In this document: one piece after another, positions 1 through 64,000 of the stretch
How the letters are laid out: each line of letters begins with the position of its first letter
How positions within the stretch are numbered: the stretch's first letter is position 1
Origin: an uncultured Pseudomonadales bacterium
Lineage (GTDB): Bacteria; Patescibacteriota; Microgenomatia; UBA1400; PJMF01
Reading direction: 5' to 3'
Assembly: GCA_964412775.1 (NCBI GenBank)
Contig: CAYPPX010000003.1
Coordinates: forward strand, 75,467-139,466
DNA: 64,000 nt
Translations under genes and position numbers: made by a program
The notes under the pieces: model-generated
The model's database searches: none
The model's input: only the letters and a program-made list of their open reading frames with translations
Told to the model about the DNA's origin: nothing

Positions 1-92
1 ATTCCACGGTTATTCATTTCATTACACAGATTATAAGCAATTTTAGCAGCTCCACCCCTGTAATCATGAGTACTGATGAATAATATTTTCAT
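1..92 (-). CDS. Partial CDS, 5' end of a GT4-type glycosyltransferase; continues beyond the window
   Basis: Reverse-complement of 1..92 reads MKILFISTHDYRGGAAKIAYNLCNEMNNRG, a typical GT4 N-terminus. Its ATG overlaps the stop codon of the ORF at 89..874 (ATGA coupling). Confidence 0.5.
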   Translation of the reverse strand, partial: MKILFISTHDYRGGAAKIAYNLCNEMNNRG

Positions 93-874
93 TGGTTTAT
101 TTTGGCTCGATAGTTTAAAAAATATTTTTTTAGTTTTGTTATTTCCATAAGTTTGTTAGCAAATAGTTTACTATTAAATAAGATAAAATATCTTAACGCA
201 GGTAATTTGCCAAAATTATTTAAGATTGAAAGATAGGTTTCAAAGTATGATTTCTTCAAATTAGAACTAGCCCCCTCGCCATTAAAATTACAGATAATTT
301 CATTTGTTTTTAAAGTTGTTAGGTTTTTTTCAGCAAAAATTTTACAAAGCAAATCAAAATCTGCTGCTAAAGTATAATTTTCATCAAACATAAATTTTTC
401 AATAAGTTTTTTCTTAATAAAATATGCTTGTTGGGGTATTTTTTGTCCTCTTTTTAAGTTATTTAGACTTAATTCTTTCTTGATAACATAATTATTTTTT
501 TCATTAGTGTAAGAAACTAAAGTATTACCATAGATAAAATCAGGTTGATTATAATTTTGAATTAATTTTGATAATTTTTTTATGAGATCATTGCTAAAAA
601 ATAAATCGCCAGAATTTAAAAAATAAAGATATTCACCACTAGCAAGCTCAACACCTTTATTCATGGCATTATAGATTCCAGAATCTTTTTCACTTATAAA
701 GTAGTCAATTTTTTTACTAAAAGACTTTATAATTTTTAGAGAGTTATCAGTGGATTTACCATCAATAATGATAAACTCTGCTTTTTTTTCCTGGTTAATA
801 ATACTTTCGATTGTTTTTTTTAAACCAACTTCATTATTTAAGTTTATAGTGATAACAGAAATTAGTGGTTTCAT
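89..874 (-). CDS. Family 2 glycosyltransferase (GT-A fold)
   Basis: N-terminal ISVITINLNNE...IIIDGKSTD with DXD-containing GT2 signature. 4-nt overlap with the next gene. Confidence 0.7.
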   Translation of the reverse strand: MKPLISVITINLNNEVGLKKTIESIINQEKKAEFIIIDGKSTDNSLKIIKSFSKKIDYFISEKDSGIYNAMNKGVELASGEYLYFLNSGDLFFSNDLIKKLSKLIQNYNQPDFIYGNTLVSYTNEKNNYVIKKELSLNNLKRGQKIPQQAYFIKKKLIEKFMFDENYTLAADFDLLCKIFAEKNLTTLKTNEIICNFNGEGASSNLKKSYFETYLSILNNFGKLPALRYFILFNSKLFANKLMEITKLKKYFLNYRAKINQ

Positions 875-1980
875 TTATTTAAGTATTTCTCATAACTTTC
901 TAATAAATTAGAAAAAGAATTTTGTTTTAAAAACTTTTCTTTCTCAATAGTAATCTTTTTTTCTAGACTGGAAAAGTCAATCTTACTATTTTCTATAGAT
1001 TCAAATATTTTTTCTAGGTCTTGATCATTTTTGTAGAAGATATTTGTTTTTTCATCTAAAATAACTTTATTAGCTGACAGATCAGAAGCAATGGTAACTT
1101 TATTTAGTAATAAGTGATGAATCGTTTTTAATCCGGGCTGTTTACCAGAAATTCTTGGTGATAAGCAGGCTAATGCATGACTCAAAAGGTAATTTGATTT
1201 TTTTAAACTAAGTTCACTTATAAACATTATATTTCTATTTTTTTTATATTTTTCAATTAGTTTTTTATCAGCTCTACCAATCAGTACTAAGTCAAACTTT
1301 CTCGTTTTCTGACTATAAATTTTAATAAAATTTTCTATTCCTTGGTATTTTTTAAAGTTACCACTATAGGCTAAATATGGTTTATTAGTCGGAATAGCTA
1401 TTTTTTGTATAGTAGTGTCTGTTTGATCATGAAATAAAATTGTTTTTTTATTTTCAAATAGCTTCTGTTGCTTATACATTGGCCAATTTAAAATAAAAAA
1501 ATTAAATCTTTTAACAATCAATTTTTCTACAAAATTAATAAGATATAATAGAATATTATTTTTATAATTATTTATTTCCAAATTGTCTTTAATTCTGTTG
1601 TGTAAATCATAAACAAAAATTAGTTTGGGATAAAAAAAACTAATAAATAAGCCAATACTAGCTGCTTCAAAATCTTCACAATGGATTACATCATATTTTT
1701 TATTTTTTAGTAAACTTAAGGCTTTTTTTAAAATCAAACAATCTAAATAGATTTTTTTTAGGGTAATTTTTCCTGCTTCTTGATTTAAAAAAATATTTTC
1801 TCCTACTTCAAAAAGGTTTATTTTGTTAAAACTTTCAGTTGTTGACTTGGTTTTATATGAAATTAAATCAATCTGGTGGTTTTGGGAGAGGATATTAGCA
1901 ATACTTTGAATTCTCAAAGTAGAGCCTTTGGCTCCGTAGTATGGGCTAGTAGTAATAATTAAAATTCTTTTTTTAGTCAT
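871..1980 (-). CDS. GT4-type (GT-B fold) glycosyltransferase
   Basis: RILIITTSPYYGAKGSTLRIQSIANIL N-terminus with GT-B organisation. Operon-coupled to both neighbours. Confidence 0.6.
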   Translation of the reverse strand: MTKKRILIITTSPYYGAKGSTLRIQSIANILSQNHQIDLISYKTKSTTESFNKINLFEVGENIFLNQEAGKITLKKIYLDCLILKKALSLLKNKKYDVIHCEDFEAASIGLFISFFYPKLIFVYDLHNRIKDNLEINNYKNNILLYLINFVEKLIVKRFNFFILNWPMYKQQKLFENKKTILFHDQTDTTIQKIAIPTNKPYLAYSGNFKKYQGIENFIKIYSQKTRKFDLVLIGRADKKLIEKYKKNRNIMFISELSLKKSNYLLSHALACLSPRISGKQPGLKTIHHLLLNKVTIASDLSANKVILDEKTNIFYKNDQDLEKIFESIENSKIDFSSLEKKITIEKEKFLKQNSFSNLLESYEKYLNK

Positions 1981-2899
1981 TGAATAAGTATTTTTTTAGG
2001 TTTCTTTTAATTTTTCCTTTAAAAATATCCCAAGAACTAGTTCTATAAATTTTCTTAAAATTATTTAAAATTTCTGCATTTAATATAACTTTATCAGGTA
2101 ATCTCATTTTTTGTGTGAATTTATAATCTAAGTTGTTACTATATTTTTTGTTTTTACTAGAGTGTTCTCCACTCCCATCTTGACCAATATTATCAACTAA
2201 CGGCTTTACTGGATACAGACAATAACCATGATTTTTAAACAAATGGTAAGCAAAACGAATCGCCCATGAATTTATCAAACCTTGCATCTGCATTTCTAAC
2301 ATACTATATAAATCGTTACCCCCTTGATTAAAATTTTTGATTTCAGTTGAATTTTTTTTAAATTTATCAAAATCTATAACTTGCCAATCAACCTTATTCC
2401 ACTTGTTTTTCCAGGTAGCCCAGCCCCAAGAGCTAGGTCTGGAAGTAAAAAAGACATCAAATTGGTAATTAGTTGGAATTTTTAATAATTGATTATCGAA
2501 ACTAAATCCAGAAATGGAAAAAATGTTTTCTTCAGTTTCATATCGTTGAAGCATGGTATTCATGAACTGAAGAAATGATGGATGAGTAACTAAGTCATCT
2601 TCTAGAATAATGACGGTTTTATGGGTTTCTAAGACTTTAGAAACTCCAGTTATTATCGAATTGGCTAAGCCAATGTTTGTTCCTTGGTTATTAATAATGA
2701 CTTTTTTAAATTTACTTTTATAAGAATCAACTACTTCTCTTGTTTTTATTACTTTTTTTGAATTAACATCTTTTTTAGGGCCATCGGCAAAAACGTATAA
2801 AGTGCTTTGATTAGCTAAAGTATTTTTGGCTAAAGAAGCTAAGGTTTGTTTGGTGTGTTCCGGCCTGTTATAGATAAAAAGAGCAATTGGTGAAATCAT
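1973..2899 (-). CDS. GT-A-like glycosyltransferase (family uncertain)
   Basis: IALFIYNRPEHTKQTLASL ... ILEDDLV acidic motif, Rossmann-like GT-A pattern. Confidence 0.45.
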   Translation of the reverse strand: MISPIALFIYNRPEHTKQTLASLAKNTLANQSTLYVFADGPKKDVNSKKVIKTREVVDSYKSKFKKVIINNQGTNIGLANSIITGVSKVLETHKTVIILEDDLVTHPSFLQFMNTMLQRYETEENIFSISGFSFDNQLLKIPTNYQFDVFFTSRPSSWGWATWKNKWNKVDWQVIDFDKFKKNSTEIKNFNQGGNDLYSMLEMQMQGLINSWAIRFAYHLFKNHGYCLYPVKPLVDNIGQDGSGEHSSKNKKYSNNLDYKFTQKMRLPDKVILNAEILNNFKKIYRTSSWDIFKGKIKRNLKKYLFND

Positions 2900-3636
2900 T
2901 TTATTTTCTTTACGAAAGTTACATTTGCTACAGACAAAAGTCTATCTGTTTTAATAAATATGTTTATTAATTTATCTAAGAGTTTAAATATTAAATAAAA
3001 AAATCTCTTAACATAAGGAAATTTATTTTTTTTGTGCCATATGTTTATTATTTTTTCGTTATATTTTGTAAACATCCATGGCTCTAAAACTACTCTTTGT
3101 TTTCTCATTTCTAATAGTTGGTCTGAATATTTATTAATTTCATTAAAAAGCTCATTAGGTTCCCAACAATAAACATGGTGTGGGTCAGTATTCCAAATAA
3201 CAGAATACTTTGAAGGAGATTTAATAATTCCAACACCCCCTGGCTCTAGTACTCTAATAATTTCTTTTACATAAAATTTACCAGTTTTTTTATCTAAATG
3301 TTCTATAACTTGATTCATTAAAACAAAAGAAAAATAATTATCTTTAAACGGTAATTTTTTATTATTTTCTAAAAAAAACTTTTTTACATTAACTTTCTTT
3401 TTGAGCAATGTAGCATAACCATAATTAGATCCTTCTAAGGCATAAACCTTGTAAGGGTAATTTTTAAGAGCTTCAATAAAAGATCCAACACCACTCCCTA
3501 TATCTAATATTCTTTGGAAACTCTTACCTTTATAGTTGATTTTTGCCTCATTTAATATATTTAAATAACTATAAATATTAACATCAGAATAGTATGTTTC
3601 TAATTTTTTCTCTAAAATACCTTTTTTATTTATCAT
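2896..3636 (-). CDS. Class I SAM-dependent methyltransferase
   Basis: ILDIGSGVGSFIEAL glycine-rich SAM-binding motif I, with downstream acidic motif II. Confidence 0.7.
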   Translation of the reverse strand: MINKKGILEKKLETYYSDVNIYSYLNILNEAKINYKGKSFQRILDIGSGVGSFIEALKNYPYKVYALEGSNYGYATLLKKKVNVKKFFLENNKKLPFKDNYFSFVLMNQVIEHLDKKTGKFYVKEIIRVLEPGGVGIIKSPSKYSVIWNTDPHHVYCWEPNELFNEINKYSDQLLEMRKQRVVLEPWMFTKYNEKIINIWHKKNKFPYVKRFFYLIFKLLDKLINIFIKTDRLLSVANVTFVKKIK

Positions 3637-3641
3637 TTTAT

Positions 3642-5783
3642 TTATTCAATTTTACTAATTAACTTATAATGTTCAAAGGTTTTTTTTATTTTTTCATCAT
3701 TTTTCCCATTGGTTACGTTTTCAAACCAAAGTGGGCTAAGTTGAAATCTTTTTATAGAGTAATAGTCATTTCTACCTGTATAAAGTACTTTTGTATTGTT
3801 TAATAAGCTCATAGCTTTAAACCATATATCATCAGCATCTTTACATATTTTTGTAAATTCATATTTATTAAAAACTTCAAGATTCAAGCTACCTGGAGGA
3901 TATAAAATTCCACCTAATCCTGTAGCAAAATTATTAAATGATATAGATTTTACTTTAGCTGGTTTCCAATTGATGTATTTTTCTAAATCATTATCATGAG
4001 TTTTCGTTATTTTGACACATCTATTTGCAATAATTAAATTTGGATTTTTATTGCTTTCATTAATTAAATTTTTTATAAAGTCTTTTTTATATATTGCATC
4101 ATCATCTATAGTAATTATTTTATAATTATTAAACTCTTTTAAACTATATAATAATTTTTTATAAGATTTTAAATTCTCATTAACATATATGATTTCTAGA
4201 CCTCTTTTAATTAATCTTTTTATTTTTTTATCATTTATGTCTTCAGAAAATTCTTCCTTAGAAAGATATAGACGAACTTTTTTAGGTTTATAACTTTGAT
4301 TTAAAATAGACTCAATTACAATATATATATTGTTAAATCTTTTTGGAAAAGTTGTTAAGCTTATTATTACATCACTGGAACTATTAACTCCTGATTTATT
4401 ACTAAATAAATTTACTAATTTTATTTTTACTATTAAAATTTCCAAATAAATGTTTTTAATTATGTAAAATAATCTCAATGACCTGATTAAATTAAAAGAT
4501 TTTAATTGCATATAGAAGCATTCTCTTGTCGACTTAAAAAAGTACAAACTAAAGAAATTAACAAAAAAATAGGAAAATATAGTTGAAAAAGCAGCTGCAA
4601 TTATTCCATATTCTTTGAGGAATATTAAATTTAATACAATATTTATTACTGCACCAATAGAAGTTCTTAATAGGGCATTAATTGTCTTATTTTCAGCTAC
4701 CACCCATTTTGAAGCAATTATTCCTAGAAAAACAAAAACGCCTGACCAAATGTGTACAGAAAGTATTGTAGAAGCATAAGAATATTCATGACCATACAAA
4801 ATATTTATTATTTGTCTTGAAAAAATAAATATTAATATACTTATAAATAAAGAAGCAATTGTTGATACATCAAATAAAAATTGCAATCTGTCTTTGTATA
4901 ATTTTTTACTTTTTTTTCTAGCTGATAATATATATGGAAAAATTGAAGATCCAATTATTGTTGGTATGAAATACCAAGCCTCAGAAAGTTTAACAGCAGA
5001 ATAATAAATCCCAACTTCCTTTGTACCAATCATTGATCCTATTAATATTTGGTCAACTTTCATATAAATAATTGAAGAGAATGCAGATAACATTATTGGC
5101 CAGCTATCAAAAAAAATTTCTTTTGAAATATTAAAATTTATTTTCCATTCAGTTATTTTCAATTTTTCTTTTTTCTTATAAAAATAAATTAAAAGTAGAA
5201 ATGTTATTAAATTCTCAATTAATATGGTAAATACAAAACTTGTAGTGTCTAATTTTATAAATATAAAATAAAATTTGAGTAGTGATACTATGGAAAATGA
5301 TATCAATCGTGATATTACTGGATATTTTGATTTTGTTTTTGATTGAAACCAAAAATCAATAACATCAAAAATTTTAAAATAATAGCTTATAGAAATTAAA
5401 AATATAAATATTTTTATTTTTAACTCTTCAATATTCAGGAAATTTACAAGAATAACTAGGAGGAAAGACATTATTATTGTACTAAGAATTTTTATAAATA
5501 ATGCACTTCCTAAATAATATTTTTCTTTACCTTTTTTATAAATAAAATCTCTTATTAATATATTATCTATACCAAAAGATCCAACCACTGCTGCTATTGA
5601 TACTAATGAAATTGCATAATTCATACTTCCAAATTCATCAGGACCTAAATACCTAGCAACCTGGCTTATTACAAATATTCCTATAAAACCCTTTAAAATA
5701 TTTTCTAGTATTAACCAATTAATATTTTTAAAAATTTTTAAAAATTCTTTGTTATCTATTATTGATTTAAAAATTTTTTTCAT
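3642..5783 (-). CDS. Fusion protein: Wzx/MOP-type oligosaccharide flippase (about 12 TM, N-terminal ~420 aa) plus C-terminal GT-A-like domain with DDD motif
   Basis: N-terminal half is polytopic with Wzx-like topology. C-terminal half is soluble: TTFPKRF...IITIDDDAIY...GLGGILYPPG. Confidence 0.55.
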   Translation of the reverse strand: MKKIFKSIIDNKEFLKIFKNINWLILENILKGFIGIFVISQVARYLGPDEFGSMNYAISLVSIAAVVGSFGIDNILIRDFIYKKGKEKYYLGSALFIKILSTIIMSFLLVILVNFLNIEELKIKIFIFLISISYYFKIFDVIDFWFQSKTKSKYPVISRLISFSIVSLLKFYFIFIKLDTTSFVFTILIENLITFLLLIYFYKKKEKLKITEWKINFNISKEIFFDSWPIMLSAFSSIIYMKVDQILIGSMIGTKEVGIYYSAVKLSEAWYFIPTIIGSSIFPYILSARKKSKKLYKDRLQFLFDVSTIASLFISILIFIFSRQIINILYGHEYSYASTILSVHIWSGVFVFLGIIASKWVVAENKTINALLRTSIGAVINIVLNLIFLKEYGIIAAAFSTIFSYFFVNFFSLYFFKSTRECFYMQLKSFNLIRSLRLFYIIKNIYLEILIVKIKLVNLFSNKSGVNSSSDVIISLTTFPKRFNNIYIVIESILNQSYKPKKVRLYLSKEEFSEDINDKKIKRLIKRGLEIIYVNENLKSYKKLLYSLKEFNNYKIITIDDDAIYKKDFIKNLINESNKNPNLIIANRCVKITKTHDNDLEKYINWKPAKVKSISFNNFATGLGGILYPPGSLNLEVFNKYEFTKICKDADDIWFKAMSLLNNTKVLYTGRNDYYSIKRFQLSPLWFENVTNGKNDEKIKKTFEHYKLISKIE

Positions 5784-5784
5784 A

Positions 5785-6528
5785 CTAATTTAGTAAATAA
5801 ATTTTAAAATTTTGAGTTTCTTTTATTAAGTTGTAATTTATATTTAATTCTAATTGTTCAATATAATTTTTATTATCTATTAAATTTTGTTTTTTACCCT
5901 TAATAATTTCTTCTCTGGTTGATTTATTAAAAATAATTTTAGTCCCATAAATATTAGTGAAGAAGTCCTTGTAGTTATTTTCACTTTTTTCTTGAATAAA
6001 GCAGTTAATATTATATTTTTTGAGTGTATTTTCTAAACCTAAAATATTAACATCTGAAACAAATTCTTTTGATTCTAAGATCTGGTTACCATTAATTTCT
6101 TCTGAATCAATAATTGGTGCGTAATAAGAATATGTATTTATACTATAAATGCATCTATTAAAACTATTAGTATTATTCTTAACGTACTCCTTTATTTCTA
6201 TGTAATTTATTCTATAAAATGACATTATTTCTAGGACTTTTATTTTCGAAATAAATAAAAAATAAGTAGTTATGATAATACTAACAATAAAATAAATATA
6301 GAAACTAACTTTACGGATTTTATTTATTAAAACGTATAGTGATATTAAAATAGGGATAATCAAAAAAATGTTGTAATAATTATGTATATAAATTACTTTA
6401 GAAGCTATTACTAAATAGGATAAAAAAGAACCTAAAATAGAAATTATAAAAATATCAGATTTTTGTTTAATTTCTTTGCTTATTATTATTTTTGTAAATG
6501 AAATAATAGCTAAAAAAAATAAAAACAT
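5785..6528 (-). pseudogene. Probable C-terminal part of the same membrane protein as 6467..7780 (frameshift, or a separate small membrane protein)
   Basis: Start codon is embedded in (A)8T(A)5CAT(A)6. Two TM helices then a ~150 aa soluble domain, matching the layout of the other GT-C/YfhO-like genes here. Confidence 0.3.
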
Positions 6529-7780
6529 AAAAAATTATTGGTTCAACGATAAAAACAAGTAAATTTTTAAATATTTTTTCATACATTGGTAAGTAAAAAA
6601 TTAAGTTTTTACTAGTAAGAAAATCGTCTGCATAAAAGAAAATTTTTTCTTTTAACAAAAATAAAGAAATTGAAGATATAGATATTAAAAATATAGAAAA
6701 GAAATATATAGTTTTTACAGGTAGTTTATTTAATTTTTTAAATAAAAATTCATTTGTAAATTTGTAAATCAAAATTATAGTTATAAACCATATGAAGTTA
6801 TTTAAAATATTTTGATATAGGCTTATTTTTGAATAATTAAAAACCACTAAAACTAGAGGTATAAATTGGCCTAAAGATAAAAATAGAAATATAAAGTTTT
6901 CTATAATTGTTTTTTTATAATTTTTATTATTCTTTAGAAAAGAACTAATAAACACTATTGGATATGTCCATATAAAAATTGAGCTTTTTGTAATTGTTCC
7001 TATTCCTAATGTTATTGCAGATAAAATTAAATATTTAACATTTCTATTTTTTTGATATTTTTCAAATAAAATTAATGATAAAAAAGTAAAAGTAATCAAA
7101 AGCGAATCTATAACAGTAACGTAATGAGAAAAATTTATAATTGGATTAAGTGCTATAACAGAAGTTGCTAGCACGGATGTGAAATAAGAAACTTTTTTAG
7201 ATAAATAAATGTAAATTAGTGTTAGATTTGTTATTAACAATAAGTGTAAAAATATCCTTGTTGCCAGTTCAATAGGTATATTTAAAAAATAATAAGTACT
7301 AGCTAACAACCATTCAAAAATTGGAAAATGATTTAGATCTAATTTTTCACCTTCCAAGTTGGAAACATTATTTAAATAATACTTTTTTTGGTAGTTAAAA
7401 ATATTTTTACTTTTGACAATATAGTTAGCTGGTTCTACGTAAGCGGCATATTTCATTGGGTGGTCAGTAGTAAATGGTGTATTAAAAAATTTAACCCTAA
7501 AAATAGTTAGAAATATAAAGAAAATAATAAGTAAAAAATTACTTATTACTCTTTCTCTTTTTAAAAAAAATTGTTCAATAGTAGATTCTTTTTTATTAGC
7601 TATTAAATATTTAAAATATTTATCAGAAAAAATTAATGTAACTGTTATTAGTGCTAAAAATGTAATTAATTTGAAAAATATTATTTCAACATAAAAGTTG
7701 ATTTTAAAAAAACTTAAAAAACTAATAGATAAACTAATAAAAACTAAAATTTTAATTATTTGTTGTAATTTTTTTTTCAT
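6467..7780 (-). CDS. Polytopic membrane protein, probable N-terminal part of a frameshift-interrupted GT-C-like gene
   Basis: More than 10 predicted TM helices. ORF ends in an A8/T8 homopolymer tract and overlaps the next ORF by 62 nt in another frame. Confidence 0.4.
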   Translation of the reverse strand: MKKKLQQIIKILVFISLSISFLSFFKINFYVEIIFFKLITFLALITVTLIFSDKYFKYLIANKKESTIEQFFLKRERVISNFLLIIFFIFLTIFRVKFFNTPFTTDHPMKYAAYVEPANYIVKSKNIFNYQKKYYLNNVSNLEGEKLDLNHFPIFEWLLASTYYFLNIPIELATRIFLHLLLITNLTLIYIYLSKKVSYFTSVLATSVIALNPIINFSHYVTVIDSLLITFTFLSLILFEKYQKNRNVKYLILSAITLGIGTITKSSIFIWTYPIVFISSFLKNNKNYKKTIIENFIFLFLSLGQFIPLVLVVFNYSKISLYQNILNNFIWFITIILIYKFTNEFLFKKLNKLPVKTIYFFSIFLISISSISLFLLKEKIFFYADDFLTSKNLIFYLPMYEKIFKNLLVFIVEPIIFYVFIFFSYYFIYKNNNKQRN

Positions 7781-8382
7781 TTTACTTCAAAAAACAACAG
7801 GTTTTTTTGTTTATTATCTTTTTTATTTTTTATAAATAATTCTTTTTTACCTTTATCCATCACCGGTACCTCAAAAACCACCTCTTTATCACTCCATTTT
7901 TTTATATTCATTTCTGCACCATCTAAATACACTTTTCCAGGCTCATGAGGCTCACCAAAGTTCTTACCAGTAATTCTCACTAAACTCCCCTGGATTCCCC
8001 AATCATTACTGAGTTTTTTGATTTTGGGGTATTGTTGTAAATCACTGTAAAAATGTGTGTATTGGTTATGAAAAAATAGAGTTATTAAGAATAACCCAAC
8101 AATAAAAAAATTAATTTTTGGCCATTTTATTAGCTGATTTTTAATACTAACAAGTGAAAATATAACTATTAGTAGTAAAAGATAAATAGTTGTGTATTTA
8201 TAATTTAAGCTATCATAAAGCCACCAATACTCAGTAGTTAAATACTGAAAAACATCAACCGTAACTAGAAAAATAGTTAAAATTATTAAACTTAGCAACA
8301 ACTCAGGTAGTAACTTAGACCAACTGAACTCAGTTGTTGTCTGTGGTTTCTTTGATTTCATAAAACTTGGGATTATAGGCAC
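7777..8382 (-). CDS. Small membrane protein (3-4 TM) with C-terminal IPT/TIG-like domain
   Basis: GSLVRITGKNFGEPHEPGKVYLDGAEMNIKKWSDKEVVFEVP matches the IPT/TIG consensus (G..I.G.NF....V.....A......S...I...VP). Confidence 0.5.
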   Translation of the reverse strand: MPIIPSFMKSKKPQTTTEFSWSKLLPELLLSLIILTIFLVTVDVFQYLTTEYWWLYDSLNYKYTTIYLLLLIVIFSLVSIKNQLIKWPKINFFIVGLFLITLFFHNQYTHFYSDLQQYPKIKKLSNDWGIQGSLVRITGKNFGEPHEPGKVYLDGAEMNIKKWSDKEVVFEVPVMDKGKKELFIKNKKDNKQKNLLFFEVK

Positions 8383-9250
8383 GAATAATTAGGTCCATAA
8401 TCAAACCACTAACAAAGATTTGAACACCAAATAACATCATAAACACTGCTACTAAGGGCCACATCCTTGTACCGATACCATGAAATAAAATAAATTTTTC
8501 AATCAGCATCCAAACAGCAATCAGGAAACCAACTCCAAAACTAAAGATACCTAGAGCCCCCAACATATGAAGTGGTCTAGCAGCAAACTTATGAAAAAAC
8601 CACAAAGTCAGCATATCCATGAAGCCTTTGATCGTTCTAGTCAGGTTGTATTTACTCACTCCAGAAAGTCTAGGTCTGTGTTTCACTGGCATCTCACCAA
8701 TCTTAAAACCACGCCACACCAATAGAGCTGGGATAAAACGATGCATTTCCCCTCTCAAAGTCATGCCTGTAAAACACTCTTTTTTGTAAACTCTCAGGGT
8801 ACAACCAGCATCATGAACATGATCTCGAATCAATATTTCTCTAAGGAATTTTGCTCCTCTAGAAATAAATCTCTTGCCCCAACTATCTTGTCTTTTTTGG
8901 CGCCAACCACAAACCACATCCAGCTTTTCTTGTTCCAATTTTGCAATCATCTCTGGGATACTAGCTGGATCATTTTGGAGATCTCCATCCAGAGATACCA
9001 CATACTTACCTTGGCTAGCTTTGAAGCCAGCATCTAGGGCCGCTGTTTGTCCAGAGTTTCTCCGTAGGGTAATTATTTTTAGGGGCTTGAGGGTTTTTAA
9101 AACTGCTGCTGTTCTATCTCTAGAGCCGTCATCAATAAAAATAATCTCGAACTCTTTTTTGAAAGTTTTGGCTACTTTAAGAATTTCTTCATGAAGTTTT
9201 TTGACATTGCCTTCTTCATTAAAAATCGGTACAACAAAGGAAATATACAT
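8330..9250 (-). CDS. Polyprenol-phosphate glycosyltransferase, GtrB/ArnC/DPM1-like GT2 with C-terminal TM helices
   Basis: ISFVVPIFNEEGNV...FIDDGSRDRTAAV...RNSGQTAALDAGF followed by 2 TM helices, the bactoprenol-P sugar transferase architecture. Confidence 0.7.
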   Translation of the reverse strand: MYISFVVPIFNEEGNVKKLHEEILKVAKTFKKEFEIIFIDDGSRDRTAAVLKTLKPLKIITLRRNSGQTAALDAGFKASQGKYVVSLDGDLQNDPASIPEMIAKLEQEKLDVVCGWRQKRQDSWGKRFISRGAKFLREILIRDHVHDAGCTLRVYKKECFTGMTLRGEMHRFIPALLVWRGFKIGEMPVKHRPRLSGVSKYNLTRTIKGFMDMLTLWFFHKFAARPLHMLGALGIFSFGVGFLIAVWMLIEKFILFHGIGTRMWPLVAVFMMLFGVQIFVSGLIMDLIIRAYNPKFYEIKETTDNN

Positions 9251-9295
9251 AGGTGTTACGATTGTAACCCAATTGCTTGTCTTGAGGAAGGGTAA

Positions 9296-10246
9296 TTAGG
9301 TTCTCTGAGCTTTGTACCAGGCTACAAACTTGGTCATACCCTCTTTAAAAGAGGTTTTTGGCTGATAACCCAGTAACTTTTGAGCTTTACTGATATCAGC
9401 ATAGGTTACTTCTACATCTCCAGGTTGCATGGGTAGTTGTTCAAGTTTCATGGTTAAACCAGTAATTTCTTCCAAGGTATGAATAAATTCATTGAGTGAA
9501 ACCGGGCTATTGTTACCCAAATTAATGACTTCAAACTGACTTTCAAGCTTCAGGCTGGCTATTACTCCACTAACAATATCATCGATATAGGTATAGTCAC
9601 GTTTAGTTTCACCATTGCCAAATTTTTTAATTGGTTTACCAGTTAAGATTGCCTCAGTAAATAAGTAAGGTGCCATATCTGGTCTTCCATTGGGCCCATA
9701 GACCGTAAAAAACCTCAGACAAGCTGTTTTAATACCGTATAAATGAGCATAAACATGACAATACATCTCAGCTGATTTTTTAGAAGCAGCGTAAGGGCTA
9801 ATTGGTTCGTTAACCGGATCTGTTTCAGTAAACGGTACCTTAGTTTGGTTACCATAAACTGATGAAGATGAAGCTAAAATAAACCTAGCTACAGCGTATT
9901 TTTTAGCTAAGTCTAGTAAATTTAAAGTACCTTTAGCATTAACTTCTTCATAAAGCACTGGCTCAGCAATCGATGGTCTGACTCCAGCTCTGCCAGCCAA
10001 ATTCATAATGGCATCAAATTTATTTTGCTGAAAAATTGGTTCTAGAGCAGTTAGATCTCTCAGATCGGCTTTCACAAAAGAAAAGTTGGGATGTTTTTCC
10101 AGTCTAGCTAGGTTTTCTTGTTTCCAGGATATATTGTAATAATCATTAATTTCATCCAGACCAATAACTTGGTGACCAGTTGCTAAAAGTCTTTCTGCAG
10201 TGTGTGAAGCGATAAAGCCAGCGACTCCAGTTAAAAGTATTGTCAT
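9296..10246 (-). CDS. NAD-dependent sugar epimerase, UDP-glucuronate 4-epimerase-like
   Basis: TGVAGFIASH Rossmann motif, GLDEINDYY motif typical of UDP-GlcA 4-epimerases, YxxxK catalytic pair. Confidence 0.55.
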   Translation of the reverse strand: MTILLTGVAGFIASHTAERLLATGHQVIGLDEINDYYNISWKQENLARLEKHPNFSFVKADLRDLTALEPIFQQNKFDAIMNLAGRAGVRPSIAEPVLYEEVNAKGTLNLLDLAKKYAVARFILASSSSVYGNQTKVPFTETDPVNEPISPYAASKKSAEMYCHVYAHLYGIKTACLRFFTVYGPNGRPDMAPYLFTEAILTGKPIKKFGNGETKRDYTYIDDIVSGVIASLKLESQFEVINLGNNSPVSLNEFIHTLEEITGLTMKLEQLPMQPGDVEVTYADISKAQKLLGYQPKTSFKEGMTKFVAWYKAQRT

Positions 10247-11178
10247 TTTTTATTTTCCTTATACCACTCAACTGTTTTTATCAAACCATCTTCAAAATTA
10301 ATTTTTGATTCAAACCCAAATTCTTTTTTAGCTCTAGATACATCTAGTTTCCTTCTTGGTTGTCCGTCAGGTTTGTCAGTATTAAAGACTACTTTACCTT
10401 TATAGCTGACTACTTTTTTGATTGTTTGTGCTAGTTCTCTAATCGAGATTTCAAAGCTAGAACCCAAATTTACTGGCTCAGCATTGTTGTATTTTTCTGT
10501 CGCCAAAACAATCGCTCTAGCAGCGTCTTCGACATATAAAAACTCTCGAGTTGGTTTACCGGTACCCCAGATTTCTACACTGGGATAGTTTTTATCTTTA
10601 GCTTCCACAAACTTTCTAATTAAAGCTGGAATGACATGAGATGATTTGGGATCAAAATTATCACCTGGGCCATAAAGATTAACTGGTAATAAGTAAATAG
10701 AGTTAAAGTTATACTGTTGTTTATATGCCTGAGATTGCACTAACAACATTTTTTTGGCTAAGCCATAAGGAGCATTGGTTTCTTCCGGATAGCCATTCCA
10801 TAAATTTTCTTCTTTAAATGGGACTGGCGTAAATTTTGGGTAGGCACAGATAGTACCAATGCCAACAAATTTTTTTACTTTCGCTTTTCTCGCTTCTTCC
10901 ATGAGATGAATACCCATCATCAGGTTGTCATAAAACAATGTTCCAGGGAATTCTTGGTTATAACCAATCCCACCGACATTAGCAGCCAGGTGAATCACAA
11001 TATCAACATTTTTGACTAATTTGGCACAGACTGATTTTTCTCTCAGATCATAGTCTTTTGATCTAGGAACAATGATTTTTTTAGGTTTTTTGGTTTCGAT
11101 TAACTTGACCAAGTGAGAGCCCAAAAAGCCACTGCCACCTGTTACCAAGATAGTTTTATTTTGCCAAAAATTTGTCAT
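10243..11178 (-). CDS. fcl: GDP-L-fucose synthase (GDP-4-keto-6-deoxymannose 3,5-epimerase/4-reductase)
   Basis: ILVTGGSGFLGSH...NLYGPGDNFD...HVIPALIRKF, a characteristic Fcl/WcaG signature. Confidence 0.75.
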   Translation of the reverse strand: MTNFWQNKTILVTGGSGFLGSHLVKLIETKKPKKIIVPRSKDYDLREKSVCAKLVKNVDIVIHLAANVGGIGYNQEFPGTLFYDNLMMGIHLMEEARKAKVKKFVGIGTICAYPKFTPVPFKEENLWNGYPEETNAPYGLAKKMLLVQSQAYKQQYNFNSIYLLPVNLYGPGDNFDPKSSHVIPALIRKFVEAKDKNYPSVEIWGTGKPTREFLYVEDAARAIVLATEKYNNAEPVNLGSSFEISIRELAQTIKKVVSYKGKVVFNTDKPDGQPRRKLDVSRAKKEFGFESKINFEDGLIKTVEWYKENKK

Positions 11179-11197
11179 ATTTATTTAATTTCCAAAT

Positions 11198-13078
11198 TTA
11201 TTTTATTACACTTAGTTTATTCAATCTTGTTTCTAAACCACCATCTCTTATCACCCATTTAATACAAAATTCACTTCGAGTTAATTTTTCTATAGCAAAA
11301 GTTGATCTTTGACTATTATAAACATAGCTATTAAGCTCACTACTAGCACAGAGCTCACTATTAAATATTACATAATAATTTCTACTATCAATAGGTGAAG
11401 CAATAAACTGAGGCAAAACTTGGGTTTTTAGATAAATTTCTTCATACCGATCACTGGCTGTTTTTTCTTTACTACACTCACTGAGGAGTTCTTCTTCCAC
11501 CACTAAGTAACCATCAATATTCTGTTCCAAAACACTACAATCACTCGTCCAAGAGAAGTTTTCAAAGTTGTAATTACTGTAGACACCTTGTTTAAATTCT
11601 GGCACTAACTCAGCTAGTTTTTCTGATTTTAGTTCATCTTGATAAAACAAATAGGCTCTAAAACCTGGATAAGGGTTTTTAGTTAAAACTGTCACCATTT
11701 TTTGATTTTCTTGAGCTAGGTTTAAGTATTTAGCCAGTAATCTTTCTTTAAAAAAGTAATTATCGGCAGAATAGACTGGGTAATTATTTTGAAAAATATA
11801 AAAAAAGTAACCAAAATTAATCAACAGACTCCCAACAGTTATTAATTTCAAAAATGAGCCAAGTAAACCCTGCAGGGAAAATAAGTGGTACCAACCAGTG
11901 GCGATAAAAATTGCTAATAAGGGGAAAATCAGACCAGCTCTCAAAGCTGTTGATGTCCCTTGGTGAAGTGCTGCTGGCAGTGGAGCAACTAATAGTAATG
12001 TTAATAGTAAATAAAAAGTATTTTTATGTTTTTGATGTAAAAACCAGCCACCAATAAAAATCAGTGGTAATTCAATCAAATAAGCATACCCAGTTTGAAA
12101 TAAAGAAAATAAAACTGTTGAATCAGTACCAGTAATAAATAAATTAGTGGGATTAAAAGTAGCCAGATATCTAATACCGATTTCTCTAGCTAACACGGTA
12201 TATTTATTGATTAATAAACTAGTCATTGGTGTCAAAAAGCCTAGTTTACGACTAGAGTTAACTAGTTCCGCCAAAAATTCTTGATCCAAAAAAATTAACT
12301 CGGCTTGACGATCACCATAGCCACTCATTGAAGTTAAAAACTTAATCACCAATAGAAGCATTAAGCCACCAAAGATTAAATATGGCTGGGTAAGTTTTAC
12401 CTTGGTTTTTTTATCGGCAAGCCACCATTGCCAAACGAATGGGATCACTACTAATAATGGCATAATTAATTTATAACCATGATAGGAGTAAAAACCGACA
12501 AAATATGCAAAAAATGAACCAATTGCCAGTAAAATAGCCTGAGAAGTTTTTTTCGTTTCAGCTAAACTTATTAACCAATAAATACCCAAAAGATAAAACA
12601 TTAAAGCATTGGGCGCTTCATAAGCGGTATGAGCAAACAAAATACTCCAAGGACTAAGTGAGAAAACCAAACTACTCAGTAAAGCTAAAGCCTTGTTCTT
12701 GCTGATTTTTTCAACTAATAAACCAATAATCAAAACTGTCAATGAACTAAAAAGCACCGATAGAATCCTGGCATTGAATAAATTCAAGGGCAAAAATTTG
12801 AAAACGAACGCTTGTAAAACTGGAAATAATTCAGAAGTTAAAGTTTCTGTAGCTATCGGTGACAATGAAGTTGGTTGCCAAGTCTGAGTCAAATCAGACC
12901 CAGTCAACGCAATCATTTTGCCATTGAGCACATAATCTAGTTCATCATGGGAAATCGCGACCGGATTGTTAGTTAAATTTAGTAGTCTGAGGCCAAAGGC
13001 AAAAATAATAATTAAGCTCAAAAACATCTTAAAAGACTTACCACTCAATTTTTCATCAAGTCGCACCAACTTTAACAT
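11198..13078 (-). CDS. GT-C fold membrane glycosyltransferase, PMT/ArnT (COG1807)-like
   Basis: About 12 TM helices, first-loop acidic motif (ISHDELDY), C-terminal ~200 aa soluble domain. Paralogous to the other GT-C ORFs in this window. Confidence 0.6.
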   Translation of the reverse strand: MLKLVRLDEKLSGKSFKMFLSLIIIFAFGLRLLNLTNNPVAISHDELDYVLNGKMIALTGSDLTQTWQPTSLSPIATETLTSELFPVLQAFVFKFLPLNLFNARILSVLFSSLTVLIIGLLVEKISKNKALALLSSLVFSLSPWSILFAHTAYEAPNALMFYLLGIYWLISLAETKKTSQAILLAIGSFFAYFVGFYSYHGYKLIMPLLVVIPFVWQWWLADKKTKVKLTQPYLIFGGLMLLLVIKFLTSMSGYGDRQAELIFLDQEFLAELVNSSRKLGFLTPMTSLLINKYTVLAREIGIRYLATFNPTNLFITGTDSTVLFSLFQTGYAYLIELPLIFIGGWFLHQKHKNTFYLLLTLLLVAPLPAALHQGTSTALRAGLIFPLLAIFIATGWYHLFSLQGLLGSFLKLITVGSLLINFGYFFYIFQNNYPVYSADNYFFKERLLAKYLNLAQENQKMVTVLTKNPYPGFRAYLFYQDELKSEKLAELVPEFKQGVYSNYNFENFSWTSDCSVLEQNIDGYLVVEEELLSECSKEKTASDRYEEIYLKTQVLPQFIASPIDSRNYYVIFNSELCASSELNSYVYNSQRSTFAIEKLTRSEFCIKWVIRDGGLETRLNKLSVIK

Positions 13079-13095
13079 TTATTAATTTCTATTTC

Positions 13096-14016
13096 TTAAT
13101 TTTTTGCTTTATACCACTCAGCTACTTTTTTAACGCCTTCTGCAAAACTCACCGTTGGCTCCCAACCGAGTTTTTCTTGAGCTTTTTTATAGCTCAAAGA
13201 ACTAGTTACTTGTTCACCTGGTCTGGCTGGACCATATTCTTTTTCAACTGATAGACCAAGTTCCTTGACCACAGCATCAAACACCTCATTAGTACTAATT
13301 TCCGTAGTAGTCCCAATGTTTAGTTCACCGACAAACTCAGTTTCCAAAGCCAATAAATTAGCTTTAACCACATCAGCCACATAAACATAATCACGAGTAT
13401 GAGTGCCATCGCCATTGATCACTGGCGTTTTACCAGCCATTAACATCTCGGAAAAAATCGCCACCACTCCAGATTCACCGTGAGCATTTTGACGTGGGCC
13501 ATAAACATTGGAGTATCTCAAGGAAACAAATGGAATACCATAAAGTTCATAGTAATAGTTCAAATATAGCTCTCCGGCTCTTTTGGAAATACCATAAGGA
13601 GATAAAGGCTGTTCTTTCATGGTTTCATCAAAAGGGGTTTGCTTATTGCCATACATCGCTCCACCAGTGGCAGCCATAATGATTTTTTTGACACCCACAT
13701 CTTTGGCCGCTTCCATAATGTTAAGCAGACCCAAGATGTTATTTTCGGCATCAAATTGAGGATTTTTGACTGAATAACCCACCTGAATATGAGCAGCATG
13801 ATGATTAATTACATCTGGTTTTTCCGATCTAACGATTTGTTGAATCTTGGCCATATCAGTAATGTCGGCTTTGATAAACTTAGCTTGATCATTCACGTAC
13901 TCAGTTTTGCCGGTAGATAGATTATCCACTACAACCACTTCATGACCAGCTGCCACATAAGCATCAACTACATGAGAGGCAATAAAGCCAGCTCCACCTG
14001 TCACTAAAATTTTCAT
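13096..14016 (-). CDS. NAD-dependent epimerase/dehydratase, GalE-like UDP-sugar 4-epimerase
   Basis: MKILVTGGAGFIASH, YxxxK, short-chain dehydrogenase/epimerase fold. Confidence 0.6.
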   Translation of the reverse strand: MKILVTGGAGFIASHVVDAYVAAGHEVVVVDNLSTGKTEYVNDQAKFIKADITDMAKIQQIVRSEKPDVINHHAAHIQVGYSVKNPQFDAENNILGLLNIMEAAKDVGVKKIIMAATGGAMYGNKQTPFDETMKEQPLSPYGISKRAGELYLNYYYELYGIPFVSLRYSNVYGPRQNAHGESGVVAIFSEMLMAGKTPVINGDGTHTRDYVYVADVVKANLLALETEFVGELNIGTTTEISTNEVFDAVVKELGLSVEKEYGPARPGEQVTSSLSYKKAQEKLGWEPTVSFAEGVKKVAEWYKAKN

Positions 14017-14041
14017 AAACTTCCTTTCATTTCTTATGTAC

Positions 14042-15214
14042 TCAAGCTACCCAATAGCCTTGAATAAACAGCAATGTGTTTATTATAAGCAACAATAGGC
14101 TCAGGGCTAGCAGAGAAAGTTTTTTAGCTTTATTTTCATTTATCCACTCGGCTAATAAATAGTAAATTGGCCAGGCTACCATAATATATCTAGGCATACT
14201 CGAAAATGTGCCAGTCAGAGTAGGCACAGTAATCACTGTTAAAGCAAAAAGCAAATAAGCAAGTCTAATTTTTTTCCAGTTAAATAACAGTATGGCAAAC
14301 GCACCAAGAGAAAAAACAAACTCTTGGAGATAGGCATAAAACTTCCAATCGATCGGTGTCGTGGTAAAAATTTTGAGGTAACGCCAAATGACTTGTGGTA
14401 GCAAAATTAAATCTTCTTGCCTACCAGCACCGAATTCACTTTGCACCTTAAAAAAGTATAGAGGGTCATGGAAAAATTGATTTAAATAAAGCATATAGGT
14501 CAACAAGCCCAAAGTAGAGCTAGAAATAGCTACTACTTCACGCCAGTTAGTTTTTAGTTCTTTAACTAAATTTTGCCGATTTAGTTGGAGGTTTTTACTT
14601 TGCCACCATTCAATTAGTAGAGCTGGCCAAATAGCGATCCCCACCACTCTTGTTGCTGAAGCTAATGCTCCAAATATCCCAGCCAACCACCAATTATTTT
14701 TTTTCGCAAAAAGGAAACTGGTTAAAATTAAACCTAAAAATAAGCCCTCGTTATATAGTGCCGCCAAAAATAAACTATTAGGAAACACTAATAATAAGGT
14801 AATTGTTAACCAGCCAATTTTGGTGGACTTTTTTAGCATGACTGTTACAAAATAAAAAAATAGTAATACTAATAAATAGGTCGTAAAAAATTGCAGTAAT
14901 AAGGTCATCAAGAAAAAATACTGCCCAAATATGGCTTTTAGCAAGCTCAATATCAAGGGAAAAACTGGAAAAAACGCCTGAATTAGGCCAGTTCCCAGAT
15001 AACCTTTGTCAGCAATGGTCAAATAATGGACACCATCAAAATTCGCCCATGAATATAACCAGCGAGCTACATTTAACTTTGCCAAAATTTCACTGCTATA
15101 CGGGAAACTAGGATCATAGTTCAAAAAATGATCAGCAAAAAAACCAACTAAAAATAAAATCAAGCGCCAGCTGATGACTAAGTAAAGTAGTTTTTTCCAA
15201 GGTAAATTTTTCAC
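14042..15214 (-). CDS. Polytopic membrane protein, mannosyltransferase-like (PIG-V/GT-C-like motif)
   Basis: W-x-x-FDGVHYLTIADKGY motif resembling the W..D..Y..IA..GY box of PIG-V-type mannosyltransferases. About 9 TM helices. Confidence 0.4.
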   Translation of the reverse strand: MKNLPWKKLLYLVISWRLILFLVGFFADHFLNYDPSFPYSSEILAKLNVARWLYSWANFDGVHYLTIADKGYLGTGLIQAFFPVFPLILSLLKAIFGQYFFLMTLLLQFFTTYLLVLLFFYFVTVMLKKSTKIGWLTITLLLVFPNSLFLAALYNEGLFLGLILTSFLFAKKNNWWLAGIFGALASATRVVGIAIWPALLIEWWQSKNLQLNRQNLVKELKTNWREVVAISSSTLGLLTYMLYLNQFFHDPLYFFKVQSEFGAGRQEDLILLPQVIWRYLKIFTTTPIDWKFYAYLQEFVFSLGAFAILLFNWKKIRLAYLLFALTVITVPTLTGTFSSMPRYIMVAWPIYYLLAEWINENKAKKLSLLALSLLLLIINTLLFIQGYWVA

Positions 15215-16872
15215 TTTTTGATTTTTAAATTAGCTACTTCGTGTACAACAAACCACAAAATAATTGCTCCAGCCAAAGCACTCAGAGTATTGCCTAAAAT
15301 TCTCGGCCAAGTTCTTTGGGTAAACTCTGTCTGAACTTCATAACTACCTGGTTCTAACCAATAACCAATTCTGCCTTCAGTTTCACTCATCGTCGCATAC
15401 TCAATAGCTTTATTATTGACCGTGGTTTGCCAACCAGCAAAGTAGAAAGTTGGTTCAAAAATCAACGATCTTTCTGTGACAACTAAAGCATAGCTTCGTT
15501 TTGTGCCAGTCCAACTTTCAACAGTTATTTCTGCACTACCAGTCGCAACCCGAGGCGATGGGGACCAATCAACAACCAGTTCTGTCACTGGGGTAACCGC
15601 ATAGCTAAAACCAATCGGCATATTTTCATTCGCGGTACTGGTACTTTGGCTGAACAAATCATAGTCAATGGTGTTGCGATGAAAGTAATCAGCCGGCTGA
15701 AATCTTAAAACAGCCACCAATTGCAGCATAAAAATACCAATGAATAAATAACGTAAACTAACTGCTCGATCTAATAAAACTGTAATCAGGGGTAAAATAA
15801 TCACTACTAAATATAAACTTAATCTCCAAGGGAATTGAATAAACTGGACTAGTGGTAAAGCTTTCCAAAATTGATAACTAAAATTGGTTTGCAAGAAAAA
15901 TAATAACCAACCCATGATCAAACTTAACCATAAATATTTACGTTTTAAAGATGGCTTTCTGATTCTCATAACTAAAATCGTTCCCAAGATTAAACCGACT
16001 AAGCCACTTAAACCAACCGCAAAGCTCAGAGTATCTACTGGAGTGGGAAACGAATAACCGAACTGTAGTGGGGCACTAATTAATTGAGCCAAAGTAGGGA
16101 AGTGTTGACTAAATTGTCCACTTAGATCAGCATTGTCCAAAATTACTTGGTTCTTCTCTGCCAGCGCTGGCAACCAAAACCACAAACTCAACCCCAGAGA
16201 TAAAACTCCTCGCCAAATTAGTCTTCTCCAGCCCACTCTATTTTTACCCAAAATAACTAAACTATAAATTAACCAAAAACTACCACCAAATAATACCGAG
16301 ATATTATGTGATAACAAAAATGTAGTCATTACCCCACTACTCAACCAATAAGGAACTTTTTTATCTTCATGAAATTGATGAGTTAGCCATAATAACCAAG
16401 GAAATAATGCCATCGCCCATAACTCGCCGATATTTCCCCTGACATAAATCAAATTAACTGTAAATGGTGCTAACAACCAACTAACTATCGTCAGTAATCT
16501 GAGCTGCCAATTACCTAGTTTCAACACTGTTAACCACTGATAAATTCCCCAGCAACCCAACAATACAGCACTAATCATTAGGACTTTAAAAGTCAATTCA
16601 TAAGAGATCCCCAAGATACTAAAGGGAACAGATAAAATATTGGCGAGTGGATAGTTGTAGTTAAAAACAGGGTAACCGTAGTGGTTATTCAAATTAGGTG
16701 CAAATCTTGGTGGGAATTGCCCCTCTTTTAGGGCAATTTTGTAGTTTGCAAACCGAGCTAGGTGGTTCTCCCCATCATGGGTATATGGTATGCCGGCATG
16801 AAAATATGGTTTAATCAAAGCATAGATTGGCCAAAATAAAATTAAAATGGTAATTAGTAGAGATTTTTTCAT
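15211..16872 (-). CDS. Large membrane protein, YfhO-like/GT-C-like paralog family A
   Basis: Conserved N-terminal YTHDGENHLARF...GQFPPRF and C-terminal FYFAGWQTT beta-domain shared with 38636..40351 and 43141..45012. Confidence 0.5.
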   Translation of the reverse strand: MKKSLLITILILFWPIYALIKPYFHAGIPYTHDGENHLARFANYKIALKEGQFPPRFAPNLNNHYGYPVFNYNYPLANILSVPFSILGISYELTFKVLMISAVLLGCWGIYQWLTVLKLGNWQLRLLTIVSWLLAPFTVNLIYVRGNIGELWAMALFPWLLWLTHQFHEDKKVPYWLSSGVMTTFLLSHNISVLFGGSFWLIYSLVILGKNRVGWRRLIWRGVLSLGLSLWFWLPALAEKNQVILDNADLSGQFSQHFPTLAQLISAPLQFGYSFPTPVDTLSFAVGLSGLVGLILGTILVMRIRKPSLKRKYLWLSLIMGWLLFFLQTNFSYQFWKALPLVQFIQFPWRLSLYLVVIILPLITVLLDRAVSLRYLFIGIFMLQLVAVLRFQPADYFHRNTIDYDLFSQSTSTANENMPIGFSYAVTPVTELVVDWSPSPRVATGSAEITVESWTGTKRSYALVVTERSLIFEPTFYFAGWQTTVNNKAIEYATMSETEGRIGYWLEPGSYEVQTEFTQRTWPRILGNTLSALAGAIILWFVVHEVANLKIKK

Positions 16873-17936
16873 GATTTAACCATTAGACTTTCATAAACCG
16901 TAATAGTTTCAGTAGCTGTTTTTTCCCAAGTAAAGTTTTTTTCCCATTTACTAGCTGCTGAGATTAATTTATTTCTCTTAGTTTCAGACATTTCTAACAC
17001 TGTCTCAATGTTTTCAGCAAAATCTTCAGCATTAGTGCCACTATAAATTACAAATTCATTACCAACTTCTTTAAGAGAAGAATTTTTACCGCAAATAACT
17101 GGAGTTTTACAGCGCATTGCTTCTAGCAATGGTAAGCCAAAACCCTCATATAAAGATGGTTGAACATAAACCAGAGCCCCAGAGTAAATTGAAGCTAGAG
17201 TTTCATAATCATCAGTCAAAATATTTGGTACAAAATGAACTCGCTCAGTTACATCACTTAACGCCAACTGAGCAGTAATGGCTTGCCACTCTGGAATTTC
17301 TTGTTCAACAAAATTTTTCCCCACACAAACCAAATGAACGTGTCTAGGTAAATATTTAAGTGCCTTGATCAATTGGGGAACATTTTTATTGTAGTTAATA
17401 TCACCTACATACAAAACATAGGTTTTGGGTAAGTTTAACTCTTTACGTACCTCATCAGCATGGTGTTCGGTTACTGGCTCTAAAAATGGATTAGCGGCCA
17501 GATAGACCACATGAATTTTTTCTGCTGGCACGCCTAAATAAAAAATAATATCTTTTTTTGAGGCAAAAGAATCAGTAATGATTGCATCAACTTTTTTTAA
17601 AGCTAGTTTTTGTCTCATAAAATTCAAAGTACCTCGTTTACCTGGAGGATACTGCTTGGGAAAAAGTAGCGGAATTACGTCATGAATAGTCACAACGGTC
17701 TTTCCCCTCTTTAAGAAGGGGAGAGTTGGAAAAAATAAATCAAAAAATGGATAATGAGTAATATCTTGATTTTTAATTTCATCTAAACCGGAACGGAACA
17801 CTTCTATTGTTGGATTTTTTTCCAACGCCTCGGTTAAAAATCTAGTATACATTCCTACCCCACGAACAGCATGGCCAGAAGATAATGGTTGAACATTAAT
17901 CAAAACTTTAGTCATGAATTTTGCTGGAGCTCCCAC
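16869..17936 (-). CDS. GT4-type glycosyltransferase
   Basis: C-terminal EGFGLPLLEAM motif, the GT-B E-X7-E region. Confidence 0.7.
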   Translation of the reverse strand: MGAPAKFMTKVLINVQPLSSGHAVRGVGMYTRFLTEALEKNPTIEVFRSGLDEIKNQDITHYPFFDLFFPTLPFLKRGKTVVTIHDVIPLLFPKQYPPGKRGTLNFMRQKLALKKVDAIITDSFASKKDIIFYLGVPAEKIHVVYLAANPFLEPVTEHHADEVRKELNLPKTYVLYVGDINYNKNVPQLIKALKYLPRHVHLVCVGKNFVEQEIPEWQAITAQLALSDVTERVHFVPNILTDDYETLASIYSGALVYVQPSLYEGFGLPLLEAMRCKTPVICGKNSSLKEVGNEFVIYSGTNAEDFAENIETVLEMSETKRNKLISAASKWEKNFTWEKTATETITVYESLMVKS

Positions 17937-18703
17937 AGCTTAAGATAGGCCACCGTAAAATGTAAACCACTCATCAAGGCGAACACAAAACCTGGATAAC
18001 CATCAATATAACCACGGTGTCTGAAATAGAGTTTGGCAAAAGTCCAAAGCGGTAACCAACCCATATAGTAACAACAAGCTAGAAAATTAACCCTTTTACC
18101 TTGGTCAAACCATTGTTGAGCTTTAAAAGAAGTATAGGTATTAAATTTACGCATGTAATCAGTAAAACTAGGGTTAGAGTAGTGTAACAAATGACCCTCT
18201 GCCCAACCAATTTCACCATCGACTTGCATTTGTTCGTGAACATCTTGTTGTGGTAATTTAGCTTTCCCAGCTAGGTATAAACGAATCACTGCGTCAGGAT
18301 ACTGACCACCTTTAGATAACCATTTACCTAAAAATAAGTTTTTGCGTGGTAACCACCAAGCGACTGCTTTGGTTTCAGTAGTTTTTGCTAATTTTAAAAT
18401 AAATTTTTTAAGATCTTTATCCGCTACTTCATCTGCATCTAGTTGTAAAATTAGTTCACCTGTCGCCTCATCCATGGCTAGCTGTTTATTAATATGGAAA
18501 TTAGGTTTATTGGTAGTCTTAATGACTTTGGCTTGATAATCTTTTTTAGCAATCTCACGAGTAGCATCGGTGGAGCTACCATCAACTACAATAATTTCAT
18601 CTGCGAAGTCTTTTACCGAATCAAGACACCTGGCAATGTTTTTTTCTTCATTAAAAGTTGCTAAAACAACAGAGATTTTTTTCATAAACCAGTTAGCCTC
18701 CAA
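17912..18703 (-). CDS. Family 2 glycosyltransferase
   Basis: ISVVLATFNEEKNI...VVDGSSTD...LDADEV. Paralogous to 31913..32767 and 35393..36298. Confidence 0.7.
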   Translation of the reverse strand: MEANWFMKKISVVLATFNEEKNIARCLDSVKDFADEIIVVDGSSTDATREIAKKDYQAKVIKTTNKPNFHINKQLAMDEATGELILQLDADEVADKDLKKFILKLAKTTETKAVAWWLPRKNLFLGKWLSKGGQYPDAVIRLYLAGKAKLPQQDVHEQMQVDGEIGWAEGHLLHYSNPSFTDYMRKFNTYTSFKAQQWFDQGKRVNFLACCYYMGWLPLWTFAKLYFRHRGYIDGYPGFVFALMSGLHFTVAYLKLWELQQNS

Positions 18704-20283
18704 CCATTAATTCGCCATTCTAATAAGATTTTTTCCGCTGGTACTCGATCACCACTTTTGGCAATAAAATGATAATTGGTTACTTGTTGACCATATCTAA
18801 AACCTATTTTATCTGGAAGTTGGCGAATATTGGTGGCAAAATATTCTTCAGCGGGTATTTTCAAATACCAAGCAAGTAAAACATATTGATAACCGTCTGG
18901 ATCAACAATCGCTACTGCCGTTTTCTGTGGGTTCTGTTTTTCGATTAACTGAATCATGTCATTAAAACCTGGCATAAAAGTTAGTTGATGCTTCGGATAA
19001 ATAATAAATAACTGCTGTAAATGCCATAAAGTTTCAATCCAGATTAATAAACTAAACATCAGCCAAAAAATTTTTTTACTTGGCCAGAAACTTTGTTCAA
19101 ATAACCAACTCATACCTTTGACTGCCCACATCACCCAAAAAATAAAAAATAATAAACTTCTGGTCGCATGTGGCGAATCAACTGTAATCACTGATGGCCC
19201 CAAGGTAGCAATAAATAAAAAGATGTTAGCCAAATTAAACCTGGTTGTTTCTGTTAAATCTTTAAATTTAAGAATTTTTTTCCAACCAGTTTGCCAAAGT
19301 TGTTTAATAGTCAAAATAATACCCAACCACCCAAACCCATAAACCATAAAAGTCAAATGTCCCCAGGTAGGTAACCGATGCCAAGCATGACTGTCACCAT
19401 GAGTAACTAAAAAGTAAGGACTAAAAGATTGCCAGAATCTTGTCCACATCAACCCCAACCAATAAACATATTTGTTGCCTAGTAACCATAGTAAATTAGG
19501 CTGTAAACTCTCGCGATAAGCAATCCAATTACTCCAAACAGTTTCATCAGTAAAAATTGCGATACCACTTTTTTGACCAGTTAGAGAAATAAAAATCTTG
19601 GTGGTAATAATAAAAATTACTGCCACACTAACCATCAGCCACCAAGCTTCTGAATTTCTTTTTTTAGGTTTAGTCGGATAAATTAAATAAAGGTAAACTA
19701 ATAGAAATGGTAATAACAACCAAGGCGTATTGTAAGTAAAAACGGCTAGAGTTAGAACTACAATTAAACTCATGACTAGTTTTGCTTGCCATTTTTGAGT
19801 CAGTAAAGTAATTAGCCATAAAGTTGTAACCATCAAAGTCAAGGCAATATTCGCTTCATAGGCCATTCTGGAGTAAAAAATCGAGACCGGTAATAAGGCA
19901 ATTAACCAAGCTCCGACTAGTGAGAATTTTTCAGTAATTTTTAAAGCTTTTAACCATAAGTAAAAAACTAAAATTAATAAAGTTCCAGCTAAAGCTGAAG
20001 GTAATCTTACGATCAAGTCGGATAAGCCAAAAACCTTGAAAAATGGGATCAAAATCCAAGAATATCCTGGTAATTTGTAGTCACCAAATGATTCCAAAGC
20101 CAGTGGCCAAACTCTGCCCCATTCATCTCTACCAGTTTCGGAAAGTAAATAAGCATTGTAAGCCAGAGCTGCTTCATCACGATTCAAAATCACTGGTAAA
20201 TTTTCTAGCTTGTAAAATCTCAAAGCGAAACCAATGATGATTGCTAACAGTAATAACCAGTGTTGTTTAATTAATTTCATCAT
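18682..20283 (-). CDS. GT-C fold glycosyltransferase, PMT/ArnT-like
   Basis: LNRDEAALAYNAYLL first-loop DE motif, about 12 TM helices. Confidence 0.6.
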   Translation of the reverse strand: MMKLIKQHWLLLLAIIIGFALRFYKLENLPVILNRDEAALAYNAYLLSETGRDEWGRVWPLALESFGDYKLPGYSWILIPFFKVFGLSDLIVRLPSALAGTLLILVFYLWLKALKITEKFSLVGAWLIALLPVSIFYSRMAYEANIALTLMVTTLWLITLLTQKWQAKLVMSLIVVLTLAVFTYNTPWLLLPFLLVYLYLIYPTKPKKRNSEAWWLMVSVAVIFIITTKIFISLTGQKSGIAIFTDETVWSNWIAYRESLQPNLLWLLGNKYVYWLGLMWTRFWQSFSPYFLVTHGDSHAWHRLPTWGHLTFMVYGFGWLGIILTIKQLWQTGWKKILKFKDLTETTRFNLANIFLFIATLGPSVITVDSPHATRSLLFFIFWVMWAVKGMSWLFEQSFWPSKKIFWLMFSLLIWIETLWHLQQLFIIYPKHQLTFMPGFNDMIQLIEKQNPQKTAVAIVDPDGYQYVLLAWYLKIPAEEYFATNIRQLPDKIGFRYGQQVTNYHFIAKSGDRVPAEKILLEWRINGWRLTGL

Positions 20284-21959
20284 TGTTCAAAGTATATAAT
20301 CGCCAATGGCGTTTCGCCATCAACGGTTGTGATTGTTTTATACCAGGTTGGTTGTACTGGAGAAAGACTAAGTTGTTTGTCAACCAATTCCTTTTTACCA
20401 GCTACAATTGTTTTTGGTTCAACAGTTTTAATTTTTGCCCAATCAAACTCATGTAATCTTACATTATCGATCACTTGCGGTTTATAGTTATTAAAAGTTA
20501 TGTCTTGATATGCTGAAACTGGGATTTGATAACCCATTAACCAGAGGTACCAGACATTATCAAAAGGTTCAATCCAAATCATATCAACTTGATTTTTGTT
20601 TTCAGCCACAATCTCAGCCAATTCTTTATAACCAGCTTGCCAGCTAGCCGCTGAGTTTGTTGGATAGACTTTGAATAAGTAATCAGCAAATAAACTAACT
20701 ACTAAAATCACTAAAGAAACTAAGCCTAGGTTCAAAACTAACTTAAATTTTTTCAAAAATTGCCAATTATTTAAGTCTGTAATCAGCCAATAACTACCCC
20801 AAGCAATTACTAAAGATAATGGCACTAAAGCATTTAGAGTTCTCAACGCGTGAGGAGTTGTTTCTGGCACTGAAGCCGGTAGTAAAGCCATTACCCACCA
20901 AATTAAAAATAATAAACCTTGTCGCCAATATTTAGGAAAGAATTTATACCAACCATAAATAAAACTAGGTAAGAAGATCCATAAAAATAGACCGTGTTGA
21001 CCGGTACCATGACGTAAATTAGGATCACCAGCTAAAAATAGGAAATCAGCCGACATGTTATCAGCATAATTTTGCGCTAGTTCACGAGCAATTAAAACAT
21101 AAGGATGATAGGTAATTTTATCTAACAAATTATTGCCAGCAAGTAACTTGTATTGGTTACTCACTACTGGCCAATTTTCTTTATTTAAGACAGAAATAGT
21201 ACTCAGGCGAAATTGATTACTTACTTCGTAAAGAGGAGAGTTGTACATTGGTTTTAAACTCACTAAATAAATAATTAAGGGTAAAACTAAGAAGCCACAG
21301 GTTATCTTGAGATAATCTAAAAGTGATCTTTTTACTTTAAAATCAATAATTAATAACAAAGTTACCGCTATCAGTAGCACTGGCCAAATAAATCTAACCG
21401 AAAAATAAGTATAAGTAGCCAAACCACCAACTAACGCGGCTAAGCTACTCCACTCTCCCCACTTTTGTTTTTTGAGCATCAGCCCAACACTTACCAAAAC
21501 TAAAAATTGAGCCACATGCCCCTCAAAAGCAGTTCTAGAAAACATCACTGACCAGGGGGCAACAGCAATAACAGTTATTACTGCTAAACGTAACCAAGTT
21601 TGGTTTTTGAATTGAGGAAAAAGTTTCTTAATTAGTGAACCAGCTAATAAAATTGTGCTGATACCAGCAATGGCACTTGGTAACCTAACTGCCCATTCAT
21701 TTATCCCAAACAATTTGATGCTCAAACTTGCTAACCAAATATAAACAGGCAGCTTATAGTCGCCATAGGATGGAAAAATAGCCTGCCACATCGAGTTGCC
21801 ATGCATATCCTGACCAGTCTCAGCGATAGCTTTAGCATCAACCAAGATGGCCATTTCATCCCAATATAAAGCCACTGGTACAACTCCAAGTTTGTAAAAT
21901 CTCAAGAAAACAGCCACTAATAGCAAAATTACGGACAGAAAAATCGGCCATTTTTTCAT
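20280..21959 (-). CDS. GT-C fold glycosyltransferase, PMT/ArnT-like
   Basis: ALYWDEMAILVDAKAI DE motif, polytopic, C-terminal soluble domain. Confidence 0.6.
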   Translation of the reverse strand: MKKWPIFLSVILLLVAVFLRFYKLGVVPVALYWDEMAILVDAKAIAETGQDMHGNSMWQAIFPSYGDYKLPVYIWLASLSIKLFGINEWAVRLPSAIAGISTILLAGSLIKKLFPQFKNQTWLRLAVITVIAVAPWSVMFSRTAFEGHVAQFLVLVSVGLMLKKQKWGEWSSLAALVGGLATYTYFSVRFIWPVLLIAVTLLLIIDFKVKRSLLDYLKITCGFLVLPLIIYLVSLKPMYNSPLYEVSNQFRLSTISVLNKENWPVVSNQYKLLAGNNLLDKITYHPYVLIARELAQNYADNMSADFLFLAGDPNLRHGTGQHGLFLWIFLPSFIYGWYKFFPKYWRQGLLFLIWWVMALLPASVPETTPHALRTLNALVPLSLVIAWGSYWLITDLNNWQFLKKFKLVLNLGLVSLVILVVSLFADYLFKVYPTNSAASWQAGYKELAEIVAENKNQVDMIWIEPFDNVWYLWLMGYQIPVSAYQDITFNNYKPQVIDNVRLHEFDWAKIKTVEPKTIVAGKKELVDKQLSLSPVQPTWYKTITTVDGETPLAIIYFEQ

Positions 21960-21983
21960 AACACTATCGTAACAAAAAACTTG

Positions 21984-23819
21984 TTACATTTCCTCTGGTG
22001 TTTGCACACCCAGTAAACCCAAACCATATTCCAAAACATTAGCAGTTGCTTGAGTCAGAACAGTTCTTCTTTCTCTGGCATCAGAGTTTTCAGCATTAAT
22101 AATTTGGTGAGTATTATAAAAAGCATTAAAACGTTGAGCCAATTCAAAAAGGTAACCAGCTAAGTGATGAGGGGCAAACTCAGCGGCTGCTTTTTCTACT
22201 AACTCAACAAAACGATCTAAATGACGAGCTAAATTTAGCTCAACAGCATCTAATTTCCAAGAATCATCACCAAAAGCTGGTGAAAACTCTTCTAGAGCGG
22301 CTTTTCTCAACACACTTTTGGCTCTAACAGCCGCGTATTGAACATAAGGGCCGGAATTACCCTTCATACTGAGAATTTCATCCCAATCAAAAATAATATC
22401 GCGACTGGTTTCACTTTTGAGATCATTCCATTTCAAAGCACCAATGGCCACAGCATCGGTAGAACTCATTAATGAAGAAGGTCTTAATGTTTTTGGTCTA
22501 TTTGATGATCTAGAAATTACTTCTGTGTCTTTAAACTCTAAAGTATGTTTTGACATTAAACGAGCTCGTTTTTTGGCTTCATCAATTACATCTTCCAACC
22601 AAATCACATTACCTTTTCTAGTCGACATTTTTTTGTCTTTAAAGCGGTATAAACCATGTTTTACATGAACTCTTTGGCCTGGTTGATACCAACCCATGAT
22701 TTGTTCGACGGCATAGATCTGTTGAAAATATAAAGCTTGTTCAGCACCGACTTCATTCACAATTAAGTCTGGTTTTTCTTTTTTCAACCTATAGTAATCA
22801 GTGGCAAAATCTCGAGTGGAATACAAAGTAGCGCCATCTTGCTTCAACACCATTAGTGGCGGATATTGATCATTTTCAAAGAAAATTAATTTTGCACCAT
22901 TTTCACCTTCAGCACAATGAGCTCCATTAGTTACTGCATCCTCTGGAGTAAGCTTAGACTCTAGCAATTTAACTACTTCAGTCATTTTATCTTCAAAAAA
23001 TGACTCACCGTAACCTCGACCATTATTTTCTGAAAAAGATACTCCTAATTCACCATAAATTTGTTGAAATTCTTGCCAAGATAAATCAATACACCATTGC
23101 CATAATGCTTTGGCTTCTGGATCACCTTCTTCTAGTTTTTTAAACCAAGCTCGACCAGCATTTTCAATTTCTGGTTCTTTTTCAGCCTCATCATGAAATT
23201 TAACATATAGTTGAACTAACTCTTTAATTGGTCGGTCTGACTTTGCAATTTCTGCTTGTTTACCCCAAGTTTTAATTGCATAGATTAATTTACCGAATTG
23301 AGTACCCCAATCACCAAGATGGTTATCTCTCAAAACCTGCCAACCAATCGCTTCATAAAGATTAGCGATCGCATCACCAATAATTGTCGAACGTAAATGA
23401 CCCACCGTAAACGGCTTAGCAATGTTGGGTGAAGAATACTCAACGATTACTTTCTTGGCTTTATTTTTTGTGGTTAATTCTTTAAATAAAGCTTGAGGTT
23501 TAGTTTCAGCTAGTTTAATTGTCTGGGTGCGAAAATATTCATGAGCCAATTTAAAGTTAATAAAACCTGGTCCAGCAATCTCAATCTGCCAAACTTCAGG
23601 CAATTCAGCTAAATTACTTTTCAATTCACTAACAATCTTTTCGGCTAGGGCTCGAGGATTATTAAAACCTTCAATTTGCTTGCAATATTGTAAAGCAACA
23701 TTAGTGCTCCAATCACCATGATTTTCATCGGCTGGATGTTCTAAGTTAACTCTGGGATTAGTAATCCCTAAGTTTATTAAAACAGCATTGATTTGTTGAT
23801 GTAATGAATTAACTAACAT
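21984..23819 (-). CDS. argS: Arginine--tRNA ligase
   Basis: N-terminal add-1 domain, class I HIGH-region equivalent (PNIAKPFTVGHLRST), DALR anticodon-binding domain at the C-terminus. Confidence 0.85.
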   Translation of the reverse strand: MLVNSLHQQINAVLINLGITNPRVNLEHPADENHGDWSTNVALQYCKQIEGFNNPRALAEKIVSELKSNLAELPEVWQIEIAGPGFINFKLAHEYFRTQTIKLAETKPQALFKELTTKNKAKKVIVEYSSPNIAKPFTVGHLRSTIIGDAIANLYEAIGWQVLRDNHLGDWGTQFGKLIYAIKTWGKQAEIAKSDRPIKELVQLYVKFHDEAEKEPEIENAGRAWFKKLEEGDPEAKALWQWCIDLSWQEFQQIYGELGVSFSENNGRGYGESFFEDKMTEVVKLLESKLTPEDAVTNGAHCAEGENGAKLIFFENDQYPPLMVLKQDGATLYSTRDFATDYYRLKKEKPDLIVNEVGAEQALYFQQIYAVEQIMGWYQPGQRVHVKHGLYRFKDKKMSTRKGNVIWLEDVIDEAKKRARLMSKHTLEFKDTEVISRSSNRPKTLRPSSLMSSTDAVAIGALKWNDLKSETSRDIIFDWDEILSMKGNSGPYVQYAAVRAKSVLRKAALEEFSPAFGDDSWKLDAVELNLARHLDRFVELVEKAAAEFAPHHLAGYLFELAQRFNAFYNTHQIINAENSDARERRTVLTQATANVLEYGLGLLGVQTPEEM

Positions 23820-23982
23820 ACCTACTCAGATTATATCGTCTAAGAGGTCGACAAGAAAGGGTAAAGATAAAAACTTAATTAAATTTTTACCATAATTTAT
23901 GGTAGGAAAAATCTAAAGTTAAAAAGGTTTAAGACGAGAAATAGTTGTTTTTAGACTCTTAAACCCTGGTAAAGCAAACGTG

Positions 23983-24012
23983 AAGGGGAAACAACAGTTG
24001 TGTCTCCCCTTC
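23983..24012 (-). terminator. GC-rich stem-loop, possible terminator of the lipoprotein gene / insulator before the argS promoter
   Basis: GAAGGGGA...TCCCCTTC perfect 8-bp stem, extendable through ACAAC/GTTGT, flanked by A-rich and T-rich tracts. Orientation is ambiguous. Confidence 0.35.
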
Positions 24013-24046
24013 AGTTTTTATTCAATTGTTAGCCAGGAAGAACTGC

Positions 24047-25111
24047 TTATTCAGCAGTCAACCACATGGCCAGCGGTGGCTTGAAACCAGCAGGAGCAAA
24101 CCTTTGGTCGCCAATCCAGATACGGGCAAAGTTGCTAGCTCCACCCTTTTCATTGTCCAGATAGAGCTGACTGGATGGTTTACCCTGCAGGGTTTGGCGG
24201 CTGAACATCAGTTCCAAGTAGGCATTCGCCATACTTACTGCCCAAGCCTCTTTTTCGGTGGCATTACTGCCACGAAGAGAAGTGTAGACATACCCAGAGC
24301 CATTGACCATGCCTGCGGGACAAACCTCGGCGAAGTTAAATTTCTGCCCGGGGTTAACGAACACCTGGAACACACTGCGTTGGTCCTTGATACCGGGGTA
24401 CTCAGGCTTGCCCTTTTCACAGGTAATCATGAATGAAGCAAATTGCGCTTCATCCAGCCAGATAACATCAGGCTGGGTCTCGGCCTTTTCTGCCTCCAGG
24501 ATCATGCCTTTGAGGGAGACGAATGTCGACTGGTACCAATCTGCATTGGCAGTAACATCAGTCCAGGTTCCTAGTGGGGCTGTGTAGTAGCTCCATCCTT
24601 CAGGCAAGCCGCGCTTAACCATTCCAGGCAACATTCCGCTGATTTCCAATGGTGAGTAATACAGCGAATCATTGGGAAATAAATCCGCTGCCGCTGCAAA
24701 AGCGTCGCCACGGTCATCACCAGGCTTCAACTGCACCAAAGTCAATTTGTTGTCCTCGCTAATAGCTGGGGCTTCCAGCTGGTAGTTTGGCGCAACAATG
24801 ACTGTTTTTCCCCCAGCATTCAGTAGCGTCCAGGCATTATAGGGGCCCAAGACGTCATTGAAGTTGTAGGTATTGATGGCGCTGGTTGGAGTTGCTGATG
24901 GAGTTCCAGTTGGCAAATCAGTCGCTGTCAAAGCGACCACCGTCCCCTGTTCCGTTCTGGTGGGTAACGGTGTTGCCACATCTGGCGTTGAAGTAGGCTC
25001 TGGCGTATTGGTAGCCAGACTTGGGGTCTGAGCGCCAAGTTGACAGCCACTCAGACAAACCAGCAACAAAATCGTGATGAAGATGCTGGTTTTGGGGTAG
25101 TTTGTGAACAT
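24047..25111 (-). CDS. Secreted lipoprotein with Pro/Thr-rich linker; compositionally foreign (GC about 50 %)
   Basis: Signal peptide with lipobox LSGC, then TPEPTSTPDVATPLPT...TGTPSATPTS linker. GC is sharply higher than its flanks. Confidence 0.6.
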   Translation of the reverse strand: MFTNYPKTSIFITILLLVCLSGCQLGAQTPSLATNTPEPTSTPDVATPLPTRTEQGTVVALTATDLPTGTPSATPTSAINTYNFNDVLGPYNAWTLLNAGGKTVIVAPNYQLEAPAISEDNKLTLVQLKPGDDRGDAFAAAADLFPNDSLYYSPLEISGMLPGMVKRGLPEGWSYYTAPLGTWTDVTANADWYQSTFVSLKGMILEAEKAETQPDVIWLDEAQFASFMITCEKGKPEYPGIKDQRSVFQVFVNPGQKFNFAEVCPAGMVNGSGYVYTSLRGSNATEKEAWAVSMANAYLELMFSRQTLQGKPSSQLYLDNEKGGASNFARIWIGDQRFAPAGFKPPLAMWLTAE

Positions 25112-25346
25112 AGTTCACCTCTTTCTCCAAAGTTTGAGTCATGAACAAGTCCTGCCCATGCCAGCCACCCTTTGGGAGTGACTAGCTTGGCAAGACTTGA
25201 CTATTTCTCGTCTTGTTAAAGAACTTCACTTGCCCCAAATTAGAACCGCAAAAAAAGAAGGCTCCACTTGAGTAAGTGAAACCTCCATTATATCGCGTCC
25301 TTATAACTTTTTCAACTGGACTATATTTTATAAACTATTTCAATAA

Positions 25347-25640
25347 TTATTCTTTAATAATTTGTTCATCTGGATGAATAACAAATTCTTTCATCATGGC
25401 AGCAATAATACTTAATAATACTGCCATATCGCTTTCAATAGTTTTATCTTCTTTTAATGGAATTAATTCTTCTCTCAGAAAAAAATTGCTTAAACAAACA
25501 ATCATTCCCGGATCATCTAAATCTTCAACTCGATCAACTATGGCCATGAGTGATTCATATTGAGCACTCAGCCCTTTTTCTTTCATGACTCCAGCTAATT
25601 TTTCAGCTGCGGCTCTTAATCCTTGTTCGCTTCCAGGCAT
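25347..25640 (-). CDS. Small acidic hypothetical protein (97 aa)
   Basis: ORF in the same operon as the three upstream small ORFs. No recognisable motif. Confidence 0.4.
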   Translation of the reverse strand: MPGSEQGLRAAAEKLAGVMKEKGLSAQYESLMAIVDRVEDLDDPGMIVCLSNFFLREELIPLKEDKTIESDMAVLLSIIAAMMKEFVIHPDEQIIKE

Positions 25641-25725
25641 AAACGCTCTTTCTCGGCAGGTTAATATTGAGTAATTATACCCCCAAACACAAAATGTTGT
25701 ATATTTTTGAAAAAATTTATAAAAA

Positions 25726-25989
25726 TCAGGTTGTTTCAGCCTGTTTAAGCTTATTTGCCAATTCAGCCATTAAGTCAGCATAAGTATCAGCGTCTATCTC
25801 TTGTAGAACGATAGTCACTTCAGCAATTTCCAAAAAACTGATAAATTCTTGCAAAGAATAAACATTTTCATTGTAGTCAAGCCACCATAAAAAAGTTGTC
25901 AAACTATCAGCCAAATGACGATCAAGTAGTTCTGCAACTAACTTTTCTGTTTTTAATCTTAAACTAGTCTTTTCTCTTGGTTCAATCAT
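25726..25989 (-). CDS. Small acidic hypothetical protein (87 aa)
   Basis: ORF in tandem with the other small acidic ORFs. No recognisable motif. Confidence 0.4.
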   Translation of the reverse strand: MIEPREKTSLRLKTEKLVAELLDRHLADSLTTFLWWLDYNENVYSLQEFISFLEIAEVTIVLQEIDADTYADLMAELANKLKQAETT

Positions 25990-25991
25990 GA

Positions 25992-26408
25992 TTATTTTTT
26001 GGCTGTTGATGTTTCTTCTGCTAAAACATCAGCAACTAATTGTGCAAAAAGCTTATAAGTTTCTTCTAAATTAGCTTTAGCTATTTCATCTTTAACTACA
26101 TCCATTTCAAGCGTAATTTGCAGAACCTGATATAAACGATGGGCAAAATCATAAGAAGCTTTGGTCATTAAACCTTCTAGACAAGTTAAAATCTCGGTCG
26201 ATTCCCTTGTTTTTCCAGCTTTGGCTAAAGCCTCAACTACCGGCACTAACTTAATAGAAACAACCTCTAATTCTTTACTAACTTCTTCTGGAATTCGACC
26301 ATTAATCAGTTCTAAATATAGCATTAAGGTTTCAACACTCTTAAAAATTCCCAAATCACTAAGTAAACTTTCATAACCATCCTTCAAAAGCTGAAGCATG
26401 GCATGCAT
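25992..26408 (-). CDS. Acidic helical hypothetical protein (138 aa)
   Basis: ORF in tandem with the other small acidic ORFs. Its ATG overlaps the stop codon of the unlisted upstream 53-aa ORF (TAAATG). Confidence 0.4.
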   Translation of the reverse strand: MHAMLQLLKDGYESLLSDLGIFKSVETLMLYLELINGRIPEEVSKELEVVSIKLVPVVEALAKAGKTRESTEILTCLEGLMTKASYDFAHRLYQVLQITLEMDVVKDEIAKANLEETYKLFAQLVADVLAEETSTAKK

Positions 26409-26568
26409 TTAGCTTAGAACTAGTTCATCAGTATCAGCAAATTCAACTTGCCAACGCAAGTATTCTGGATTTACTGGCACATCACTCCGACCATCTAAAA
26501 TTCTAGCAATTGATTGAGCTGCAATAATTGCATCTAGTTTAGTTGGTTTTTTATTAGCTTCTGTCATA
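26407..26568 (-). CDS. Unlisted 53-aa ORF (MTEANKKPTKLDAIIAAQSIARILDGRSDVPVNPEYLRWQVEFADTDELVLS), first gene of the small-protein operon
   Basis: Read directly from the reverse strand. Stop codon overlaps the ATG of 25992..26408. Confidence 0.3.
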
Positions 26569-26686
26569 AATTTATCTTCAAGCTTATCTATTGACTTAAT
26601 ATTATAAACATATATATTTTATACCATTTTAGATAAAATGCCAGTATATTTTAATACTATAGGATAATAATTATCAGGTCTTTAAT

Positions 26687-28336
26687 TTATTCTGTCACTT
26701 TAACCAACCAAGTTTCATTTGCAAAATTAGCCGTAATAGCTGGAGTTTTAGTCACTTCATTTAGAGTATTAATAAACTTAATGTTTTTAAATTCTAAAAA
26801 TTCAGCTTGATCTTTTTTAACTACTTGATTGGCGACCTGAACTTCTTCTGGGTCTGTCTTGGTATAAAACCAATAATACATTGCTGGCCTACCCTGTTCT
26901 CTCGTAATATAGACTGGTAAATCAGGATTATCACGCTGAAGTTTAGTTACTGCCTCAACCATTTGTTGATAACCCACTTGCCATTCATGATCATATAACT
27001 TGGGATAAACATTGAGCAAGTGTCTGTAAAATCCACTAAAAACCACTAAATACAAACCAATAAAAACAAAACCTAGTAAGTAGCTTCTTAAATTCCTTAT
27101 TTTTTCATTAAAACAAAAAAACTTACTTGCTAAAAATTCATAAACTTCATATAAACCATAAGTTAATAAAATTATAAAAGCTGGAGCTGTAGGTAAAATT
27201 CTCAAGGCATGAGGTACTGGCTGAGAAATAGCAGCCGGTAATATTCCAATAATTAACCACCATAAAATAAATAATTTTTTATCAAAAGAAAACTTCTTCA
27301 ATAATACCCATGAACCAACAATCAAGAATAGCACTTCAAATGGATAAAACAAACCAAAATATTGTGAGGAATGACGAGCAATAGCATCACCACTAATAAA
27401 CAAAAAATTAGTTGAAAAATGAGCAAAAAACTGGCTAATAATTAATTTAGCAAAAAACCAATAACGATGGAAAACCAATCTTGTCCACCAATCATTATGG
27501 TATAAACTTTGGAAATAATTACTTTCACTAATAATTTCTAAATTAGAAAAAATCGTGGTTTCAGCTATTCTTTGGCCAAGCACCGGTGAACCCAAAACCT
27601 TAATAAATGGCAACAATAAAAGTATTAAAATTGAAAATATAAAACCAATTTGAAAAAATAATGGTTTTAAAGTTTTGTTAATATTTAGATAGGTTATTAA
27701 ATACCTAAAACCTAAAAATAAACCCAACATTGGGCCAATTAGTCTGGCCGAGTGATAAATATATATTGATAAAACTAAAAAAATTACACTCCAAATAAGA
27801 CTTTTAAAATCATGGTATTTATTTTTTAAATCAAAACTTTTCCAACCAAAAGTCACACCCAATAAAATAAAAAAAGTAGCCAAGTTAACCTCCCAACCAG
27901 CTCTAGAAAATTGAATTAACCAGGGAGAAATGCTTGCCAGTAACATACCAATCAAAGAAAGTTTTTGTCTAGCTTTTTCAGGTAAATAATCAGTTAATAA
28001 ATAAATCAACCAACCCAGCACTAAAACAATTAAAGTCCCAGCAATTACCGAAGGCAATCTGACTGCTAAAACATTCAGACCAACTAATTTTATAAACGGC
28101 ACAATTGCATAAAAATACCCAGCTGGCTTCCAATCACCAAATGACTCAAAAGCCACTAATGGATACGAATTACCATGATGATCTTTACCAGTTTCTAAAA
28201 TTGAATAAGCATCATAACCTAGAGCCACCTCTTCCCAGTATGGAGCTGGTGGGGAACTAGTTACTTGATAAACACGAATAACCAAAGCCAAGGTTGTAAT
28301 CAAAATAATGCTAATAATAAATTTAAATTTTGACAT
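26687..28336 (-). CDS. GT-C fold glycosyltransferase, PMT/ArnT-like
   Basis: APYWEEVALGYDAYSIL acidic first-loop motif, polytopic. Confidence 0.6.
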   Translation of the reverse strand: MSKFKFIISIILITTLALVIRVYQVTSSPPAPYWEEVALGYDAYSILETGKDHHGNSYPLVAFESFGDWKPAGYFYAIVPFIKLVGLNVLAVRLPSVIAGTLIVLVLGWLIYLLTDYLPEKARQKLSLIGMLLASISPWLIQFSRAGWEVNLATFFILLGVTFGWKSFDLKNKYHDFKSLIWSVIFLVLSIYIYHSARLIGPMLGLFLGFRYLITYLNINKTLKPLFFQIGFIFSILILLLLPFIKVLGSPVLGQRIAETTIFSNLEIISESNYFQSLYHNDWWTRLVFHRYWFFAKLIISQFFAHFSTNFLFISGDAIARHSSQYFGLFYPFEVLFLIVGSWVLLKKFSFDKKLFILWWLIIGILPAAISQPVPHALRILPTAPAFIILLTYGLYEVYEFLASKFFCFNEKIRNLRSYLLGFVFIGLYLVVFSGFYRHLLNVYPKLYDHEWQVGYQQMVEAVTKLQRDNPDLPVYITREQGRPAMYYWFYTKTDPEEVQVANQVVKKDQAEFLEFKNIKFINTLNEVTKTPAITANFANETWLVKVTE

Positions 28337-28349
28337 TTTTTAGATAGTA

Positions 28350-29975
28350 CTAGTTACTTAAATTTAAATAAATTCTAAACCTTTCACTACCATCACTTCC
28401 ATAAATAATTTTGTCAGCCTGATCATTTTTACTCAATAAATCATCAGTTTCACTTGCTACGACAATCGTATTTTCTCTCTCCAAATCACCAATCGTTACT
28501 TCATCTTTAAATTCATATTTAATTAAAGAACCACCCTGGTACCAAATTGGATTAGTTTTTCTGGCAAATAGTGCATAAATATATGGTTGTCCATAATCGG
28601 CAGTAAAAATAATTTTATCAACTGGTTTTTTATTATCCAAAGTTTTTTCATAGGGAATTACAAACTCAAATGCAGCTAAATAACCATCTTGAAAATCTGT
28701 TGCACTAGCTTTAGCAAAATTAGTGTAATAACTAAACAAATAACTACTAAATAAGATTAAGTGGGCAACTATAAACATTAAAAACACTACTATTTTGTCT
28801 TTAAAATTAGCTAACAACTGTTTCAAGCCCAAGGTTGCTAATAGTAAAAACCCAGGTATAGCCAAAATTCCTCGATTACTATGTGGTACTTCAGTACCTA
28901 AAATAGCTGGCAATAAACCCAAGATAATGAAAGTTAAAGCAAAACCAGTCAACTTATCGCGTTTATTTAGCCAATTAAATAAAGCCACTAAAGCCACTAA
29001 ACCAGTAGTTAAAAATAAAACCCCCCAACGGCCATCACCATGTCGTAAAGTTGTTGTCTGGCCAAAAAATAAAAACTGTGGCGTAAAATGAGCAAAAGTT
29101 TGAACAATAATTACTCTAATCAACTCAAAAAAACTTAGACTTTGAGAAAAAATTAGTGTACCTGCACGTTCTAAACCTTTACCAAATAATGAATCATAAA
29201 CAAAAGGAGCTAAACTAATTAAACCTAAAATTATTGGTGTAATAAATCTTTGCCAATATTTTAATAACTCTGTCTTTCTCTGCCAAACCAACCATAAACC
29301 AACTAACGGAACTACTAATTTAGCACTGTGATAACTGTAAATAGCAGCAACGAAAGCAAAGATAAAAAGAATTAACCAATAGTTTTTCTTAGTTTTAATA
29401 TTCTCCCAAAACTTTAACCAAAAAAATAATCCCCAAATTAAAAAACCCAAAGCCAAACCAGATTCAAAACCAGTTCTAGAATAGTGTAAATGCCATGGAG
29501 ATAACGTTATTAAACCACCAGCTACAACAGACCAAAAATTAGCTAATTCCTCTTTTTCTCCCGCTTCTTTGAATAAAGCTTTAACTAATAACATCAGACC
29601 TAAAACTGTTAACACCCCGAAGAAAGCAAAAGGAAATCTTACTCCAAATAAATTTAGACCAAAAATAAAAGTGAAGAAACCATTTAAATAAATGGCCAAA
29701 GGAGCTTTGTAATCACCAAACGACCAAAAAGAAATTGGCAACTTTTTTAACCATTCATCTCGACGTGTAGTAAAAATAGCATAACCATTATAACCAATAG
29801 CAGCCTCATCCCAAGTCATACCGTGAGGCACAACTCCCAATTTATAAAACCTCAATACTGTAGCAATCAATAAAATAATCAATACACTCCAAAAAAATTG
29901 GCGTTTAGTTAAAGAAAAATTAAAATTCAATAGTTTTTTCATGAATTCATTACTAATAACCAGTATGGTTTCCAT
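28350..29975 (-). CDS. GT-C fold glycosyltransferase, PMT/ArnT-like
   Basis: GMTWDEAAIGYNGYAI DE motif. The likely true start is the internal Met (MKKLLNF), which is ATGA-coupled to the upstream gene. Confidence 0.6.
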   Translation of the reverse strand: METILVISNEFMKKLLNFNFSLTKRQFFWSVLIILLIATVLRFYKLGVVPHGMTWDEAAIGYNGYAIFTTRRDEWLKKLPISFWSFGDYKAPLAIYLNGFFTFIFGLNLFGVRFPFAFFGVLTVLGLMLLVKALFKEAGEKEELANFWSVVAGGLITLSPWHLHYSRTGFESGLALGFLIWGLFFWLKFWENIKTKKNYWLILFIFAFVAAIYSYHSAKLVVPLVGLWLVWQRKTELLKYWQRFITPIILGLISLAPFVYDSLFGKGLERAGTLIFSQSLSFFELIRVIIVQTFAHFTPQFLFFGQTTTLRHGDGRWGVLFLTTGLVALVALFNWLNKRDKLTGFALTFIILGLLPAILGTEVPHSNRGILAIPGFLLLATLGLKQLLANFKDKIVVFLMFIVAHLILFSSYLFSYYTNFAKASATDFQDGYLAAFEFVIPYEKTLDNKKPVDKIIFTADYGQPYIYALFARKTNPIWYQGGSLIKYEFKDEVTIGDLERENTIVVASETDDLLSKNDQADKIIYGSDGSERFRIYLNLSN

Positions 29976-30790
29976 AAAATATGGGCCACTTTTTGCCAGA
30001 AATTAGCATTTTTCCAAACGAACTTATTAGCATTAGTCCAGCTCATTTTTTCCATTTTTCGCTTACCAAAAACTGAAACATTGGTGGTCTCATGGTTATG
30101 ATCAACTACTGCCTTTTCTTCAAAAATAACTTGCCAGCCTTTTTTTCTAGCTTGAAAAGACAAATCAATATCTTCCCAATAAGCTGGATAATATAAATGA
30201 TCAAAACCACCCAACTCTAAAAATTTTTGTTTATCAAATAAACCACTCCCACCACTAACCCAAGCAGTTGGCCCTGTTTTGAGGTCATCACCCGCTGAAT
30301 GAATAAACATGCCTCGTTCAAACCAAAGCTTATTTTTACCTTTTTTTTCACCATGCTCTATTTCTAAAGGCCCAACAGCAAAAACGTTTTTATCTTTAAA
30401 ATGAGGTAATAAATTGTTGACACATTCTTTGTGTGGAGCTACATCATTATTAATTAAAAAAATCAAATCATGTTTGGCTACTTTGACTCCACGATTAGAA
30501 TTTTCTGCAAAACGTTGATTCTCATGGTTGTATAACAACACCACATCAATTTTCTTTTTACCTTTAGAAAAGTAACCATGATAGGCATCTACTCCAGCCA
30601 TTGGCGCTTGAGTTTTTTTCATGGAAAATTCTTTTCTCATCCAAGGTACTGTGTCATCTGGTCCAGTATCTTCAACCACCACTAACTCATCACCTGTCTC
30701 TAAATTATCAAACAAAGCTGGTAAATACATTTCCATTAATCTTTTACCATTGTAAGTTGGAATTACTGCTGAGATACCAGGTCTTTTCAT
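29939..30790 (-). CDS. Family 2 glycosyltransferase
   Basis: ISAVIPTYNGKRL...VVVEDTGPDDT DXD region. Confidence 0.65.
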   Translation of the reverse strand: MKRPGISAVIPTYNGKRLMEMYLPALFDNLETGDELVVVEDTGPDDTVPWMRKEFSMKKTQAPMAGVDAYHGYFSKGKKKIDVVLLYNHENQRFAENSNRGVKVAKHDLIFLINNDVAPHKECVNNLLPHFKDKNVFAVGPLEIEHGEKKGKNKLWFERGMFIHSAGDDLKTGPTAWVSGGSGLFDKQKFLELGGFDHLYYPAYWEDIDLSFQARKKGWQVIFEEKAVVDHNHETTNVSVFGKRKMEKMSWTNANKFVWKNANFWQKVAHILWKPYWLLVMNS

Positions 30791-30801
30791 AAATTACCTC
30801 C

Positions 30802-31911
30802 TTAAAAGTTGATCTCGGTCAACATCTTGCTAATATTCTTGGAAAAATTAGCTTGATCAAAATCATGAATTTTTTTCGTAGCTTGATAAGCTACGGACTT
30901 TCTTAAGCCCTCATTATTAATAAGTCTAACAGTCTTTTCAAGGCAATCTTTTTTGTCTAACCATAACCATTCGGTCAATTCTTTACCCAAAACTTCTGGT
31001 TGACCACCAGCCTTAATTACAACCGGAACGGCTCCACCAGCCATCGCTTCACCAGTAGAAATTCCAAAGTGTTCCATTCTTTCTGGATACTGATATTGGT
31101 CAAAACCAAAACCAGTAGCATGCCAATAAATCGAAGCTTTGGCATACCAATTGTTTAAATCTGAGCGACTAATTTTATGAATCAAGTTAATTGGTAAACC
31201 CTTAGCCTTATTTGCCACCTCTTTGGCATAACTTTCATCTTCAACTGAACCAATTAGAACCAGTTGCCAACCTTTAGTTTCTTTTGGATAACTTTTAATT
31301 AAATCAGCAAAAAATTCAACTAAAACATCTTGTCTTTTACTGTGAAGCTGACGAAAAAATCGACCGACATGCAAAATTACTTTTTCTTTTTTAATTGTTT
31401 GTTGTAAGATTTCAATCTCAGCTACATCCACCATCGGATGATGAACTGCATCGACTTTAACTTGCCAAAAATTCTCAACAATTTTCTTAGTAAAACTTGA
31501 ATTAGTATTAATAAAATCCCAATTAAAAAGCTTTAAACGATCAATCAATGAGACAGGTTGTCTCATTAAAGGTGTTTGAATATGTAAAATGTTTTTTTTA
31601 GCTAAAGTTGGAAAAAAACTCCCATCAGTAAAAGCATAAAGTAAATCAAATTGTTTTGTCCAAAGTAGCTTTTCTGTAAAACTACTGGTTGTCCCCAATG
31701 GAGACTTAATTAGTTTTAAATCTTTAATCTCTCGACCAAGAAATTTCTTATAGCGATCATAAATCACTTCAGAACTATCTTTTTCACCCTTTTGAACTGC
31801 CAAAGAAACTTCACCATATTTAGCCAATTCAGTCGCCACATCCAAAAAATATTTTTCCCCACCACCGATGTGTTTTGGAAAATATGGAGAGTAAAGACAG
31901 ATTTTTTTCAT
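30802..31911 (-). CDS. GT4-type glycosyltransferase (start trimmed to internal Met MKKICLYSPYF)
   Basis: GT-B architecture with a C-terminal GEAMAGG-like nucleotide-sugar binding region. The trimmed start removes the 110-nt overlap with the upstream gene. Confidence 0.6.
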   Translation of the reverse strand: MKKICLYSPYFPKHIGGGEKYFLDVATELAKYGEVSLAVQKGEKDSSEVIYDRYKKFLGREIKDLKLIKSPLGTTSSFTEKLLWTKQFDLLYAFTDGSFFPTLAKKNILHIQTPLMRQPVSLIDRLKLFNWDFINTNSSFTKKIVENFWQVKVDAVHHPMVDVAEIEILQQTIKKEKVILHVGRFFRQLHSKRQDVLVEFFADLIKSYPKETKGWQLVLIGSVEDESYAKEVANKAKGLPINLIHKISRSDLNNWYAKASIYWHATGFGFDQYQYPERMEHFGISTGEAMAGGAVPVVIKAGGQPEVLGKELTEWLWLDKKDCLEKTVRLINNEGLRKSVAYQATKKIHDFDQANFSKNISKMLTEINF

Positions 31912-31912
31912 T

Positions 31913-32767
31913 TTATAAATCTTTTTCTTGACTCCAAAGTTTTTTAAGTTCCTCTTCTTTTTTAGCATAACGATCAACCAAAGACGGTTTTTGTTGCAAC
32001 TCCCAAACCTGAATATAAACAATCATTCGATTAATAGCTTGAACCACTGCTTCTACCAAGCCAGCCATGCCATCTTTATAACCCTTTTTACTGATAGCTC
32101 GACGGAAAAACTCCATCAGCCCTTTCCTAAAAAGGGTCAACAAAGTAACTGGTTTTTCACCAGCTTTATAGAGTAATTCTGCTTCTAACTTAGTCCATTC
32201 AGCAGATTTTCTGAGATTATCTTCAGTACTACGATGAGTTAAATGGACCAGTGGTGAATGTAATTTAATTACTTCGCCAGTAAAAACTGGGCTTTCATGA
32301 ATTTGACCAATCCACTCTTTTAGAGCAGTTTTATGGAAAATCCTGGTAACCAAATCATTTTCCCAACCTCCATATTTAAACTCAAAACCGTAGCAAATAT
32401 TTTCTCGATCAGCTTGCAAAACTTTTGCATTACTAGTTTCTAGTTGAACCATTACTTCTTTAGCAAAAGTGGGTGTTACTCGTTCATCAGCATCAATGTA
32501 AAAAAGCCAATCATTTTTGGCGTGTTTCAAAGCTTCATTCCTTTTACGAGCAAAAGACGGATGAGAAAAATTAATTACTCTCGCACCCAAGTTTTCCGCC
32601 ACAGTAACTGTGTCATCAATTGAACCATTATCAATTAGTAAAATTTCATTACACCAAGAAAGTGAATTAATACAACCAGCCAACATATTGGCTTCATTTT
32701 TAGTCAAAATTACGGCAGTAATTGGCGCTTTTTTATTCATATTATTAGGCAATCGGTTGCTTGCCAA
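31913..32767 (-). CDS. Family 2 glycosyltransferase
   Basis: ITAVILTKNEANML...LLIDNGSIDDT...IDADERV. Confidence 0.7.
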   Translation of the reverse strand: MASNRLPNNMNKKAPITAVILTKNEANMLAGCINSLSWCNEILLIDNGSIDDTVTVAENLGARVINFSHPSFARKRNEALKHAKNDWLFYIDADERVTPTFAKEVMVQLETSNAKVLQADRENICYGFEFKYGGWENDLVTRIFHKTALKEWIGQIHESPVFTGEVIKLHSPLVHLTHRSTEDNLRKSAEWTKLEAELLYKAGEKPVTLLTLFRKGLMEFFRRAISKKGYKDGMAGLVEAVVQAINRMIVYIQVWELQQKPSLVDRYAKKEEELKKLWSQEKDL

Positions 32768-33713
32768 AACGCATTAGATAAAAATCCAATACCCCTTTGC
32801 GCTCAGCATCATTTCCCTTTAAAAAAGTTTGCACAGAGAATCTCAGGGCAGTCAATTTATTTTTCAAACTACCGTAACGCATTGAGATTAAAATTCTATT
32901 TCTTGTCTGATAGTACTGTTGTAACTTGGAACCAGCTCCCCCCGCGACCGAACCACCATTCATATGCCAAACAATTGACTTTGGCACAAAAACAATCTTA
33001 TAACCAGCTTTTCTTGCTTTTAGACTAAAATCAACATCTTCTGAATAAAGAAAAAACTTTTTATCTAGAATGCCAATGTGTTCAGTGACAACTCTTTTGA
33101 CAAATAAGGCACAACCAGTAGCAAAGTCACAAGTTATTTGATGATCAAATTGACCACGATCAATCTCATCTACACCTCGGTGATAAGCTACCAAGTTATC
33201 TAAATCAACACTTCCTCCGGCATACCACAAAACTTTGCCTTTTTCAGTTCTAGCATAACTTCGACGATGAAACTCAAGTCCTGGAGTAAAATAAATCTTA
33301 GAAACAGCAATCCCAGCTTTTGGATCGTCTTTAATGGCATCATAAAGAGCTTGAATACCATCTTTTTCTACCTCAGCATCTGAATTTAACAGAAAAAAAT
33401 AATCAGTATGATAATGCTTAACCGCATGGCTCATCCCCAAATTGTTACCACCAGTAAAACCCAGGTTGGCTTCACTACGAATTAGCTCAACTCCAGCTTT
33501 TTCCAAATCTTTAGCCAACTTAAAAGGTTCTTTAGAACCATTATCAATCACAATTACTTGGTGGTTAAAACCATTAGCCTTAGCATTCACAGCTGATCTA
33601 ATCGCTAACTCAGTTTCCTTTTGTGTGTTGTAATTAACAATAAGTGTTGTAACGTGTTCCATAGTAACTCCATTATACCCCGAATAATTTGCTAAAAATG
33701 CTCGTATTGCCAA
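32745..33713 (-). CDS. Family 2 glycosyltransferase (rhamnosyl/galactosyl-transferase-like)
   Basis: TTLIVNYNTQKETELAIRS...VIVIDNGSKEP...NSDAEVE. Confidence 0.65.
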   Translation of the reverse strand: MAIRAFLANYSGYNGVTMEHVTTLIVNYNTQKETELAIRSAVNAKANGFNHQVIVIDNGSKEPFKLAKDLEKAGVELIRSEANLGFTGGNNLGMSHAVKHYHTDYFFLLNSDAEVEKDGIQALYDAIKDDPKAGIAVSKIYFTPGLEFHRRSYARTEKGKVLWYAGGSVDLDNLVAYHRGVDEIDRGQFDHQITCDFATGCALFVKRVVTEHIGILDKKFFLYSEDVDFSLKARKAGYKIVFVPKSIVWHMNGGSVAGGAGSKLQQYYQTRNRILISMRYGSLKNKLTALRFSVQTFLKGNDAERKGVLDFYLMRFGKQPIA

Positions 33714-35392
33714 AACTCAATTTGTTGATCAACCTGGTCATTTGCTAATTTGTTTAATAATTTAAATCTTGCATGAGTTTGATTGTAACTAGGAATTTCA
33801 CCACTACTAACTACAAACAACCGATCTTCATCTAGATAATCATCAATATTCCAATTAACCCTTTCAAAATAAATGTTATCCAACCTTTTAACATGTCTAA
33901 AACCTTCCTTATCAGCTGGGTAATATTCAAGTCTATTAGCCAAAGTAGCTGGATCAATCTTTAAATGAAATAGGAAATAGATATAGGGTGAAGATTGTTC
34001 TCCCTCAACGATAACTTTATCATAATTATCTTTCAAAAAATCTACTTGAAAAGCCAATGGCTTCATTTGCCATGACCAACGCTTAGCATCCAGACTCGGA
34101 AAAATAAAATAGTAATGGAATAAAAATTTATAAATAAAATAAAAAAAGCCTATAGCTATAATTAATAATATTGCTAAAAATATTTTTCTAGATATTTTTT
34201 GCTTTAAATAACTAAAAATTTCAAACCAACCATAGGCCGATAATATTTCAATGGCAATAAAAGCTGGAGAAAATCTAATCGTGTGATTAGCTTGAAAAGT
34301 AATCATTGGGGCTACCATAGCCACTAACAACCATATTCCTAACAAATTTAAGTTTCCAAAACCCATAAATATTTGTACAAGACCAACTACCAGACCAAAA
34401 AATACTAGAGGATAAAAATTTCCGAAACCTGTAATATTGTGGGCACCATTATCACCACCTTTCATAAATAAAAACTCAGGAGAAATCATCAAGAAAAAAT
34501 TACTGGTAACTTGATCGATAAAGCCAGTAAATTTATTTAAAGATAATGTCACAAAAAAATTATTTGGATCAGACAAAATAAAGCGTTTTTTGGCGATTGG
34601 TTGGACATAAGCTTCAAGACTAAAAATCGACAAACCACTAAATTTAGTTGAGTTTGCTCCACTAACGCCACTCAAAATTAAAACAATACCAGTTATCATA
34701 AATGGGATCGCTACTAAAACTAATTCTTTCCTTAAATTTTTTCCAGAAAAAAACTTTAGCCAAAAATCTTTGTATAACCAAGCAAAACCAAGTAAAAATA
34801 AAGGTATAAAAACTTGATAAGCATGGTAACCAAGCATGGTAATTAATAAGCTAGAAATTGAGGCAATTAGTAAACCAATTTTTTTAAGTTTTTGTTCTAA
34901 AAATAAAGTCTTAACTTTTAACAACCCCAACAAACCCAGTAGAAAGAAAAACATTGACAGGTGTGCTTCATAAGCAATATGAGAAAAATGGATTGACCAT
35001 GGCGAAACAGCGACAAATAAAGCTGTAGTCAAAGCCAAATTATCAACCAATTTGTATTTTTTGAATAACTCTTTAACCAAAAAATAAACCAACCAAACAA
35101 TACCCACTCCAGCCAACATTGAAGGCAATCTCACCACCCATATTTCCAAACCAAATACCTTAATAAATGGAATTAAACTATAAACATATAAGGGTAATTT
35201 CCAATCACCAAAAGACTCAATTTGAATCGGCCAATATTGACCATGTTCTTCATGACCAGTCAATAAAATTGAGTAAGCAGTGTAACCTAATGAAGCTTCA
35301 TCACGATTCATCTCTGCAGGCGCTAAACCTAATTTAAAAAATCTTAAAAAAAATGCCAACAAGACTACAAAATAAAAAAGTTTCTGTTTCAT
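33692..35392 (-). CDS. GT-C fold glycosyltransferase, PMT/ArnT-like
   Basis: EMNRDEASLGYTAYSIL DE motif, polytopic. Confidence 0.6.
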   Translation of the reverse strand: MKQKLFYFVVLLAFFLRFFKLGLAPAEMNRDEASLGYTAYSILLTGHEEHGQYWPIQIESFGDWKLPLYVYSLIPFIKVFGLEIWVVRLPSMLAGVGIVWLVYFLVKELFKKYKLVDNLALTTALFVAVSPWSIHFSHIAYEAHLSMFFFLLGLLGLLKVKTLFLEQKLKKIGLLIASISSLLITMLGYHAYQVFIPLFLLGFAWLYKDFWLKFFSGKNLRKELVLVAIPFMITGIVLILSGVSGANSTKFSGLSIFSLEAYVQPIAKKRFILSDPNNFFVTLSLNKFTGFIDQVTSNFFLMISPEFLFMKGGDNGAHNITGFGNFYPLVFFGLVVGLVQIFMGFGNLNLLGIWLLVAMVAPMITFQANHTIRFSPAFIAIEILSAYGWFEIFSYLKQKISRKIFLAILLIIAIGFFYFIYKFLFHYYFIFPSLDAKRWSWQMKPLAFQVDFLKDNYDKVIVEGEQSSPYIYFLFHLKIDPATLANRLEYYPADKEGFRHVKRLDNIYFERVNWNIDDYLDEDRLFVVSSGEIPSYNQTHARFKLLNKLANDQVDQQIEFWQYEHF

Positions 35393-36298
35393 TTAAACTT
35401 TTAACTTTCTTCTGATTTGCCAATAAATTTTGCTTAAACCCCTATTATGCCTAACCTGGTAATCAGCCCACCAATAACGCCAAATTTGTTGCATCTTATC
35501 AAGTATTTTAGCAAAATCCTCTGGCTTGGTTTCTTTATAACCTAATTCACCCCACTGCTTAAGATAAATTACTGCTTCATAGTTAGCTTGTAAAAGTGAT
35601 AAAGAAACTCCATGCAAACCTTCTTCAAAACCATTCATCATCAAAGATCTTTTAGCTAATTCATTAGCAAAAACTTCAAATAATTCACTAGAGGAAAAAT
35701 CATCTTTAGGTGAACTTGCCAAACGCTCTTTAGCCTGAATAGACGTGTAGTGGTTCAATTTAGTTAAAAAATGAGCGATATCAGTATAGTTAGCATGTTC
35801 CAAAGCATATTTTTCTTCTGCAGGAAATTTTGCCTGAGTTCCAACCATATCAGGTAAACGGTGAACTCCAACTTGCCATGATACAGCCCCTTTTTTAAAA
35901 AGTCTTGGTTGATAATCAGGCCACCAGCCAGTTTTCATGATCCATTTACCAAAAACATAATTTTTTCTTGGCAAATGGTAAATATCAGCACTATGGTCAT
36001 CATTGATCGTCTTCAGGATTATTTCTTTAAGTTCAGCCTTTACAACCTCATCAGCATCAACCACCAAAATCCAGTCATACTGAGCCTTTGAGATTGCAAA
36101 ATTCCGTGCCGGATCAGCATAACCCAAATCCTCATAGTGATAGATTTTAGTTTTATATTTTTTGGCAATCGCTAAAGTTTCATCAGTGCTTGCCATATCC
36201 ACCACAATCACTTCATCAGCAAATTGAACAGATTTGAGAGTTTTGGCCAAAGTTTCAGCAACGTTCTTGGTATGAATTAAAACAGATAATTTTGACAT
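35393..36298 (-). CDS. Family 2 glycosyltransferase
   Basis: LSVLIHTKNVAETL...VIVVDMASTDET...VVDADEVV. Confidence 0.7.
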   Translation of the reverse strand: MSKLSVLIHTKNVAETLAKTLKSVQFADEVIVVDMASTDETLAIAKKYKTKIYHYEDLGYADPARNFAISKAQYDWILVVDADEVVKAELKEIILKTINDDHSADIYHLPRKNYVFGKWIMKTGWWPDYQPRLFKKGAVSWQVGVHRLPDMVGTQAKFPAEEKYALEHANYTDIAHFLTKLNHYTSIQAKERLASSPKDDFSSSELFEVFANELAKRSLMMNGFEEGLHGVSLSLLQANYEAVIYLKQWGELGYKETKPEDFAKILDKMQQIWRYWWADYQVRHNRGLSKIYWQIRRKLKV

Positions 36299-36369
36299 TA
36301 CAGTTACATTGTACCTGTTATCAGAAATGGTGACAATTATTTGAGTAAAACAACATTTGTTACTGAATA

Positions 36370-36600
36370 TTAATCATTTTTAAGTTTTGCTTTTTTCTTT
36401 TCAGCTTTTTCGCTTTTTTCTCTTCTTCTAAGATGGCGATCACTATCATGTCTAAGCAGTGATTTTAATAAAATAGTTAATAGGCCTTCTCGACCATATT
36501 CATTAATTAACTGATCTTCAGTTCTCTTTTCTAATGGGGTTCGACTAAGAGACTTTTTTTCCTTCATGGAAAAATGAATTATACCAAGATCTAAAAACAA
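36370..36600 (-). CDS. Small basic hypothetical protein with Lys/Arg-rich C-terminal tail
   Basis: ORF only, no recognisable motif. Divergent from the surface-protein gene. Confidence 0.3.
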   Translation of the reverse strand: MFLDLGIIHFSMKEKKSLSRTPLEKRTEDQLINEYGREGLLTILLKSLLRHDSDRHLRRREKSEKAEKKKAKLKND

Positions 36601-36656
36601 TAGTTTACAAGAAGCAACCTGACGTATTATTCTATCTAAAGCGAAAGTTTTTAATT

Positions 36657-37547
36657 ATGATTAATATTGCTACTAACCAACCACCAACTAGTACTACTAG
36701 TGTCCCTCCACAACAACCAATGATGAGCGCCCCTCCTGTACAAGAAGCTTCAGCTCAACAACCTCAACCACCCTTGCCTTCAGAAAAAAAGAAAAGTAAT
36801 TTTCTACTAATTGGTGGAATTATCTTGGCTATTTTAGCTATTGGTGGTCTTGCCAGTATGTTCTTGGTTCAACAACCTCAAGAAATTCGTCAACAAGCCA
36901 CCCAGTGTCAAGAGCAATGTCCAGGTAATGATGGAGTTCTAAGAAACTGTACTCCACCAGAATCAGATGGGTCATCCCAAGATAGTACTTGTAATGTCAA
37001 AGGTAGAGTTGAGTCGTGTGGTGGCAGAGAGTATTGTTGTCCTTCTCCAGGTGGTGCTTGGACAACCAATATGACTGCTTGTGCTACCCCAACCCCAGAA
37101 CCAAGTCCAACAGAAATACCTGGTTTATGTTCTAGTGACTCTGTAGCTGACTGTCGTTCTCTTGACCCAGGTGATTATTGTAATAACGGTGCTGGTGAAT
37201 GTACAACCGATGGCACTAAAGGTGCTGACGATAAAGATGTTTGTACCTGTCAAGCAGAGCCAACCCCCACAACAGAGCCTACTTCTGCTCCAACCACTGC
37301 ACCTACTACTGCCCCAACAACCTCTCCAACGACTGCTCCAACGACTGCGCCTACTACTTCAGCAACTACAGCCCCGACCGTTGCTCCAACAACAGCCCCT
37401 ACCACCGCTGTAGCAGCTACCACTGCTCCAACTCAGCCACCATTGCCTTCTCAGCTGCCAGAGACAGGCCCAGCTGACTGGCTAAGAAACCTATCAATTG
37501 GTCTTGGTGCATTAGGTGCTGGAGCATTACTATTCTTGTTCTTATAA
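36657..37547 (+). CDS. Cys-rich, Pro/Thr-repeat cell-surface protein with C-terminal LPETG plus hydrophobic segment (sortase-type anchor signal)
   Basis: N-terminal TM/signal anchor, about 20 Cys in the central domain, (A/S)PTT tandem repeats. LPETG is followed by a 20-aa hydrophobic stretch at the extreme C-terminus. Confidence 0.6.
   Translation: MINIATNQPPTSTTSVPPQQPMMSAPPVQEASAQQPQPPLPSEKKKSNFLLIGGIILAILAIGGLASMFLVQQPQEIRQQATQCQEQCPGNDGVLRNCTPPESDGSSQDSTCNVKGRVESCGGREYCCPSPGGAWTTNMTACATPTPEPSPTEIPGLCSSDSVADCRSLDPGDYCNNGAGECTTDGTKGADDKDVCTCQAEPTPTTEPTSAPTTAPTTAPTTSPTTAPTTAPTTSATTAPTVAPTTAPTTAVAATTAPTQPPLPSQLPETGPADWLRNLSIGLGALGAGALLFLFL
37270..37430 (+). repeat. Imperfect tandem 12-bp repeat encoding (A/S)PTT
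   Basis: Visible as repeating ccaacNactgcNcc units. It spawns spurious alternative-frame ORFs (37162..37413, 37241..37477). Confidence 0.7.
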
Positions 37548-37554
37548 GCTAACA

Positions 37555-38655
37555 ATGAATCAAGCTGGACTTGCCACAATAAATACTCTTAAAAGTAAGT
37601 TGATTTTTGGACTATTGCTTACTCTTATTTTAGCAATTATTTATAAAGATAAGATTTTTACCAGCTTGGATCAAACTTCTGTAGCCGATTTATATAGCCA
37701 ATCTCAATATATTCTTGGTGATAGTGCCATTAATAAAATTGATGACGCCACCCTTTATCAATATGCTGGAATCGCTTATCTTAGAGGGGAGGACCCAACT
37801 ACTATTAATTTTGAACATCCACCCTTGGGAAAATATTTTTTTGGGCTATCTACAGTCATTACTGGTAACCCATTAATTATTAATCTGCTATTTTTTTATG
37901 GAATTTTATTGTTATTAGTTTTATTGATGAATAAATTCTCAGTTTCTGCTCCACTGCAATATTTATTTATCACTTATTTTGCTATTTTTAGTTCACTCAA
38001 AAATCATTTGTTTACCTCTCTACTTGATTTACAAACTCTTTTTTGGTCATTACTTTACTTTGTCCTACTATTTAGCAACAAAGAAAGTTGGGCCAAATAT
38101 TTAGCTATTGGTTTAACCTTGGGTTTATTTATTAGTACTAAATACTTTTTCCCAATAATTTTTCTCTATCTACTAACGCTTTTTATTTGGAGTTTCAAGA
38201 AAAAAACACTTATTAAAGCCAGTGTCGCATCTTTATTGATGTTAATTATTTATTTACTAGGATACGTTGTTTTTTTTACCAACCATAACTTGGTAGATTT
38301 TATTAAGTTCGAATGGTATAGATTCAAATGGTGGACGGGCAATAGAACCATTCCTAAATTTATTATTTTAAATACCCTCTTTACTGGTCAATACCCCGCC
38401 TGGTGGGAAAAATCTGGAACAATGATGCGTGATGGCGATTGGAATATCTCCTGGCCAGTTCTATTTGCTTCCTATCTCGTCAGCCTTTTTAAACAAAAAT
38501 ATGACCTAAAAAAAACAATTGTTTTAATATTTTCATTAGCCTTAATGATTATCTTTTTATTTGGTTCAGCAGTTTATGGAAGATATTTATTACAATTAAT
38601 GCCATTCTGGTTAATTAGTCTTGCTGGAATAAAGTATGCTAAAAAAAGTAACTAA
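37555..38655 (+). CDS. PMT-family (GT39-like) membrane glycosyltransferase, short form (start trimmed to internal Met)
   Basis: FEHPPLGKYFFGL motif (the HPPLGK box of Pmt-type O-mannosyltransferases), polytopic. Confidence 0.5.
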   Translation: MNQAGLATINTLKSKLIFGLLLTLILAIIYKDKIFTSLDQTSVADLYSQSQYILGDSAINKIDDATLYQYAGIAYLRGEDPTTINFEHPPLGKYFFGLSTVITGNPLIINLLFFYGILLLLVLLMNKFSVSAPLQYLFITYFAIFSSLKNHLFTSLLDLQTLFWSLLYFVLLFSNKESWAKYLAIGLTLGLFISTKYFFPIIFLYLLTLFIWSFKKKTLIKASVASLLMLIIYLLGYVVFFTNHNLVDFIKFEWYRFKWWTGNRTIPKFIILNTLFTGQYPAWWEKSGTMMRDGDWNISWPVLFASYLVSLFKQKYDLKKTIVLIFSLALMIIFLFGSAVYGRYLLQLMPFWLISLAGIKYAKKSN

Positions 38656-40351
38656 ACTAATTCCTTGGCTACTAAGTTTCGGAGTAATTTTGGTGGTAAT
38701 TTCAAGATTAATTATTCCAACCAAGATAAACCAAGGCATGTGGTATATCTTTGATGATGTTCATACCGTTAGAACTAATGAAATGGTTAATGAACTAAAA
38801 AATGGTCAATTCCCAGTTCGTTATCTAGGAAATCTAGCCTTTAAAAGGGGCTACCTGTTATTTAATTTTTATTCTCCCTTAGTTTATTACTTGACTAGTG
38901 CTTTAGTTTTCATTGGTAAATCACCACTCAATGCAGTTAAAAATGTTTTTCAGCTTAGCTATCTAATTGCTGGAAGTGGCATGTTCTTGTTACTAAAACA
39001 CTATTTTCCCAAAAAATGGTTTTTGCCAATTTTAGGCAGTATCCTACTGATTAGTAGCCCCTACTTTAATTACAATATCTACACTAGAGGTGCTCTTGCA
39101 GAAGTTTGGGGCTTTGCCTTAATCCCTTGGCTATTTCTTGCTTATGAATTAATTAAAAAACACAAAAGTAATTTAGCAATTGTTCTCTTCTCAGTTATAG
39201 CCAGCTTGATGTTTTACGTTCATGCCATCAGCGCTTTTATTGCCATTCCTTTATTATTAGTCAAATTTTTGATCGAATGGCAAATAACTAAACAAATAAG
39301 TAAAGAGATTTTTAAAAGGTACTTTTTGAGTTCGATTATTGGTTTTGCTCTGAGTGCTAGCTACTTACTGCCAGTTATTTTCGAAAAAAACCAAGTTATC
39401 TACTCAAATGTTGAGTTTGTAGTCAGTGGTTTTAAAACTGGTTTTGTAAACTTCAATGAACTAATTGGCTTGAGTAAAAACGCTGATCCGAAAATTATTC
39501 CTATTACTCTCGGTAAAACTTTAGCCATCTCAACCTTGATCTCCATAATCATTGTTTTTTATAAACTAGTAAAAAAATCACAACTAAAACTAAAAAACGA
39601 GTTTACTACTAATTTAATACTAATAGTTATTACTAGCTTTATTTTGCTTAAGCCAAGTAGTTTTATTTGGGAAAACAATCCTCTCTTACAAATGACTCAA
39701 TTTCCCTATAGATTCATGATTTTGCTAACTTTTTTAAGTGTTCTCTTCATTATCATAACCTTAAATTTAGTTAAAAATAATTTTCTAAAAATAATTTTTG
39801 GCTTAGTGATTCTACTTAGTAGTTTTTATGGTAATAAAATTTTCTATCAACCTAGTGGCTACTACTTTGCTGGTAACTTTGAAGCAGCAGATCTTTGTGC
39901 CACTACAACCTGGCAAGCAGAATACTTGCCAAAATGGGCCACTAACTGTGCTACTTTGAACTCACCTAAACAAGAAATCAGAGTAAACACTGGAGAAATT
40001 GAGGTGACTAATTCAAGGTTTAATTCCAACAATCTAGAAGTTGAAATTGAAACCAACGGTAAAAGTGGTACTTTGGAAGTTGATCGTTACTTTTATCCTG
40101 GCTGGCAAGCTAAAACTTTTGAAAAAAACCTAACTATTAAACCGGTCGATAATCTGGGTATTATCAAAATTGAAGTACCTGAAAATACCAACTTTATTAA
40201 GCTAACGTTTCAAGATACTTTAATTAGAAAAATTGGTAATTTATTAACTTTAAGTTCAATCATCAGCATCTTGATCATTGCTTTAATTGAAATTATTAAA
40301 TACAAAAAAATTTATCTAAGTGGGTTATTCACATCAAAAAAAGCAGCCTGA
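38636..40351 (+). CDS. Large membrane protein, YfhO-like paralog family A
   Basis: DDVHTVRTNEMVNELKNGQFPVRYLGNL N-terminal motif and C-terminal RYFYPGWQA beta-domain. Confidence 0.5.
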   Translation: MLKKVTKLIPWLLSFGVILVVISRLIIPTKINQGMWYIFDDVHTVRTNEMVNELKNGQFPVRYLGNLAFKRGYLLFNFYSPLVYYLTSALVFIGKSPLNAVKNVFQLSYLIAGSGMFLLLKHYFPKKWFLPILGSILLISSPYFNYNIYTRGALAEVWGFALIPWLFLAYELIKKHKSNLAIVLFSVIASLMFYVHAISAFIAIPLLLVKFLIEWQITKQISKEIFKRYFLSSIIGFALSASYLLPVIFEKNQVIYSNVEFVVSGFKTGFVNFNELIGLSKNADPKIIPITLGKTLAISTLISIIIVFYKLVKKSQLKLKNEFTTNLILIVITSFILLKPSSFIWENNPLLQMTQFPYRFMILLTFLSVLFIIITLNLVKNNFLKIIFGLVILLSSFYGNKIFYQPSGYYFAGNFEAADLCATTTWQAEYLPKWATNCATLNSPKQEIRVNTGEIEVTNSRFNSNNLEVEIETNGKSGTLEVDRYFYPGWQAKTFEKNLTIKPVDNLGIIKIEVPENTNFIKLTFQDTLIRKIGNLLTLSSIISILIIALIEIIKYKKIYLSGLFTSKKAA

Positions 40352-41658
40352 TTCCAATAAGTAGTTGCGTCCATGGTTAAAGCTACAAAAATGTTGGTGA
40401 CAATTAGTAATAACAAAATTAAAAAATAAATAAATTTACTTATTTTCTTTAGATTTAGGCTCTCAAACAAAACTGGTAAAAAACCAACTGAAAAAATGCC
40501 TCTCATTGACCAAATAGATAAAGATTCTAGTAAGTTTAGTTTCAAAAAAGCTAAATTGAATAGCGGTAACAATAATAACCATGTCATTCCAGCCAGTAAC
40601 CAAAGCCTTTTTTCTTGAATTAATTTAATTAACTCAACCAGATTGATAATTAAAGTTGGCCACAATAAATAATCATACCAGCCATGATAAGTTGTCCCTC
40701 CTACAGAAAACAAGATAAAAACTAAGTTAATTAAAAATGTAATATTTAAAAATAAATATTTTTTATCTTTGTTAGCAAGCATAAGAATTGAAGCAAAAAA
40801 ACCTAAAATTTTCCAACCATCAAATAATAAGTGTCTGATCACCACCGGATGAATAAATAGCCGATTTTGGAGGGTTACAAAACTTAAATCCCTGGTAGAT
40901 TGACTTGAAAGTAACTTCAAAAATAATGAAAAATCATAAATTGCTCCATAAATAAAAAATAAACTAATGCCTACCAGTAAACCAAATAAACTTGCTTTGA
41001 ATAATTTCCAATTTTTTTCTAAAAAAGCATAAGCCAAAATTGAAACTGGAATCACTAAACCAGCAACTTTTGTCAAAACTGCTAGCAAACTTAAGATAAA
41101 AACTAATTTAATCGACCATTTTTTGTCTAAATTAAACACTGCACAATAGGCTAAAATTGTCCAAGTAACTAATAAATTTTCAGCCACCACTAACCGGCTA
41201 CCAAAAACCAATGTTGGAATAGTGATAAACAAAGTCGTTGCTAATAAAGAAAATCTTTTCTTGCTAAAAAATTTATCAACCACTAACCAAAATAAACCAA
41301 CATTTAGTGCTCCCAATAAAATCATCGGGAAACGAACTAATTTAGCCGAAGGAAAATCTAACCAATGAGCTTTTAAACTTTGAGCTAATCCTGGTAACAA
41401 AGAAAACAATGGTGGATGATCAAAAGCTGGTCTAACAACTGGTGCATCATAAACTCCAGTTTTGTAAATGTATTTATCTTCATAATCAGTAAAATATGAC
41501 CAAGAGGCAGGAACTTTTTCTTGAATTAACGAAGCACCAAGCATCGTCCAAGCCCATTCATCAGCTGTTTCACCAAAAACAGGAAAGTGATAATAATTAT
41601 AAACTCTAATTAAAAATCCTATGATTACCAACAATAAAAAAATAGCTATTTTCTTCAT
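40312..41658 (-). CDS. PMT-family (GT39-like) membrane glycosyltransferase
   Basis: PAFDHPPLFSLLPGL motif, polytopic. Confidence 0.5.
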   Translation of the reverse strand: MKKIAIFLLLVIIGFLIRVYNYYHFPVFGETADEWAWTMLGASLIQEKVPASWSYFTDYEDKYIYKTGVYDAPVVRPAFDHPPLFSLLPGLAQSLKAHWLDFPSAKLVRFPMILLGALNVGLFWLVVDKFFSKKRFSLLATTLFITIPTLVFGSRLVVAENLLVTWTILAYCAVFNLDKKWSIKLVFILSLLAVLTKVAGLVIPVSILAYAFLEKNWKLFKASLFGLLVGISLFFIYGAIYDFSLFLKLLSSQSTRDLSFVTLQNRLFIHPVVIRHLLFDGWKILGFFASILMLANKDKKYLFLNITFLINLVFILFSVGGTTYHGWYDYLLWPTLIINLVELIKLIQEKRLWLLAGMTWLLLLPLFNLAFLKLNLLESLSIWSMRGIFSVGFLPVLFESLNLKKISKFIYFLILLLLIVTNIFVALTMDATTYWNQAAFFDVNNPLR

Positions 41659-43148
41659 TTATTAAGTAAATTTTTTACTTCTCTGAAAATTCGTTGGTGC
41701 CCTACTAACAAAATTACCACCAAATAAACAAAAGAGGTTACAAACATGCCAAGCAACATTGTTCTCAAACTAGTTGCCCAATAATTTAGTTGCCAGCAAC
41801 CAACCAAGGTCATCATCGCTACTCCAACTGTTGCTTCCTTAATTTGAGGTAAGATTTCTAATGGAATATATTTTTTAACCATTTGCACCGAAAAAATTGA
41901 AGTAAAAGAAATCAAAAAAGCTGCCAAAGCTACACCGTTGAAACCTAGCCACCACATCATGATTGGGGTCAAAATCCAAGTCAAAACAGTCCACATCACC
42001 ATCAATTTTAAAGTTTGATTAATATGACCAATCGCATTGAGAGTATTAACTAGTGGCGTTGATAAAGCTGCCCAACCAATGCTCAAGGCAAAGAAAATAA
42101 AACTAAAAATGGCTGGTTCCCACTTGGCATATTTATCGACAACTTGAGTAAGTGGCCAAATAAAGATACTCATTCCTGCTAGGATCGGAAAAATTGCTAA
42201 AGAAATAAAGAAAATTGATTTTTCAATCGCTTTTTTTAGTAAATCTTGGTGATTTTGCAATCTAGAATAAGTTGGGAAAGTAATAGCCATAACATTTTGC
42301 ACAGTTAAATTATATGGATACATAGACCAATTTTTTGCCCATTGAATATAACCGAATTGATCTAATGGTAAAAATGCACCCAAACCCAGATAAAAAAGTT
42401 GATCTTTTATCCTGGCTAAAAAATCGTTTAACTGAAATTTTAAACCGAAGTTCAACATTGATTTTAAAACATTACTACTCCAAAAAAAGCCAATCTCTTT
42501 CCAAGGTTCAATCAGCCACATTACCACTACACCAATTAACGATCTAGCAATAATTGCATAAGCATAAGCCATCACCCCAAAACCTTTTAAAGCTAAAACA
42601 ATCAACAAACCATAAAAAACAATTTGTTCAAAAATTTGGGGAATAACTAGCCTTTGAAACAATAATTTTCTCTCCAATTTGATTGAAGAAACAGTTTTTA
42701 GGGTAGCTAGAGGAAAAGAAATCGCCAAACTTAATAAAACCCAAACACCAGCTTGACCTACTTTGGCTTGAATAAAACCAAAACTTAATAAGCTCAAGAT
42801 TACTGCCACAATCACCCAAGACAATAACCACTGTAAAGTAAAAGCAACTCGATATTCTTCATTTTTAGGATCATTTTTTTGCTGAACGAGTGAGGCTGCT
42901 AAACCAATATCAGAGAAAAAAATCAATAAACCAATAATTTGCGTCACATAACCATAAACACCAAAATCACTTGGTGAAAAAAATGCACTCAAAATAAAAG
43001 CAGCAACTAACCCAATTCCTTGTAAAAAAGCAGTTCTAAAAAAATATGAAATAACTCCAGAAACAGATTTTCTTTTTATTTCTGCTACTTCATCAGTCAT
43101 TAGTTCTTCAAGCTCATCGGTTGTATCGGCTACTGTTTGATTAATCAT
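41655..43148 (-). CDS. Wzx/MOP-superfamily oligosaccharide flippase
   Basis: About 12-14 TM helices and the length and topology of polysaccharide biosynthesis (PST/Wzx) proteins. Confidence 0.6.
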   Translation of the reverse strand: MINQTVADTTDELEELMTDEVAEIKRKSVSGVISYFFRTAFLQGIGLVAAFILSAFFSPSDFGVYGYVTQIIGLLIFFSDIGLAASLVQQKNDPKNEEYRVAFTLQWLLSWVIVAVILSLLSFGFIQAKVGQAGVWVLLSLAISFPLATLKTVSSIKLERKLLFQRLVIPQIFEQIVFYGLLIVLALKGFGVMAYAYAIIARSLIGVVVMWLIEPWKEIGFFWSSNVLKSMLNFGLKFQLNDFLARIKDQLFYLGLGAFLPLDQFGYIQWAKNWSMYPYNLTVQNVMAITFPTYSRLQNHQDLLKKAIEKSIFFISLAIFPILAGMSIFIWPLTQVVDKYAKWEPAIFSFIFFALSIGWAALSTPLVNTLNAIGHINQTLKLMVMWTVLTWILTPIMMWWLGFNGVALAAFLISFTSIFSVQMVKKYIPLEILPQIKEATVGVAMMTLVGCWQLNYWATSLRTMLLGMFVTSFVYLVVILLVGHQRIFREVKNLLNK

Positions 43149-45012
43149 ATTGTTCTCTTGGTTGCTTAGTAACTATTTTTTTAGGGAAGATCAAATAAAT
43201 AAAAATTAACCAACTTAACAAGCTAAGGTAATCAGCGATTGTTCTTAAATTAGTCCCTTCAAACCTTAAACTAATCAAATGACTACCCGCTGGTACTGCC
43301 AATAAAATATTACCATTTTCAGCTTTGTCCTTATTCCACCACTGACCATCAATCTCTGCTCTCCAACCAGGATAAGTTGCAACTGCTAACTCTAAATCAG
43401 TAGTCTCAGCAAAATTAGTTTTAATCAGTTTTTCTTGAGTCCGGTCTACCAAAACTTCAAAACTATCAGTGTCATTATTTATATTCATCACTAATTTTTC
43501 AGGTATCACGGTTGGCTTTTCAAGCATATCTGCAGAAATGTAATCTGGCAAAATACTGCTTAATTGGTGACGAATTTTTAATGAGTCAGTGTAATAAAAA
43601 TCAGTTGAATCAACTAAATATTTTTCTGGTCTAAAATAAATAGCTGAGCCAAAAACAGTAATTACCACTAATAAACCAGTTAACCATACTCTAACAATTT
43701 TGTTTTTAACTAGCCACACTAAACTAGCCAGTAGTAATGCCAAAAAAACAATGGTTATCCCTAACCATCTCCAAGGAAACTGAATAAACTTGAATAACTC
43801 AATCTTATCCCACAAAAACTGAGTTTTTAGTAAACTCATTAAGCTGGTAGTTAAAAATAAGCCAGCAAATAAACTAGTAAAAAAGAATTTTTGTTGAGTA
43901 ATTGGTTGAGCTTGGTTGAAAAATTTTCGCAATATAGACATCAACCAAAGCAAAACTAAAACTACCAAAGCTAAAAGCTGCCCCCAACCAAAGAAAAAAG
44001 AAATTTGATCTTCTGTCCCCCAACCACTTCCACCATAACCCCAGTTCGGAATAAAAAATTGACGAATATATAAAAAGTGCAAGTGATAATCAAAATATGG
44101 GGTCAAGATGATTTTTTCCACTTGAGTATAATTTTTTTCTAAAAAGGCTGGTAATAAATAAAAACTAGCAGCGCCAACAGCCAACAAACCACTACTAGCT
44201 ATTTGCCAACCAATTCTTATCAAGTTCCTCAATCTAAATCTCCCTTTTCTAAAAAGTTCTGGAGCCTGTTGCCAAACCATCCATAAACCATAACTACCAG
44301 CAAATACCAACAAAACTGGTAAAAAGATCATTGTTGTAATATTGTGTGACAAGAACAGTCCCACTAAAGACAAGAAAAAAATCTGCCAACCAGCTTTTTC
44401 TTGATGAAAAAGTTTAATTAATCCCAAAAGAATCCATGGTAAAAACATAATTCCCCAAGCTTCATTTAAAGCACCCCTAGCAAATAAATTCATTGCCCGA
44501 TATGGAGCTAAGGTTAGAAAAGCTGCTACCAATAATCCACCAGCCTGGCCAAAAAACTTTTTACCCAAAAAATAGCCACCAAGCATGGTGCCAAGGTTAG
44601 TGAGCAAATAGAGAAATTTAATACTAATAATGACATTATTTGAAATGATAAAGACTATTGCTCCCAGATAAAATGGTAATGGGCCATAAAACTCAAAAAG
44701 AGGCATCCCATAACCATAACCAAAGTTTGCTGTCCATCTAACCGGGAAATGGCCATCTTGGAGAGCTCTAGCCATTTCAGCAATCCTACCTGCTTGAGTA
44801 AAATCATGCACCCTGAAAAATTGATTGGTCACTAATAAAGACCAGGAAGAGGCCAAAAAAATTAACAACAAAAAAGATAATACAAACCACTGTTTGAATC
44901 TCTGCACAAGCTTATTGTAGCTTAAGATTAGAGAAATGCCTACAATTTTTCTCTTTAAAAAAAATCGTATACAATAGCTGATGTTCATGAAAAAGAAAAA
45001 ACCATTAAACAA
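43141..45012 (-). CDS. Large membrane protein, YfhO-like paralog family A
   Basis: FRVHDFTQAGRIAEMARALQDGHFPVRW N-terminal motif and C-terminal TYPGWRAEIDGQ beta-domain. Confidence 0.5.
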   Translation of the reverse strand: MFNGFFFFMNISYCIRFFLKRKIVGISLILSYNKLVQRFKQWFVLSFLLLIFLASSWSLLVTNQFFRVHDFTQAGRIAEMARALQDGHFPVRWTANFGYGYGMPLFEFYGPLPFYLGAIVFIISNNVIISIKFLYLLTNLGTMLGGYFLGKKFFGQAGGLLVAAFLTLAPYRAMNLFARGALNEAWGIMFLPWILLGLIKLFHQEKAGWQIFFLSLVGLFLSHNITTMIFLPVLLVFAGSYGLWMVWQQAPELFRKGRFRLRNLIRIGWQIASSGLLAVGAASFYLLPAFLEKNYTQVEKIILTPYFDYHLHFLYIRQFFIPNWGYGGSGWGTEDQISFFFGWGQLLALVVLVLLWLMSILRKFFNQAQPITQQKFFFTSLFAGLFLTTSLMSLLKTQFLWDKIELFKFIQFPWRWLGITIVFLALLLASLVWLVKNKIVRVWLTGLLVVITVFGSAIYFRPEKYLVDSTDFYYTDSLKIRHQLSSILPDYISADMLEKPTVIPEKLVMNINNDTDSFEVLVDRTQEKLIKTNFAETTDLELAVATYPGWRAEIDGQWWNKDKAENGNILLAVPAGSHLISLRFEGTNLRTIADYLSLLSWLIFIYLIFPKKIVTKQPREQYD

Positions 45013-46138
45013 AGAAATAAAACCGGAGTTAATCGCTGATGAAACAGCTGAACAAAAATCAGACTACTCGAGTAATTTATTTTATTTATTTCTAAAAACC
45101 AACCTGTTAGCCTTATTTTTTGCCAGCATCATGTTATTTATGACTGCTATTGCCATTGGTATCTGGGGATATAGCAAATATCAAAGATTTGCTAATACTG
45201 CAGAAATAAATATCATCGAACTAAGAAAAACTCTAGAAAAAGGCTGGACCCAAGAACCTATGGCCACCAATGGTTATAAAAATATTCTACTACTCGGTGT
45301 TGATTCACTGACTGGCCGAGGTAATGTCCCACCATTGACCGATACTATGATGTTATTAACTATTAATTTAAAAACTGGTCAAGTTAATACTTTACCTTTC
45401 CCTAGAGATTTATGGTCAGAAAAATACCAAACCAAGATTAATGCCCTCTATTTTTATGGTCAAGAGCGTTTTCCCAATAAACCAGAACAATTTACCGAAG
45501 AAACTTTAGAAGAATTGACTGGTATAGAGATTCACCACACTCTAGTCGTTTCGCTAGATAAACTAGAAGAATTAATTGATACTGTCGGTGGAGTGACTAT
45601 CGATATTCCAGTTGGTTTTACAGATGATGAATTTCCTCGGCCAAACATTGATGTCACTATAGAAAGAGATCCTAAAATTCTTTACCAAACCGTTACTTTT
45701 GAACCTGGTAACCAAACTCTGTCTGGAGAAAGAGCCTTACAATATATTAGAAGTCGTCATAGTGAAGGTGATGAGGGTACAGACATCTCTCGTGGAGCAA
45801 GACAACAACTAGTAATTAAAGCTCTAGTTGCTCAGCTTATGAATTTTGATCAATACCTCAAACAACCAGAACTAGCTGGAGAGCTTTACAAGTTTTATGA
45901 TGAAAACTTTGCTTCCGCTTTTTCTTTAGAAGAAGCTATCGCCACAGCTAAAAAACTTTTACCAGTTAGAGATCAAATTGAGCTTCAAAGTCATCAATTT
46001 TCTACTACCAAAGAAGACCCAACCAATGGCTTACTAGACAATCCCAGGCCATCTTATCTGTACCAAAATCAATGGGTTTATACCATCAAAAATGAAGCCA
46101 ATTTTAAGTTAGCAGTTCAAGAAATGTTGTTCCAATGA
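44981..46138 (+). CDS. LytR-CpsA-Psr (LCP) family glycopolymer phosphotransferase
   Basis: N-terminal TM, then NILLLGVDS...R.DTMMLLTINLKTGQVNTLPFPRDLW, the classic LCP core. Confidence 0.8.
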   Translation: MFMKKKKPLNKEIKPELIADETAEQKSDYSSNLFYLFLKTNLLALFFASIMLFMTAIAIGIWGYSKYQRFANTAEINIIELRKTLEKGWTQEPMATNGYKNILLLGVDSLTGRGNVPPLTDTMMLLTINLKTGQVNTLPFPRDLWSEKYQTKINALYFYGQERFPNKPEQFTEETLEELTGIEIHHTLVVSLDKLEELIDTVGGVTIDIPVGFTDDEFPRPNIDVTIERDPKILYQTVTFEPGNQTLSGERALQYIRSRHSEGDEGTDISRGARQQLVIKALVAQLMNFDQYLKQPELAGELYKFYDENFASAFSLEEAIATAKKLLPVRDQIELQSHQFSTTKEDPTNGLLDNPRPSYLYQNQWVYTIKNEANFKLAVQEMLFQ

Positions 46139-46353
46139 AAACTATCTTTGTAAAAGTCAAACCAAATAGCCGAAAAAATGAAATCAAAGAAGTTCATGGC
46201 TTATTAGTCGTCTACCTAACCAAATCACCAGAGCAAGGTAAAGCAAATAAACAACTTTTAACCATGTTGGCTAACTACTATGGAGTAAAACTTTCCCAAG
46301 TTTTACTCTTAAGTGGTGAGACTTCAGCTGACAAAAAAATCGGAATTTTATAA
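46135..46353 (+). CDS. DUF167/YggU-family small protein
   Basis: VKVKPNSRKNEI...GKANKQLLTMLANYYGV...LLSGETSADKKIGI matches the YggU consensus including the GKAN motif. Translationally coupled to the LCP gene. Confidence 0.6.
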   Translation: MKTIFVKVKPNSRKNEIKEVHGLLVVYLTKSPEQGKANKQLLTMLANYYGVKLSQVLLLSGETSADKKIGIL

Positions 46354-46382
46354 AAGTTAGTTTATACTTTAAATATTAAACT

Positions 46383-46574
46383 ATGAAAAAAATCTTTACC
46401 CAAACTCTGCCACAACCACTCTCCCCTAAAGTTATTATTCGGGTACTGCTGGTGGTAATTATTGGTTTGGCTTATTTGGCTGGTTACTACCACTCTCTAT
46501 GGCAGTTACAAAATAAAAAAATAGACAACTTAGAAAATAACCAATACAATTGCGAAATAGTTGATAATTATTAA
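46383..46574 (+). CDS. Small single-TM membrane protein
   Basis: ORF with one hydrophobic helix (IIRVLLVVIIGLAYLAGYY). Confidence 0.35.
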   Translation: MKKIFTQTLPQPLSPKVIIRVLLVVIIGLAYLAGYYHSLWQLQNKKIDNLENNQYNCEIVDNY

Positions 46575-46588
46575 GTTAAGGAAAGAAT

Positions 46589-47602
46589 ATGGCAAAAACT
46601 TTGTTAGTCACTGGTGGAGCTGGTTTTATTGGCTCTAACTTTGTACTTTATTGGTTGAAAAACCATCCAGAAGATAAGATCATTAACCTCGATAAGCTCA
46701 CCTATGCTGGCAACTTAGCCAACCTAACTACAGTTGAAAACCAACCCAATTACACTTTTATTAGAGGCGACATTGGTGATAAAGAATTAGTTGATAAAAT
46801 CATGGATGACGTTGATGTGGTGGTTCACTTCGCGGCTGAATCTCATGTTGATCGTTCAATTAAGAATCCAGAATTATTTTTGGAAACAAATATCATTGGT
46901 ACTCAAGTTTTACTTGATTCAGCTCTCAAAAATAAAATTGAAAGATTTCACCATATTTCTACTGATGAGGTTTTTGGTGCTTTGGAATTAAATACTAAAG
47001 AAAAATTCTCTCATGATACCGCTTACAATCCTCATAGCCCATACTCTGCTAGCAAAGCTGCTTCTGATCATTTAGTGAGAGCTTACGGCACCACTTATGG
47101 CTTACCATACACCATTACCAACTGTTCAAACAATTATGGTGAATATCAATTTCCAGAAAAGTTCTTACCATTAACTATTACTAATCTGCTGGAAAATAAA
47201 ACTATCCCAGTTTATGGCGATGGTCTTTATGTCCGTGACTGGCTTTATGTCCAAGATCACTGTACTGCCATTGATAAAGTTTTGACTGATGGTAAGTTAA
47301 AAGAAACTTACCTAATTGGTGGCTTGACTGAAGATGTTTCTAACTTAGAAATTTCTAAAATGATTATTAAACTAATGGGTAAATCAGAAGATAGCATTGA
47401 ATATGTCCAAGATCGTCCTGGTCATGATCGACGCTATGCTGTTGACTGGACCAAAATCAATCAAGAGCTTGGCTGGGAACCTAGTGTCTCATTAGAAGAA
47501 GGTATCCAAAAAACAATTGATTGGTATAAAAATAATCAAGCTTGGTGGCAAACCCTCAAAAATAATCAACAAGCATACTTTTCAGAACAATACAAAAAAT
47601 AA
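46589..47602 (+). CDS. rfbB: dTDP-glucose 4,6-dehydratase
   Basis: LLVTGGAGFIGSNFV, DKLTYAGNL, YSASKAASDH (YxxxK), extended SDR of the RmlB type. Confidence 0.8.
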   Translation: MAKTLLVTGGAGFIGSNFVLYWLKNHPEDKIINLDKLTYAGNLANLTTVENQPNYTFIRGDIGDKELVDKIMDDVDVVVHFAAESHVDRSIKNPELFLETNIIGTQVLLDSALKNKIERFHHISTDEVFGALELNTKEKFSHDTAYNPHSPYSASKAASDHLVRAYGTTYGLPYTITNCSNNYGEYQFPEKFLPLTITNLLENKTIPVYGDGLYVRDWLYVQDHCTAIDKVLTDGKLKETYLIGGLTEDVSNLEISKMIIKLMGKSEDSIEYVQDRPGHDRRYAVDWTKINQELGWEPSVSLEEGIQKTIDWYKNNQAWWQTLKNNQQAYFSEQYKK

Positions 47603-47614
47603 AGAAAGACTTGC

Positions 47615-48487
47615 ATGAAAACATTACTTACTACTGGATTAAATGGCTTAGTTGGTTCTAAGTTTGCTGAAGATTTTAAAAATAGTTATCAATTTGATAA
47701 CCTTGACTTACGTGATCCCAGTCAACCAACCGACATAACTAAATATGATCAGGTATTAGCTAAATTCCAACAGTCTGATGCCACTCACACAATTCATTTA
47801 GCTGCCTATACTGATGTCACTGGAGCTTGGCAACAAACTGACGATACTAATGGTATTGCCTATCAAGTTAATGTCATTGGAACTGAAAATGTTGTTAAAG
47901 CCGCTGAAGCAACTGGTAAACATTTAATCTATGTCTCCACAGCATATGTTTTTGATGGTGAGAAAAAAGAACACTACACTGAAACAGATAGTCCAAACCC
48001 AATTGAATGGTATGGTAAAACCAAGTTTTTAGCTGAAGAAATAGTCAAAAAAGCGCAATGTCCATGGACTATCTTGAGAATTGATCAACCTTTCCGTTCT
48101 GATGAGTTTGAAAAAGTTGATACAGCACATAGAATTATTAATGGTATCAAGGCTGGTTCTTTATATCCACAATTTACCAATCACTATTTTGGCCCAACCT
48201 TCGTTGATGACTTCGCTAAAGTATTAGACTTTACTGTGAGAACTAGCCCAACTGGTATTTACCATGCTTCCAGTGGTGAATCATGGACTGATTATGACTT
48301 CGCTGTTGCGATCAATGAAGCCCTTAATTTGGGAGCTGAGATTGGTAAAGGTGACTTAGAAGCATATTTGGCCAGTTCTGCTCGTCCATACCAAAGAAAT
48401 ACAGCCATGAGCAATCAAAAGCTCTTAGCCATCTTAGATTTTGAGCCAAAAACCATTAAACAAGCTTTAAGTGAAATAAAAATCTAA
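47615..48487 (+). CDS. rfbD: dTDP-4-dehydrorhamnose reductase-like
   Basis: RmlD-like substrate-binding domain: AAYTDVT...YVSTAYVFDG...YGKTK. Confidence 0.6.
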   Translation: MKTLLTTGLNGLVGSKFAEDFKNSYQFDNLDLRDPSQPTDITKYDQVLAKFQQSDATHTIHLAAYTDVTGAWQQTDDTNGIAYQVNVIGTENVVKAAEATGKHLIYVSTAYVFDGEKKEHYTETDSPNPIEWYGKTKFLAEEIVKKAQCPWTILRIDQPFRSDEFEKVDTAHRIINGIKAGSLYPQFTNHYFGPTFVDDFAKVLDFTVRTSPTGIYHASSGESWTDYDFAVAINEALNLGAEIGKGDLEAYLASSARPYQRNTAMSNQKLLAILDFEPKTIKQALSEIKI

Positions 48488-49137
48488 GTAGATTTTTTTC
48501 GATTGGTTTCTCTCCAAGCTACAATTTTTTTATGGTCACCTGTGAGTAAAACTTCTGGCACAGACCAATTTTTGTAAACTTCAGGCCGAGTATACTGAGG
48601 AAAACCTAATTGACCTGGTTGGTTGTGTGATTCGCCTTGATTACTAGCTTCATTACCCAACACACCAGGTAATAATCTAGCGACACTGTCAGCGATAACC
48701 ACGGCAGCTGGTTCACCGCCGGTCATTACATAATCACCAATTCTTAACTCTTCATCGATTAAGTAATCAGTAATTCGCTCATCTACCCCTTCATAATGGC
48801 CACAAATAATCGCCATTCGCTTCAACTGAGCAAAATTTTTAGCAGTTTCCTGAGTATAAACACCACCTTGAGCCGAAGTTAGAATAATTTTTTCATCAAC
48901 AGTCCCCTTTTTAAAACTATGTGCAGATAATGCCAAATCAATTGGCTCAACTTTCATCACCATACCTGGACCTCCACCATATGGTCGATCATCAGTAACT
49001 TTATGCTTATCAGTTGCAAAATCACGAATATTTACTACTTTAAGCAGTTGTTTTTCAGTATTGGCTTTTCCCAAAATAGAAGCCTCAAATGGACCTTTAA
49101 AAAATTCCGGGAATAAAGTAAAAATAACAATCTCCAT
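48484..49137 (-). CDS. trmD: tRNA (guanine37-N1)-methyltransferase
   Basis: IFTLFPEFF...DDRPYGGGPGMVM...SPOUT knot motifs. Start set at the internal Met that aligns with TrmD N-termini. Confidence 0.85.
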   Translation of the reverse strand: MEIVIFTLFPEFFKGPFEASILGKANTEKQLLKVVNIRDFATDKHKVTDDRPYGGGPGMVMKVEPIDLALSAHSFKKGTVDEKIILTSAQGGVYTQETAKNFAQLKRMAIICGHYEGVDERITDYLIDEELRIGDYVMTGGEPAAVVIADSVARLLPGVLGNEASNQGESHNQPGQLGFPQYTRPEVYKNWSVPEVLLTGDHKKIVAWRETNRKKST

Positions 49138-49197
49138 AATGCAATTATATAATGATATACTTGCCAAGTAAGATATAAATTTTTTAGGAAAAATATC

Positions 49198-50499
49198 ATG
49201 AATGTGACTTTTATTGGAACAGGTTTTGTCGGCGTTGTTAGTGCTGCCGTTTACGCTTCTTTTGGTAATGAAGTAATTGGTTTAGATGTTGATGAGAAAA
49301 AAATTGCTTTACTAAAAAACAGCAAAGTGCCTTTTTTTGAACCTGGCCTAGAAGAACTCCTCAAAGCTCAACAAAAAAATGGCAATTTAACTTTTACAAC
49401 TGATTACAAACAAGCTATTGGCAATGCTGAAGTAATTATGATTGCTGTCGGCACTCCATCTGCTCCAGATGGTCAGGCTGACCTTAAATATGTCTTTGCT
49501 AGCGCTAAATCATTAGCTCCATATCTCAAGAAAAATACCATTGTGGCTATTAAATCCACTGTCCCACCTGGAACTTTAGCCAAAGTTGAGGCAATTATTA
49601 AAGAGGAAACAACCACTAAATTTTTTACAGCTTCAGTACCAGAATTTTTGAAAGAAGGTAGCGCGGTTCATGATACTTTGCATCCAGACAGAATTGTGAT
49701 TGGAGCTACAGAACTTGAAGTCTTTACTAAACTAGAAGAACTACACCAACCACTCAATGCTCCAATCATCAAGGTTAAGCCAGAATCTGCTCAAATGGCT
49801 AAATATTCAGCTAATGCTTATCTGGCCACCAGAATTACTTTTATCAACCAAATTGCTGACTTATGTGAAAAAAATGGTGCTGATGTTAATGATATTGTCA
49901 AAGCAATTGGCTTTGATAAAAGAATTGGCCAACATTACTGGTATCCAGGTTTAGGCTATGGTGGCTCATGCTTTCCTAAAGACGTTAAAGAACTAGCCGC
50001 TTACTCCAGAGCTGTAGGTGAAAGTGATAATTTGTTTAATAAAGTTAATGAGCTCAATGAAAATAGAATTCCTAAACTTCTTAGAAAATTTGAAGAAAAA
50101 GTCGGTGGTTGGGAAAACAAAAAAATTGCGGTCTTGGGCATTGCTTTTAAACCAAATACTGATGATATGAGAGAAGCCCCTGCTACTAAAATTATTCCAA
50201 TTTTATTGAGTAAAGGAGCCATTGTTAATAGTTATGATCCCATGGCCTCCTGGCAAGAATTCTTTAGACTAGAAACTTTAGAAGAAAATCATACTCAAGT
50301 TAAATCAATCGAAACTGCAGTCAAAGAAGCAGATGTGATTATCTCTTTAATTGAATGGCCAGAAATTACTCAGTTTGATTTCTCAAAGACTAAAGAGACT
50401 GATAAAATGCAATGGTTTATTGATGCAAGAAACCAATTCTCTGAAAAAACACTCAAACAACAAAAATATCGATATTTAGGCATTGGAAAATTAAATTAA
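49198..50499 (+). CDS. ugd: UDP-glucose 6-dehydrogenase (UDP-glucose/GDP-mannose dehydrogenase family)
   Basis: VTFIGTGFVGVVSAAV Rossmann motif, catalytic GGSCFPKD box. Confidence 0.8.
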   Translation: MNVTFIGTGFVGVVSAAVYASFGNEVIGLDVDEKKIALLKNSKVPFFEPGLEELLKAQQKNGNLTFTTDYKQAIGNAEVIMIAVGTPSAPDGQADLKYVFASAKSLAPYLKKNTIVAIKSTVPPGTLAKVEAIIKEETTTKFFTASVPEFLKEGSAVHDTLHPDRIVIGATELEVFTKLEELHQPLNAPIIKVKPESAQMAKYSANAYLATRITFINQIADLCEKNGADVNDIVKAIGFDKRIGQHYWYPGLGYGGSCFPKDVKELAAYSRAVGESDNLFNKVNELNENRIPKLLRKFEEKVGGWENKKIAVLGIAFKPNTDDMREAPATKIIPILLSKGAIVNSYDPMASWQEFFRLETLEENHTQVKSIETAVKEADVIISLIEWPEITQFDFSKTKETDKMQWFIDARNQFSEKTLKQQKYRYLGIGKLN

Positions 50500-50512
50500 A
50501 AAGGATTTAAAA

Positions 50513-51460
50513 GTGACAGAAAACATTTTAATTACTGGTGGCACGGGTTTTGTTGGAACTCATTTAGTCAAAGAACTTATTAATCAAGGCACTGACCCCA
50601 AACAAATTCACGTTACGACTTTGAAAAAAAGCGCTCCTCATTATTTGGGTAATTTAATTCCAAACTCTAATTTTCATGAAGCTGATCTAACTAAATCTGA
50701 TGTCGTAATGAATTTATTCAACTCACTTCGTCCTGCATTTATTTATAACTTGGCTGGGTTTTCTTCTCAAGGAGCTAGTTTAGAAAAAAAAAGTTTAACT
50801 TTATCAGTCAACACCATGATTCAACTTAATGCTTTAGAAGCTATGGTTGCCTTTACCCCGAACTCAAGACTCCTTTCAATTGGCAGTGGCACTGAATACG
50901 CTCCATCAAACAAGCCACTCAAAGAAACTGACCCACTTGGCCCGAGTAATCCTTATGCTATTTCTAAAGTTACTCAAGATATGTTGGCTGGTAGTTATGC
51001 TGCTCAAGGTTTAGACATTGTCAGAGTTAGACCGTTTAACCATATTGGAGAATACCAAGAAAGAGGTTTTGTTGTGGCCGATTTTGCCTACCAAATTACT
51101 CAAGAAATAGAAAAAGGTCTAAAAGATAACATCAACGTTGGTAACCTTGATGTTAGAAGAGATTTCACTGATGTTATTGATATTGTTAAAGGTTATATAT
51201 TGTTAATGAAGGTAGCTAAATCTGGAGAAATCTACAATCTAGGTAGCGGTAAAGATATCTCAATTTTAGAACTTTTAAAAAAACTTCAAGACCTTTCAAC
51301 GGTAGAGTTTCAAATTAATATTGATGATAGTAAAAAACGAAAAAATGAAAATGATCTAAGTGTGGCTGATATTTCCAAAATTAAACAACTAGGCTGGGAA
51401 CCAACAATCCCACTCGACATCACCCTAGAAAGAATAGTAAAGTGGTGGAGAGAAAAATAG
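50513..51460 (+). CDS. NAD-dependent epimerase/dehydratase, GDP-4-keto-6-deoxy-D-mannose reductase (Rmd)-like
   Basis: ILITGGTGFVGTHL, YAISK (YxxxK), RPFNHIGEYQ. Sits immediately upstream of gmd. Confidence 0.5.
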   Translation: MTENILITGGTGFVGTHLVKELINQGTDPKQIHVTTLKKSAPHYLGNLIPNSNFHEADLTKSDVVMNLFNSLRPAFIYNLAGFSSQGASLEKKSLTLSVNTMIQLNALEAMVAFTPNSRLLSIGSGTEYAPSNKPLKETDPLGPSNPYAISKVTQDMLAGSYAAQGLDIVRVRPFNHIGEYQERGFVVADFAYQITQEIEKGLKDNINVGNLDVRRDFTDVIDIVKGYILLMKVAKSGEIYNLGSGKDISILELLKKLQDLSTVEFQINIDDSKKRKNENDLSVADISKIKQLGWEPTIPLDITLERIVKWWREK

Positions 51461-51472
51461 AGAGGTATTTTT

Positions 51473-52450
51473 ATGAAAAAAGCTTTTATTACTGGTATTA
51501 CTGGCCAAGATGGCTCTTACTTGGCTGAGTTATTACTCGAAAAAGGTTATCAAGTCTACGGTTTAACTAGAAGAACTAGTACCCAAACTTTTTCTAGAAT
51601 TAAACACATTGTTCATGACCCTAATCTCAAATTGATTTCTGGTGATTTAGTTGACCAACACTCACTTACTTTTGCTTTAAAAGAAATCCAACCAGATGAA
51701 ATTTATAACTTAGCTGCTCAATCATTTGTTCAGGCTTCTTGGGAACAACCGGTTTTAACTGGTGAATTTACTGGTCTGGGTGTCACCAGAATGTTAGAAG
51801 CCATGAGACTTGCCGCACCAAATGCCAAGTTCTACCAAGCTAGCTCGAGTGAAATGTTTGGTAAAGTTAGAGAAACACCCCAAACAGAAATGACTCCGTT
51901 CTATCCAAGATCACCATATGGTGTCGCTAAAGTTTATGGCCATTGGATCACCGTTAATTATCGTGAATCTTATGACATGTTTGCTGTTTCTGGTATTTTA
52001 TTTAATCACGAGTCACCCCGCAGAGGTTTAGAATTTGTTACTAGAAAAATTGCTAACGGTGTTGCCAGGGTTAAACTTGGCAAACAACCACATATTGAGC
52101 TTGGTAATTTAGATGCCAAACGCGACTGGGGGTATGCTAAGGATTATGTTAAGGCAATGTGGTTGATGCTCCAACAAACTGAGCCAGATGACTTCGTAGT
52201 CGCTACTGGAGAAACCCACTCTGTTAGAGAGTTTTTACAACTGGCTTGTAAAGCTGCAAATTTACCAGATTGGGAAGCTGTTTATAAACATAACCCACTT
52301 TATGATCGGCCAGCTGAAGTTGATTTGCTGATTGGTGACCCAAGCAAAGCCAAAGAAAAACTTGGTTGGGAGCCATCAATTGATTTCGAAGAACTAGTAA
52401 AAATTATGGTTCAATCTGAACTTGAGGAAGAAAGTAAAATCAAAGACTAA
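51473..52450 (+). CDS. gmd: GDP-mannose 4,6-dehydratase
   Basis: [48 protein letters not shown], a textbook Gmd signature. Confidence 0.85.
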
Positions 52451-52452
52451 CA

Positions 52453-53619
52453 ATGACTCAAAAAAAAGCTTTCGTGATTATCCCAACTTACAATGAACGG
52501 GATAATATCGAAAAAACCCTGACCCATGTTTTTGAGAACCTAGCTAAAGTGAAAGATTGGCACACTGGTGTTTTAGTAGTTGATGATACTTCTCCAGATA
52601 AAACCTATGAGTTGGTCAAAAATCTTCAGCAAAAATTTAAAAACCTAGAACTTTTGATCAATAAAAATAAAGCAGGCCTGGGAGGTGCTTATCTGAAAGG
52701 CATGGACTATGCTTTTAACCAGCTCAAAGCTGATTTAGTTTTTGAGTTTGATGCTGACCTATCCCACGATCCAGAAAAATTGCCGTTATTTTTCAACCAA
52801 ATTGACGCTGGTAAAGATATGGTGCTTGGCTCTAGATATATTCCAGGTGGTAGTATTCCAGCTGATTGGGGTATCCACCGCAAATTTTTGAGTGTTGTCG
52901 GCAACATCGTAATCATGATTATCCTAACTAATTTTTCAATCAGAGACTGGACTACTGGTTATAGAGCGATTACTAAAAAAGTTTGGCAATCAGTCCATGA
53001 GGAGCTAAATAGTGAAAGATTCTCTGGTTATACTTTTCAAATTGGCTTCCTTCACAAAGCTGTGCAAAAAGGGTTTAAAATTGGAGAAGTGCCTTTTCAT
53101 TTTAAGGACAGAACTTTTGGTAAAAGTAAAATAGGACCTGAGTACATCAAAAATACTCTTGAATACATTATGAAAGTACGAATCAAAGATTTATTAAAAA
53201 ATAGAATTTTTAGATTTGCTATAGTTGGTGGAATTGGCGCTTTAACCCAATTAACTACTTTGCAACTTTGGCGAGCCATATTTCCTTATCAGCTAGCCTT
53301 TTTCTTGGCTATTGAATGTGCCGTCTTAATGAACTTTACCCTTAGTAATTTGTGGACTTTTGCTGATAGAAAACTCAAACCCACTCAATATCCTGCTAAG
53401 TTTATTCAATTTAACTTGGCCTCATCTGGCTCAATTATTATTCAGCAATTAGTGGCTTTTTTGGGTGAGAATTTTGTCGGTTTATTTGCTCTATTTACTC
53501 TCCCAATCATCAAGCTGACTATTGATACCGGCATGATGTATGCTGTTGCTGGTATTTTGATCGGCATGTTCTGGAATTTTTTTGCCTACAATACTTTTAT
53601 TTGGAAAAAGAAAAAATAA
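52453..53619 (+). CDS. Polyprenol-phosphate mannose/hexose synthase (DPM1/Ppm1-like GT2) fused to C-terminal GtrA-like 4-TM domain
   Basis: AFVIIPTYNERDNI...VVDDTSPDKT...EFDADLSHDP. C-terminal FRFAIVGGIGALTQLTTLQLW is a GtrA-family signature. Confidence 0.7.
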   Translation: MTQKKAFVIIPTYNERDNIEKTLTHVFENLAKVKDWHTGVLVVDDTSPDKTYELVKNLQQKFKNLELLINKNKAGLGGAYLKGMDYAFNQLKADLVFEFDADLSHDPEKLPLFFNQIDAGKDMVLGSRYIPGGSIPADWGIHRKFLSVVGNIVIMIILTNFSIRDWTTGYRAITKKVWQSVHEELNSERFSGYTFQIGFLHKAVQKGFKIGEVPFHFKDRTFGKSKIGPEYIKNTLEYIMKVRIKDLLKNRIFRFAIVGGIGALTQLTTLQLWRAIFPYQLAFFLAIECAVLMNFTLSNLWTFADRKLKPTQYPAKFIQFNLASSGSIIIQQLVAFLGENFVGLFALFTLPIIKLTIDTGMMYAVAGILIGMFWNFFAYNTFIWKKKK

Positions 53620-53625
53620 ATAAAT

Positions 53626-55200
53626 ATGAGCTTATTACCTGCCAATCCCCTCAAAAAGGTATTGTTAGTTGTAATCTTAGCAATTGCTCTATTTTTTCGC
53701 TTCTATAACTTGGAAGGTTCATTACAATTTCAAGGTGACCAGGGAAGAGATGCCATTATTGTTGCTGACATTTTTCGCCTAAAAGACCTAGTTTTTATCG
53801 GTCCGGTTACTAGTGTCGGAAATATGTATTTGGGACCTTTCTACTATTATTTTATGTTGCCATTTTTATGGCTCAGTTATCCAAGTCCAATGGGTCCAGT
53901 TTATGCTGTAGCAATTCTCGGCTTTATTACTGTTTACCTAGTTTACTATTTGGGTAAAAAACTAATTGGTGAAAATGGAGCAATTATTGCTAGCTTTTTT
54001 TATGCTCTTTCAGCAGTAGTCAGCCAAAACACAAGATTTAGTTGGAATCCTAATCCTGCACCATTATTGTCGCTACTAATGCTTTACTTTTCTTACACAG
54101 CTTGGAAAAAAAATCCCAAACACTGGCTATTGGTAGCTGGGTGTTTTAGCTTATTAATCCAGCTCCATTATCTTACTCTCCTCACTTTACCAGCTGCTGG
54201 TTTAATCTGGTTATTAGCTTATAGAGATCAATGGCAAAACAGTAAAAATGATCACAAAAAAAACCTCTGGCAAAAACTATCACCACTGTTGACCCCTAGT
54301 TTCATGGCTATTGGTATCTTTCTATTATCACTAACACCATTAGTCCTTTTTGACCTAAAACATAATGGTAACAATTTAATGGCTTTCCAAAACCTAGTTG
54401 GTAACGAAGACAACTTTAAGTATGCCCCTCAAGAATCAATTGTGACTAAGTTTTTTTCAACGATTAAAGAAAATGAGGGGAGAAGCTTACATATTTTATT
54501 TGAAACTATGATTGGAAAAAATCGAACTCTCAATATTACTCTCCTCTACTTTACTCTCTTTTTTCTTACTGGATTAGTAATCTGGAAAAAAAAGCAAAAA
54601 CAAAATCTAGCTCCACTAACTGTAATCTTGATTTACCTTGTAGTTGGCATTGTCGGTACTTCACTTTATGAACACACTATTTTTGACCACTATATTTCTT
54701 ACCTTTTCCCGATAACTGCTTTAATTTATGGTTTAGTTTTTAGTAACCTTAGACCAAAATTTTTGGGAATAATTGGTTTAATTGCCTTTACTAGCTATTT
54801 TTTCCCTTATAACTGGCAGAAAATGCCAATTAAAACCATGGGTTGGACAGTTAATGATATTAAACTTACCAGTGAAGAAATTCTTAAACATCTTCAACCA
54901 GGAGAAAAATATAACTTAGTTTTACTCTCAGAAAGTAGGGATATTGATGGTCAAAACTATCGCTATTTCTTAACCACCGGTCATACTCGTCCAGTATTTA
55001 CTGAAGAACGAGGTAATGTTGATACCTTAGTAATCATTAATGAAGAAAAAAAACTTGTTGATGTTGTCAGCAATTCACCAATTTATGAGATTGCAACCTT
55101 CCCTAATAAACACATTGCTGAATTTTTTACTATTGCTAACGGACCAGAAATAACTATTCTAAGGAGAACTACACAACCACCTCCAGAAGGTTTAGAATAG
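53626..55200 (+). CDS. GT-C fold glycosyltransferase, PMT/ArnT-like
   Basis: Polytopic, acidic first-loop motif (QGDQGRDAI), C-terminal soluble domain. Confidence 0.55.
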   Translation: MSLLPANPLKKVLLVVILAIALFFRFYNLEGSLQFQGDQGRDAIIVADIFRLKDLVFIGPVTSVGNMYLGPFYYYFMLPFLWLSYPSPMGPVYAVAILGFITVYLVYYLGKKLIGENGAIIASFFYALSAVVSQNTRFSWNPNPAPLLSLLMLYFSYTAWKKNPKHWLLVAGCFSLLIQLHYLTLLTLPAAGLIWLLAYRDQWQNSKNDHKKNLWQKLSPLLTPSFMAIGIFLLSLTPLVLFDLKHNGNNLMAFQNLVGNEDNFKYAPQESIVTKFFSTIKENEGRSLHILFETMIGKNRTLNITLLYFTLFFLTGLVIWKKKQKQNLAPLTVILIYLVVGIVGTSLYEHTIFDHYISYLFPITALIYGLVFSNLRPKFLGIIGLIAFTSYFFPYNWQKMPIKTMGWTVNDIKLTSEEILKHLQPGEKYNLVLLSESRDIDGQNYRYFLTTGHTRPVFTEERGNVDTLVIINEEKKLVDVVSNSPIYEIATFPNKHIAEFFTIANGPEITILRRTTQPPPEGLE

Positions 55201-55210
55201 AAAAATATTT

Positions 55211-55963
55211 ATGAATAAGCCATATTTATCAGTCGTCATTCCCTCATATAATGAAAAAAGTAACCTTGAAAGAAATGTTTTAGATGAAGTCTTGGATTTC
55301 CTCAATAATCAAGATTTTGTTTGGGAGATTATTTTGAGTGATGATGGTAGTACTGATGGCACAGTTGATGAATTAAAAAATTTTGCTAAAAAATCAACAC
55401 AAATTAAAGTTTTAGCTAATAAACATGCTGGCAAAGGACCTACCGTAAAAGCTGGAATGTTAGCAGCCACTGGTGAATGGAGATTATTTACTGACTTTGA
55501 CCAATCTACTCCGCTAACTGAAGTAACCAAACTCCTTAAATACACAAATCAGTATCAAGTCATCTTTGGTTCAAGAGAAATTGCTGGAGCTAGAAGAGAT
55601 AAAGAACCTTTTTATCGTCACTTAATGGGCAGAGGCTTTAACTTATTAGTACAAATCTTGGCAGTTCGTGGAGTTAAAGATACTCAATGTGGCTTCAAAA
55701 TGTTCTCGGCAGAAACAACCGAAAAACTATTTAATAACCTTTATGTTTACGGTGGAAATGAAATTAGAACCGATGCTTTTACTGGCGCTTTTGACGTCGA
55801 ATTACTATTCTTGGCCCGAAAATTTAAAATTCCCTACAAAGAAGTCCCAATTCTTTGGAAACATCATAAAACCGACCGAGTCAGCCCAATTAAAGACTCA
55901 TTAAGAATGTTGAGAGACATCCTAAAAATTAGGCTTGCTTATCTAACTGGTAAGTATCACTAG
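55211..55963 (+). CDS. Soluble GT2, dolichyl/polyprenyl-phosphate hexosyltransferase-like
   Basis: LSVVIPSYNEKSNL...ILSDDGSTDGT...TDFDQSTP, an Alg5/DPM1-like core without a TM region. Confidence 0.6.
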   Translation: MNKPYLSVVIPSYNEKSNLERNVLDEVLDFLNNQDFVWEIILSDDGSTDGTVDELKNFAKKSTQIKVLANKHAGKGPTVKAGMLAATGEWRLFTDFDQSTPLTEVTKLLKYTNQYQVIFGSREIAGARRDKEPFYRHLMGRGFNLLVQILAVRGVKDTQCGFKMFSAETTEKLFNNLYVYGGNEIRTDAFTGAFDVELLFLARKFKIPYKEVPILWKHHKTDRVSPIKDSLRMLRDILKIRLAYLTGKYH

Positions 55964-55967
55964 CTAA

Positions 55968-57203
55968 ATGAAAAAAAACAACTCTTTGTCCAACTTTCCT
56001 TTTGTTTTGCTGTTTTTGGTAAGTGCTCTTTATACTATCTTTTCCTACTCTTTAACTGACCCAAATTTAATTATTAGCTCTTGGAAACCATACTGGTCGT
56101 TTCAGCTATGGATGTGGCAAACCTTTTTTAATAATGCTCAACTACTCAGTTACTCCTTCTTAGCTATTATTAGTTTATTTTTTACAATCTATTTAATTGG
56201 TCTCAATAAAATTAATGGCGAAATCAGTAAAGATTTTATTTTTAAAGTTATTTTGTCGGTTTCACCGTTGTTTTTTAGCTACAATGCCTTGTCTCACGAT
56301 GTTTTTAATTATATGTTTAATGCCAAAATGGTCACCTTATTTCAAGCTGATCCACATATCAAGACTGCTCTAGATTTTTACTACGACGACTGGACAAGAT
56401 TTATGCATAACACCCATACACCAGCCCCATATGGTTATGGTTGGACTATTTTTTCTGTTTTTCCTTATTTACTCGGTTTCCATAAGTTTCTACCAACCTG
56501 GATTATCTTCAAATTACTAGCTTGGTTGAGCTATTATTTACTCTTTCTAGCAACTAAAAGTCTAGTTTTAAAAATCACTAATAAACAACTTACTAACCGT
56601 ACTGCATGGTTAATTTTCGCTAATCCATTAATAATTATTGAAATCCTTTCTAATCTACATAATGATTTATGGATGCTAGTACCAGCAGTGGTTTCATTAA
56701 ACTTAATTATTAAAAAACCAAAAAAATTTCTGGTTTCAACAATTATTCTTTCACTTTTGTTACTAGCCTTTTCGATTACTACCAAGTTAGCCACAATTGT
56801 CTTGGTTCCTTTTTGGTTTTATTGGTTTATTAAATTATTTTTGAACCAGCATAAATTATTTAAAATTTTTGAACCACTCGAAAAGTACCTACCTTTATTA
56901 ATCTCAATTGGCTTGTTTTTACCCCTACTCACTAGTAGATCACAACAATTTCTTCCTTGGTACCTGACTTGGTCAATGATTTGGTTAGTAGTGATTAAAA
57001 GATCTGATTGGAAACATTGGCTTATAGCTTTAAGTTTTACTTCGCTACTTAGATATCTACCTTGGCTACAAACAGGCGGTTTTGAGGGCAGTGTGATTCA
57101 AAACCAAAAACTAATTACTTTTGGTGGAGGCTTAATTATCTTTTTTATTATTCAGCTTGGTTCTTTTTTTAAAACAAAAACTAGCACAAAAGCTGCTCAC
57201 TAG
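55968..57203 (+). CDS. Polytopic membrane protein, possible GT-C-like mannosyltransferase
   Basis: About 10 TM helices. DFYYDDWTRFMH...PAPYGYGW loop motif loosely resembling that of 14042..15214. Confidence 0.35.
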   Translation: MKKNNSLSNFPFVLLFLVSALYTIFSYSLTDPNLIISSWKPYWSFQLWMWQTFFNNAQLLSYSFLAIISLFFTIYLIGLNKINGEISKDFIFKVILSVSPLFFSYNALSHDVFNYMFNAKMVTLFQADPHIKTALDFYYDDWTRFMHNTHTPAPYGYGWTIFSVFPYLLGFHKFLPTWIIFKLLAWLSYYLLFLATKSLVLKITNKQLTNRTAWLIFANPLIIIEILSNLHNDLWMLVPAVVSLNLIIKKPKKFLVSTIILSLLLLAFSITTKLATIVLVPFWFYWFIKLFLNQHKLFKIFEPLEKYLPLLISIGLFLPLLTSRSQQFLPWYLTWSMIWLVVIKRSDWKHWLIALSFTSLLRYLPWLQTGGFEGSVIQNQKLITFGGGLIIFFIIQLGSFFKTKTSTKAAH

Positions 57204-57212
57204 TTACAATAA

Positions 57213-58778
57213 TTGATGATGGAGAAAAAAATAAATAATAGCTTCTGGAAAATCATGATTTTCTTGGTCGTTGGGATTTATTTTTTAACTCACATAACTG
57301 CTTTAACTTTATTACCAGTTTTTGCTGATGAAGCTATTTATATTCGTTGGGCGCAACTGATTATTGATGATTGGCAAAGATACTTATTTTTCTCAATGAA
57401 TGATGGTAAAACTCCCCTGTTTATTTGGTTACTAAATATCGCTTTAAAACTTTGGGATGACCCACTTTACGCCGGTAGAATGGTCTCTGTCCTAGCTGGC
57501 TTAGCTCAATTATTTGTCACTTTAAAATTAGTCAAAAAACTTGGTGGTGGTTTGGTCGCAAAAACTTTAGCTATTTTTTCCGTAATGTTTTTACCATATT
57601 GGTACTTTCATCATCGGATGGCTTTAATGGATAGTTTTTTAACCTTACTTTTATCTACTTCACTTTATTATTTATTAACCAGCTTTACCAGTAAAAAACC
57701 GAAAGATTTACTCTTAGCTGGTGTGTTTTTAGGCCTATCATTATGGACCAAAATTCCCGCTATCTTATTTTTCCCAACAATTATTTTGGCAACTTTGTTA
57801 CCCAACAAAAAAACTCCTTTAGCTAAAAAATTACAACTGAGTGGCTTAGTCATTATTTTAGGAATTAGCTTGTTTGCTACATTAAAACTTAGCCCAACTT
57901 TCCCTCAGCTTTTTAGCAGAGGTGGTGATTTTCTCTACTCAATTCCAGAGCTATTAGAAAAAGGCATTTTTACAATATTTTGGGCTAATAGCCAAAGAAT
58001 TTTTCAAGGTCTATTTAGTTATCTATCATGGCCAATCATGCTATTGCCATTTTTTGGCTTATTCCAAGAAAAACTTAGAAAAACTCATACAGTACTAATC
58101 CTTAGCTTCTTAGGTTTTACCTTGCCAATTTTATTACTGGGTAAAACTATCTACCCCAGATATATTTTACCCAGTATTCTGCCTTTAACCCTATCTGCTG
58201 TCTTATCACTGGAATACATCATTCAGAAAGCTCAAGCAAACATTAACAAACCACTGACTTTTTTCTTACAAACTACTGCCATTATCGTTATCCTCACCAG
58301 TATCGTTCAAATGGCAGTTACCTTTACCTTAATCTCTTGGAAAAACCCTAATTATTTGCCACTTGTACCAATCGATACTTACCAATATCTAGCAGATTGG
58401 GGAGCTGGTAATGGCATTAAAGAAAGCACAGAACTAATGCTTGCCGAAATAAACAAAGGCCACTCTGTAGCTGTTGCTACTGAAGGGCACTTCGGCACTT
58501 TACCTGATGGTGTTTTAATGTATTTGCACAACAAAAATGTCAATAATCTCTTGGTTGAAGGTATTGGACAACCAATCTACAAACTAGAAACAGAGTTTCT
58601 GAACAAATCAAATAATTATGAACAAACCTGGTTATTAGTTAATTCACATCGCCAAGAACTCAAGCTTAAAGAAAACCACCCAAACCTGCTAAAAGCAGAG
58701 TTTTGTAGAATCAAAAATGCACCTTGTTTAGAGTTGTGGGATATTACCACCATCAAAAACGATTTACCAAATAAATAA
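57213..58778 (+). CDS. GT-C fold glycosyltransferase, ArnT/PMT-like
   Basis: LLPVFADEAIYIRWAQ DE motif, polytopic, C-terminal soluble domain. Confidence 0.6.
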   Translation: MMMEKKINNSFWKIMIFLVVGIYFLTHITALTLLPVFADEAIYIRWAQLIIDDWQRYLFFSMNDGKTPLFIWLLNIALKLWDDPLYAGRMVSVLAGLAQLFVTLKLVKKLGGGLVAKTLAIFSVMFLPYWYFHHRMALMDSFLTLLLSTSLYYLLTSFTSKKPKDLLLAGVFLGLSLWTKIPAILFFPTIILATLLPNKKTPLAKKLQLSGLVIILGISLFATLKLSPTFPQLFSRGGDFLYSIPELLEKGIFTIFWANSQRIFQGLFSYLSWPIMLLPFFGLFQEKLRKTHTVLILSFLGFTLPILLLGKTIYPRYILPSILPLTLSAVLSLEYIIQKAQANINKPLTFFLQTTAIIVILTSIVQMAVTFTLISWKNPNYLPLVPIDTYQYLADWGAGNGIKESTELMLAEINKGHSVAVATEGHFGTLPDGVLMYLHNKNVNNLLVEGIGQPIYKLETEFLNKSNNYEQTWLLVNSHRQELKLKENHPNLLKAEFCRIKNAPCLELWDITTIKNDLPNK

Positions 58779-58821
58779 AATTTCAGTTTTTTTTCAGCTT
58801 TGGTCACTATATTAGTGATAT

Positions 58822-59475
58822 ATGCAAACAAAGTTGTTCTCTACTACTCCAATTATTAAACATAGTTTGGCCACCCCTTTAACTAATATTATTTTTAACT
58901 CAGAATTAGCCATAGAAAATCTCAATAAACAACACCATTATTGTCCAAAAAACGAGATTAATAGTGTCAAACTCAATGCCGAATATATCAAATCGGTTTT
59001 ATACCTCAGTGAAAAAAAACAAACTTATATTTTTTCTCCAGAAAAAGCTATCGCTGAGATTATTATGATGAATGACGGTAGTAAGTTAAAGCAAAGCCTA
59101 GTTAGTCGAATATCTCTCCCTTTAAAAAAACACTTATTGGGTAATAAACTCCTTTTTCAAGAAGTAATCGTTTGTTTAATTAATAATGCTTATGAAAGTT
59201 ATCAAAAAAATATTAAAAACAAGCTAGTTTTTCTTAGCGCCATCAGTAAAAATGATTGCTGTGCTATCTCAATTGTTGATGCTGGTAAAGGTATGTCCTG
59301 GTGGGAAAAAAATTTAGCTCAGCTACCTTTTTCTTCAAAAAAGCCACATCACTCTGGCCTGGGTTTATTTTTTGTTAAACAAACCATTGAAAAAGAGTTT
59401 GCCGGAAAAATCCTGATCAACTCAATAAAAAATAAAGGCACTACAATTGAACTAAAAATTCCGTTCTATAACTAA
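58822..59475 (+). CDS. Cytoplasmic sensor-less histidine kinase (HisKA H-box plus HATPase_c)
   Basis: IKHSLATPLTNI H-box. N-box (LINNAYES), G1 (VDAGKGM) and G2 (GLGLFFV) boxes. No TM or sensor domain. Confidence 0.65.
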   Translation: MQTKLFSTTPIIKHSLATPLTNIIFNSELAIENLNKQHHYCPKNEINSVKLNAEYIKSVLYLSEKKQTYIFSPEKAIAEIIMMNDGSKLKQSLVSRISLPLKKHLLGNKLLFQEVIVCLINNAYESYQKNIKNKLVFLSAISKNDCCAISIVDAGKGMSWWEKNLAQLPFSSKKPHHSGLGLFFVKQTIEKEFAGKILINSIKNKGTTIELKIPFYN

Positions 59476-60132
59476 CTGATAACCAAAACCCCGTCTAGTT
59501 TTGATAATTGAATGATACCTGCCTAATTTTTTTCTCAATCTTTTGATATAGACATCAATAGTATTAATCTTAGTTTCACTTTCTGGTTGCCAAAGTTTAG
59601 TAATTAAAGCTTGTTTTGAAACAATACTGCCAGCCGCTCTAAACAAATGCAGGACTAACTCAGTTTCTTTTTTTCTCAGACTGATCTCACCATCAGGAGT
59701 AACCAATAAACCTTTTTCAGGAAAAAAATTGATCTTACCTAGCTCAAACTGTTGATCATTGGTTTGTAACTGAGTTAATTTCAAGATATTTTTTACCTTA
59801 ACTCTTAATTCTGCCAAAGAAAATGGTTTAGTTAAATAATCAATGGCCCCTTTTTCTAAACAAGCAATTTTTTCAAGAAGTTTTTTTTGTTGGGTCAAAA
59901 AAAGGTAATGACAATCTGGTAATAAATCAAGCAAATAATCAAGTAATTCTAATGAGTCTCCATCTGGTAACATTCGATCTAAAATACATAAATCAACTTT
60001 TTGTTTTTCAATAAAACCACAACAACTCTTAATATCACTAAACCAAAAAATCTTTCTACCTTTGGCCTTTAAAGCCTTAATTAGCGTATTGGCTAACTCT
60101 TGGTTATCTTCCAAAATAAGGATTTTTATCAT
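59452..60132 (-). CDS. OmpR-family response regulator (REC plus winged-helix)
   Basis: KILILEDN...DLCILDRMLPDGDS receiver domain. C-terminal ...IKTRRGFGYQL wing motif. Confidence 0.8.
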   Translation of the reverse strand: MIKILILEDNQELANTLIKALKAKGRKIFWFSDIKSCCGFIEKQKVDLCILDRMLPDGDSLELLDYLLDLLPDCHYLFLTQQKKLLEKIACLEKGAIDYLTKPFSLAELRVKVKNILKLTQLQTNDQQFELGKINFFPEKGLLVTPDGEISLRKKETELVLHLFRAAGSIVSKQALITKLWQPESETKINTIDVYIKRLRKKLGRYHSIIKTRRGFGYQLVIERNF

Positions 60133-60148
60133 CGTGATTCCTCTGGTA

Positions 60149-60175
60149 TACTATGTACTTGCTCTTTACATAGTA
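60149..60175. promoter_or_regulatory. Perfect 9-bp inverted repeat TACTATGTA-N9-TACATAGTA upstream of the response-regulator gene
   Basis: Read directly from the sequence. Lies between the regulator start (60132) and tRNA-Gln. Candidate operator. Confidence 0.35.
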
Positions 60176-60208
60176 AGCTTAAAACATAAAGCTGAAAAAA
60201 AGCTGAAA

Positions 60209-60280
60209 TCCCGGGTAGTGAAGTGGCATCACCACAGGTTCTGACCCTGTTATCCTAGGTTCGAATCCTAGCCCGGGATC
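60209..60280 (+). tRNA. tRNA-Gln (anticodon CUG)
   Basis: Hand-folded cloverleaf: 7-bp acceptor stem (TCCCGGG/CCCGGGA with U1-A72, as in bacterial tRNA-Gln), 4-bp D stem, 5-bp anticodon stem. Loop TTCTGAC has U33 and A37. T-arm CTAGG-TTCGAAT-CCTAG. CCA is not encoded. Confidence 0.8.
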
Positions 60281-60391
60281 AAAAAAATAATTAGCCAAAC
60301 TTGGTTAATACATCTAATGATAATTAAATTTTCCAGCAAGAAAAACCTCGAATTATAACCTAAACTCATTTTTATTAAAAATAAAAAACAA

Positions 60392-60429
60392 CCTATAATA
60401 TATACTTATTAGACTAAATATGCTATAAT
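60392..60429 (+). promoter_or_regulatory. Candidate sigma70-type promoter (extended -10 TGCTATAAT) for the downstream lipoprotein gene
   Basis: TGnTATAAT at 60421..60429, with an additional TATAAT at 60394..60399 in AT-rich DNA. Confidence 0.35.
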
Positions 60430-60512
60430 TAAGGGTTATTTCTTCTCTGGAAGAATGAAACATTTTTCATTTATTTCGCAGAAAAATAATAGCACCTTAA
60501 CACGCAGTATCT

Positions 60513-60562
60513 TTGCGACACCAATCATTGTTTATTTTTTTGAGCAATGACTGGTGTCGCAA
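60513..60562 (+). promoter_or_regulatory. 18-bp imperfect inverted repeat (TTGCGACACCAATCATTG-N14-CAATGACTGGTGTCGCAA) in the 5' leader of the lipoprotein gene
   Basis: One mismatch in 18 bp. Ends 17 nt before the ATG. No U-tract follows, so it is not a terminator. Confidence 0.45.
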
Positions 60563-60578
60563 CCAATTGGTGATAACT

Positions 60579-61646
60579 ATGAAAAGACTCATACCAGTGA
60601 TTATCACTATTGCTATCCTCATAGCCGCCTGTGGTGGCAGTGACGGTGAGCAAGAAAATATCACTCAAGTAAGAGAATGTACACAAACCATCGTGTACGC
60701 AGTTTCTGACTCAGCAAACAATCTGGTTCAGAAATATGTAAGTCCAGAGCTTCATTCCCGCTGGGCCTGGAACTATGAAGAACAAAACTGGCAGTGGGAA
60801 AAGGTGAATGTTGAAGATTGGGATGCTTTTTTTGATCCCATCAATGCTGATATCGCTGAGGCTGAAGCGATGTTGGGCAAAATTTACGTAGATAACGAAC
60901 TAATTGATGGGCCGTATTTCTACAATGCCGACTATGGCTACTATTCTGGATACGACTCATTCGCAGAAACTACCTGTCCAGACTCTGACAGCCCGAACGT
61001 AGACTTAAGCAAGAACAACTACGACGATATCAAATGGACAGAACTCTATGTTCAGTATCCACGACAAAACTGTGAAGAAGTAGTTGACGACTACTGCACC
61101 AACATCACAAAAACAAGTACGGTAACCTACGTCAAGGTTACAACCCCAGGTGGTAGCCAAGTAAGTTATAGCTACCCCACACCTTGGATTGACCAGATTG
61201 TTTGGGCCGCCTTTGCTAATGGCCCTGCATTCGAATTTAATCCTGAATTCACCGACCCAAAGACTACCCTTGATGAGGAAGCCTATGCAACAGCCCTCCT
61301 CGACAGCTTGACCACTGATGCCTACCGAGAAGTAGCACAAGTCAACCTCAATTTTGCAGATTTTGAGGGACGTCAAGAAATCAAGGGAGTAATCATGCGC
61401 GCTCTAGAAGTTGCCGCAGTCGAAGAAGGCAAGCCTGCCTTCATGACAATTAAAGGCATGATGAGCAGTGGACAAACCTCCGTTGCTCATATTTCAGCCA
61501 CACGCAATGATATTCGTATCAGTGGCTGGATGTTTCTGGGTATGGGTGGTCTATCTGGTTCTGGTGGTGGTGGACAGTTGGAAATGGACTACTCCTCTAC
61601 CTTTGAGGATGTCGTCCGCGGGTCAATCTACATCATTGCCCCGTAA
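60579..61646 (+). CDS. Secreted lipoprotein, compositionally foreign (GC about 48 %); start trimmed to MKRLIPV
   Basis: Signal peptide with lipobox IAAC, Gly/Ser-rich C-terminus. GC is markedly above that of its flanks. Confidence 0.6.
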   Translation: MKRLIPVIITIAILIAACGGSDGEQENITQVRECTQTIVYAVSDSANNLVQKYVSPELHSRWAWNYEEQNWQWEKVNVEDWDAFFDPINADIAEAEAMLGKIYVDNELIDGPYFYNADYGYYSGYDSFAETTCPDSDSPNVDLSKNNYDDIKWTELYVQYPRQNCEEVVDDYCTNITKTSTVTYVKVTTPGGSQVSYSYPTPWIDQIVWAAFANGPAFEFNPEFTDPKTTLDEEAYATALLDSLTTDAYREVAQVNLNFADFEGRQEIKGVIMRALEVAAVEEGKPAFMTIKGMMSSGQTSVAHISATRNDIRISGWMFLGMGGLSGSGGGGQLEMDYSSTFEDVVRGSIYIIAP

Positions 61647-61664
61647 TAGCGTGTTAAGTTAACC

Positions 61665-61705
61665 AAAACCCCTCGAGTATCTTGCGACACTCTCGAGGGG
61701 TTTTT
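61665..61705. terminator. Bidirectional rho-independent terminator
   Basis: AAAA-CCCCTCGAG-N14-CTCGAGGGG-TTTTT, a perfect 9-bp GC-rich stem flanked by A and T runs between convergent genes. Confidence 0.85.
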
Positions 61706-61723
61706 ATACTCAAATAGCTAACA

Positions 61724-62440
61724 TCATTCTTCTAGAAACTCAAAAAAATCGACAGCTAAATTTTCAGAATAACCAAACTTTCTCAACTGCCTTTTTAAAA
61801 TTGGCATAACCTCTGGTGAACATAAAATATTTATTAACTGCTGATCATTTAAACTTAAACTAGGAATTGTAGGAGCCCCATCATATACATTAGATCCGGG
61901 ATCAATAACAAAAATACACCCTAATGGTAAAAATTTATCCTTAATATTAATATAATCTCTAATACTGACTCCTATAGACTCTTTATCAGTTACAGAAATA
62001 TGTCCTGACATATCATAGCTAGTTCTACCCAAGCCTTGCTCTTGTGAAGAAACAAGTTGTCCAGATTTTAAAATTTCTATAACGTGTAATAGTGATGTTC
62101 CATGAAATTTAATCCTTTTATCAATTTTTCTTACATCAACCAAAAACTCCGTAACTAATCTTTTCCGATAATCAACATCTCCTCTTACTTCTTTTCTTAA
62201 AAGTATTTTTTCTGCTTCTAACAAATATCTTAATTGAGCCAATTTAGCAACATCACTTTTGGCATTTTCTATTCCTTGTTGAAGAACATAATTAAATCTA
62301 GAACCTTGTTCTGATTCTAATTCTTGAAGCCTTCTTTCTGCCTCTGCAAGGTTATCTATAGCAGATTTCAATAAACGTTCATTCCTAGATTTTCTTGCAT
62401 TAAAACCTTCTGGTAAATTTAAAATTTCAACCATAACCAC
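61724..62440 (-). CDS. Hypothetical protein with N-terminal coiled-coil and C-terminal KptA/Tpt1-like (ADP-ribosyltransferase-fold) NAD-binding lobe motif
   Basis: FHGTSLLHVIEILKSGQL...GHISVTD aligns with the KptA [30 protein letters not shown] region (HGT[AS] plus [DE]EILKxG box). Confidence 0.35.
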   Translation of the reverse strand: MVMVEILNLPEGFNARKSRNERLLKSAIDNLAEAERRLQELESEQGSRFNYVLQQGIENAKSDVAKLAQLRYLLEAEKILLRKEVRGDVDYRKRLVTEFLVDVRKIDKRIKFHGTSLLHVIEILKSGQLVSSQEQGLGRTSYDMSGHISVTDKESIGVSIRDYINIKDKFLPLGCIFVIDPGSNVYDGAPTIPSLSLNDQQLINILCSPEVMPILKRQLRKFGYSENLAVDFFEFLEE

Positions 62441-62492
62441 CTAAGTATAGATAGTTTATTGAACTTAAAACAATATTTAAAAATAAAATTTG

Positions 62493-62954
62493 TTATTTTT
62501 TTAAATCAAAAATTGATCTTAAATCATCTAACCATTTGGGCTTCTCATCCATCGAAGCTATTCTTGCTGCACCTATTTTTATCAGTAATGTCATTATGGC
62601 CACAGCCAATAGGTCATAGTGATCTTTACCCACATCCTCATCTGCTTCTACAATTGCTGTTCCCCCAAAACCAATAGTTTTAGTTTTTAATTTTTTTTCT
62701 TTGATTAGTTTAATTAACTCTTTGGCATCTTGATTATGTTCACCAGCTATTCTTCCTTTTTTACGTTTTAAACTGCCATCTAAAATAGCAATATCATAAA
62801 CTCCAGTCATCAATAACTTAGCAGCTTGCTCAAAAGAAGTAGTAATACTCAAAGTTGCCCCAATTTCTGTAACTACATCTTTAACTGCTCCATGCCAATC
62901 TAGATTATCTTCAGCTAATAAAATCTTAATTTGGTTTAACTCTTGGTTAGACAT
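62493..62954 (-). CDS. Stand-alone receiver (REC) domain protein, paralog 1 of 3
   Basis: KILLAEDN acidic pair, DIAILDG phospho-acceptor Asp position, TIGFGG, and K near the C-terminus. Confidence 0.5.
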   Translation of the reverse strand: MSNQELNQIKILLAEDNLDWHGAVKDVVTEIGATLSITTSFEQAAKLLMTGVYDIAILDGSLKRKKGRIAGEHNQDAKELIKLIKEKKLKTKTIGFGGTAIVEADEDVGKDHYDLLAVAIMTLLIKIGAARIASMDEKPKWLDDLRSIFDLKK

Positions 62955-62955
62955 A

Positions 62956-63378
62956 CTAAACTTCTTCCCCAGCCATCAAAGCTAAAATTGCTGGAGCTAA
63001 ATCTTGGTAACGCCATTTTGGAATATCTTTATCAACATATTCACCCAATCTACTTTGGGCATCACCAGAAAAAGCAACTGTTTTTATTTTATTTAGCCTG
63101 GGATTTTTAATTTGCTCTCTAAGCAACAAAATTAAAATAGCTAAAGAATCAGGTCCCCCCGGTTGATAACTTTCATCCAAACTCCCGCCTAAAATAATCA
63201 AATCAATTTTTAATTCTTCAATTTTAGACATTATTTCTATAGCTGATTCCAAAGTTGTGGCTGTCTTAACTAAAACACCACCAATTTCATCAATCATTTT
63301 ACTTAACTCAGTAATCCAATCTTGGTTATCTTCAGCTAAAAACACTCTAAATTTTTCTCGACTAGTGTTATCTATCAT
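62956..63378 (-). CDS. Stand-alone receiver-like domain protein, paralog 2 of 3 (canonical Asp replaced by Gly: LIILGGSLDE)
   Basis: FRVFLAEDN and TVAFSG conserved, but the phospho-acceptor position aligns to Gly. Confidence 0.45.
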   Translation of the reverse strand: MIDNTSREKFRVFLAEDNQDWITELSKMIDEIGGVLVKTATTLESAIEIMSKIEELKIDLIILGGSLDESYQPGGPDSLAILILLLREQIKNPRLNKIKTVAFSGDAQSRLGEYVDKDIPKWRYQDLAPAILALMAGEEV

Positions 63379-63379
63379 A

Positions 63380-63796
63380 TTAGGTTTGTTGTTGAACTAA
63401 TTTTAAAATTGTTGGTTTAAGCTCTTCTGACTGAACCTTATCAACAACTGCATCAGCCCCTGCATTTTTAAATCCTTGAACATATGAAGAAAAACCAATT
63501 ACTTTAATTTCAGGAAATAACTCTTTAATTTTTTTCAATAAAGCCAAACCTTCTAGACCATCATGCTTATCTGGAGTAATATTGCCATCAAGAATAGCAA
63601 TATCTACTTTAAGTTCTGCTAATTTTGCTACTAATTGCATAGCAGCCTCAAAATCAGCAACAATCGGTACAACTAATTCTGCCTCTAAACTTTTAACAAC
63701 GCTTTTAATTAGTCTTTGCCAGGTTTGAACATCATCCTCAACCGCAAAAATTCTAATTGGTCTTTTTTCTACCATCTTAGATGAGTATTTTATCAC
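63380..63796 (-). CDS. Stand-alone receiver (REC) domain protein, paralog 3 of 3
   Basis: IRIFAVEDD, DIAILDGNI, VIGFSS, DAVVDK. All canonical CheY-like positions are present. Confidence 0.55.
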   Translation of the reverse strand: MIKYSSKMVEKRPIRIFAVEDDVQTWQRLIKSVVKSLEAELVVPIVADFEAAMQLVAKLAELKVDIAILDGNITPDKHDGLEGLALLKKIKELFPEIKVIGFSSYVQGFKNAGADAVVDKVQSEELKPTILKLVQQQT

Positions 63797-64000
63797 AAAT
63801 AGGTCAATAAGTATAAAAATATAAAATAAAATATCACTAAAAATATTTCAATAAATCATTTTTAAAAAAAATTATTAATGCTAACTACAACCAATTTTTT
63901 ATTGACTAGTTTTATGTTAAAGTAACCCCATGCCTGATAAATATTCCGCAGTCTGGGTTTCCCATTCATCTATTTCTGACTTTCAACAGTGCCCCAGAGC

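What the first reader, a model, noticed from the sequence alone, without database searches (positions are those of the whole stretch)
3642..5783. Wzx-like flippase fused to a cytoplasmic GT-A glycosyltransferase domain
A single 713-aa ORF joins a 12-TM MOP/Wzx-type flippase to a soluble C-terminal GT-A-like domain with a DDD motif. The fusion could couple the last sugar addition on a lipid-linked intermediate directly to its translocation. That arrangement is uncommon.
Basis: seen in the sequence. Interest (0 to 1): 0.5.

Follow-up and report, generated by a model that had tools for sequence, protein, structure and literature searches.

The report
Flippase fused to a sugar-adding enzyme
One real, conserved 713-residue gene in an uncultured candidate-phyla-radiation bacterium joins a membrane flippase for lipid-linked sugars to a KfiA-like sugar-adding enzyme; the two are separate neighbouring genes in relatives, so this is a rare fusion, but no new kind of machinery.

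Summary
Window 3642..5783, on the minus strand, is one 713-aa ORF. An independent assembly of the same run reproduces it base for base.

- **N-terminal domain (residues 1-415):** a 12-helix MOP/PST (Wzx-type) flippase. Pfam Polysacc_synt scores 103 bits, and the model superposes on WzxE and MurJ.
- **Linker (416-471):** two basic helices.
- **C-terminal domain (472-713):** a GT-A glycosyltransferase with invariant DDD (560-562) and ADD (650-652). By fold and by profile it is closest to KfiA/PmHS2 and EXTL2 (GT45/GT64), not to canonical GT2.

Seven other proteins, 48-53% identical, carry the same fusion. Their flippase domains form one clade with 100% bootstrap support. A sister locus has the two halves as separate genes overlapping by 11 nt, in the same gene order. 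The linker helix matches the N-terminal helix of standalone GTs. So two neighbouring genes merged once.

The fusion is rare: one 50%-identity cluster among 1.84 billion representatives. However, other flippase fusions also turned up (GT4-flippase, flippase-methyltransferase).

The host is Candidatus Pacebacteria-like (CPR), so this is not an O-antigen system in the strict sense.

Nothing here tests whether the last sugar addition is coupled to flipping. Verdict: genuine, uncommon variant of known parts, moderate interest.

The parts
3642..5783 (-). Complete fused gene: 713 codons plus stop (stop at 3642..3644).
   Evidence: ORF list and translation. Identical in the independent Logan contig L001. 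Same architecture in P0002-P0008.
4539..5783 (-). MOP/PST (Wzx-type) flippase domain, residues 1-415, about 12 transmembrane helices.
   Evidence: Pfam Polysacc_synt 102.8 bits, Polysacc_synt_3 76.1 bits, MatE 38 bits. The AlphaFold model is all-helical to residue 415. Foldseek matches MurJ and WzxE. 133 of 415 columns are invariant among the 8 fused proteins.
4371..4538 (-). Junction, residues 416-471: a basic tail after the last membrane helix, helix 417-428, helix 432-460, then a loop. The second helix corresponds to the N-terminal helix of standalone GT homologues.
   Evidence: Secondary structure of the model. Standalone GTs start with the same motif '...Y..N(L/F)(F/L)S.K.G(V/I)...'. This is the least conserved part: 41% mean pairwise identity in helix 432-460 and 23% in the 461-471 loop. 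It is rich in K/R and contains no stop and no conserved internal Met.
3645..4370 (-). GT-A glycosyltransferase domain, residues 472-713, KfiA/EXTL2-like.
4098..4106 (-). DDD motif, residues 560-562: the DXD metal/nucleotide-sugar site of GT-A enzymes.
   Evidence: All three positions are invariant in the 8 fused proteins. The first two Asp are invariant and the third at least 90% conserved in 57 homologues. The motif aligns with 'DDDiiYP' of KfiA and PmHS2.
3828..3836 (-). A-D-D motif, residues 650-652, within 'ADDIWFKAM': a second conserved acidic pair and candidate catalytic residues.
   Evidence: D651, D652, W654 and F655 are invariant in the 8 fused proteins and in 57 homologues. The catalytic role is inferred, not shown.
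2896..3636 (-). Downstream SAM-dependent methyltransferase (246 aa), a conserved partner of the fused gene.
   Evidence: Pfam Methyltransf_11. It sits directly after the flippase/GT in L002, L004, L053 and L054.
1973..2899 (-). Glycosyltransferase (308 aa, weak GT2 match), a conserved partner.
   Evidence: Pfam. Syntenic at 42-52% identity in L002, L004 and L054.
89..1980 (-). GT4 (871..1980) and GT2 WcaE-like (89..874) glycosyltransferases of the same operon.
   Evidence: Pfam and NCBIfam. Syntenic in L002 and L004.
5785..7780 (-). Upstream PMT_2 (GT-C type) membrane glycosyltransferase, split here into two ORFs (6467..7780 and 5785..6528). Its stop lies 1 nt from the start of the fused gene.
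   Evidence: Pfam PMT_2. tblastn of the 664-aa L002 orthologue places residues 1-422 in frame -1 and 432-664 in frame -2.

Best explanation
This is a genuine bifunctional protein made by merging two neighbouring genes of a cell-surface glycan operon in a CPR (Candidatus Pacebacteria-like) lineage.

**Shown.**
- An N-terminal 12-helix MOP/PST flippase is joined to a complete KfiA-like GT-A glycosyltransferase.
- The join runs through the flippase's basic tail after its last membrane helix and the GT's own N-terminal helix.
- All fused proteins form one clade.
- An outgroup locus keeps the two halves as separate genes overlapping by 11 nt, in the same gene order.

**Inferred.**
- The GT domain sits on the cytoplasmic face. 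MOP flippases with 12 helices end in the cytoplasm, and the tail after the last helix is rich in K/R.
- It uses its DDD motif with a divalent metal to take a sugar from a nucleotide sugar. By its nearest relatives this is possibly an alpha-linked HexNAc from a UDP-sugar.
- It adds that sugar to a polyprenyl-diphosphate-linked oligosaccharide built together with the neighbouring GT4, GT2 and methyltransferase.
- The covalently attached flippase domain then moves the finished lipid-linked unit to the outer face.
- The tether guarantees 1:1 stoichiometry and holds the GT at the mouth of the transporter. It replaces translational coupling and a weak membrane-anchoring helix with a covalent link.
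- Whether this GT performs the last step, and whether there is true substrate hand-over, is unknown.
For: **The ORF is real.** An independent assembly is identical across the whole ORF, and 7 divergent full-length homologues exist.

**Both halves are under constraint.** Of the aligned columns, 133 of 415 are invariant in the flippase and 68 of 242 in the GT. These include DDD and ADD, while the linker has drifted.

**Flippase identity.** Supported by Pfam and by fold.

**Origin of the fusion.**
- L054 and L055 have the flippase P0013 (445 aa, 47% identical) followed by an overlapping 280-aa GT that is 46% identical to the C-terminal half. Then come the methyltransferase, a GT and a GT4, the same order as in the window.
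- The unfused flippase ends '...KSFNLLRLFNVK*' and its GT starts 'MSNSLKAFFLKIIYNLYNLFSKKSGV'.
- The fused protein reads '...KSFNLIRSLRLFYIIKNIYLEILIVKIKLVNLFSNKSGV'.

**Single origin.** The fused flippase domains, together with P0009, form one clade with 100/100 bootstrap support. P0009 comes from an error-ridden 1.8x-coverage contig in which GT fragments follow the flippase.

**Confident whole-protein model.** Full-length pLDDT is 93.8 and pTM 0.82.

**Topology background.** WzxE has 12 helices, and the arginine-rich C-terminus of WzxO157 lies on the cytoplasmic surface (PMC11706664).
Against: - There are no biochemical data for any member of this GT family. The top hits carry only names such as 'hypothetical protein' or 'glycosyltransferase family A protein'.
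- The profile match to KfiA covers only the N-terminal half of the domain.
- The family is rarely next to a flippase elsewhere: 4 of 44 genome loci. The association is therefore lineage-specific and could be selectively near-neutral.
- No priming phosphoglycosyltransferase or recognisable Wzy polymerase was identified in the window.
- The inter-domain geometry could not be inspected, because no coordinates or PAE were returned.
Confidence: 0.7

Rival explanations
1. Strict gatekeeping or channelling. The GT domain adds the final, specificity-determining sugar, and the product passes directly into the attached flippase, so only completed units are exported.
For: Wzx flippases discriminate between lipid-linked units by particular residues, including terminal or side-branch sugars (PMC6436433). 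The fusion has persisted through divergence to 48-53% identity with both halves conserved. The full-length model has a high pTM of 0.82, which hints at a defined domain arrangement. In the unfused relative the two genes overlap, consistent with coupled expression.
Against: Nothing identifies this GT as the last step. Four other cytoplasmic enzymes sit in the same operon. Standalone members of the GT family are usually not adjacent to a flippase: 4 of 44 loci. The linker is the least conserved region. Flippases are also found fused to other enzymes, GT4 and a methyltransferase, which fits opportunistic merging of neighbours.
Confidence: 0.2
2. MprF-like logic. The GT domain glycosylates polyprenyl phosphate to make a polyprenyl-P-monosaccharide. 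The MOP domain flips this donor to the outer face, where the many neighbouring GT-C (PMT_2) enzymes use it.
For: The window carries at least seven GT-C-like membrane proteins that need such donors outside the cell. One of them lies directly upstream of the fused gene. Flippase domains fused to the enzyme that makes their lipid substrate are known, as in MprF/PplT, including fusions to GT-A and GT-B domains (bioRxiv 10.1101/2022.03.11.483950).
Confidence: 0.06
3. Artefact: a sequencing or assembly frameshift falsely joined two genes.
For: The neighbouring PMT_2 gene is frameshifted in this window. In the unfused relative the two genes overlap out of frame, so a single-base error could join them.
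Against: An independent assembly is identical. Eight divergent sequences from different samples and assemblers are all in frame through a junction region of variable sequence. There is no run of six or more A or T at residues 430-470. The apparent splits in L053 and L050 are, respectively, a scaffold gap of N and a 1.8x-coverage contig with many frameshifts.
Confidence: 0.02
4. The C-terminal domain is a catalytically dead GT-A fold that serves as a substrate-binding or regulatory module for the flippase.
For: The Pfam GT2 score is marginal, and below the cutoff in several fused homologues: P0002 at 20.0 bits and P0006 at 19.4 bits.
Against: The DDD and ADD motifs and about 18 further positions are invariant across 57 fused and standalone homologues. 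Standalone homologues number 3930 hits among the 8000 candidates scored, which fits an active enzyme family.
Confidence: 0.03

Closest known systems
Wzx / PST-family MOP flippases (e.g. E. coli WzxE, PDB 9G9P; MurJ, PDB 6NC6)
   Same: Same Pfam families (Polysacc_synt, Polysacc_synt_3, MatE) and the same all-helical MOP fold. Located in a glycan gene cluster. Unfused relatives of about 440 aa are 35-50% identical, and many are named 'flippase' or 'O-antigen/teichoic acid export membrane protein'.
   Different: It carries about 300 extra C-terminal residues that form a complete glycosyltransferase. It reaches no NCBIfam equivalog cutoff (Wzx_EPS 52 bits against 800). The host is a CPR bacterium rather than a Gram-negative with O antigen.
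KfiA (E. coli K5) and the GlcNAc-transferase domain of Pasteurella heparosan synthase PmHS2 (CAZy GT45); EXTL2/EXTL3 (GT64)
   Different: Identity is only 18-20%. The profile match covers only the N-terminal half. The window's domain has an extra N-terminal helix and is attached to a transporter. KfiA and PmHS2 build a polymer exported by an ABC transporter (general knowledge), not a Wzx substrate. Retaining chemistry and a UDP-GlcNAc donor are not established here.
Uncharacterised standalone GT-A family of about 270-310 aa ('glycosyltransferase family A protein', mostly 'hypothetical protein')
   Same: 35-51% identical over the whole C-terminal half, including the linker helix. Found in Bacteroidota, Gammaproteobacteria (Salinicola, Shewanella, Francisella), Actinomycetota, Tannerella and Woesearchaeota.
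   Different: These are separate genes. Only 4 of 44 lie within about 4 kb of a PST-like flippase.
MprF / PplT proteins (flippase domain fused to the synthase of its lipid substrate)
   Same: The same design principle: a cytoplasmic lipid-modifying enzyme fused to a membrane flippase domain. GT-A and GT-B fusions to PplT have been reported.
   Different: An unrelated flippase fold and family, with phospholipid rather than polyprenyl-linked glycan substrates.
Membrane-embedded GT2 synthases (BcsA, hyaluronan synthase)
   Different: Synthases are processive and form their own channel. The GT2-synthase signature Q-x-x-R-W is absent from the window's protein. Here the transporter is a separate, complete MOP domain.
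Other MOP-flippase fusions seen here (P0315 GT4+flippase, 832 aa; P0292 flippase+methyltransferase, 657 aa)
   Same: Close flippase homologues (38-39% identical) fused to a cytoplasmic glycan-building enzyme.
   Different: The partner domains and the domain order differ. They were not examined in genomic context.

Membership tests
MOP superfamily, PST (Wzx-type) flippase | Sequence match to Polysacc_synt / Polysacc_synt_3 above Pfam's curated cutoff | tested here: met
   102.8 bits against 28.2, and 76.1 bits against 23.
MOP superfamily, PST (Wzx-type) flippase | About 12 transmembrane helices in the MOP fold | tested here: met
   The model is helical from residue 2 to 415 (pLDDT 93.8). Foldseek gives WzxE 9g9p TM 0.76 on the target and MurJ 6nc6 E 2.8e-8. 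The helix count is read from DSSP and is approximate.
MOP superfamily, PST (Wzx-type) flippase | Membership of a named orthologous group (NCBIfam equivalog) | tested here: not met
   The best hit, Wzx_EPS, scores 52.3 bits against a cutoff of 800. MurJ scores 19 against 235. The protein is therefore a PST-family member with no assigned specific subfamily.
MOP superfamily, PST (Wzx-type) flippase | Translocates polyprenyl-PP-linked oligosaccharides | not testable with these tools
   Inferred from the family and from the operon of GT and sugar-nucleotide genes.
GT-A fold glycosyltransferase | Single Rossmann-like alpha/beta/alpha domain superposable on GT-A enzymes | tested here: met
GT-A fold glycosyltransferase | DXD motif after the fourth beta-strand | tested here: met
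   D560, D561 and D562 are all invariant in the 8 fused proteins. The first two are invariant and the third at least 90% conserved in 57 homologues. The motif aligns to the DDD of KfiA and PmHS2.
CAZy GT2 (Pfam Glycos_transf_2) | Score above the Pfam gathering threshold | tested here: inconclusive
   The window protein scores 24.2 to 26.6 bits against 23.3, but the fused homologues P0002 (20.0) and P0006 (19.4) fall below. Most standalone homologues have no precomputed Pfam hit.
CAZy GT45 / GT64 (KfiA, PmHS2 GlcNAc-T, EXTL2) | Closest sequence-profile and structural relatives | tested here: met
CAZy GT45 / GT64 (KfiA, PmHS2 GlcNAc-T, EXTL2) | Conservation of the C-terminal-half catalytic residues | tested here: inconclusive
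   The profile alignment to KfiA beyond about residue 160 is not significant (second stretch scores -3.5 bits). No residue-level structural alignment was available.
CAZy GT45 / GT64 (KfiA, PmHS2 GlcNAc-T, EXTL2) | Retaining alpha-HexNAc transfer from a UDP-sugar | not testable with these tools
   Needs an enzyme assay.
Processive membrane GT2 synthase (BcsA/HAS type) | Q-x-x-R-W motif and a channel formed by the synthase's own transmembrane helices | tested here: not met
   No Q/R-x-x-R-W anywhere in the protein. The membrane part is a complete MOP transporter.

The most novel reading that the evidence does not exclude
The fusion is a natural 'Rosetta stone'. It would show that a Wzx-type flippase works in direct physical contact with one particular cytoplasmic glycosyltransferase. 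On this reading the GT domain completes the lipid-linked unit at the cytoplasmic mouth of the transporter and hands it over, so export is gated by that final sugar. The protein would then be a ready-made single-chain complex for testing how Wzx flippases receive and select their substrates.
Probability: 0.2. Interest if true: 0.6.

Novelty: new variant of a known kind. Interest (0 to 1): 0.35.

Why it matters
How Wzx flippases obtain and select completed lipid-linked sugar units, and whether they sit in a complex with the cytoplasmic glycosyltransferases, is still debated (see PMC6436433). A conserved natural fusion of a Wzx-type flippase with one specific glycosyltransferase predicts that the two interact, and it comes with an unfused sister pair for comparison. 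That gives a compact system for structural and split-versus-fused experiments.

It also puts a first functional context on a large family of KfiA-like GT-A proteins that are mostly annotated as hypothetical. Separately, it shows a CPR (Pacebacteria-like) bacterium devoting more than 55 kb to surface glycan synthesis.

The parts themselves are ordinary. Only the architecture is unusual.

Tried and rejected
- **Single-sequence PDB search of the C-terminal half.** It gave only spurious HSP90 hits. The family profile was needed to reach KfiA and PmHS2.
- **afdb50 fold search of the full-length model.** This was meant to look for the same architecture in UniProt, but the library was not available.
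- **Apparent 'split' versions of the gene.**
  - L053 (448 aa + 240 aa) is interrupted by a scaffold gap of N.
  - L050 (P0009) is a 1.8x-coverage contig with many frameshifts.
  - Neither is evidence of a natural split.
- **Home-made hydropathy scan.** It over-split the helices and was not used for the helix count. The AlphaFold secondary structure was used instead.
- **First bootstrap tree.** It timed out and was redone with a lighter NJ script.
- **Literature searches.** Searches for a described Wzx-glycosyltransferase fusion found none. The library is limited to open-access papers, so this is not proof of absence.
- **Taxonomy of the nearest fused homologue.** Its 'Pseudomonadales' label was considered and rejected as the taxon. 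The window's ArgRS is 91% identical to one from Candidatus Pacebacteria, and the labelled contig is 28.6% GC and syntenic with the window over 11 genes.
- **Priming transferase and Wzy polymerase.** A search of the window found no recognisable candidates. The 390-aa membrane protein at 14042..15214, with 7 or more hydrophobic segments, remains a possible Wzy.
Full report
**1. Observation**

The ORF listing and translation show one ATG-initiated ORF of 713 codons at window 3642..5783. It lies on the minus strand, which the finding did not say. The window is 33% GC, so stop codons are frequent and a 2.1-kb open frame is not a chance event.

The gene is tightly packed in a minus-strand operon. 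The upstream ORF ends 1 nt before its ATG, and the downstream methyltransferase starts 5 nt after its stop.

**2. Is the read-through real?**

- A contig assembled independently by Logan from run SRR5011273 (L001, 2554 bp) is 100% identical to window 3364..5917 and encodes the same 713-aa protein.
- The junction (residues 430-470) has no run of six or more A or T.
- A search of 5.8 billion proteins found seven further 90%-identity clusters (P0002-P0008, 728-733 aa, 48-53% identical) that align end to end with the query.
- These come from different assemblies: NCBI GCA_964537665.1, JGI 3300027796, ENA and Logan.
- Two apparent split versions are artefacts. L053 has a run of N exactly at the junction. 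L050 is a 1.8x-coverage contig with multiple frameshifts.

A frameshift artefact is therefore excluded. The concern was still reasonable, because the PMT_2 gene immediately upstream is frameshifted in this window.

**3. The two halves**

*N-terminal half.*
- Pfam Polysacc_synt covers residues 18-285 at 102.8 bits against a 28.2-bit cutoff. Polysacc_synt_3 and MatE also match, and MurJ matches weakly.
- The full-length AlphaFold model (80-sequence alignment, pLDDT 93.8, pTM 0.82) is helical through residue 415.
- Foldseek matches it to MurJ (6nc6, E 2.8e-8), a MATE transporter, and the Wzx flippase WzxE (9g9p, TM 0.76 on the target, rmsd 4.1 over 413 columns).
- It reaches no NCBIfam equivalog cutoff. 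It is a PST-family flippase of no named subtype.

*C-terminal half.*
- The Pfam GT2 match is marginal (24.2-26.6 bits against 23.3) and falls below the cutoff in some fused homologues.
- A model of residues 437-713, built on 57 homologues, has pLDDT 94.9 and a classic alpha/beta GT-A layout.
- Foldseek ranks the GlcNAc-transferase site of Pasteurella heparosan synthase PmHS2 first (8viw, E 4.7e-10). Further PmHS2 crystal forms follow, then E. coli K5 KfiA (5z8b).
- A profile of the family finds KfiA (E 5.3e-6) and PmHS2 (E 7e-6) as the only credible solved relatives. They share 'S-YP-R ... DDD-(I/L)-YP'.
- D560, D561 and D562 are invariant in the 8 fused proteins. In 57 homologues the first two are invariant and the third is at least 90% conserved. 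A second acidic pair, D651-D652 within 'ADDIWFKAM', is invariant in both sets.

More precisely, the domain sits in the GT45/GT64 neighbourhood rather than in typical GT2. Stereochemistry and donor sugar remain unproven.

**4. Origin of the fusion**

- The C-terminal domain belongs to a large family of standalone proteins of about 270-310 aa. The search returned 3930 hits among the 8000 candidates scored. Most are 'hypothetical'. They occur in Bacteroidota, Gammaproteobacteria, Actinomycetota and Woesearchaeota.
- Their first 40 or so residues form a helix with the same motif as the linker of the fused protein.
- In loci L054 and L055, a flippase 47% identical to the N-terminal half (P0013, 445 aa) is followed by a 280-aa gene that overlaps it by 11 nt, out of frame. 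That gene is 46% identical to the C-terminal half. After it come the same methyltransferase, GT and GT4 as in the window.
- The unfused flippase ends '...KSFNLLRLFNVK*' and its GT begins 'MSNSLKAFFLKIIYNLYNLFSKKSGV'. The fused protein reads straight through the equivalent sequence.
- In an NJ tree of flippase domains, all eight fused proteins plus P0009 (the degraded contig) form one clade with 100/100 bootstrap support. Unfused relatives lie outside it.

The simplest history is a single event: a small indel in the overlap joined two translationally coupled genes.

Both domains have stayed conserved since then. Mean pairwise identity is 62% for the flippase and 55% for the GT. The linker helix has drifted to 41% but stayed basic and hydrophobic.

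**5. How common is it?**

An exhaustive HMMER scan of 1.84 billion 50%-identity representatives found exactly one representative (P0008) with this architecture. In one genome per species (185,579 species), only one contig carries it.

The top 150 flippase representatives also include a GT4-flippase fusion (P0315, 832 aa) and a flippase-methyltransferase fusion (P0292, 657 aa). MOP flippases do therefore occasionally merge with neighbouring pathway enzymes.

Standalone members of the GT family are rarely near a flippase: 4 of 44 loci within about 4 kb. The pairing is specific to this lineage.

**6. Host and context**

- The window's arginyl-tRNA synthetase is 91% identical to one from 'Candidatus Pacebacteria bacterium'. 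The next hits, at 72-75%, include other Pacebacteria, followed at lower identity by Paceibacterota, Levybacteria and Roizmanbacteria.
- An LCP (LytR-CpsA-Psr) gene is present. The host is therefore a CPR/Patescibacteria bacterium, and the product is better called a cell-surface glycopolymer than an O antigen.
- Nearly the whole window from 89 to about 58.8 kb encodes glycan functions: many GT2/GT4 enzymes, at least seven GT-C-like membrane proteins, two polyprenyl-phosphate glycosyltransferases, a second unfused flippase, and sugar-nucleotide enzymes.
- The closest fused homologue's contig is filed under a 'Pseudomonadales' MAG. That contig is 28.6% GC and syntenic with the window over 11 genes, so it is probably mis-binned.

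**7. Mechanism**

*Shown:* the architecture, the conservation, the fold assignments, and the origin from adjacent genes.

*Inferred:*
- A 12-helix MOP flippase ends in the cytoplasm. [quoted passage not shown] The GT domain is therefore cytoplasmic, as it must be to use nucleotide sugars.
- The GT domain probably adds one sugar to a polyprenyl-PP-linked oligosaccharide made with the neighbouring enzymes, and the attached flippase exports the unit.
- The tether fixes stoichiometry and proximity.

Whether it enforces 'last sugar, then flip' is attractive, given that Wzx flippases prefer particular residues of their cognate units (PMC6436433). That idea is untested.

An MprF-like alternative has the GT making a polyprenyl-P-sugar that the MOP domain flips for the GT-C enzymes. 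It has a precedent in principle. It is disfavoured by the KfiA/EXTL2-like fold and by the presence of dedicated ArnC-like enzymes.

**8. Verdict**

This is a real, conserved and rare domain fusion of two well-known kinds of protein, arising from neighbouring genes in a CPR lineage. It is a new variant of a known kind.

Interest is moderate (0.35). The main value is as a natural hint, and an experimental handle, for physical coupling between Wzx flippases and cytoplasmic glycosyltransferases. It also gives a first context for a large unannotated KfiA-like GT family.

Noticed in passing
window 5785..7780 (minus strand): The PMT_2 (GT-C) membrane glycosyltransferase just upstream of the fused gene is split into two overlapping ORFs (437 aa and 247 aa) by a frameshift in a T-rich tract. 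The orthologue in L002 is a single 664-aa gene, and tblastn switches from frame -1 to -2 between its residues 422 and 432. This could be a pseudogene, phase variation or a homopolymer sequencing error.
   Followed up: partly
window 21984..23819 (ArgRS) and the whole window: The organism is a CPR/Patescibacteria bacterium. Its ArgRS is 91% identical to a 'Candidatus Pacebacteria' MAG protein. GC is 33%. An LCP-family gene lies at 44981..46138.
   Followed up: yes
L002/L005 (NCBI CAZIBP010000004.1): The contig carrying the closest fused homologue is deposited in a MAG named 'uncultured Pseudomonadales bacterium'. It is 28.6% GC and syntenic with the Pacebacteria-like window over 11 genes at 44-75% amino-acid identity, so it is probably mis-binned.
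   Followed up: partly
window 89..~58800: An exceptionally long glycan island for a small-genome lineage. It holds about a dozen or more GT2/GT4 genes, at least seven PMT_2/PTPS_related GT-C-like membrane proteins, two ArnC-like polyprenyl-phosphate glycosyltransferases (8330..9250, 52453..53619) and GDP-mannose dehydratase. It also holds UDP-glucose dehydrogenase and several epimerases. The ArgRS gene interrupts the island.
   Followed up: partly
window 41655..43148 (minus strand): A second, unfused MOP flippase (497 aa, Polysacc_synt_3 at 151 bits) lies in the same island, next to another PMT_2 protein and an unknown 623-aa ORF. This suggests at least two separately exported glycans.
   Followed up: no
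P0315 and P0292 (from the representative search): Other flippase fusions exist among close homologues: a GT4 glycosyltransferase N-terminal to a flippase (832 aa), and a flippase with a C-terminal methyltransferase (657 aa).
   Followed up: partly
L014 (Arenicellales MAG) and L038 (Photobacterium aphoticum): The KfiA-like GT domain lies within stop-to-stop open frames of 575 and 584 aa, which suggests fusions of this GT family to other, unidentified domains.
   Followed up: no
window 7777..8382 (minus strand): A 201-aa protein with three hydrophobic segments and a C-terminal IPT/TIG domain sits between the ArnC-like gene and the PMT_2 gene. It is conserved in L002 at 51% identity. Its role is unknown.
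   Followed up: no

Follow-up and report, generated by a model that had tools for sequence, protein, structure and literature searches.

ORF A and ORF B, two overlapping reading frames in the 64 kb stretch of DNA analysed here (the window, Table 1), make up one gene of 664 codons, coding for a GT-C (PMT_2) membrane glycosyltransferase and interrupted by a single additional base within a stack of short homopolymers. This reading is strongly supported, since the repaired protein has the very length of its syntenic ortholog and distant relatives carry the same gene in a single frame. A frameshifted gene was one of the explanations put forward in an earlier note, made from the sequence alone, and it is the one borne out by the comparisons reported below. 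The chances are about even that the additional base is an extra T, inserted by unprogrammed replication slippage and real in the sequenced population, in which case the gene would be a young pseudogene or a null allele of recent origin. In annotation, ORF A and ORF B should be joined into a single entry, marked as a frameshifted GT-C gene, rather than reported as two proteins.

Structure of the interrupted gene

The two ORFs overlap by 62 nt (6467-6528) in different frames, the frame of ORF B lying one base further on; coordinates and overlap had been given correctly in the earlier note, and the strand is the minus one. The junction reads A8-T-A5-CAT-A6 on the plus strand, corresponding to T6-ATG-T5-A-T8 on the coding strand. 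All three runs had been described as lying across the overlap: they are present as described, but A6 is found just beyond the formal overlap, yet within the stop-free stretch of frame B. The tail of ORF A consists of 16 out-of-frame codons, followed by a TAA at 6467-6469.

Table 1. Coordinates of the interrupted gene, of the elements of its junction and of the neighbouring genes (positions in the window).
Feature	Position	Strand	Description
ORF A	6467..7780	minus	437 aa; N-terminal membrane part, PMT_2 domain
ORF B	5785..6528	minus	247 aa; remainder of the split TM helix, 3 further predicted TM segments, soluble tail of about 145 aa
Interrupted GT-C (Pfam PMT_2) gene	5785..7780	minus	664 codons after removal of one base in the run region
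T8 on the coding strand (A8 on the plus strand)	6512..6519	minus	likeliest place of the insertion (T7 becoming T8)
T5, ATG of ORF B, T6	6521-6525, 6526-6528, 6529-6534	minus	T5 and T6 are alternative insertion sites
TAA of frame B	6535..6537	minus	upstream limit of the possible frame change; translation NQ*FFMFLFF
TIG/IPT-domain membrane protein	7777..8382	minus	201 aa; GTG start; stop overlaps the ATG of ORF A (ATGA)
GT2 polyprenyl-phosphate glycosyltransferase, ArnC/PgfS/AglJ-like	8330..9250	minus	Pfam Glycos_transf_2
Wzx-type flippase (Polysacc_synt) and GT2 fusion	3642..5783	minus	713 aa; downstream, same operon-like array

Each of the three runs was edited in turn: the removal of one base or the addition of two, in A8, A5 or A6, always produced one continuous ORF. 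The restoration of a single frame by a one-base change, proposed earlier as a check, is thus obtained by a deletion in the run region, and the resulting protein, 664 aa long, falls short of the approximately 680 aa first estimated. Directly downstream of the T8 run frame B agrees with the ortholog (A/L-I-I-S), and upstream it is closed by the TAA reported in Table 1, so the insertion most likely lies within 6512-6534, an interval made up entirely of the three runs. Being the longest of them, T8 is the most likely site, with T7 having become T8; repairs in T8, T5 or T6 give a hydrophobic helix of equal length each time and do not distinguish the exact run.

ORF A was matched by the Pfam family PMT_2 (PF13231) with a score of 30.3 bits, against a cutoff of 26.1, over residues 151-306 and profile positions 2-151 of 160; ORF B found no match in either Pfam or NCBIfam. 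The same PF13231 annotation is carried, as a precomputed one, by the homologs P0002 to P0005. Kyte-Doolittle analysis of the repaired protein predicted about 11-12 hydrophobic segments up to residue 519, followed by a polar tail of 145 aa, in agreement with the polytopic membrane part and soluble C-terminal domain anticipated in the earlier note. Membrane core and soluble tail are found in one polypeptide in the repaired protein and in the ortholog, not in ORF A alone, and the junction falls in the middle of a predicted TM helix, at about residues 405-430. The acidic residues E116, E156 and D225 are invariant in the alignment and are candidates for the conserved acidic residue that the GT-C fold carries in its first external loop. 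The remaining part of the gene, in ORF B, carries 10 of the invariant alignment columns and the strongest motif of the family, YLxxASKVIxIHNYYN. Profile searches of the PDB gave no meaningful match to the gene, NCBIfam holds no equivalog for it, and an AlphaFold2 model of the ortholog, obtained from a shallow alignment, reached a mean pLDDT of 54; the putative assignment to the GT-C fold is based on the Pfam match and on the predicted topology.

Relatives and genomic context of the gene

The best foreign match to the repaired protein (P0002) is a single gene whose product also has exactly 664 residues and is 45% identical to it across 100% of the length. It is located on contig CAZIBP010000004.1 (loci L001 and L004), within a MAG of study SRP093185, in the order GT2 (306 aa), 201-aa protein, GT-C, flippase-GT2 fusion, methyltransferase and further glycosyltransferases. 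The window shares this gene order, with a nucleotide identity of 65-71%. A comparison with orthologous loci had been suggested as a check, and in this one syntenic ortholog a single gene, rather than two, is found. At the site corresponding to the junction the ortholog reads TTTTGTTTGTTCTTATTACAG, with no homopolymer run. The portion encoded by ORF B is 50% identical to the ortholog, vs. 43% for ORF A.

Three further homologs, sharing 27-31% identity, span both halves of the repaired protein. One stop-free frame covers both halves in six loci (L004-L008 and L010), namely those of the ortholog, of two Methanolobus genomes, of Methanosarcina sp. Mfa9 and of two MAGs, one from an unclassified archaeon and one from Patescibacteria. 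At E<=1e-30, an exhaustive HMMER search identified 135 representative clusters, whose members come from methanogens, DPANN-like archaea and Patescibacteria MAGs, and the junction is crossed in one matched stretch by 126 of the best 150 family representatives.

A recurrent natural split was considered on account of short, C-terminal-only matches, starting near the profile position of ORF B, but none of the four that were checked proved genuine. Three of them (P0130, P0127 and P0141) are fragments, each lying at the end of a short contig (1.0-1.5 kb). The fourth (P0137, 267 aa) has a mis-called start: its frame is open for about 650 codons (L014 2852-4804; JGI 3300042196, Ga0395785_0003364), and the gene call leaves 1.25 kb unannotated. 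A distant GT-C homolog, on the Woesearchaeota MAG contig CAZGIL010000010.1 (L011 6001-6941), is split over two frames at another position (query residues 144/182), with no long homopolymer in the stretch where the frames overlap; like the MAG of the ortholog, this one stems from a third-party co-assembly series, of the same kind. The label of the ortholog MAG, 'uncultured Pseudomonadales bacterium', looks doubtful, because the next-closest relatives of its GT-C gene are found in Patescibacteria and archaeal genomes.

The window has a GC content of about 35% and few Shine-Dalgarno motifs, and it encodes TrmD, an OmpR-type regulator and a protein of the LCP family, which indicate a bacterial origin. 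Its entire 64 kb form a glycosylation island, including eight PMT_2-type and two PTPS_related-type GT-C paralogs, none of them close to the broken gene. Three more large membrane ORFs lack a family match (11198..13078, 26687..28336 and 43141..45012). Between 9296 and 58778 the island also contains many GT2 and GT4 genes, sugar-nucleotide epimerases, dehydratases, two Wzx-like flippases and the LCP-family protein. The GT2 gene (8330-9250) has a GC content of 38% and the nine ORFs downstream of it (window 1-8300) one of 20-29%, and amino acid identity to the ortholog drops from 75% to 45-51% in those downstream ORFs where it was measured; the ortholog locus has an epimerase gene and a 219-aa ORF in addition. 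On these grounds, the low-GC part resembles a serotype-like cassette that diverges fast and is joined to a conserved module.

The genes next to the interrupted one have counterparts in the ortholog locus. The GT2 matched the NCBIfam models of three polyprenyl-phosphate sugar synthases, ArnC (E 1.8e-46), PgfS and AglJ, over its full length, all below the equivalog cutoffs, and the 201-aa TIG-domain protein is 51% identical to an ortholog of the same size. The two genes overlap by 53 nt out of frame (8330-8382), and both the overlap and the lengths of the products (306 and 201 aa) recur in the ortholog locus (L001 9399-9451); this overlap is therefore conserved, unlike that between ORF A and ORF B. 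On the other side, the fusion protein combines a Wzx/MurJ-type flippase domain with a C-terminal GT2 domain, and its ortholog gene codes for 729 aa.

By analogy with ArnC/ArnT and GtrB/Gtr modules, the GT2, presumed to be the maker of the lipid-linked sugar donor, would attach a sugar to a lipid phosphate within the cell, from which the GT-C enzyme would then pass it on to an envelope glycan or protein outside the membrane. One extra T, most likely in the run at 6512-6519, would break the frame within a T-rich stretch encoding a TM helix rich in Phe, Ile and Leu. The sequence as written would then yield a 437-aa product devoid of the last three to four TM segments, of the ASKVIxIHNYYN motif and of the soluble domain, and presumably inactive because these parts are missing.

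Origin of the extra base

A biological insertion, rather than an artefact, appears to be the better account of the extra base. The null allele would be recent, since ORF B is without decay, and would lie in a variable, dispensable glycan cassette, not being an evolved switch. Being undecayed, and even slightly better conserved than ORF A, ORF B points to a change that is very recent, reversible or not real; the intact family motif that it carries likewise points to a recent or artefactual change. This lack of decay is equally expected from a sequencing artefact or from a reversible switch, and both were weighed.

Under the first of these, the organism would have T7 and an intact 664-aa gene, the eighth T being a homopolymer miscall or a minority variant in a metagenomic co-assembly, an explanation that we consider possible, but not probable. 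The earlier note had included a sequencing error or a true pseudogene in a caveat, and it is this caveat that covers the better-supported reading. An artefact is suggested by the intact state of ORF B, conserved at least as well as ORF A, by a break falling exactly within a stack of homopolymers, by a source that is seemingly metagenome-assembled, with the proteins known only from one 146.6-kb NCBI contig, and by the other homolog split over two frames in a related MAG series (L011, see above). Against it, a Pfam scan of 54 further ORFs of the window showed near-complete domain coverage in all those with a match: not one truncated domain was found, despite 32 other runs of at least 8 nt, indicating that the assembly is not generally indel-ridden. 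A Logan contig (L003, run SRR5011273) is 100% identical to the window over positions 3364-5917 (2554 bp) and reproduces exactly four neighbouring 8-nt runs, although it ends 550 nt short of the junction and probably shares reads with the assembly of the window. Finally, in short-read assemblies the consensus seldom carries indel errors at runs of 8 nt, if the window derives from such an assembly.

Several searches were aimed at other versions of the junction. A homolog search across it returned only ORF A and ORF B of the window itself, and among JGI metagenome contigs there was no match either to a variable-gap pattern spanning the tract or to a 25-mer inside the gene. No strains of the same species were found among GTDB species representatives and JGI metagenome contigs, and exact look-up of protein records retrieved neither the three repaired 664-aa variants nor the guessed partial proteins at contig edges. 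A megablast search of the plasmid collection with window positions 5000-9000, a search of the literature for the study and run accessions and a search of the window for close paralogs of the broken gene were all negative.

True phase variation, in which the T run would be a contingency tract and slipped-strand mispairing would toggle the glycosyltransferase, and hence the modification of surface glycans, within the population, is unlikely. A one-base change in length does toggle the frame; the gene codes for a surface-glycan or protein glycosyltransferase and lies in the low-GC, fast-diverging cassette; the undecayed ORF B is what a reversible OFF state would leave; and A/T runs as long as this one are known to be prone to slippage (PMC1088944). 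The tests run, however, do not support the slipped-strand switch proposed in the earlier note. The window contains 33 A/T runs of at least 8 nt, of which 31 have exactly 8 nt and two have 9, no run reaching 10, and 14 of the 33 fall in the 8-kb low-GC island; the T8 tract thus has the same length as 30 other runs, 8 being the commonest length among long runs. When the codon order of the repaired gene was shuffled, 7.2 runs of at least 7 nt were expected and 8 were observed, and 3.2 runs of at least 8 nt were expected vs. 2 observed. T8 is therefore at chance level for the codon composition. Given this background frequency, and its absence from the only ortholog, it is explained as a by-product of Phe, Ile and Leu codons in a gene of 20% GC, not as a conserved repeat. 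Moreover, the searches across the junction turned up no length variant.

Longer runs are scarcer than expected in the genes of the island, where codon shuffles predict about 6 runs of at least 9 nt and only 1 is present; slippery runs of this size appear to be avoided rather than exploited. The depletion fits the threshold of about nine bases at which selection against slippery A/T runs sets in in many bacterial genomes, runs of at least nine being depleted across AT-rich genomes (Baranov et al. 2005, PMC1088944). Over the whole window the run-length spectrum stops abruptly at 8, and several runs of at least 9 nt are predicted by codon shuffles. The low-GC island has its longest homopolymer, an A9 on the coding strand (7769-7777), directly after the ATG of the GT-C gene (ATG AAA AAA AAA TTA) and on the ATGA overlap with the gene for the 201-aa protein; this run is missing in the ortholog (MKILIKK), and a priori slippage is more to be expected there than at T8. 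That T8, perhaps together with A9, forms a working slipped-strand switch of a GT-C enzyme in an uncultured low-GC bacterium is judged more improbable still than phase variation as such. If true, the T8 switch would amount to glycan phase variation in a possibly Patescibacteria-type lineage with an unusually large glycosylation island; to our knowledge, surface-glycan phase variation has not been documented in this group. Truly mixed tract lengths would be a modest first hint of such variation in an uncultured lineage; otherwise, the break would be a commonplace null allele, or a flaw of the assembly, in a variable cassette of surface-glycan genes.

Programmed recoding, by which the full-length protein would be made through RNA-polymerase slippage on T8/A8, or through +1 ribosomal slippage of tRNA-Phe on UUU UUU U, is very improbable. 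Re-pairing from U3-5 to U4-6 would be perfect on the run, and runs of eight A can yield about 10% of corrected mRNA, seemingly used in some IS elements (PMC1088944). On the other hand, the two-frame layout is conserved in none of the homologs checked, the run of 8 nt is shorter than the nine-base length at which selection against slippage shows in many genomes (PMC1088944), and the junction has no stimulatory RNA structure (fold z = -0.58), no SD-like element upstream and no slow A-site codon. Promoter-like matches are below shuffle expectation, and the sole terminator-like match (8321-8336) is located about 1.8 kb from the junction. Incidental RNA-polymerase slippage on T8 could still give a little full-length protein.

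Two truly separate genes, with the membrane core and the C-terminal module of a split GT-C enzyme made as two polypeptides, are hardly credible: ORF B has its own ATG, and its lack of a Shine-Dalgarno motif is uninformative, because few genes of this genome have such a motif (9 of 50 starts), but the boundary cuts a TM helix, the 62-nt out-of-frame overlap is missing in the ortholog and in all relatives checked, and the C-terminal-only homologs checked are fragments or mis-calls.

Comparison with known systems

The repaired protein resembles ArnT, PMT and the O-antigen-modifying GT-C enzymes of Gtr type, having a PMT_2 match above threshold and a polytopic core with a C-terminal soluble domain. 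As in the ArnT and Gtr modules paired with a GT2 of ArnC or GtrB type, an ArnC/PgfS/AglJ-like GT2 lies upstream, within a large island of glycan genes. Unlike those enzymes, it has no NCBIfam equivalog and no solved structure detectable by sequence, belongs to a small sub-family, and its gene is interrupted here.

In the phase-variable glycosyltransferase loci of Campylobacter, Haemophilus, Neisseria and Helicobacter the length of an intragenic homopolymer sets the frame of a surface-glycan gene, and in this respect the locus is like them. Classic contingency tracts stand out from the genomic background, are usually poly-G/C or longer repeats, and persist with variable length among strains, whereas T8 is at background level and missing in the ortholog. 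The locus is also like the homopolymer frameshift pseudogenes and null alleles of AT-rich bacteria, in which an A/T run altered by one base breaks up an otherwise intact gene; compared with these, nothing is distinctive about it, a one-base homopolymer frameshift being an ordinary and well-known phenomenon.

Follow-up and report, generated by a model that had tools for sequence, protein, structure and literature searches.

Relation to described systems

Three-component systems of Gram-positive wall polymers combine a CsbB/GtrB-type GT-A enzyme, a GtrA or Wzx flippase, and a GT-C enzyme such as YfhO, GtlB, GacL or CsdB (PMC8035078; PMC11127046). Like these multi-component transmembrane systems, the locus described here encodes GT-C enzymes alongside a GT2 polyprenol-P-sugar synthase and a flippase, is tied to rhamnose and sugar-nucleotide genes and an LCP ligase, and has GT-C proteins with an acidic motif in a predicted extracellular loop. 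However, characterised multi-component systems contain one to three GT-C enzymes per cluster, whereas this locus contains 16 from at least five families, none of which belongs to the YfhO or GtrC family, and its only GtrA domain is fused to a synthase.

Serial external GT-C enzymes served by few polyprenol-P-sugar donors are likewise a feature of arabinogalactan (AG) and LM/LAM assembly in mycobacteria and corynebacteria (Ppm1, MptA/B, PimE, EmbA-C, AftA-D, Lcp1). The locus shares with that pathway a DPMS-type synthase and an LCP protein of the kind that attaches polymer to peptidoglycan, and it has a candidate MptA/B-family member. Its GT-C enzymes match Emb, Aft and PimE in structure, at sequence identities of 9-15% to the solved enzymes. 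Mycobacterial GT-C genes, however, are scattered over a 4-Mb genome, whereas those found here are packed into approximately 58 kb of a CPR genome, and neither Emb/Aft-type arabinosyltransferase families nor DPA pathway genes were detected here. The locus also differs from ArnT (GT83) and Pmt (GT39) systems in having no sequence-level match to their structures, no ArnA/B/D and no PMT_4TMC domain; an ArnC-like gene (8330) is present. Its left end (1-8349) resembles serotype-variable O-antigen and capsule cassettes in its GC content below that of the genome, in its Wzx, glycosyltransferase (GT) and methyltransferase genes, and in the non-homologous cassette that occupies the same junction in a closely related strain, but it carries a GT-C gene instead of a Wzy polymerase and is joined to a much larger conserved core.

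Organisation of the locus

The window is the whole stretch of DNA analysed (64,000 nucleotides, numbered from its first letter), and its host is a tiny-genome bacterium of the CPR "Pacebacteria". The locus spans approximately 58 kb, with its leftmost gene at position 89 or further left and its right end at 58778; a first-pass annotation had placed it at 8330-58778, and the left edge has to be moved outward. All ORFs listed in that annotation are present at their coordinates, the "start" of a minus-strand gene being its lower coordinate. The locus encodes 16 GT-C glycosyltransferases embedded in the membrane and 14 cytoplasmic ones, together with flippases, a wall ligase and synthases for lipid-sugar donors. 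The window probably holds a supercluster for cell-envelope glycopolymer biosynthesis that is conserved in the lineage of this CPR "Pacebacteria" bacterium and covers at least positions 89-58778.

89-3636, minus: cassette part 1, with GT2 (89-874), GT4 (871-1980), weak GT2 (1973-2899) and SAM methyltransferase (2896-3636) (Pfam)
3642-5783, minus: Wzx-type flippase (Polysacc_synt) with a GT2 domain fused at its C terminus (Pfam; about 13 hydrophobic segments)
5785-7780, minus: PMT_2 GT-C in two overlapping frames, 6467-7780 and 5785-6528 (PMT_2 30.3 bits)
7777-8382, minus: small membrane protein with IPT/TIG domain at the variable-cassette boundary (Pfam)
8330-9250, minus: ArnC/GtrB-type polyprenol-phosphate glycosyltransferase, GT2 with two C-terminal TM helices
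9296-11178, minus: GalE-like SDR epimerase (9296-10246) and GDP-L-fucose-synthase-like SDR (10243-11178) (NCBIfam, both below equivalog cut-offs)
11198-13078, minus: family A GT-C of 626 aa with a long C-terminal domain (phmmer E 1e-11 to 1e-23 to the remaining A members)
13096-14016, minus: SDR sugar-nucleotide epimerase/dehydratase
14042-15214, minus: Gpi18/PIG-V-like GT-C (homologues with PF04188, PF13231 or PF26314)
15211-16872, minus: family B GT-C, PTPS_related (PF10131 45.6 bits; invariant H-D after TM1)
16869-18703, minus: GT4 (16869-17936) and GT2 (17912-18703) (Pfam)
18682-21959, minus: two family A GT-C, 18682-20283 and 20280-21959 (PMT_2 36.4 and 35.7 bits, alignment)
26687-29975, minus: two family A GT-C, 26687-28336 and 28350-29975
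29939-33713, minus: cytoplasmic block of GT2, GT4, GT2 and GT2 (Pfam; collinear in related loci L087 and L007)
33692-35392, minus: family A GT-C (phmmer E 1e-51 to 26687; PMT_2 22.7 bits, below gathering score)
35393-36298, minus: GT2 (Pfam)
36657-37547, plus: surface protein with N-terminal TM, Cys-rich region, APTT repeats, LPETG and hydrophobic tail (sequence)
37555-38655, plus: short (366 aa) PMT-clan GT-C (D64 invariant, EHPPLGKY motif)
38636-40351, plus: family B GT-C, PTPS_related (PF10131 56.5 bits)
40312-41658, minus: PMT_2 GT-C, 448 aa (PMT_2 29.6 bits; A-D-E after TM1)
41655-43148, minus: Wzx-type flippase (Polysacc_synt_3 151 bits)
43141-45012, minus: family B GT-C (phmmer E 1e-19 to 1e-36 against 38636 and 15211)
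44981-46138, plus: LytR-CpsA-Psr (LCP) glycopolymer-to-peptidoglycan ligase (PF03816 108 bits)
46589-48487, plus: RmlB (46589-47602) and RmlD-like reductase (47615-48487) (NCBIfam)
49198-52450, plus: UDP-glucose 6-dehydrogenase (49198), SDR (50513) and GDP-mannose 4,6-dehydratase (51473) (NCBIfam)
52453-53619, plus: DPMS-type polyprenol-phosphate-sugar synthase in which GT2 is joined to a GtrA/DPMS TM domain (Pfam)
53626-55200, plus: PMT_2 GT-C (43.9 bits)
55211-55963, plus: soluble GT2 nearest the catalytic domains of DPMS/ArnC/GtrB, a candidate for the third lipid-sugar synthase
55968-57203, plus: candidate MptA/B-family GT-C (PF26314 on an 89%-identical homologue; S-H-D motif)
57213-58778, plus: PMT_2/PMT GT-C (PMT_2 51.7 bits, PMT 28.2 bits; A-D-E after TM1)

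GT-C glycosyltransferases

All 16 GT-C candidates were accepted as polytopic in the GT-C sense (at least eight TM helices) on a crude hydropathy count of 6-13 segments. The AF2 models are all-helical bundles in which fold searches recovered the GT-C fold, and profile and fold searches alike returned GT-C enzymes only, setting aside an identity as transporters. Structural matches of the models include Pmt4, Pmt1/2, ArnT, ALG12, STT3, Emb, Aft and PimE; sequence searches against solved structures gave no match for any GT-C gene, and none reached a curated NCBIfam equivalog. PMT_2 passes its Pfam gathering score in 6467, 18682, 20280, 28350, 40312, 53626 and 57213 and falls below it in 33692 and 43141. 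PMT (PF02366) passes in 57213 only (28.2 vs 22.7 bits), where PMT_2 scores higher, and PMT_4TMC, the domain of true GT39 Pmt enzymes, is absent from all ORFs of the window (Pfam). Membership of GT39 was rejected on these two results, and that of GT83 because ArnT gave no NCBIfam or PDB sequence match and ArnA/B/D are missing from the window.

The GT-C genes sort into at least five sequence families, not into the single set of paralogs first proposed. Within family A, 11198 and 26687 have no Pfam match, yet are clearly homologous to 18682, 20280, 28350 and 33692 (phmmer E 1e-11 to 1e-52); 11198 has the motif H-D-E after TM1. The three family B genes (15211, 38636 and 43141), previously described as YfhO-like giants, match PTPS_related (PF10131) rather than YfhO (PF09586), and since their products are only 553-623 aa long they are not giants. 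ORF 14042 itself has no Pfam match; PF04188 occurs on about one-fifth of its homologues among the matches listed, and JGI names these homologues Gpi18-like. The AF2 model of 14042 (pLDDT 92.7) has a GT-C fold and best matches PIG-U, with further matches to Pmt4, STT3, ArnT, PIG-M and PimE. A 98%-identical homologue (P0361) shows that ORF 37516 truly begins at 37555; 13/50 members of its family match PMT_2, and hhalign relates it to family A with 95% probability. ORF 55968 has no match in local Pfam, and PF26314 is precomputed on 119/120 of its homologues, including the 89%-identical P0121.

The acidic residue expected in the first loop is invariant in every family examined. After TM1, E36 is invariant and E35 at least 90% conserved in family A (52 sequences), the H-D pair and D40 are invariant in family B, and D64 and D60 are invariant in the 37555 and 14042 families, respectively (50-52 homologues for E36, D64 and D60). 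Singletons carry ADE, GDQGRD or SHD after TM1. The K/R-rich N-termini suggest that this first acidic loop faces outward, and co-location with ArnC/GtrB/DPMS-type synthases suggests polyprenol-(P or PP)-linked sugars as putative donors.

Predicted donor supply, export and attachment

Lipid-carrier-dependent extracytoplasmic glycosylation, as originally proposed, is the natural reading because polyprenol-P-sugar synthases and flippases are present. Of the three synthases named in the first-pass annotation, two are supported along their full length: residues 3-293 of 8330, which has two TM segments by hydropathy, align with full-length ArnC (E 1.9e-38) and GtrB (E 1.8e-27) in a PDB sequence search, and residues 4-363 of 52453 match P. 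furiosus DPMS (5mlz), including the TM domain (E 1.3e-39). The third, 55211, is soluble and matches catalytic domains only, that of DPMS being closest. Only three candidate lipid-sugar synthases accompany the 16 GT-C enzymes, and the sole counterpart of a GtrA-type flippase is the TM domain that forms part of 52453; both observations count against our main reading.

Among the sugar-nucleotide genes, Gmd (51473) passes its NCBIfam cut-off, RmlB does so clearly (485 bits vs 365) and Ugd (49198) passes a subfamily model, whereas the Fcl-like (10243) and RmlD-like (47615) matches lie below their cut-offs and an NCBIfam search found no RmlA or RmlC within the window. Pfam bore out both predicted Wzx flippases (3642 and 41655) and the LCP ligase (44981), in which PF03816 covers residues 120-286 behind one TM segment at 33-65; LCP genes lie within the 10-kb flanks of only 5/24 related loci. 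Neither a priming phosphoglycosyltransferase (WecA/MraY-type or Bac_transf) nor a Wzy polymerase was found within the window (Pfam). These absences and the LCP count weigh against our main reading, as do the negative equivalog and solved-structure searches with the GT-C genes.

Conservation and the variable left end

The locus core is collinear in relatives, with one-to-one orthologues at 66-97% protein identity. Each paralog has an orthologue 67-70% or 81-97% identical, as against 22-37% between paralogs, indicating old duplications kept under selection. The right-hand module (52453-58778) is strictly collinear in relatives, and related metagenomic loci pack as many as 10 GT-C genes into 21 kb. 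Metagenomic loci also repeat, at 52-54% identity, a sub-module of a 37555-like GT-C, a B-type GT-C, Wzx, a second B-type GT-C, LCP and RmlB. The locus is thus not organism-specific, contrary to what had been supposed; only its low-GC left end (1-8349) is strain-variable. Genes at 89-3636 have a GC content of 24-29% and no counterpart in relatives, nucleotide identity to the related locus L081 ends at 8349, and in an 88%-identical relative the cassette is replaced at that junction by another one of low GC. Both frames at 5785-7780 are collinear with a single 695-aa PMT_2 protein of L081.

Alternative explanations

The PMT_2-type enzymes could instead act mainly in Pmt-like O-glycosylation of secreted proteins, lipoproteins and proteins anchored by sortase, among them the PT-rich product of 36657. 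This was the substrate model favoured in the first-pass annotation, and we consider it unlikely. PMT_2 and PMT models match several genes, the best structural matches include Pmt4 and Pmt1/2, and 36657 directly precedes the short PMT-like gene 37555. The features that had suggested protein substrates are also present, namely APTT repeats and an LPETG sorting signal in the Pro/Thr-rich 36657 surface protein, and a lipobox and PT-rich linker in the 24047 lipoprotein. However, the Pfam evidence against GT39 applies here as well, ArnT, ALG12 and STT3 are equally good structural matches, 24047 is missing at that site in GCA_049322655.1 (67% relative), and PT-rich or LPXTG ORFs occur in only 3/24 loci around 37555 homologues. 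The LCP ligase and Wzx flippases indicate a wall polysaccharide rather than Pmt protein substrates, and together with the 14 cytoplasmic GTs suit polysaccharide better. Dedicated Pmt-type protein O-mannosylation is thus weakly supported; judging from its sequence, the 36657 product may be a glycosylation substrate, though it is not a conserved locus member.

It is rather improbable that the product is a membrane-anchored, LM/LAM-like lipoglycan built from polyprenol-P-mannose by the right-hand module and not linked to peptidoglycan. The strict collinearity of that module and its gene order, with the DPMS-type synthase right after Gmd and then PMT_2, GT2, candidate MptA/B-family GT-C and PMT_2 genes, are in keeping with such a product, but Pfam revealed neither PimA/PimB-type genes nor any related to phosphatidylinositol in the window, and the LCP gene lies upstream in the same transcription direction. 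A lipoglycan may hold for this one module only and would be compatible with the supercluster reading. It is very improbable that the GT-C count overstates function because many of the copies are duplicates in decay or without catalytic activity: 6467 is frameshift-split and 37555 unusually short, but all others are intact with the acidic motif, and the gap between orthologue and paralog identities is a signature of long-term purifying selection.

Proposed pathway

Within the framework of multi-component transmembrane glycosylation of wall polymers (PMC8035078), the product is best read as a glycopolymer that is linked to peptidoglycan and that GT-C enzymes elaborate on the outer side of the membrane. 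The analysis establishes gene identities, synteny and orthology, GT-C folds and conserved acidic motifs; the donors, the acceptors, the final polymer and the step order given below are inferred. Gmd, the Fcl-like enzyme, RmlB, the RmlD-like enzyme, Ugd and the epimerases would provide activated sugars, from which the fourteen cytoplasmic GT2/GT4 enzymes may assemble an oligosaccharide on a polyprenol carrier for export by the two Wzx flippases. The three ArnC/GtrB/DPMS-type GT2 enzymes would place single sugars on polyprenol phosphate, and 52453, which adjoins Gmd, most likely makes polyprenol-P-mannose. On the outer face, the 16 individually conserved GT-C enzymes would draw on these lipid-linked sugars to lengthen and branch the polymer before the LCP enzyme joins it to peptidoglycan, and the low-GC left cassette, with its own Wzx, GT-C, GTs and methyltransferase, may add strain-variable decoration. 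By analogy, this assembly logic would be similar to that of mycobacterial AG/LAM. Collectively, the locus appears to equip its host with a complex cell-surface sugar polymer that is built largely outside the membrane.

GT-C inventory of the glycan locus

Pfam scans, which covered 50 of the 52 window ORFs of at least 150 aa, show that almost all of positions 89-58778 encodes glycan biosynthesis, with 30 glycosyltransferase genes among roughly 58 in the locus. The GT-C superfamily contributes 16 genes (eleven PMT_2-type, three PTPS_related, one Gpi18-like and one MptA/B-like), a density of 16 per 58 kb. All ORFs flagged in the first-pass annotation, named here by their lower coordinate, are present at the positions given there and are polytopic. 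Its count of at least 12 GT-C paralogs is exceeded, but the genes do not form a single paralog set: they comprise two true paralog groups plus separately placed genes. The first group (family A: 11198, 18682, 20280, 26687, 28350 and 33692) is linked by all-against-all phmmer at E 1e-11 to 1e-52, with 22-32% identity in the alignment, and the second (family B: 15211, 38636 and 43141) at E 1e-19 to 1e-36.

PMT_2 was matched above its gathering score by 6467, 18682, 20280, 28350, 40312, 53626 and 57213, of which 6467, 40312, 53626 and 57213 are distant from one another, and below it by 33692 and 43141. The family B genes had been described as YfhO-like giants, a label wrong in both words; they are PTPS_related, a profile that 15211 and 38636 match and that 43141 matches weakly. 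Pfam returned no match for 11198, 14042, 26687, 37516 and 55968. The closest representative of 37516, 98% identical, begins at residue 14 of the ORF, placing the gene start at 37555, as first annotated. In its family, 13 of 50 members match PMT_2 and 9 of 50 match PMT, and hhalign connects it with family A (95% probability, E 3.9e-8). For 55968, PF26314 (MptA_B_family) is found on 119 of the 120 homologues listed, one of them 89% identical. ORF 14042 has over 2000 homologues, most of which bear a Pacebacteria label; PF04188 (PIG-V), PF13231 or PF26314 is found on some of these homologues, for which the JGI name is Gpi18-like mannosyltransferase. One gene is interrupted:

5785-7780, minus strand: split PMT_2 GT-C gene (ORFs 6467-7780 and 5785-6528, in different frames, with a 62-nt overlap)

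Its two ORFs together are collinear with one 695-aa PMT_2 protein of the close relative L081, indicating a single split gene; the interruption is a frameshift, due either to pseudogene formation or to an error in sequencing AT-rich DNA.

Fold and motif evidence

No NCBIfam family scored above cut-off for any GT-C gene, and by these models none belongs to a characterised equivalog. When families A and B (as profiles) and the single proteins 40312, 53626 and 57213 were searched against PDB sequences, the result was no match, or noise such as IL-6 and NLRP1; two Pfam-negative members were therefore modelled. Since hhalign found no relation between the 14042 family and family A (5% probability), a fold search was needed to place 14042; its predicted structure (pLDDT 92.7) matches PIG-U, Pmt4, STT3, PglB, ALG3, ArnT, PIG-M, ALG6 and PimE. 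MFS, POT and GLUT structures appeared only at Foldseek probability ≤0.15, and a transporter identity for these ORFs was rejected. Family B aligns with family A (hhalign probability 88.7%, E 2.6e-6), a profile match that relates the two.

Acidic residues occur directly after TM1: E36 is invariant and E35 present in at least 90% of 52 family A sequences, D40 is invariant in family B, D64 in the 37555 family (50 members) and D60 in the 14042 family (52 members), and the singleton GT-C proteins carry ADE, GDQGRD and SHD motifs. Thus, profile matches, and the fold matches of the modelled members, fall on GT-C enzymes rather than unrelated transporter families, and the expected first-loop acidic motif is present, with residues invariant within families. 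Within family A, mean identity is 19% in the C-terminal soluble domains versus 28% in the TM cores, a pattern that would fit shared donor chemistry with different acceptors.

Accessory genes and a proposed assembly route

Candidate lipid-sugar donor synthases include 8330, which aligns full length to ArnC (E 1.9e-38) and to GtrB, and 52453, which aligns full length, TM domain included, to Pyrococcus dolichol-P-mannose synthase (E 1.3e-39) and carries a GtrA/DPMS TM domain in Pfam; 55211 is a soluble GT2 nearest to ArnC/GtrB/DPMS catalytic domains. In addition, the locus encodes two Wzx-type flippases (3642, with a fused GT2 domain, and 41655), an LCP ligase (44981, by Pfam), and a cytoplasmic set of 11 GT2 domains (one of them that fused to Wzx) and 3 GT4 genes. 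Among sugar-nucleotide genes, Gmd (51473) and RmlB (46589) exceed curated NCBIfam cut-offs and Ugd (49198) that of a subfamily model; Fcl-like 10243 and RmlD-like 47615 score under the cut-offs, and three further SDRs received no specific assignment. NCBIfam detected neither RmlA nor RmlC in the window, and no priming phosphoglycosyltransferase or Wzy-type polymerase was seen there.

This gene set makes it fairly likely that the product is a wall-linked glycopolymer, made by a GT2/GT4, Wzx, GT-C and LCP route. As we infer the donors, acceptors and step order of this pathway, GT2/GT4 enzymes would begin the glycopolymer in the cytoplasm and Wzx would flip it; GT-C enzymes would extend and branch it outside the membrane, using polyprenol-P-sugars from 8330, 52453 and possibly 55211, and LCP would ligate it to peptidoglycan. 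The right-hand module (Gmd, DPMS-like, PMT_2, GT2, MptA/B, PMT_2) would most plausibly use polyprenol-P-mannose. The closest analogies are mycobacterial AG/LAM assembly and the multi-component transmembrane glycosylation systems of Gram-positive bacteria (PMC8035078; PMC11127046).

Alternatively, though less probably, the GT-C enzymes may glycosylate proteins, for which the Pro/Thr-rich surface protein 36657 and the lipoprotein 24047 had been proposed as Pmt-type substrates. In the 36657 product, a Cys-rich region and APTT repeats occur along with an N-terminal TM and an LPETG sorting signal; a hydrophobic tail follows this signal, but the usual positively charged C-terminal tail is missing. 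Given the LPETG and hydrophobic tail at its end, the protein is probably a sortase substrate, a feature not mentioned in the first-pass annotation. The 24047 product combines a lipobox with a PT-rich linker. However, Pfam detected the PMT_4TMC domain, the domain of true Pmt enzymes, in none of the genes scanned, and nothing found ties either product to O-glycosylation. A PT-rich or LPXTG ORF occurs in only 3 of 24 related loci, and the relative GCA_049322655.1 encodes a 683-aa polytopic protein at the position matching 36657. Relatives at ≥90% identity have the 24047 gene, but GCA_049322655.1, a 67% relative, lacks it in the interval from ArgRS to the 26687 orthologue, so that it may be a recent acquisition. 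Three secreted or lipoprotein genes are much richer in GC (24047-25111, 51%; 36657-37547, 47%; 60513-61646, 45.5%) than their neighbours at 30-37%, and PT/A-rich repeats account for only part of this. Between 24047 and 26687 lie four small acidic ORFs (25347-26567, minus strand; 97, 87, 138 and 52 aa), of which only the 97-aa one is kept in GCA_049322655.1 (62% identity).

Beyond the wall-glycopolymer route, a broader and rather speculative scenario places the formation of most main envelope-glycan bonds outside the membrane, where at least 16 specialised GT-C enzymes would be supplied by only two or three lipid-sugar donors. This would be a "mycobacterial-style" assembly line evolved independently in an ultra-small episymbiont. 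The expanded six-member family A would polymerise or branch the glycan independently of Wzy, or else form a multi-paralog protein O-glycosylation system resembling the eukaryotic PMT families.

Conservation and strain variation

The nearest sequences to the ArgRS embedded in the locus (≤54% identity) come from Microgenomates-group CPR MAGs, and cluster-mates at ≥90% identity are named Candidatus Pacebacteria, now under phylum Minisyncoccota. ArgRS (21984-23819, minus strand) and TrmD (48484-49167, minus strand) are housekeeping genes inside the glycan locus, at the same positions in 66-97% relatives. In an ArgRS-anchored scan, most CPR genomes had no GT-C gene beside ArgRS, the Pacebacteria UBA6180 locus being the only exception, so the scan yielded taxonomy and little synteny.

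The locus was initially read as likely organism-specific, yet collinear relatives exist: positions 8349-21218 share 88% DNA identity with a Logan contig (L081) and 45968-60280 share 86% with a JGI contig, while GCA_049322655.1 has GT-C proteins 66-70% identical and keeps two long gene orders (GT2, A, GT2, GT2, GT4, GT2, A, A, ArgRS, A, A, GT2, GT4, B, Gpi18, epimerase; and LCP, RmlB, RmlD, TrmD, Ugd, SDR, Gmd, DPMS, PMT_2, GT2, MptA/B, PMT_2, HK/RR). Overall, the original observation is confirmed and its interpretation survives in part, as to GT-C enzymes over transporters, but not as to organism-specificity or YfhO-likeness. Each GT-C paralog has its own orthologue at 67-97% identity versus 22-37% between paralogs, indicating that the duplications are old and every copy was retained. 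The more distant UBA6180 has the same core with one family A gene. Around 37555 homologues, 24 metagenomic loci (~21 kb) hold a median of 4 and a maximum of 10 GT-C ORFs, so that 16 per 58 kb is typical of the lineage; Wzx occurs in 13, lipid-sugar synthases in 9 and LCP in 5 of the 24. Two loci around distant homologues (L108 and L098), with 10 and 9 GT-C-like ORFs per 21 kb, are denser than the window. The window's density is high by the standard of characterised systems, whose clusters contain one to three GT-C genes (PMC8035078).

GC content is about 35% in the window and 18-29% in its first 8.3 kb (1-8349). DNA identity to L081 ends exactly at 8349, past which the two strains carry different low-GC cassettes of analogous content (PMT_2 GT-C, Wzx, GTs), the window's own with an additional methyltransferase gene. 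This suggests that 1-8349 is a strain-variable glycan cassette and recombination hotspot, the same pattern as in serotype-variable O-antigen/capsule regions.

At the right-hand end, Rfam and tRNA scans gave a single find:

60209-60280: tRNA-Gln

Directly after the last GT-C gene and before this tRNA lies a convergent gene pair (58822-60132), one gene encoding a 217-aa HATPase_c-only protein (a truncated or minimal histidine kinase), the other an OmpR-type response regulator. The pair is kept in relatives, which makes it a possible regulator of the glycan locus. A promoter/terminator scan of 35.8-47 kb showed no enrichment over shuffles.

Implications

CPR bacteria, whose genomes measure about 1 Mb, are believed to spend their lives attached to host cells. 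With a locus filling most of 64 kb, this bacterium invests very heavily in surface sugar chemistry, and the strain-variable cassette of the locus suggests diversifying selection, e.g. through phage or host recognition. A literature search yielded no paper describing GT-C-dense loci in CPR, and a GT-C-dominated envelope glycan supercluster appears to be a general trait of Pacebacteria-like lineages, undescribed in the searchable literature. The GT-C subfamilies here, without a characterised member, would open a way into the envelope biochemistry of uncultivated bacteria and supply glycoengineering with new enzymes.

What the first reader, a model, noticed from the sequence alone, without database searches (positions are those of the whole stretch)
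24020..25300. GC-rich (about 50 %) island encoding a lipoprotein with a Pro/Thr-rich O-glycosylation-type linker
The ORF 24047..25111 and its flanks are strikingly GC-richer than neighbouring DNA. The product has a lipobox (LSGC) followed by a TPEPTSTP...TGTPSATPTS linker, the kind of segment mannosylated by Pmt enzymes in Actinobacteria. This points to a recently acquired gene from a higher-GC donor. A GC-rich hairpin (23983..24012) separates it from the argS promoter.
Basis: seen in the sequence. Interest (0 to 1): 0.55.

Follow-up and report, generated by a model that had tools for sequence, protein, structure and literature searches.

The report
Persistently GC-rich lipoprotein gene cassette
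A surface-lipoprotein gene in a tiny, AT-rich uncultured bacterium is a sharp GC-rich island, but relatives carry it at the same place with the same GC excess, a conserved folded RNA leader and matching motifs at both ends, so the odd composition is a maintained property of the gene's message, not a scar of recent gene transfer.

Summary
Window 24010-25260 is about 51% GC against 33% for the window. ORF 24047..25111(-) has GC3 0.55 against 0.25 +/- 0.06 for 52 other ORFs. Its product has a signal peptide, an LSGC lipobox and a Pro/Thr linker.

The family has only seven clusters among 1.8 billion representatives, all found on low-GC contigs. Four lineages keep the gene directly upstream of argS. 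Every member is a GC island (0.47-0.54 against about 0.36), although fourfold sites between lineages are close to saturation. In the closest pair, GC-to-AT and AT-to-GC changes are balanced (16:17). The window holds no mobility gene, and no GC-rich donor was found.

The island coincides with one transcription unit with conserved architecture:
- a promoter;
- an invariant motif, CTTTAACAAGACGAGAAA;
- a 52-nt leader hairpin supported by covariation, with no Rfam match;
- the coding sequence and a 3' hairpin;
- an inverted copy of the motif.

I favour selection on the mRNA: a structured, 5'-3' paired, stable message for a probably glycosylated surface protein. That mechanism is inferred, not shown. 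DNA inversion (phase variation) is the main rival. The protein's function is unknown.

The parts
25287..25315 (-). Promoter-like site, TTGAAA - 17 nt - TATAAT, at the AT-rich upstream edge of the island
   Evidence: It matches 11 of 12 consensus positions. It is conserved in position in all six aligned lineages, including two with a different or unknown genomic context (TTGAAA or TTGACA, then TATAAT, TAGAAT or TACAAT).
25247..25286 (-). Hairpin of 13 pairs followed by a U7 tract, directly after the -10 box. It may terminate transcription coming from upstream. A transcript from the cassette promoter would start inside its 5' arm (inferred).
   Evidence: Flagged as terminator-like. It is conserved, with changed stem sequences, in L001, L002, L004 and L007, and TTTTGCG is invariant in those lineages and L013; L016 keeps only TTGCG. 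I did not establish its role.
25200..25221 (-). 5' UTR motif CTTTAACAAGACGAGAAATAGT, the 5' arm of the inverted repeat
   Evidence: CTTTAACAAGACGAGAAA is identical in six lineages, and L016 differs at two positions. The core AAGACGAGAAA occurs exactly twice, inverted and flanking the gene, in every locus that holds both flanks, and nowhere else in up to 21 kb.
25147..25198 (-). Structured leader hairpin: P1 of 10 bp, an internal loop AA/AUG, and P2 of 10 bp
   Evidence: 97.5% of cells pair, against 31-47% when partners are slid. Nine of 20 pairs show compensatory changes, and 0 of 500 shuffles reach the covariation score. G-U pairs occur in the sense strand. No Rfam family matches. Model R1 finds it once per cassette.
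25116..25128 (-). Shine-Dalgarno region (GGAGAAAGAGGTG) ahead of the ATG at 25111
   Evidence: Read directly from the sequence. It is purine-rich at the same place in the orthologs.
25043..25111 (-). Signal peptide with lipobox LSGC (residues 1-23)
   Evidence: Translation. The lipobox Cys is invariant in 7 family members.
24881..25042 (-). Pro/Thr-rich linker of low conservation (residues 24-77)
   Evidence: Alignments A1 and A2. pLDDT is below 50 here, consistent with disorder.
24047..24880 (-). Globular alpha/beta domain of unknown fold (residues 78-354) with two invariant cysteines (C231, C264), plus the stop codon
23981..24013 (-). GC-rich hairpin after the stop codon. The U-tract on the sense side is weak or absent, while the antisense side has a T-tract in four of five lineages.
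   Evidence: The stem sequences differ between lineages but the hairpin is kept.
23928..23945 (+). Inverted copy of the motif, the 3' arm. It reads TTTAAGACGAGAAATAGT on the + strand, i.e. ACTATTTCTCGTCTTAAA on the gene's strand.
   Evidence: It is a perfect 15-nt inverted repeat with 25200-25214, where roughly 0.003 such repeats are expected by chance in 2.3 kb (my estimate). The core is invariant in five lineages. The bases next to the core change together in both arms: TAGT in the window, GT in L007, GA in L013. The predicted duplex is 13-15 bp at -20 to -22 kcal/mol in every lineage.

Best explanation
This is a native, vertically inherited gene of a small clade of Candidatus Pacebacteria (Candidate Phyla Radiation). 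It encodes a lipid-anchored cell-surface protein with a flexible Pro/Thr stalk and an uncharacterised globular domain of about 275 residues.

The GC-rich island is one transcription unit, running from just after its promoter to the 3' copy of a conserved motif. Its roughly 50% GC, with near-equal use of the four bases at synonymous sites, is held at equilibrium in every lineage. It is not decaying after a transfer.

The cause I think most likely is selection on the mRNA as a molecule. The message has a conserved structured 5' leader, a coding region that folds more stably than its synonymous shuffles, a stable 3' hairpin, and a 13-15 bp complementarity between the 5' UTR and the 3' end. Together these would close and protect the message from ribonucleases or direct its processing, giving a long-lived mRNA for an abundant envelope protein. 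The invariant core of the motif, and of leader helix P1 with its internal loop, implies that a sequence-specific factor also reads these elements.

Shown here: the composition, the synteny, synonymous sites close to saturation, the balanced substitutions, the cassette architecture and the leader covariation.

Inferred: that the 3' arm is transcribed, that the two arms pair in RNA, that RNA stability is the selected trait, that the linker is glycosylated by the neighbouring GT-C enzymes, and where the protein sits in the cell.
For: GC richness is a family trait, not an accident of this genome.
- Genes in seven lineages are 0.47-0.54 GC on contigs of 0.35-0.40. The seventh, L016, has only about 230 bp of flank, at 0.44.
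- GC at fourfold sites is 0.46-0.66, against 0.16-0.36 in the neighbouring argS and PMT_2 genes of the same genomes.

It is maintained rather than decaying.
- Fourfold-site identity between lineages is 0.20-0.42 where 0.24-0.28 is expected at saturation.
- Between the window and its 96%-identical relative, polarised changes are 16 GC-to-AT against 17 AT-to-GC, and unpolarised state pairs are 27 against 27.

Inheritance is vertical.
- Three orthologs lie directly upstream of argS and two PMT_2 genes, and a fourth (L002) is followed by the conserved argS promoter region.
- argS identity is 0.73-0.78 across these lineages.
- No mobility genes are encoded in 64 kb.

The island equals the transcript.
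- The 5' UTR is 0.44 GC, the leader hairpin 0.57 and the 3' UTR 0.42. The promoter region and the spacer to argS are both 0.27.

RNA-level signals.
- The leader hairpin has 9 of 20 compensatory pairs and G-U pairs on the sense strand.
- The z-score of folding energy against synonymous shuffles is -3.5 to -8.5 in six lineages, against a mean of -0.9 (sd 1.3, minimum -3.9) for 33 control genes.
- A 13-15 bp duplex between the 5' and 3' motifs is possible in every lineage, and the positions flanking the core co-vary.

A second case. An unrelated GC-rich lipoprotein family, lipo2, shows an analogous complementarity between 5' UTR and 3' UTR. It is kept by changes on both arms and includes a U-G pair in L093.

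Precedent. [quoted passage not shown] In S. aureus icaR, pairing of the 5' and 3' UTRs creates an RNase III substrate (PMC7821165).
Against: - No transcript data exist, so the promoter, the transcript ends and the inclusion of the 3' arm (which lies 36 nt beyond the 3' hairpin) are all inferred.
- Pairing alone does not explain why the core of the motif is invariant while leader helix P2 covaries freely.
- The window gene's structure z-score (-3.2 to -3.5) is within the tail of the controls, two of which are at or below -3.6. The shuffle also does not preserve dinucleotides across codon boundaries.
- I could not test codon-level translational selection, because the window has no ribosomal-protein genes to serve as a reference.
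- The T-tract of the 3' hairpin lies on the antisense side, which the mRNA model does not predict.
- An ancient transfer into the clade's ancestor cannot be excluded. It would not, however, explain the persistence of the GC excess.
Confidence: 0.45

Rival explanations
1. Invertible gene segment (phase variation). The two inverted motif copies are sites for a site-specific recombinase. Inversion would detach the leader hairpin, ribosome-binding site and coding sequence from the fixed promoter. Transcription would then run into the 3' hairpin in the orientation in which a T-tract follows it, switching the surface lipoprotein off.
For: - The inverted repeat is perfect, and its core is sequence-invariant across lineages with 34-96% protein identity, as expected for a recombinase binding and crossover site.
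- The bases next to the core are identical in both arms within a lineage but differ between lineages, as homogenisation by recombination would give.
- The 5' arm lies between the promoter and the RBS, and the 3' arm lies beyond the hairpin.
- The hairpin's T-tract is on the antisense side in four of five lineages.
- Read in antisense, the 3' end resembles 'motif then hairpin' (weak R1 hit, 17.6 bits).
- Surface lipoproteins are classic phase-variable products (general knowledge).
Against: - Every contig recovered for the family has the gene in the 'on' orientation relative to its outside flanks. That covers seven lineages and about 20 contigs from many samples.
- No recombinase is encoded in the 64-kb window, and no recombinase family appears among the precomputed Pfam hits for genes within 10 kb in L001, L004, L007 or the P0006 contigs.
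- Inversion does not explain the GC richness.
- In the analogous lipo2 cassette the 3' arm lies before the terminator, and one arm pair includes a U-G (T versus C) difference. That fits RNA pairing better than DNA identity.
Confidence: 0.17
2. Horizontal acquisition from a higher-GC donor. Either the transfer was recent in this genome, or it happened repeatedly and independently in each lineage as a self-contained cassette that targets the same site.
For: - The compositional boundaries are sharp and include the non-coding flanks.
- The unit is self-contained, with its own promoter and a 3' hairpin, in the manner of a moron.
- The same cassette, with leader and both motif copies, occurs in a different genomic context in the P0006 lineage.
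- The family is very patchy, with seven clusters among 1.8 billion representatives.
Against: - The gene is syntenic in four lineages whose argS proteins are only 73-78% identical.
- No homolog was found in any GC-rich genome.
- Substitutions in the youngest pair are balanced, 16:17. Amelioration at 50% GC under this genome's bias would give roughly 3.5:1 GC-to-AT changes (the expected ratio is my estimate from the fourfold composition).
- GC excess at fourfold sites does not shrink with divergence.
- There is no integrase, transposase, tRNA gene or direct repeat at the borders.
- The gene's topology does not conflict with that of argS and PMT_2.
Confidence: 0.08
3. GC-biased gene conversion at a recombination hot spot. 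The surface-protein locus would be exchanged often between strains, and GC-biased repair of heteroduplex DNA would drive GC up at all sites, including the flanks.
For: - GC is raised at all three codon positions and in the UTRs.
- Base use at fourfold sites is near-uniform with no consistent codon preference across lineages, which argues against translational selection.
- The protein evolves faster than its neighbours, 37-59% identity against 62-78%.
- A link between recombination and GC3 in bacteria has been reported; I recall this from the literature and did not check it here.
Against: - The size of the effect, +0.25 to +0.4 in GC at fourfold sites, is far larger than effects reported for bacteria (from memory).
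- The boundaries coincide with a transcript, not with a recombination tract.
- Synonymous divergence between the window and L001 is no higher than in the neighbours: fourfold identity 0.86 against 0.77-0.82.
- It does not explain the conserved leader or the motif pair.
Confidence: 0.08
4. The two motif copies are not partners of each other. They would instead be two binding sites for the same trans-acting factor (an RNA-binding protein or a small RNA). Alternatively the 3' copy belongs to a small RNA transcribed on the + strand that ends at the shared hairpin plus T-tract and mimics the 5' UTR motif as a decoy.
For: - The core sequence is invariant in both copies.
- On the + strand the hairpin 23981-24013 is followed by TTTTTATT, which is a proper intrinsic terminator in that direction.
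- On the + strand the 3' copy reads the same as the 5' UTR motif.
- Both unrelated lipoprotein leaders share C(T/C)TTAACA.
Against: - No consensus promoter was found on the + strand upstream of 23931.
- The AT-rich spacer that would hold such a promoter is not conserved, and part of it is deleted in L002.
- The 8-mer CYTTAACA is not enriched in the window: 8 found, 10 expected.
- This model does not predict the co-variation of the positions flanking the core in the two arms.
Confidence: 0.1

Closest known systems
[quoted passage not shown]
   Same: There is a complementarity of 13-15 nt between the 5' leader and the region after the stop codon of the same gene. The leader is highly structured and the 3' hairpin is stable. 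The predicted duplex is -20 to -22 kcal/mol.
   Different: - Here the arms are sequence-invariant across lineages with protein identity down to 34%. The review PMC7821165 notes that known functional 3'UTRs, hbs included, are generally not conserved even among close relatives.
- The 3' arm lies beyond the 3' hairpin.
- The 5' arm does not overlap the ribosome-binding site, unlike icaR.
- The whole message is compositionally distinct from the genome.
- No experimental evidence exists here.
Invertons and phase-variable surface lipoproteins (invertible DNA segments flanked by short inverted repeats; from general knowledge, for example Bacteroides promoter invertons and Mycoplasma lipoprotein switches)
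   Same: A short perfect inverted repeat flanks a unit that controls expression of a surface lipoprotein, and the promoter lies outside one arm.
   Different: The segment would hold the whole 1.25-kb gene rather than a promoter. Only one orientation is seen in about 20 contigs. No recombinase gene is nearby.
Genomic islands and morons acquired by horizontal transfer
   Same: A single self-contained transcription unit whose base composition is sharply different from its surroundings.
   Different: The gene is syntenic in diverged relatives, compositionally at equilibrium, without mobility genes, direct repeats or a tRNA gene at its borders, and without a detectable donor.
Actinobacterial lipoglycoproteins O-mannosylated by Pmt (GT39) on Thr/Pro-rich linkers (from general knowledge)
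   Same: The product combines a lipobox with a Pro/Thr-rich linker. Many GT-C glycosyltransferases and a polyprenol-phosphate-sugar-synthase-like enzyme are encoded around it.
   Different: The neighbouring enzymes match PMT_2 (PF13231), not the Pmt family PF02366; the single PF02366 hit is below threshold. The organism belongs to the Candidate Phyla Radiation. Glycosylation has not been tested.
Borrelia vls antigenic-variation locus (a GC-rich surface-lipoprotein locus in an AT-rich genome; recalled from memory)
   Same: A surface-lipoprotein gene whose high GC content, in an AT-rich genome, is conserved as a property of the locus.
   Different: Here there are no silent cassettes or paralogous fragments, and no repeat in the region beyond the 15-nt motif pair. 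There is no strong GC skew, about 0 within the island. The gene is single-copy.

Membership tests
Bacterial lipoprotein (Lgt/LspA substrate) | An N-terminal signal peptide with a positive n-region and a hydrophobic core, then a lipobox [LVI][ASTVI][GAS]C | tested here: met
   The product starts MFTNYPKTSIFITILLLVCLSGC. The lipobox variants are LSGC, LSAC, LPAC, LVAC and ASAC, and the Cys is invariant in 7 members.
Bacterial lipoprotein (Lgt/LspA substrate) | The genome encodes Lgt and signal peptidase II | not tested
   Neither is encoded in the 64-kb window. The rest of the genome was not available.
Pmt-type O-mannosylated lipoglycoprotein | A Ser/Thr/Pro-rich, disordered acceptor segment exposed outside the membrane | tested here: met
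   The Pro/Thr-rich stretch covers roughly residues 30-77, is poorly conserved, and has pLDDT below 50.
Pmt-type O-mannosylated lipoglycoprotein | A GT39 protein O-mannosyltransferase (Pfam PMT, PF02366) and a polyprenol-phosphate-mannose synthase in the genome | tested here: inconclusive
   About ten proteins hit PMT_2 (PF13231). Only one also hits PF02366, at 20.5 bits, below the 22.7 cut-off (window 40312-41658). A GT2+GtrA_DPMS_TM protein lies at 52453-53619.
Pmt-type O-mannosylated lipoglycoprotein | Glycan demonstrated on the protein | not testable with these tools
   This needs glycoproteomics.
Recently acquired genomic island | Base composition and codon usage deviate from the host genome | tested here: met
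   GC is 0.51 against 0.33, and GC3 is about 5 sd above the other ORFs.
Recently acquired genomic island | Absent from close relatives, or at a different place in them | tested here: not met
   Relatives at 96, 59 and 37% protein identity carry it directly upstream of argS, and the 66% relative (L002) is followed by the conserved argS promoter region.
Recently acquired genomic island | Mobility signatures: an integrase or transposase, a tRNA gene at the border, flanking direct repeats | tested here: not met
   No such gene is found in 64 kb. The only tRNA gene is at 60209-60280. The flanking repeat is inverted, not direct.
Recently acquired genomic island | Composition decaying toward that of the host (amelioration) | tested here: not met
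   GC at fourfold sites is 0.46-0.66 in all lineages despite near-saturated sites. GC-to-AT and AT-to-GC changes are 16:17 in the youngest pair.
mRNA with a 5'UTR-3'UTR interaction (hbs / icaR type) | A complementary stretch of about 7-14 nt or more between the 5' leader and the 3' region of the same gene | tested here: met
   13-15 bp in all five lineages with both flanks, at -20 to -22 kcal/mol.
mRNA with a 5'UTR-3'UTR interaction (hbs / icaR type) | Both arms lie on one transcript and pair in vivo, with an effect on RNase cleavage or translation | not testable with these tools
   There are no transcript data. The 3' arm lies 36 nt beyond a hairpin whose sense-side U-tract is weak or absent.
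Inverton (invertible DNA segment) | Inverted repeats flanking the segment | tested here: met
   A 15-nt perfect inverted repeat at 23931-23945 and 25200-25214, conserved in all lineages.
Inverton (invertible DNA segment) | Both orientations present in sequence data | tested here: not met
   All assembled contigs, about 20 from 7 lineages, show one orientation. Raw reads were not available, so low-frequency inversion is not excluded.
Inverton (invertible DNA segment) | A site-specific recombinase encoded nearby or elsewhere in the genome | tested here: not met
   None is encoded in the window or listed in the flanks of L001, L004, L007 or the P0006 contigs. The rest of the genome was not examined.
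Any described RNA family (Rfam 15) | The leader matches a curated covariance model at its gathering score | tested here: not met
   The only hit is a chance-level hairpin match to mir-6644 (26-27 bits against a gathering score of 82) in the window and in L006.

The most novel reading that the evidence does not exclude
Some Candidate Phyla Radiation bacteria may encode certain surface lipoproteins on a previously undescribed kind of 'armoured' message. This would be a self-contained cassette whose whole transcript is kept at rRNA-like base composition in a 33%-GC genome. It would carry a new conserved leader RNA (an invariant 18-nt motif plus a two-helix hairpin with a conserved AA/AUG internal loop). 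It would be closed by a sequence-invariant helix between its 5' and 3' ends that a dedicated factor recognises. Two unrelated lipoprotein families in this genome, lipo1 and lipo2, would be instances of the same strategy.
Probability: 0.3. Interest if true: 0.75.

Novelty: new variant of a known kind. Interest (0 to 1): 0.6.

Why it matters
First, this is a clean counter-example to the routine inference that a GC-deviant gene was recently transferred. The deviation here is a stable, inherited and presumably selected property of a single gene, which matters for island-prediction methods and for reading CPR genomes.

Second, it defines a candidate new cis-regulatory RNA, with good covariation support and no Rfam match. 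It also gives the most deeply conserved candidate I know of for a bacterial 5'-3' UTR interaction; the few known examples are species-specific.

Third, it points to a specific, testable surface protein embedded in the large envelope-glycosylation region of an uncultured episymbiont lineage. Surface molecules of such lineages are the likely mediators of host attachment, and almost nothing about them is characterised.

If the rival explanation (DNA inversion) is right instead, this would be an example of phase variation in CPR bacteria.

Tried and rejected
- Protein annotation gave nothing. Pfam and NCBIfam found no family; the only hit was a signal-peptide-level match at E = 0.22. PHROGs found nothing. 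A PDB profile search matched only the signal or linker region at E >= 0.29.
- Searching for more family members did not enlarge the family. A profile search added no true members. The GTDB genome scan found one mis-binned 1.5-kb contig.
- The motif does not mark other cargo genes. Of 44 metagenome hits to the 18-mer, only one (L050, the P0005 lineage) is a true cassette, and none of the 29 viral hits is one.
- Adenine-targeted hypermutation of the kind made by diversity-generating retroelements was considered and dropped. Synonymous divergence between the window and L001 is not elevated, and there is no adenine-specific depletion.
- Translational selection could not be tested properly, because the window has no ribosomal genes. 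Codon preferences are inconsistent between lineages.
- An RNAduplex z-test on 130-nt UTRs was uninformative, because long interior loops dominate the result. One earlier run of it timed out.
- Polarising substitutions with saturated outgroups is biased toward AT-to-GC in the AT-rich control genes, so only the 50%-GC gene's counts are interpretable.
- lipo1 and lipo2 are not homologous proteins; hhalign aligns only the signal peptides.
- Alifold on the region between the promoter and the motif gave no convincing common structure, and my coordinates there were approximate.
Full report
**1. The observation**

The window averages 33.3% GC. The 1-kb bin 24001-25000 is 51.2% GC, and no other bin exceeds 41.8%. 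At 100-nt resolution GC climbs from 0.24-0.34 (23850-23999) to 0.48-0.56 across 24000-25249, then drops to 0.22-0.29 by 25300.

ORF 24047..25111(-) encodes 354 aa. Its GC1, GC2 and GC3 are 0.518, 0.473 and 0.549. The 52 other ORFs of at least 100 aa average 0.42, 0.33 and 0.255, with sd 0.056 for GC3, so this ORF lies about 5 sd out at the third position. Fourfold-degenerate sites use the four bases almost equally (A .22, C .30, G .21, T .27). Neighbouring genes are about 50% T there.

The product has a signal peptide, the lipobox LSGC and a Pro/Thr-rich segment. The hairpin near 23983-24012 exists, with 13 pairs at 24013..23981.

**2. Whose gene is it, and is it new to this genome?**

The family is tiny. 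A search of 5.8 billion clustered proteins returned three relatives at 96, 63 and 57% identity. An exhaustive phmmer pass over 1.84 billion representatives added three full-length members at 41, 36 and 26% identity, plus a fragment. A profile search added nothing credible. The 96% relative is annotated as coming from a Candidatus Pacebacteria metagenome-assembled genome. All full-length members share a lipobox with an invariant Cys, a Pro/Thr linker, and a domain of about 275 residues with two further invariant cysteines.

Genomic context decides the transfer question. In the 96%, 59% and 37% lineages (L001, L004/L005, L007-L012) the gene lies directly upstream of argS and the same two PMT_2 genes. 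In the 66% lineage (L002), whose contig ends in a partial downstream gene, the cassette is followed by the conserved argS promoter region. The argS proteins of the lineages with complete argS are only 73-78% identical, so the arrangement predates considerable divergence. The 34% lineage (L013-L015) carries the gene in a different neighbourhood.

**3. The GC excess is a maintained trait of the family**

- In every lineage the gene is 0.47-0.54 GC on contigs of 0.35-0.40. The seventh lineage, L016, has only about 230 bp of flank, at 0.44.
- GC at fourfold sites is 0.46-0.66, against 0.16-0.36 for argS and PMT_2 in the same genomes.
- Fourfold sites at conserved residues are nearly randomised between lineages: identity is 0.20-0.42 where 0.24-0.28 is expected at saturation. 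A single ancestral import that was ameliorating toward about 0.22 should by now have lost most of its excess in the deeper lineages. It has not.
- In the youngest comparison (window against L001, 60 differences), changes polarised by outgroups are 16 GC-to-AT against 17 AT-to-GC, and unpolarised state pairs are 27 against 27. For a 50%-GC sequence drifting under this genome's bias I would expect roughly 3.5 GC-to-AT changes per AT-to-GC change (my estimate).
- Synonymous divergence is not elevated: fourfold identity is 0.86, against 0.82 and 0.77 in the neighbours. Hypermutation is therefore not the cause.
- No homolog was found in any GC-rich genome.
- The 64-kb window encodes no integrase, transposase or recombinase. 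It is an almost unbroken envelope-glycan region: GT2 and GT4 enzymes, about ten PMT_2 GT-C enzymes, NDP-sugar epimerases and dehydratases, flippases, LytR-CpsA-Psr and a GT2+GtrA protein.

**4. The island is a transcription unit with a conserved cis-architecture**

Aligning the flanks from six lineages shows the following elements, in order on the gene's strand.

- **Promoter.** TTGAAA-17-TATAAT at 25315-25287 matches 11 of 12 consensus positions.
- **First hairpin.** A hairpin with a U7 tract lies at 25286-25247.
- **5' motif.** CTTTAACAAGACGAGAAA (25221-25204) is identical in six lineages and differs at two bases in the seventh.
- **Leader hairpin (25198-25147).** It has two helices. 97.5% of cells pair, against 31-47% in slid controls. 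Nine of 20 pairs show compensatory changes, no shuffle out of 500 reaches the observed covariation, and there are G-U pairs in the sense strand.
- **Ribosome-binding site and coding sequence.**
- **3' hairpin (24013-23981).** Its sequence differs between lineages but the stem is kept.
- **3' motif (23928-23945 on the + strand).** This is an inverted copy of the 5' motif.

The core AAGACGAGAAA occurs exactly twice, inverted and flanking the gene, in every locus that holds both flanks, including the lineage with a different genomic context. It occurs nowhere else in up to 21 kb. The two or four bases next to the core differ between lineages but are the same in both arms: TAGT in the window, GT in L007, GA in L013. 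The arms can form a 13-15 bp duplex of -20 to -22 kcal/mol in all lineages.

GC tracks these elements. The 5' UTR is 0.44, the leader hairpin 0.57 and the 3' UTR 0.42. The promoter region and the spacer to argS are both 0.27.

Rfam has no matching family. The motif is specific to this family: among 44 metagenome and 29 viral exact matches, only one is a real cassette, and it belongs to a lineage already known. A covariance model of motif plus hairpin finds one copy per cassette.

**5. Folding of the coding region**

I summed local folding energies of the coding sequence and compared them with shuffles that permute synonymous codons. The z-scores are -3.5, -4.3, -4.2, -5.0, -8.5 and -4.0 in six lineages. 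Thirty-three other genes of the window give a mean of -0.9, sd 1.3 and a minimum of -3.9.

Any single value is within the control tail. Six near-independent lineages all in that tail is suggestive. The shuffle does not preserve dinucleotides at codon boundaries.

**6. A second, unrelated case in the same window**

ORF 60579..61646(+), next to tRNA-Gln, encodes another lipoprotein (its signal peptide ends ...LIAAC). Its GC is 0.46 and GC3 is 0.45.

- Its family is also tiny.
- It is GC-rich relative to its flanks in relatives: 0.45-0.56 against 0.32-0.46.
- It is unrelated to the first family beyond the signal peptide.
- Its 5' UTR carries C(T/C)TTAACA followed by a long hairpin before the ribosome-binding site. 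That 5' motif is complementary to a sequence after the stop codon. The arm pairs are CTTAACACGC / GCGTGTTAAG in the window; TTTAAC..ACGC / GCGT..GTTAAA in L091; and TAACAtTTGCAGT / ACTGCAAgTGTTA in L093, which includes a U-G pair.
- In two lineages the sequence TTGCGACAC, part of the leader stem, recurs in the terminator loop.
- In this family the 3' arm lies before the terminator, so it is certainly on the transcript.

This parallel is what tips me toward an RNA-level reading for the first cassette. I examined it less thoroughly, and the fourth lineage (L094) lacks the pattern.

**7. Explanations**

*Favoured, about 0.45 for the full statement.* The gene is native, and its GC richness is selected through the mRNA: a structured, 5'-3' closed, nuclease-resistant or processed message for an abundant surface protein. 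Known analogues are hbs in B. subtilis (a 14-bp 5'/3' UTR interaction that modulates RNase Y cleavage, PMC5737220) and icaR in S. aureus (PMC7821165). Within this, I hold the statement 'not a recent import, composition maintained' at about 0.85. Weaknesses:
- there are no transcript data;
- the 3' arm lies beyond a hairpin;
- pairing alone does not explain the invariance of the core, so a sequence-specific factor must be assumed;
- the T-tract of the 3' hairpin sits on the antisense side.

*Main rival, about 0.17.* The arms are recombination sites of an invertible segment. This neatly explains the invariance, the arm homogenisation, the arm positions and the antisense T-tract. Against it:
- about 20 contigs from seven lineages all show one orientation;
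- no recombinase is nearby;
- it says nothing about GC content.

*Other rivals.* Repeated horizontal transfer, GC-biased gene conversion, and a shared trans-factor or decoy small RNA are each at or below 0.1.

**8. The protein**

By inference it is a lipid-anchored extracytoplasmic protein on a flexible, possibly O-glycosylated stalk. The glycosylation idea rests only on the linker composition and the surrounding GT-C-rich gene region. The one hit to the true Pmt family is below threshold.

**9. Verdict**

The lipoprotein and linker reading is right. The recent-transfer reading is not supported.

What is really there is a clade-restricted lipoprotein cassette. Its whole transcript is kept GC-balanced in an AT-rich genome. 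It carries a new covariation-supported leader RNA and a deeply conserved inverted motif pair at its two ends. This is a new variant of known kinds of system (5'/3' UTR interactions, structured leaders), with an unusual compositional signature. Interest is moderate to high and depends on experiments listed in the next steps.

Noticed in passing
window 60209-61710: A second GC-rich lipoprotein gene lies at 60579-61646(+), with GC 0.46 and GC3 0.45, next to tRNA-Gln(CTG) at 60209-60280. The protein family is unrelated to the first but equally rare, and it is also GC-rich in relatives (L091, L093, L094). Its 5' UTR motif CCTTAACACGC is complementary to GCGTGTTAAG just after the stop codon. TTGCGACAC occurs both in the leader stem and in the terminator loop.
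   Followed up: partly
window 1-8000: This block is very low in GC (18-29%, against 33-37% elsewhere). It encodes GT2, GT4, a methyltransferase, a flippase-GT2 fusion, a PMT_2 protein and a TIG-domain protein. It looks like a variable glycan-synthesis module with its own compositional history.
   Followed up: no
window 8300-58800: Almost the whole window is one envelope-glycan region. It holds about ten PMT_2 (GT-C) proteins, many GT2 and GT4 enzymes, six or more NDP-sugar epimerases or dehydratases, a UDP-glucose dehydrogenase, two Polysacc_synt flippases, LytR-CpsA-Psr, two PTPS_related membrane proteins and a GT2+GtrA/DPMS protein. argS and trmD are embedded in it. There are no mobility genes.
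   Followed up: partly
window 36657-37547 (+): This protein is rich in Pro, Thr and Ala, with APTT-type repeats and several Cys. It ends in LPETG followed by a hydrophobic tail, which marks a sortase-anchored surface protein. Its GC of 0.47 comes from GC2 of 0.62, while GC3 is an ordinary 0.24. It is a useful contrast showing that amino-acid composition alone does not raise GC3.
   Followed up: no
window 21984-23819 (-), residues about 419-455 of ArgS: The window's arginyl-tRNA synthetase is 24 residues longer than its 91%-identical ortholog in L001. The difference is a divergent inserted stretch (…LMSKHTLEFKDTEVISRSSNRPKTLRPSSLMSSTD…). It could be an indel or frameshift patch, or an assembly difference.
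   Followed up: no
L095 and L005 (both from sample SRR5011273): Two contigs carry the window-type and the 57%-type ortholog respectively, and both break exactly 19 nt upstream of the ATG. Two related strains probably co-occur, and the assembler stops at the leader sequence they share.
   Followed up: no
window 25347-26408 (-): Three small ORFs (97, 87 and 138 aa) lie upstream of the cassette. They have no Pfam match, and ORFs of similar size are called at the same position in L001. Small unannotated ORFs of other sizes occupy the corresponding place in L004 and L007; I did not test whether they are homologous.
   Followed up: no
L006 / L017 (CAZNOF010000030.1): A 1.5-kb contig carrying the 57% ortholog is binned in a MAG labelled 'uncultured Pseudomonadales'. 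Its flanks are 0.36 GC and it has the Pacebacteria-type cassette, so it is probably mis-binned.
   Followed up: no
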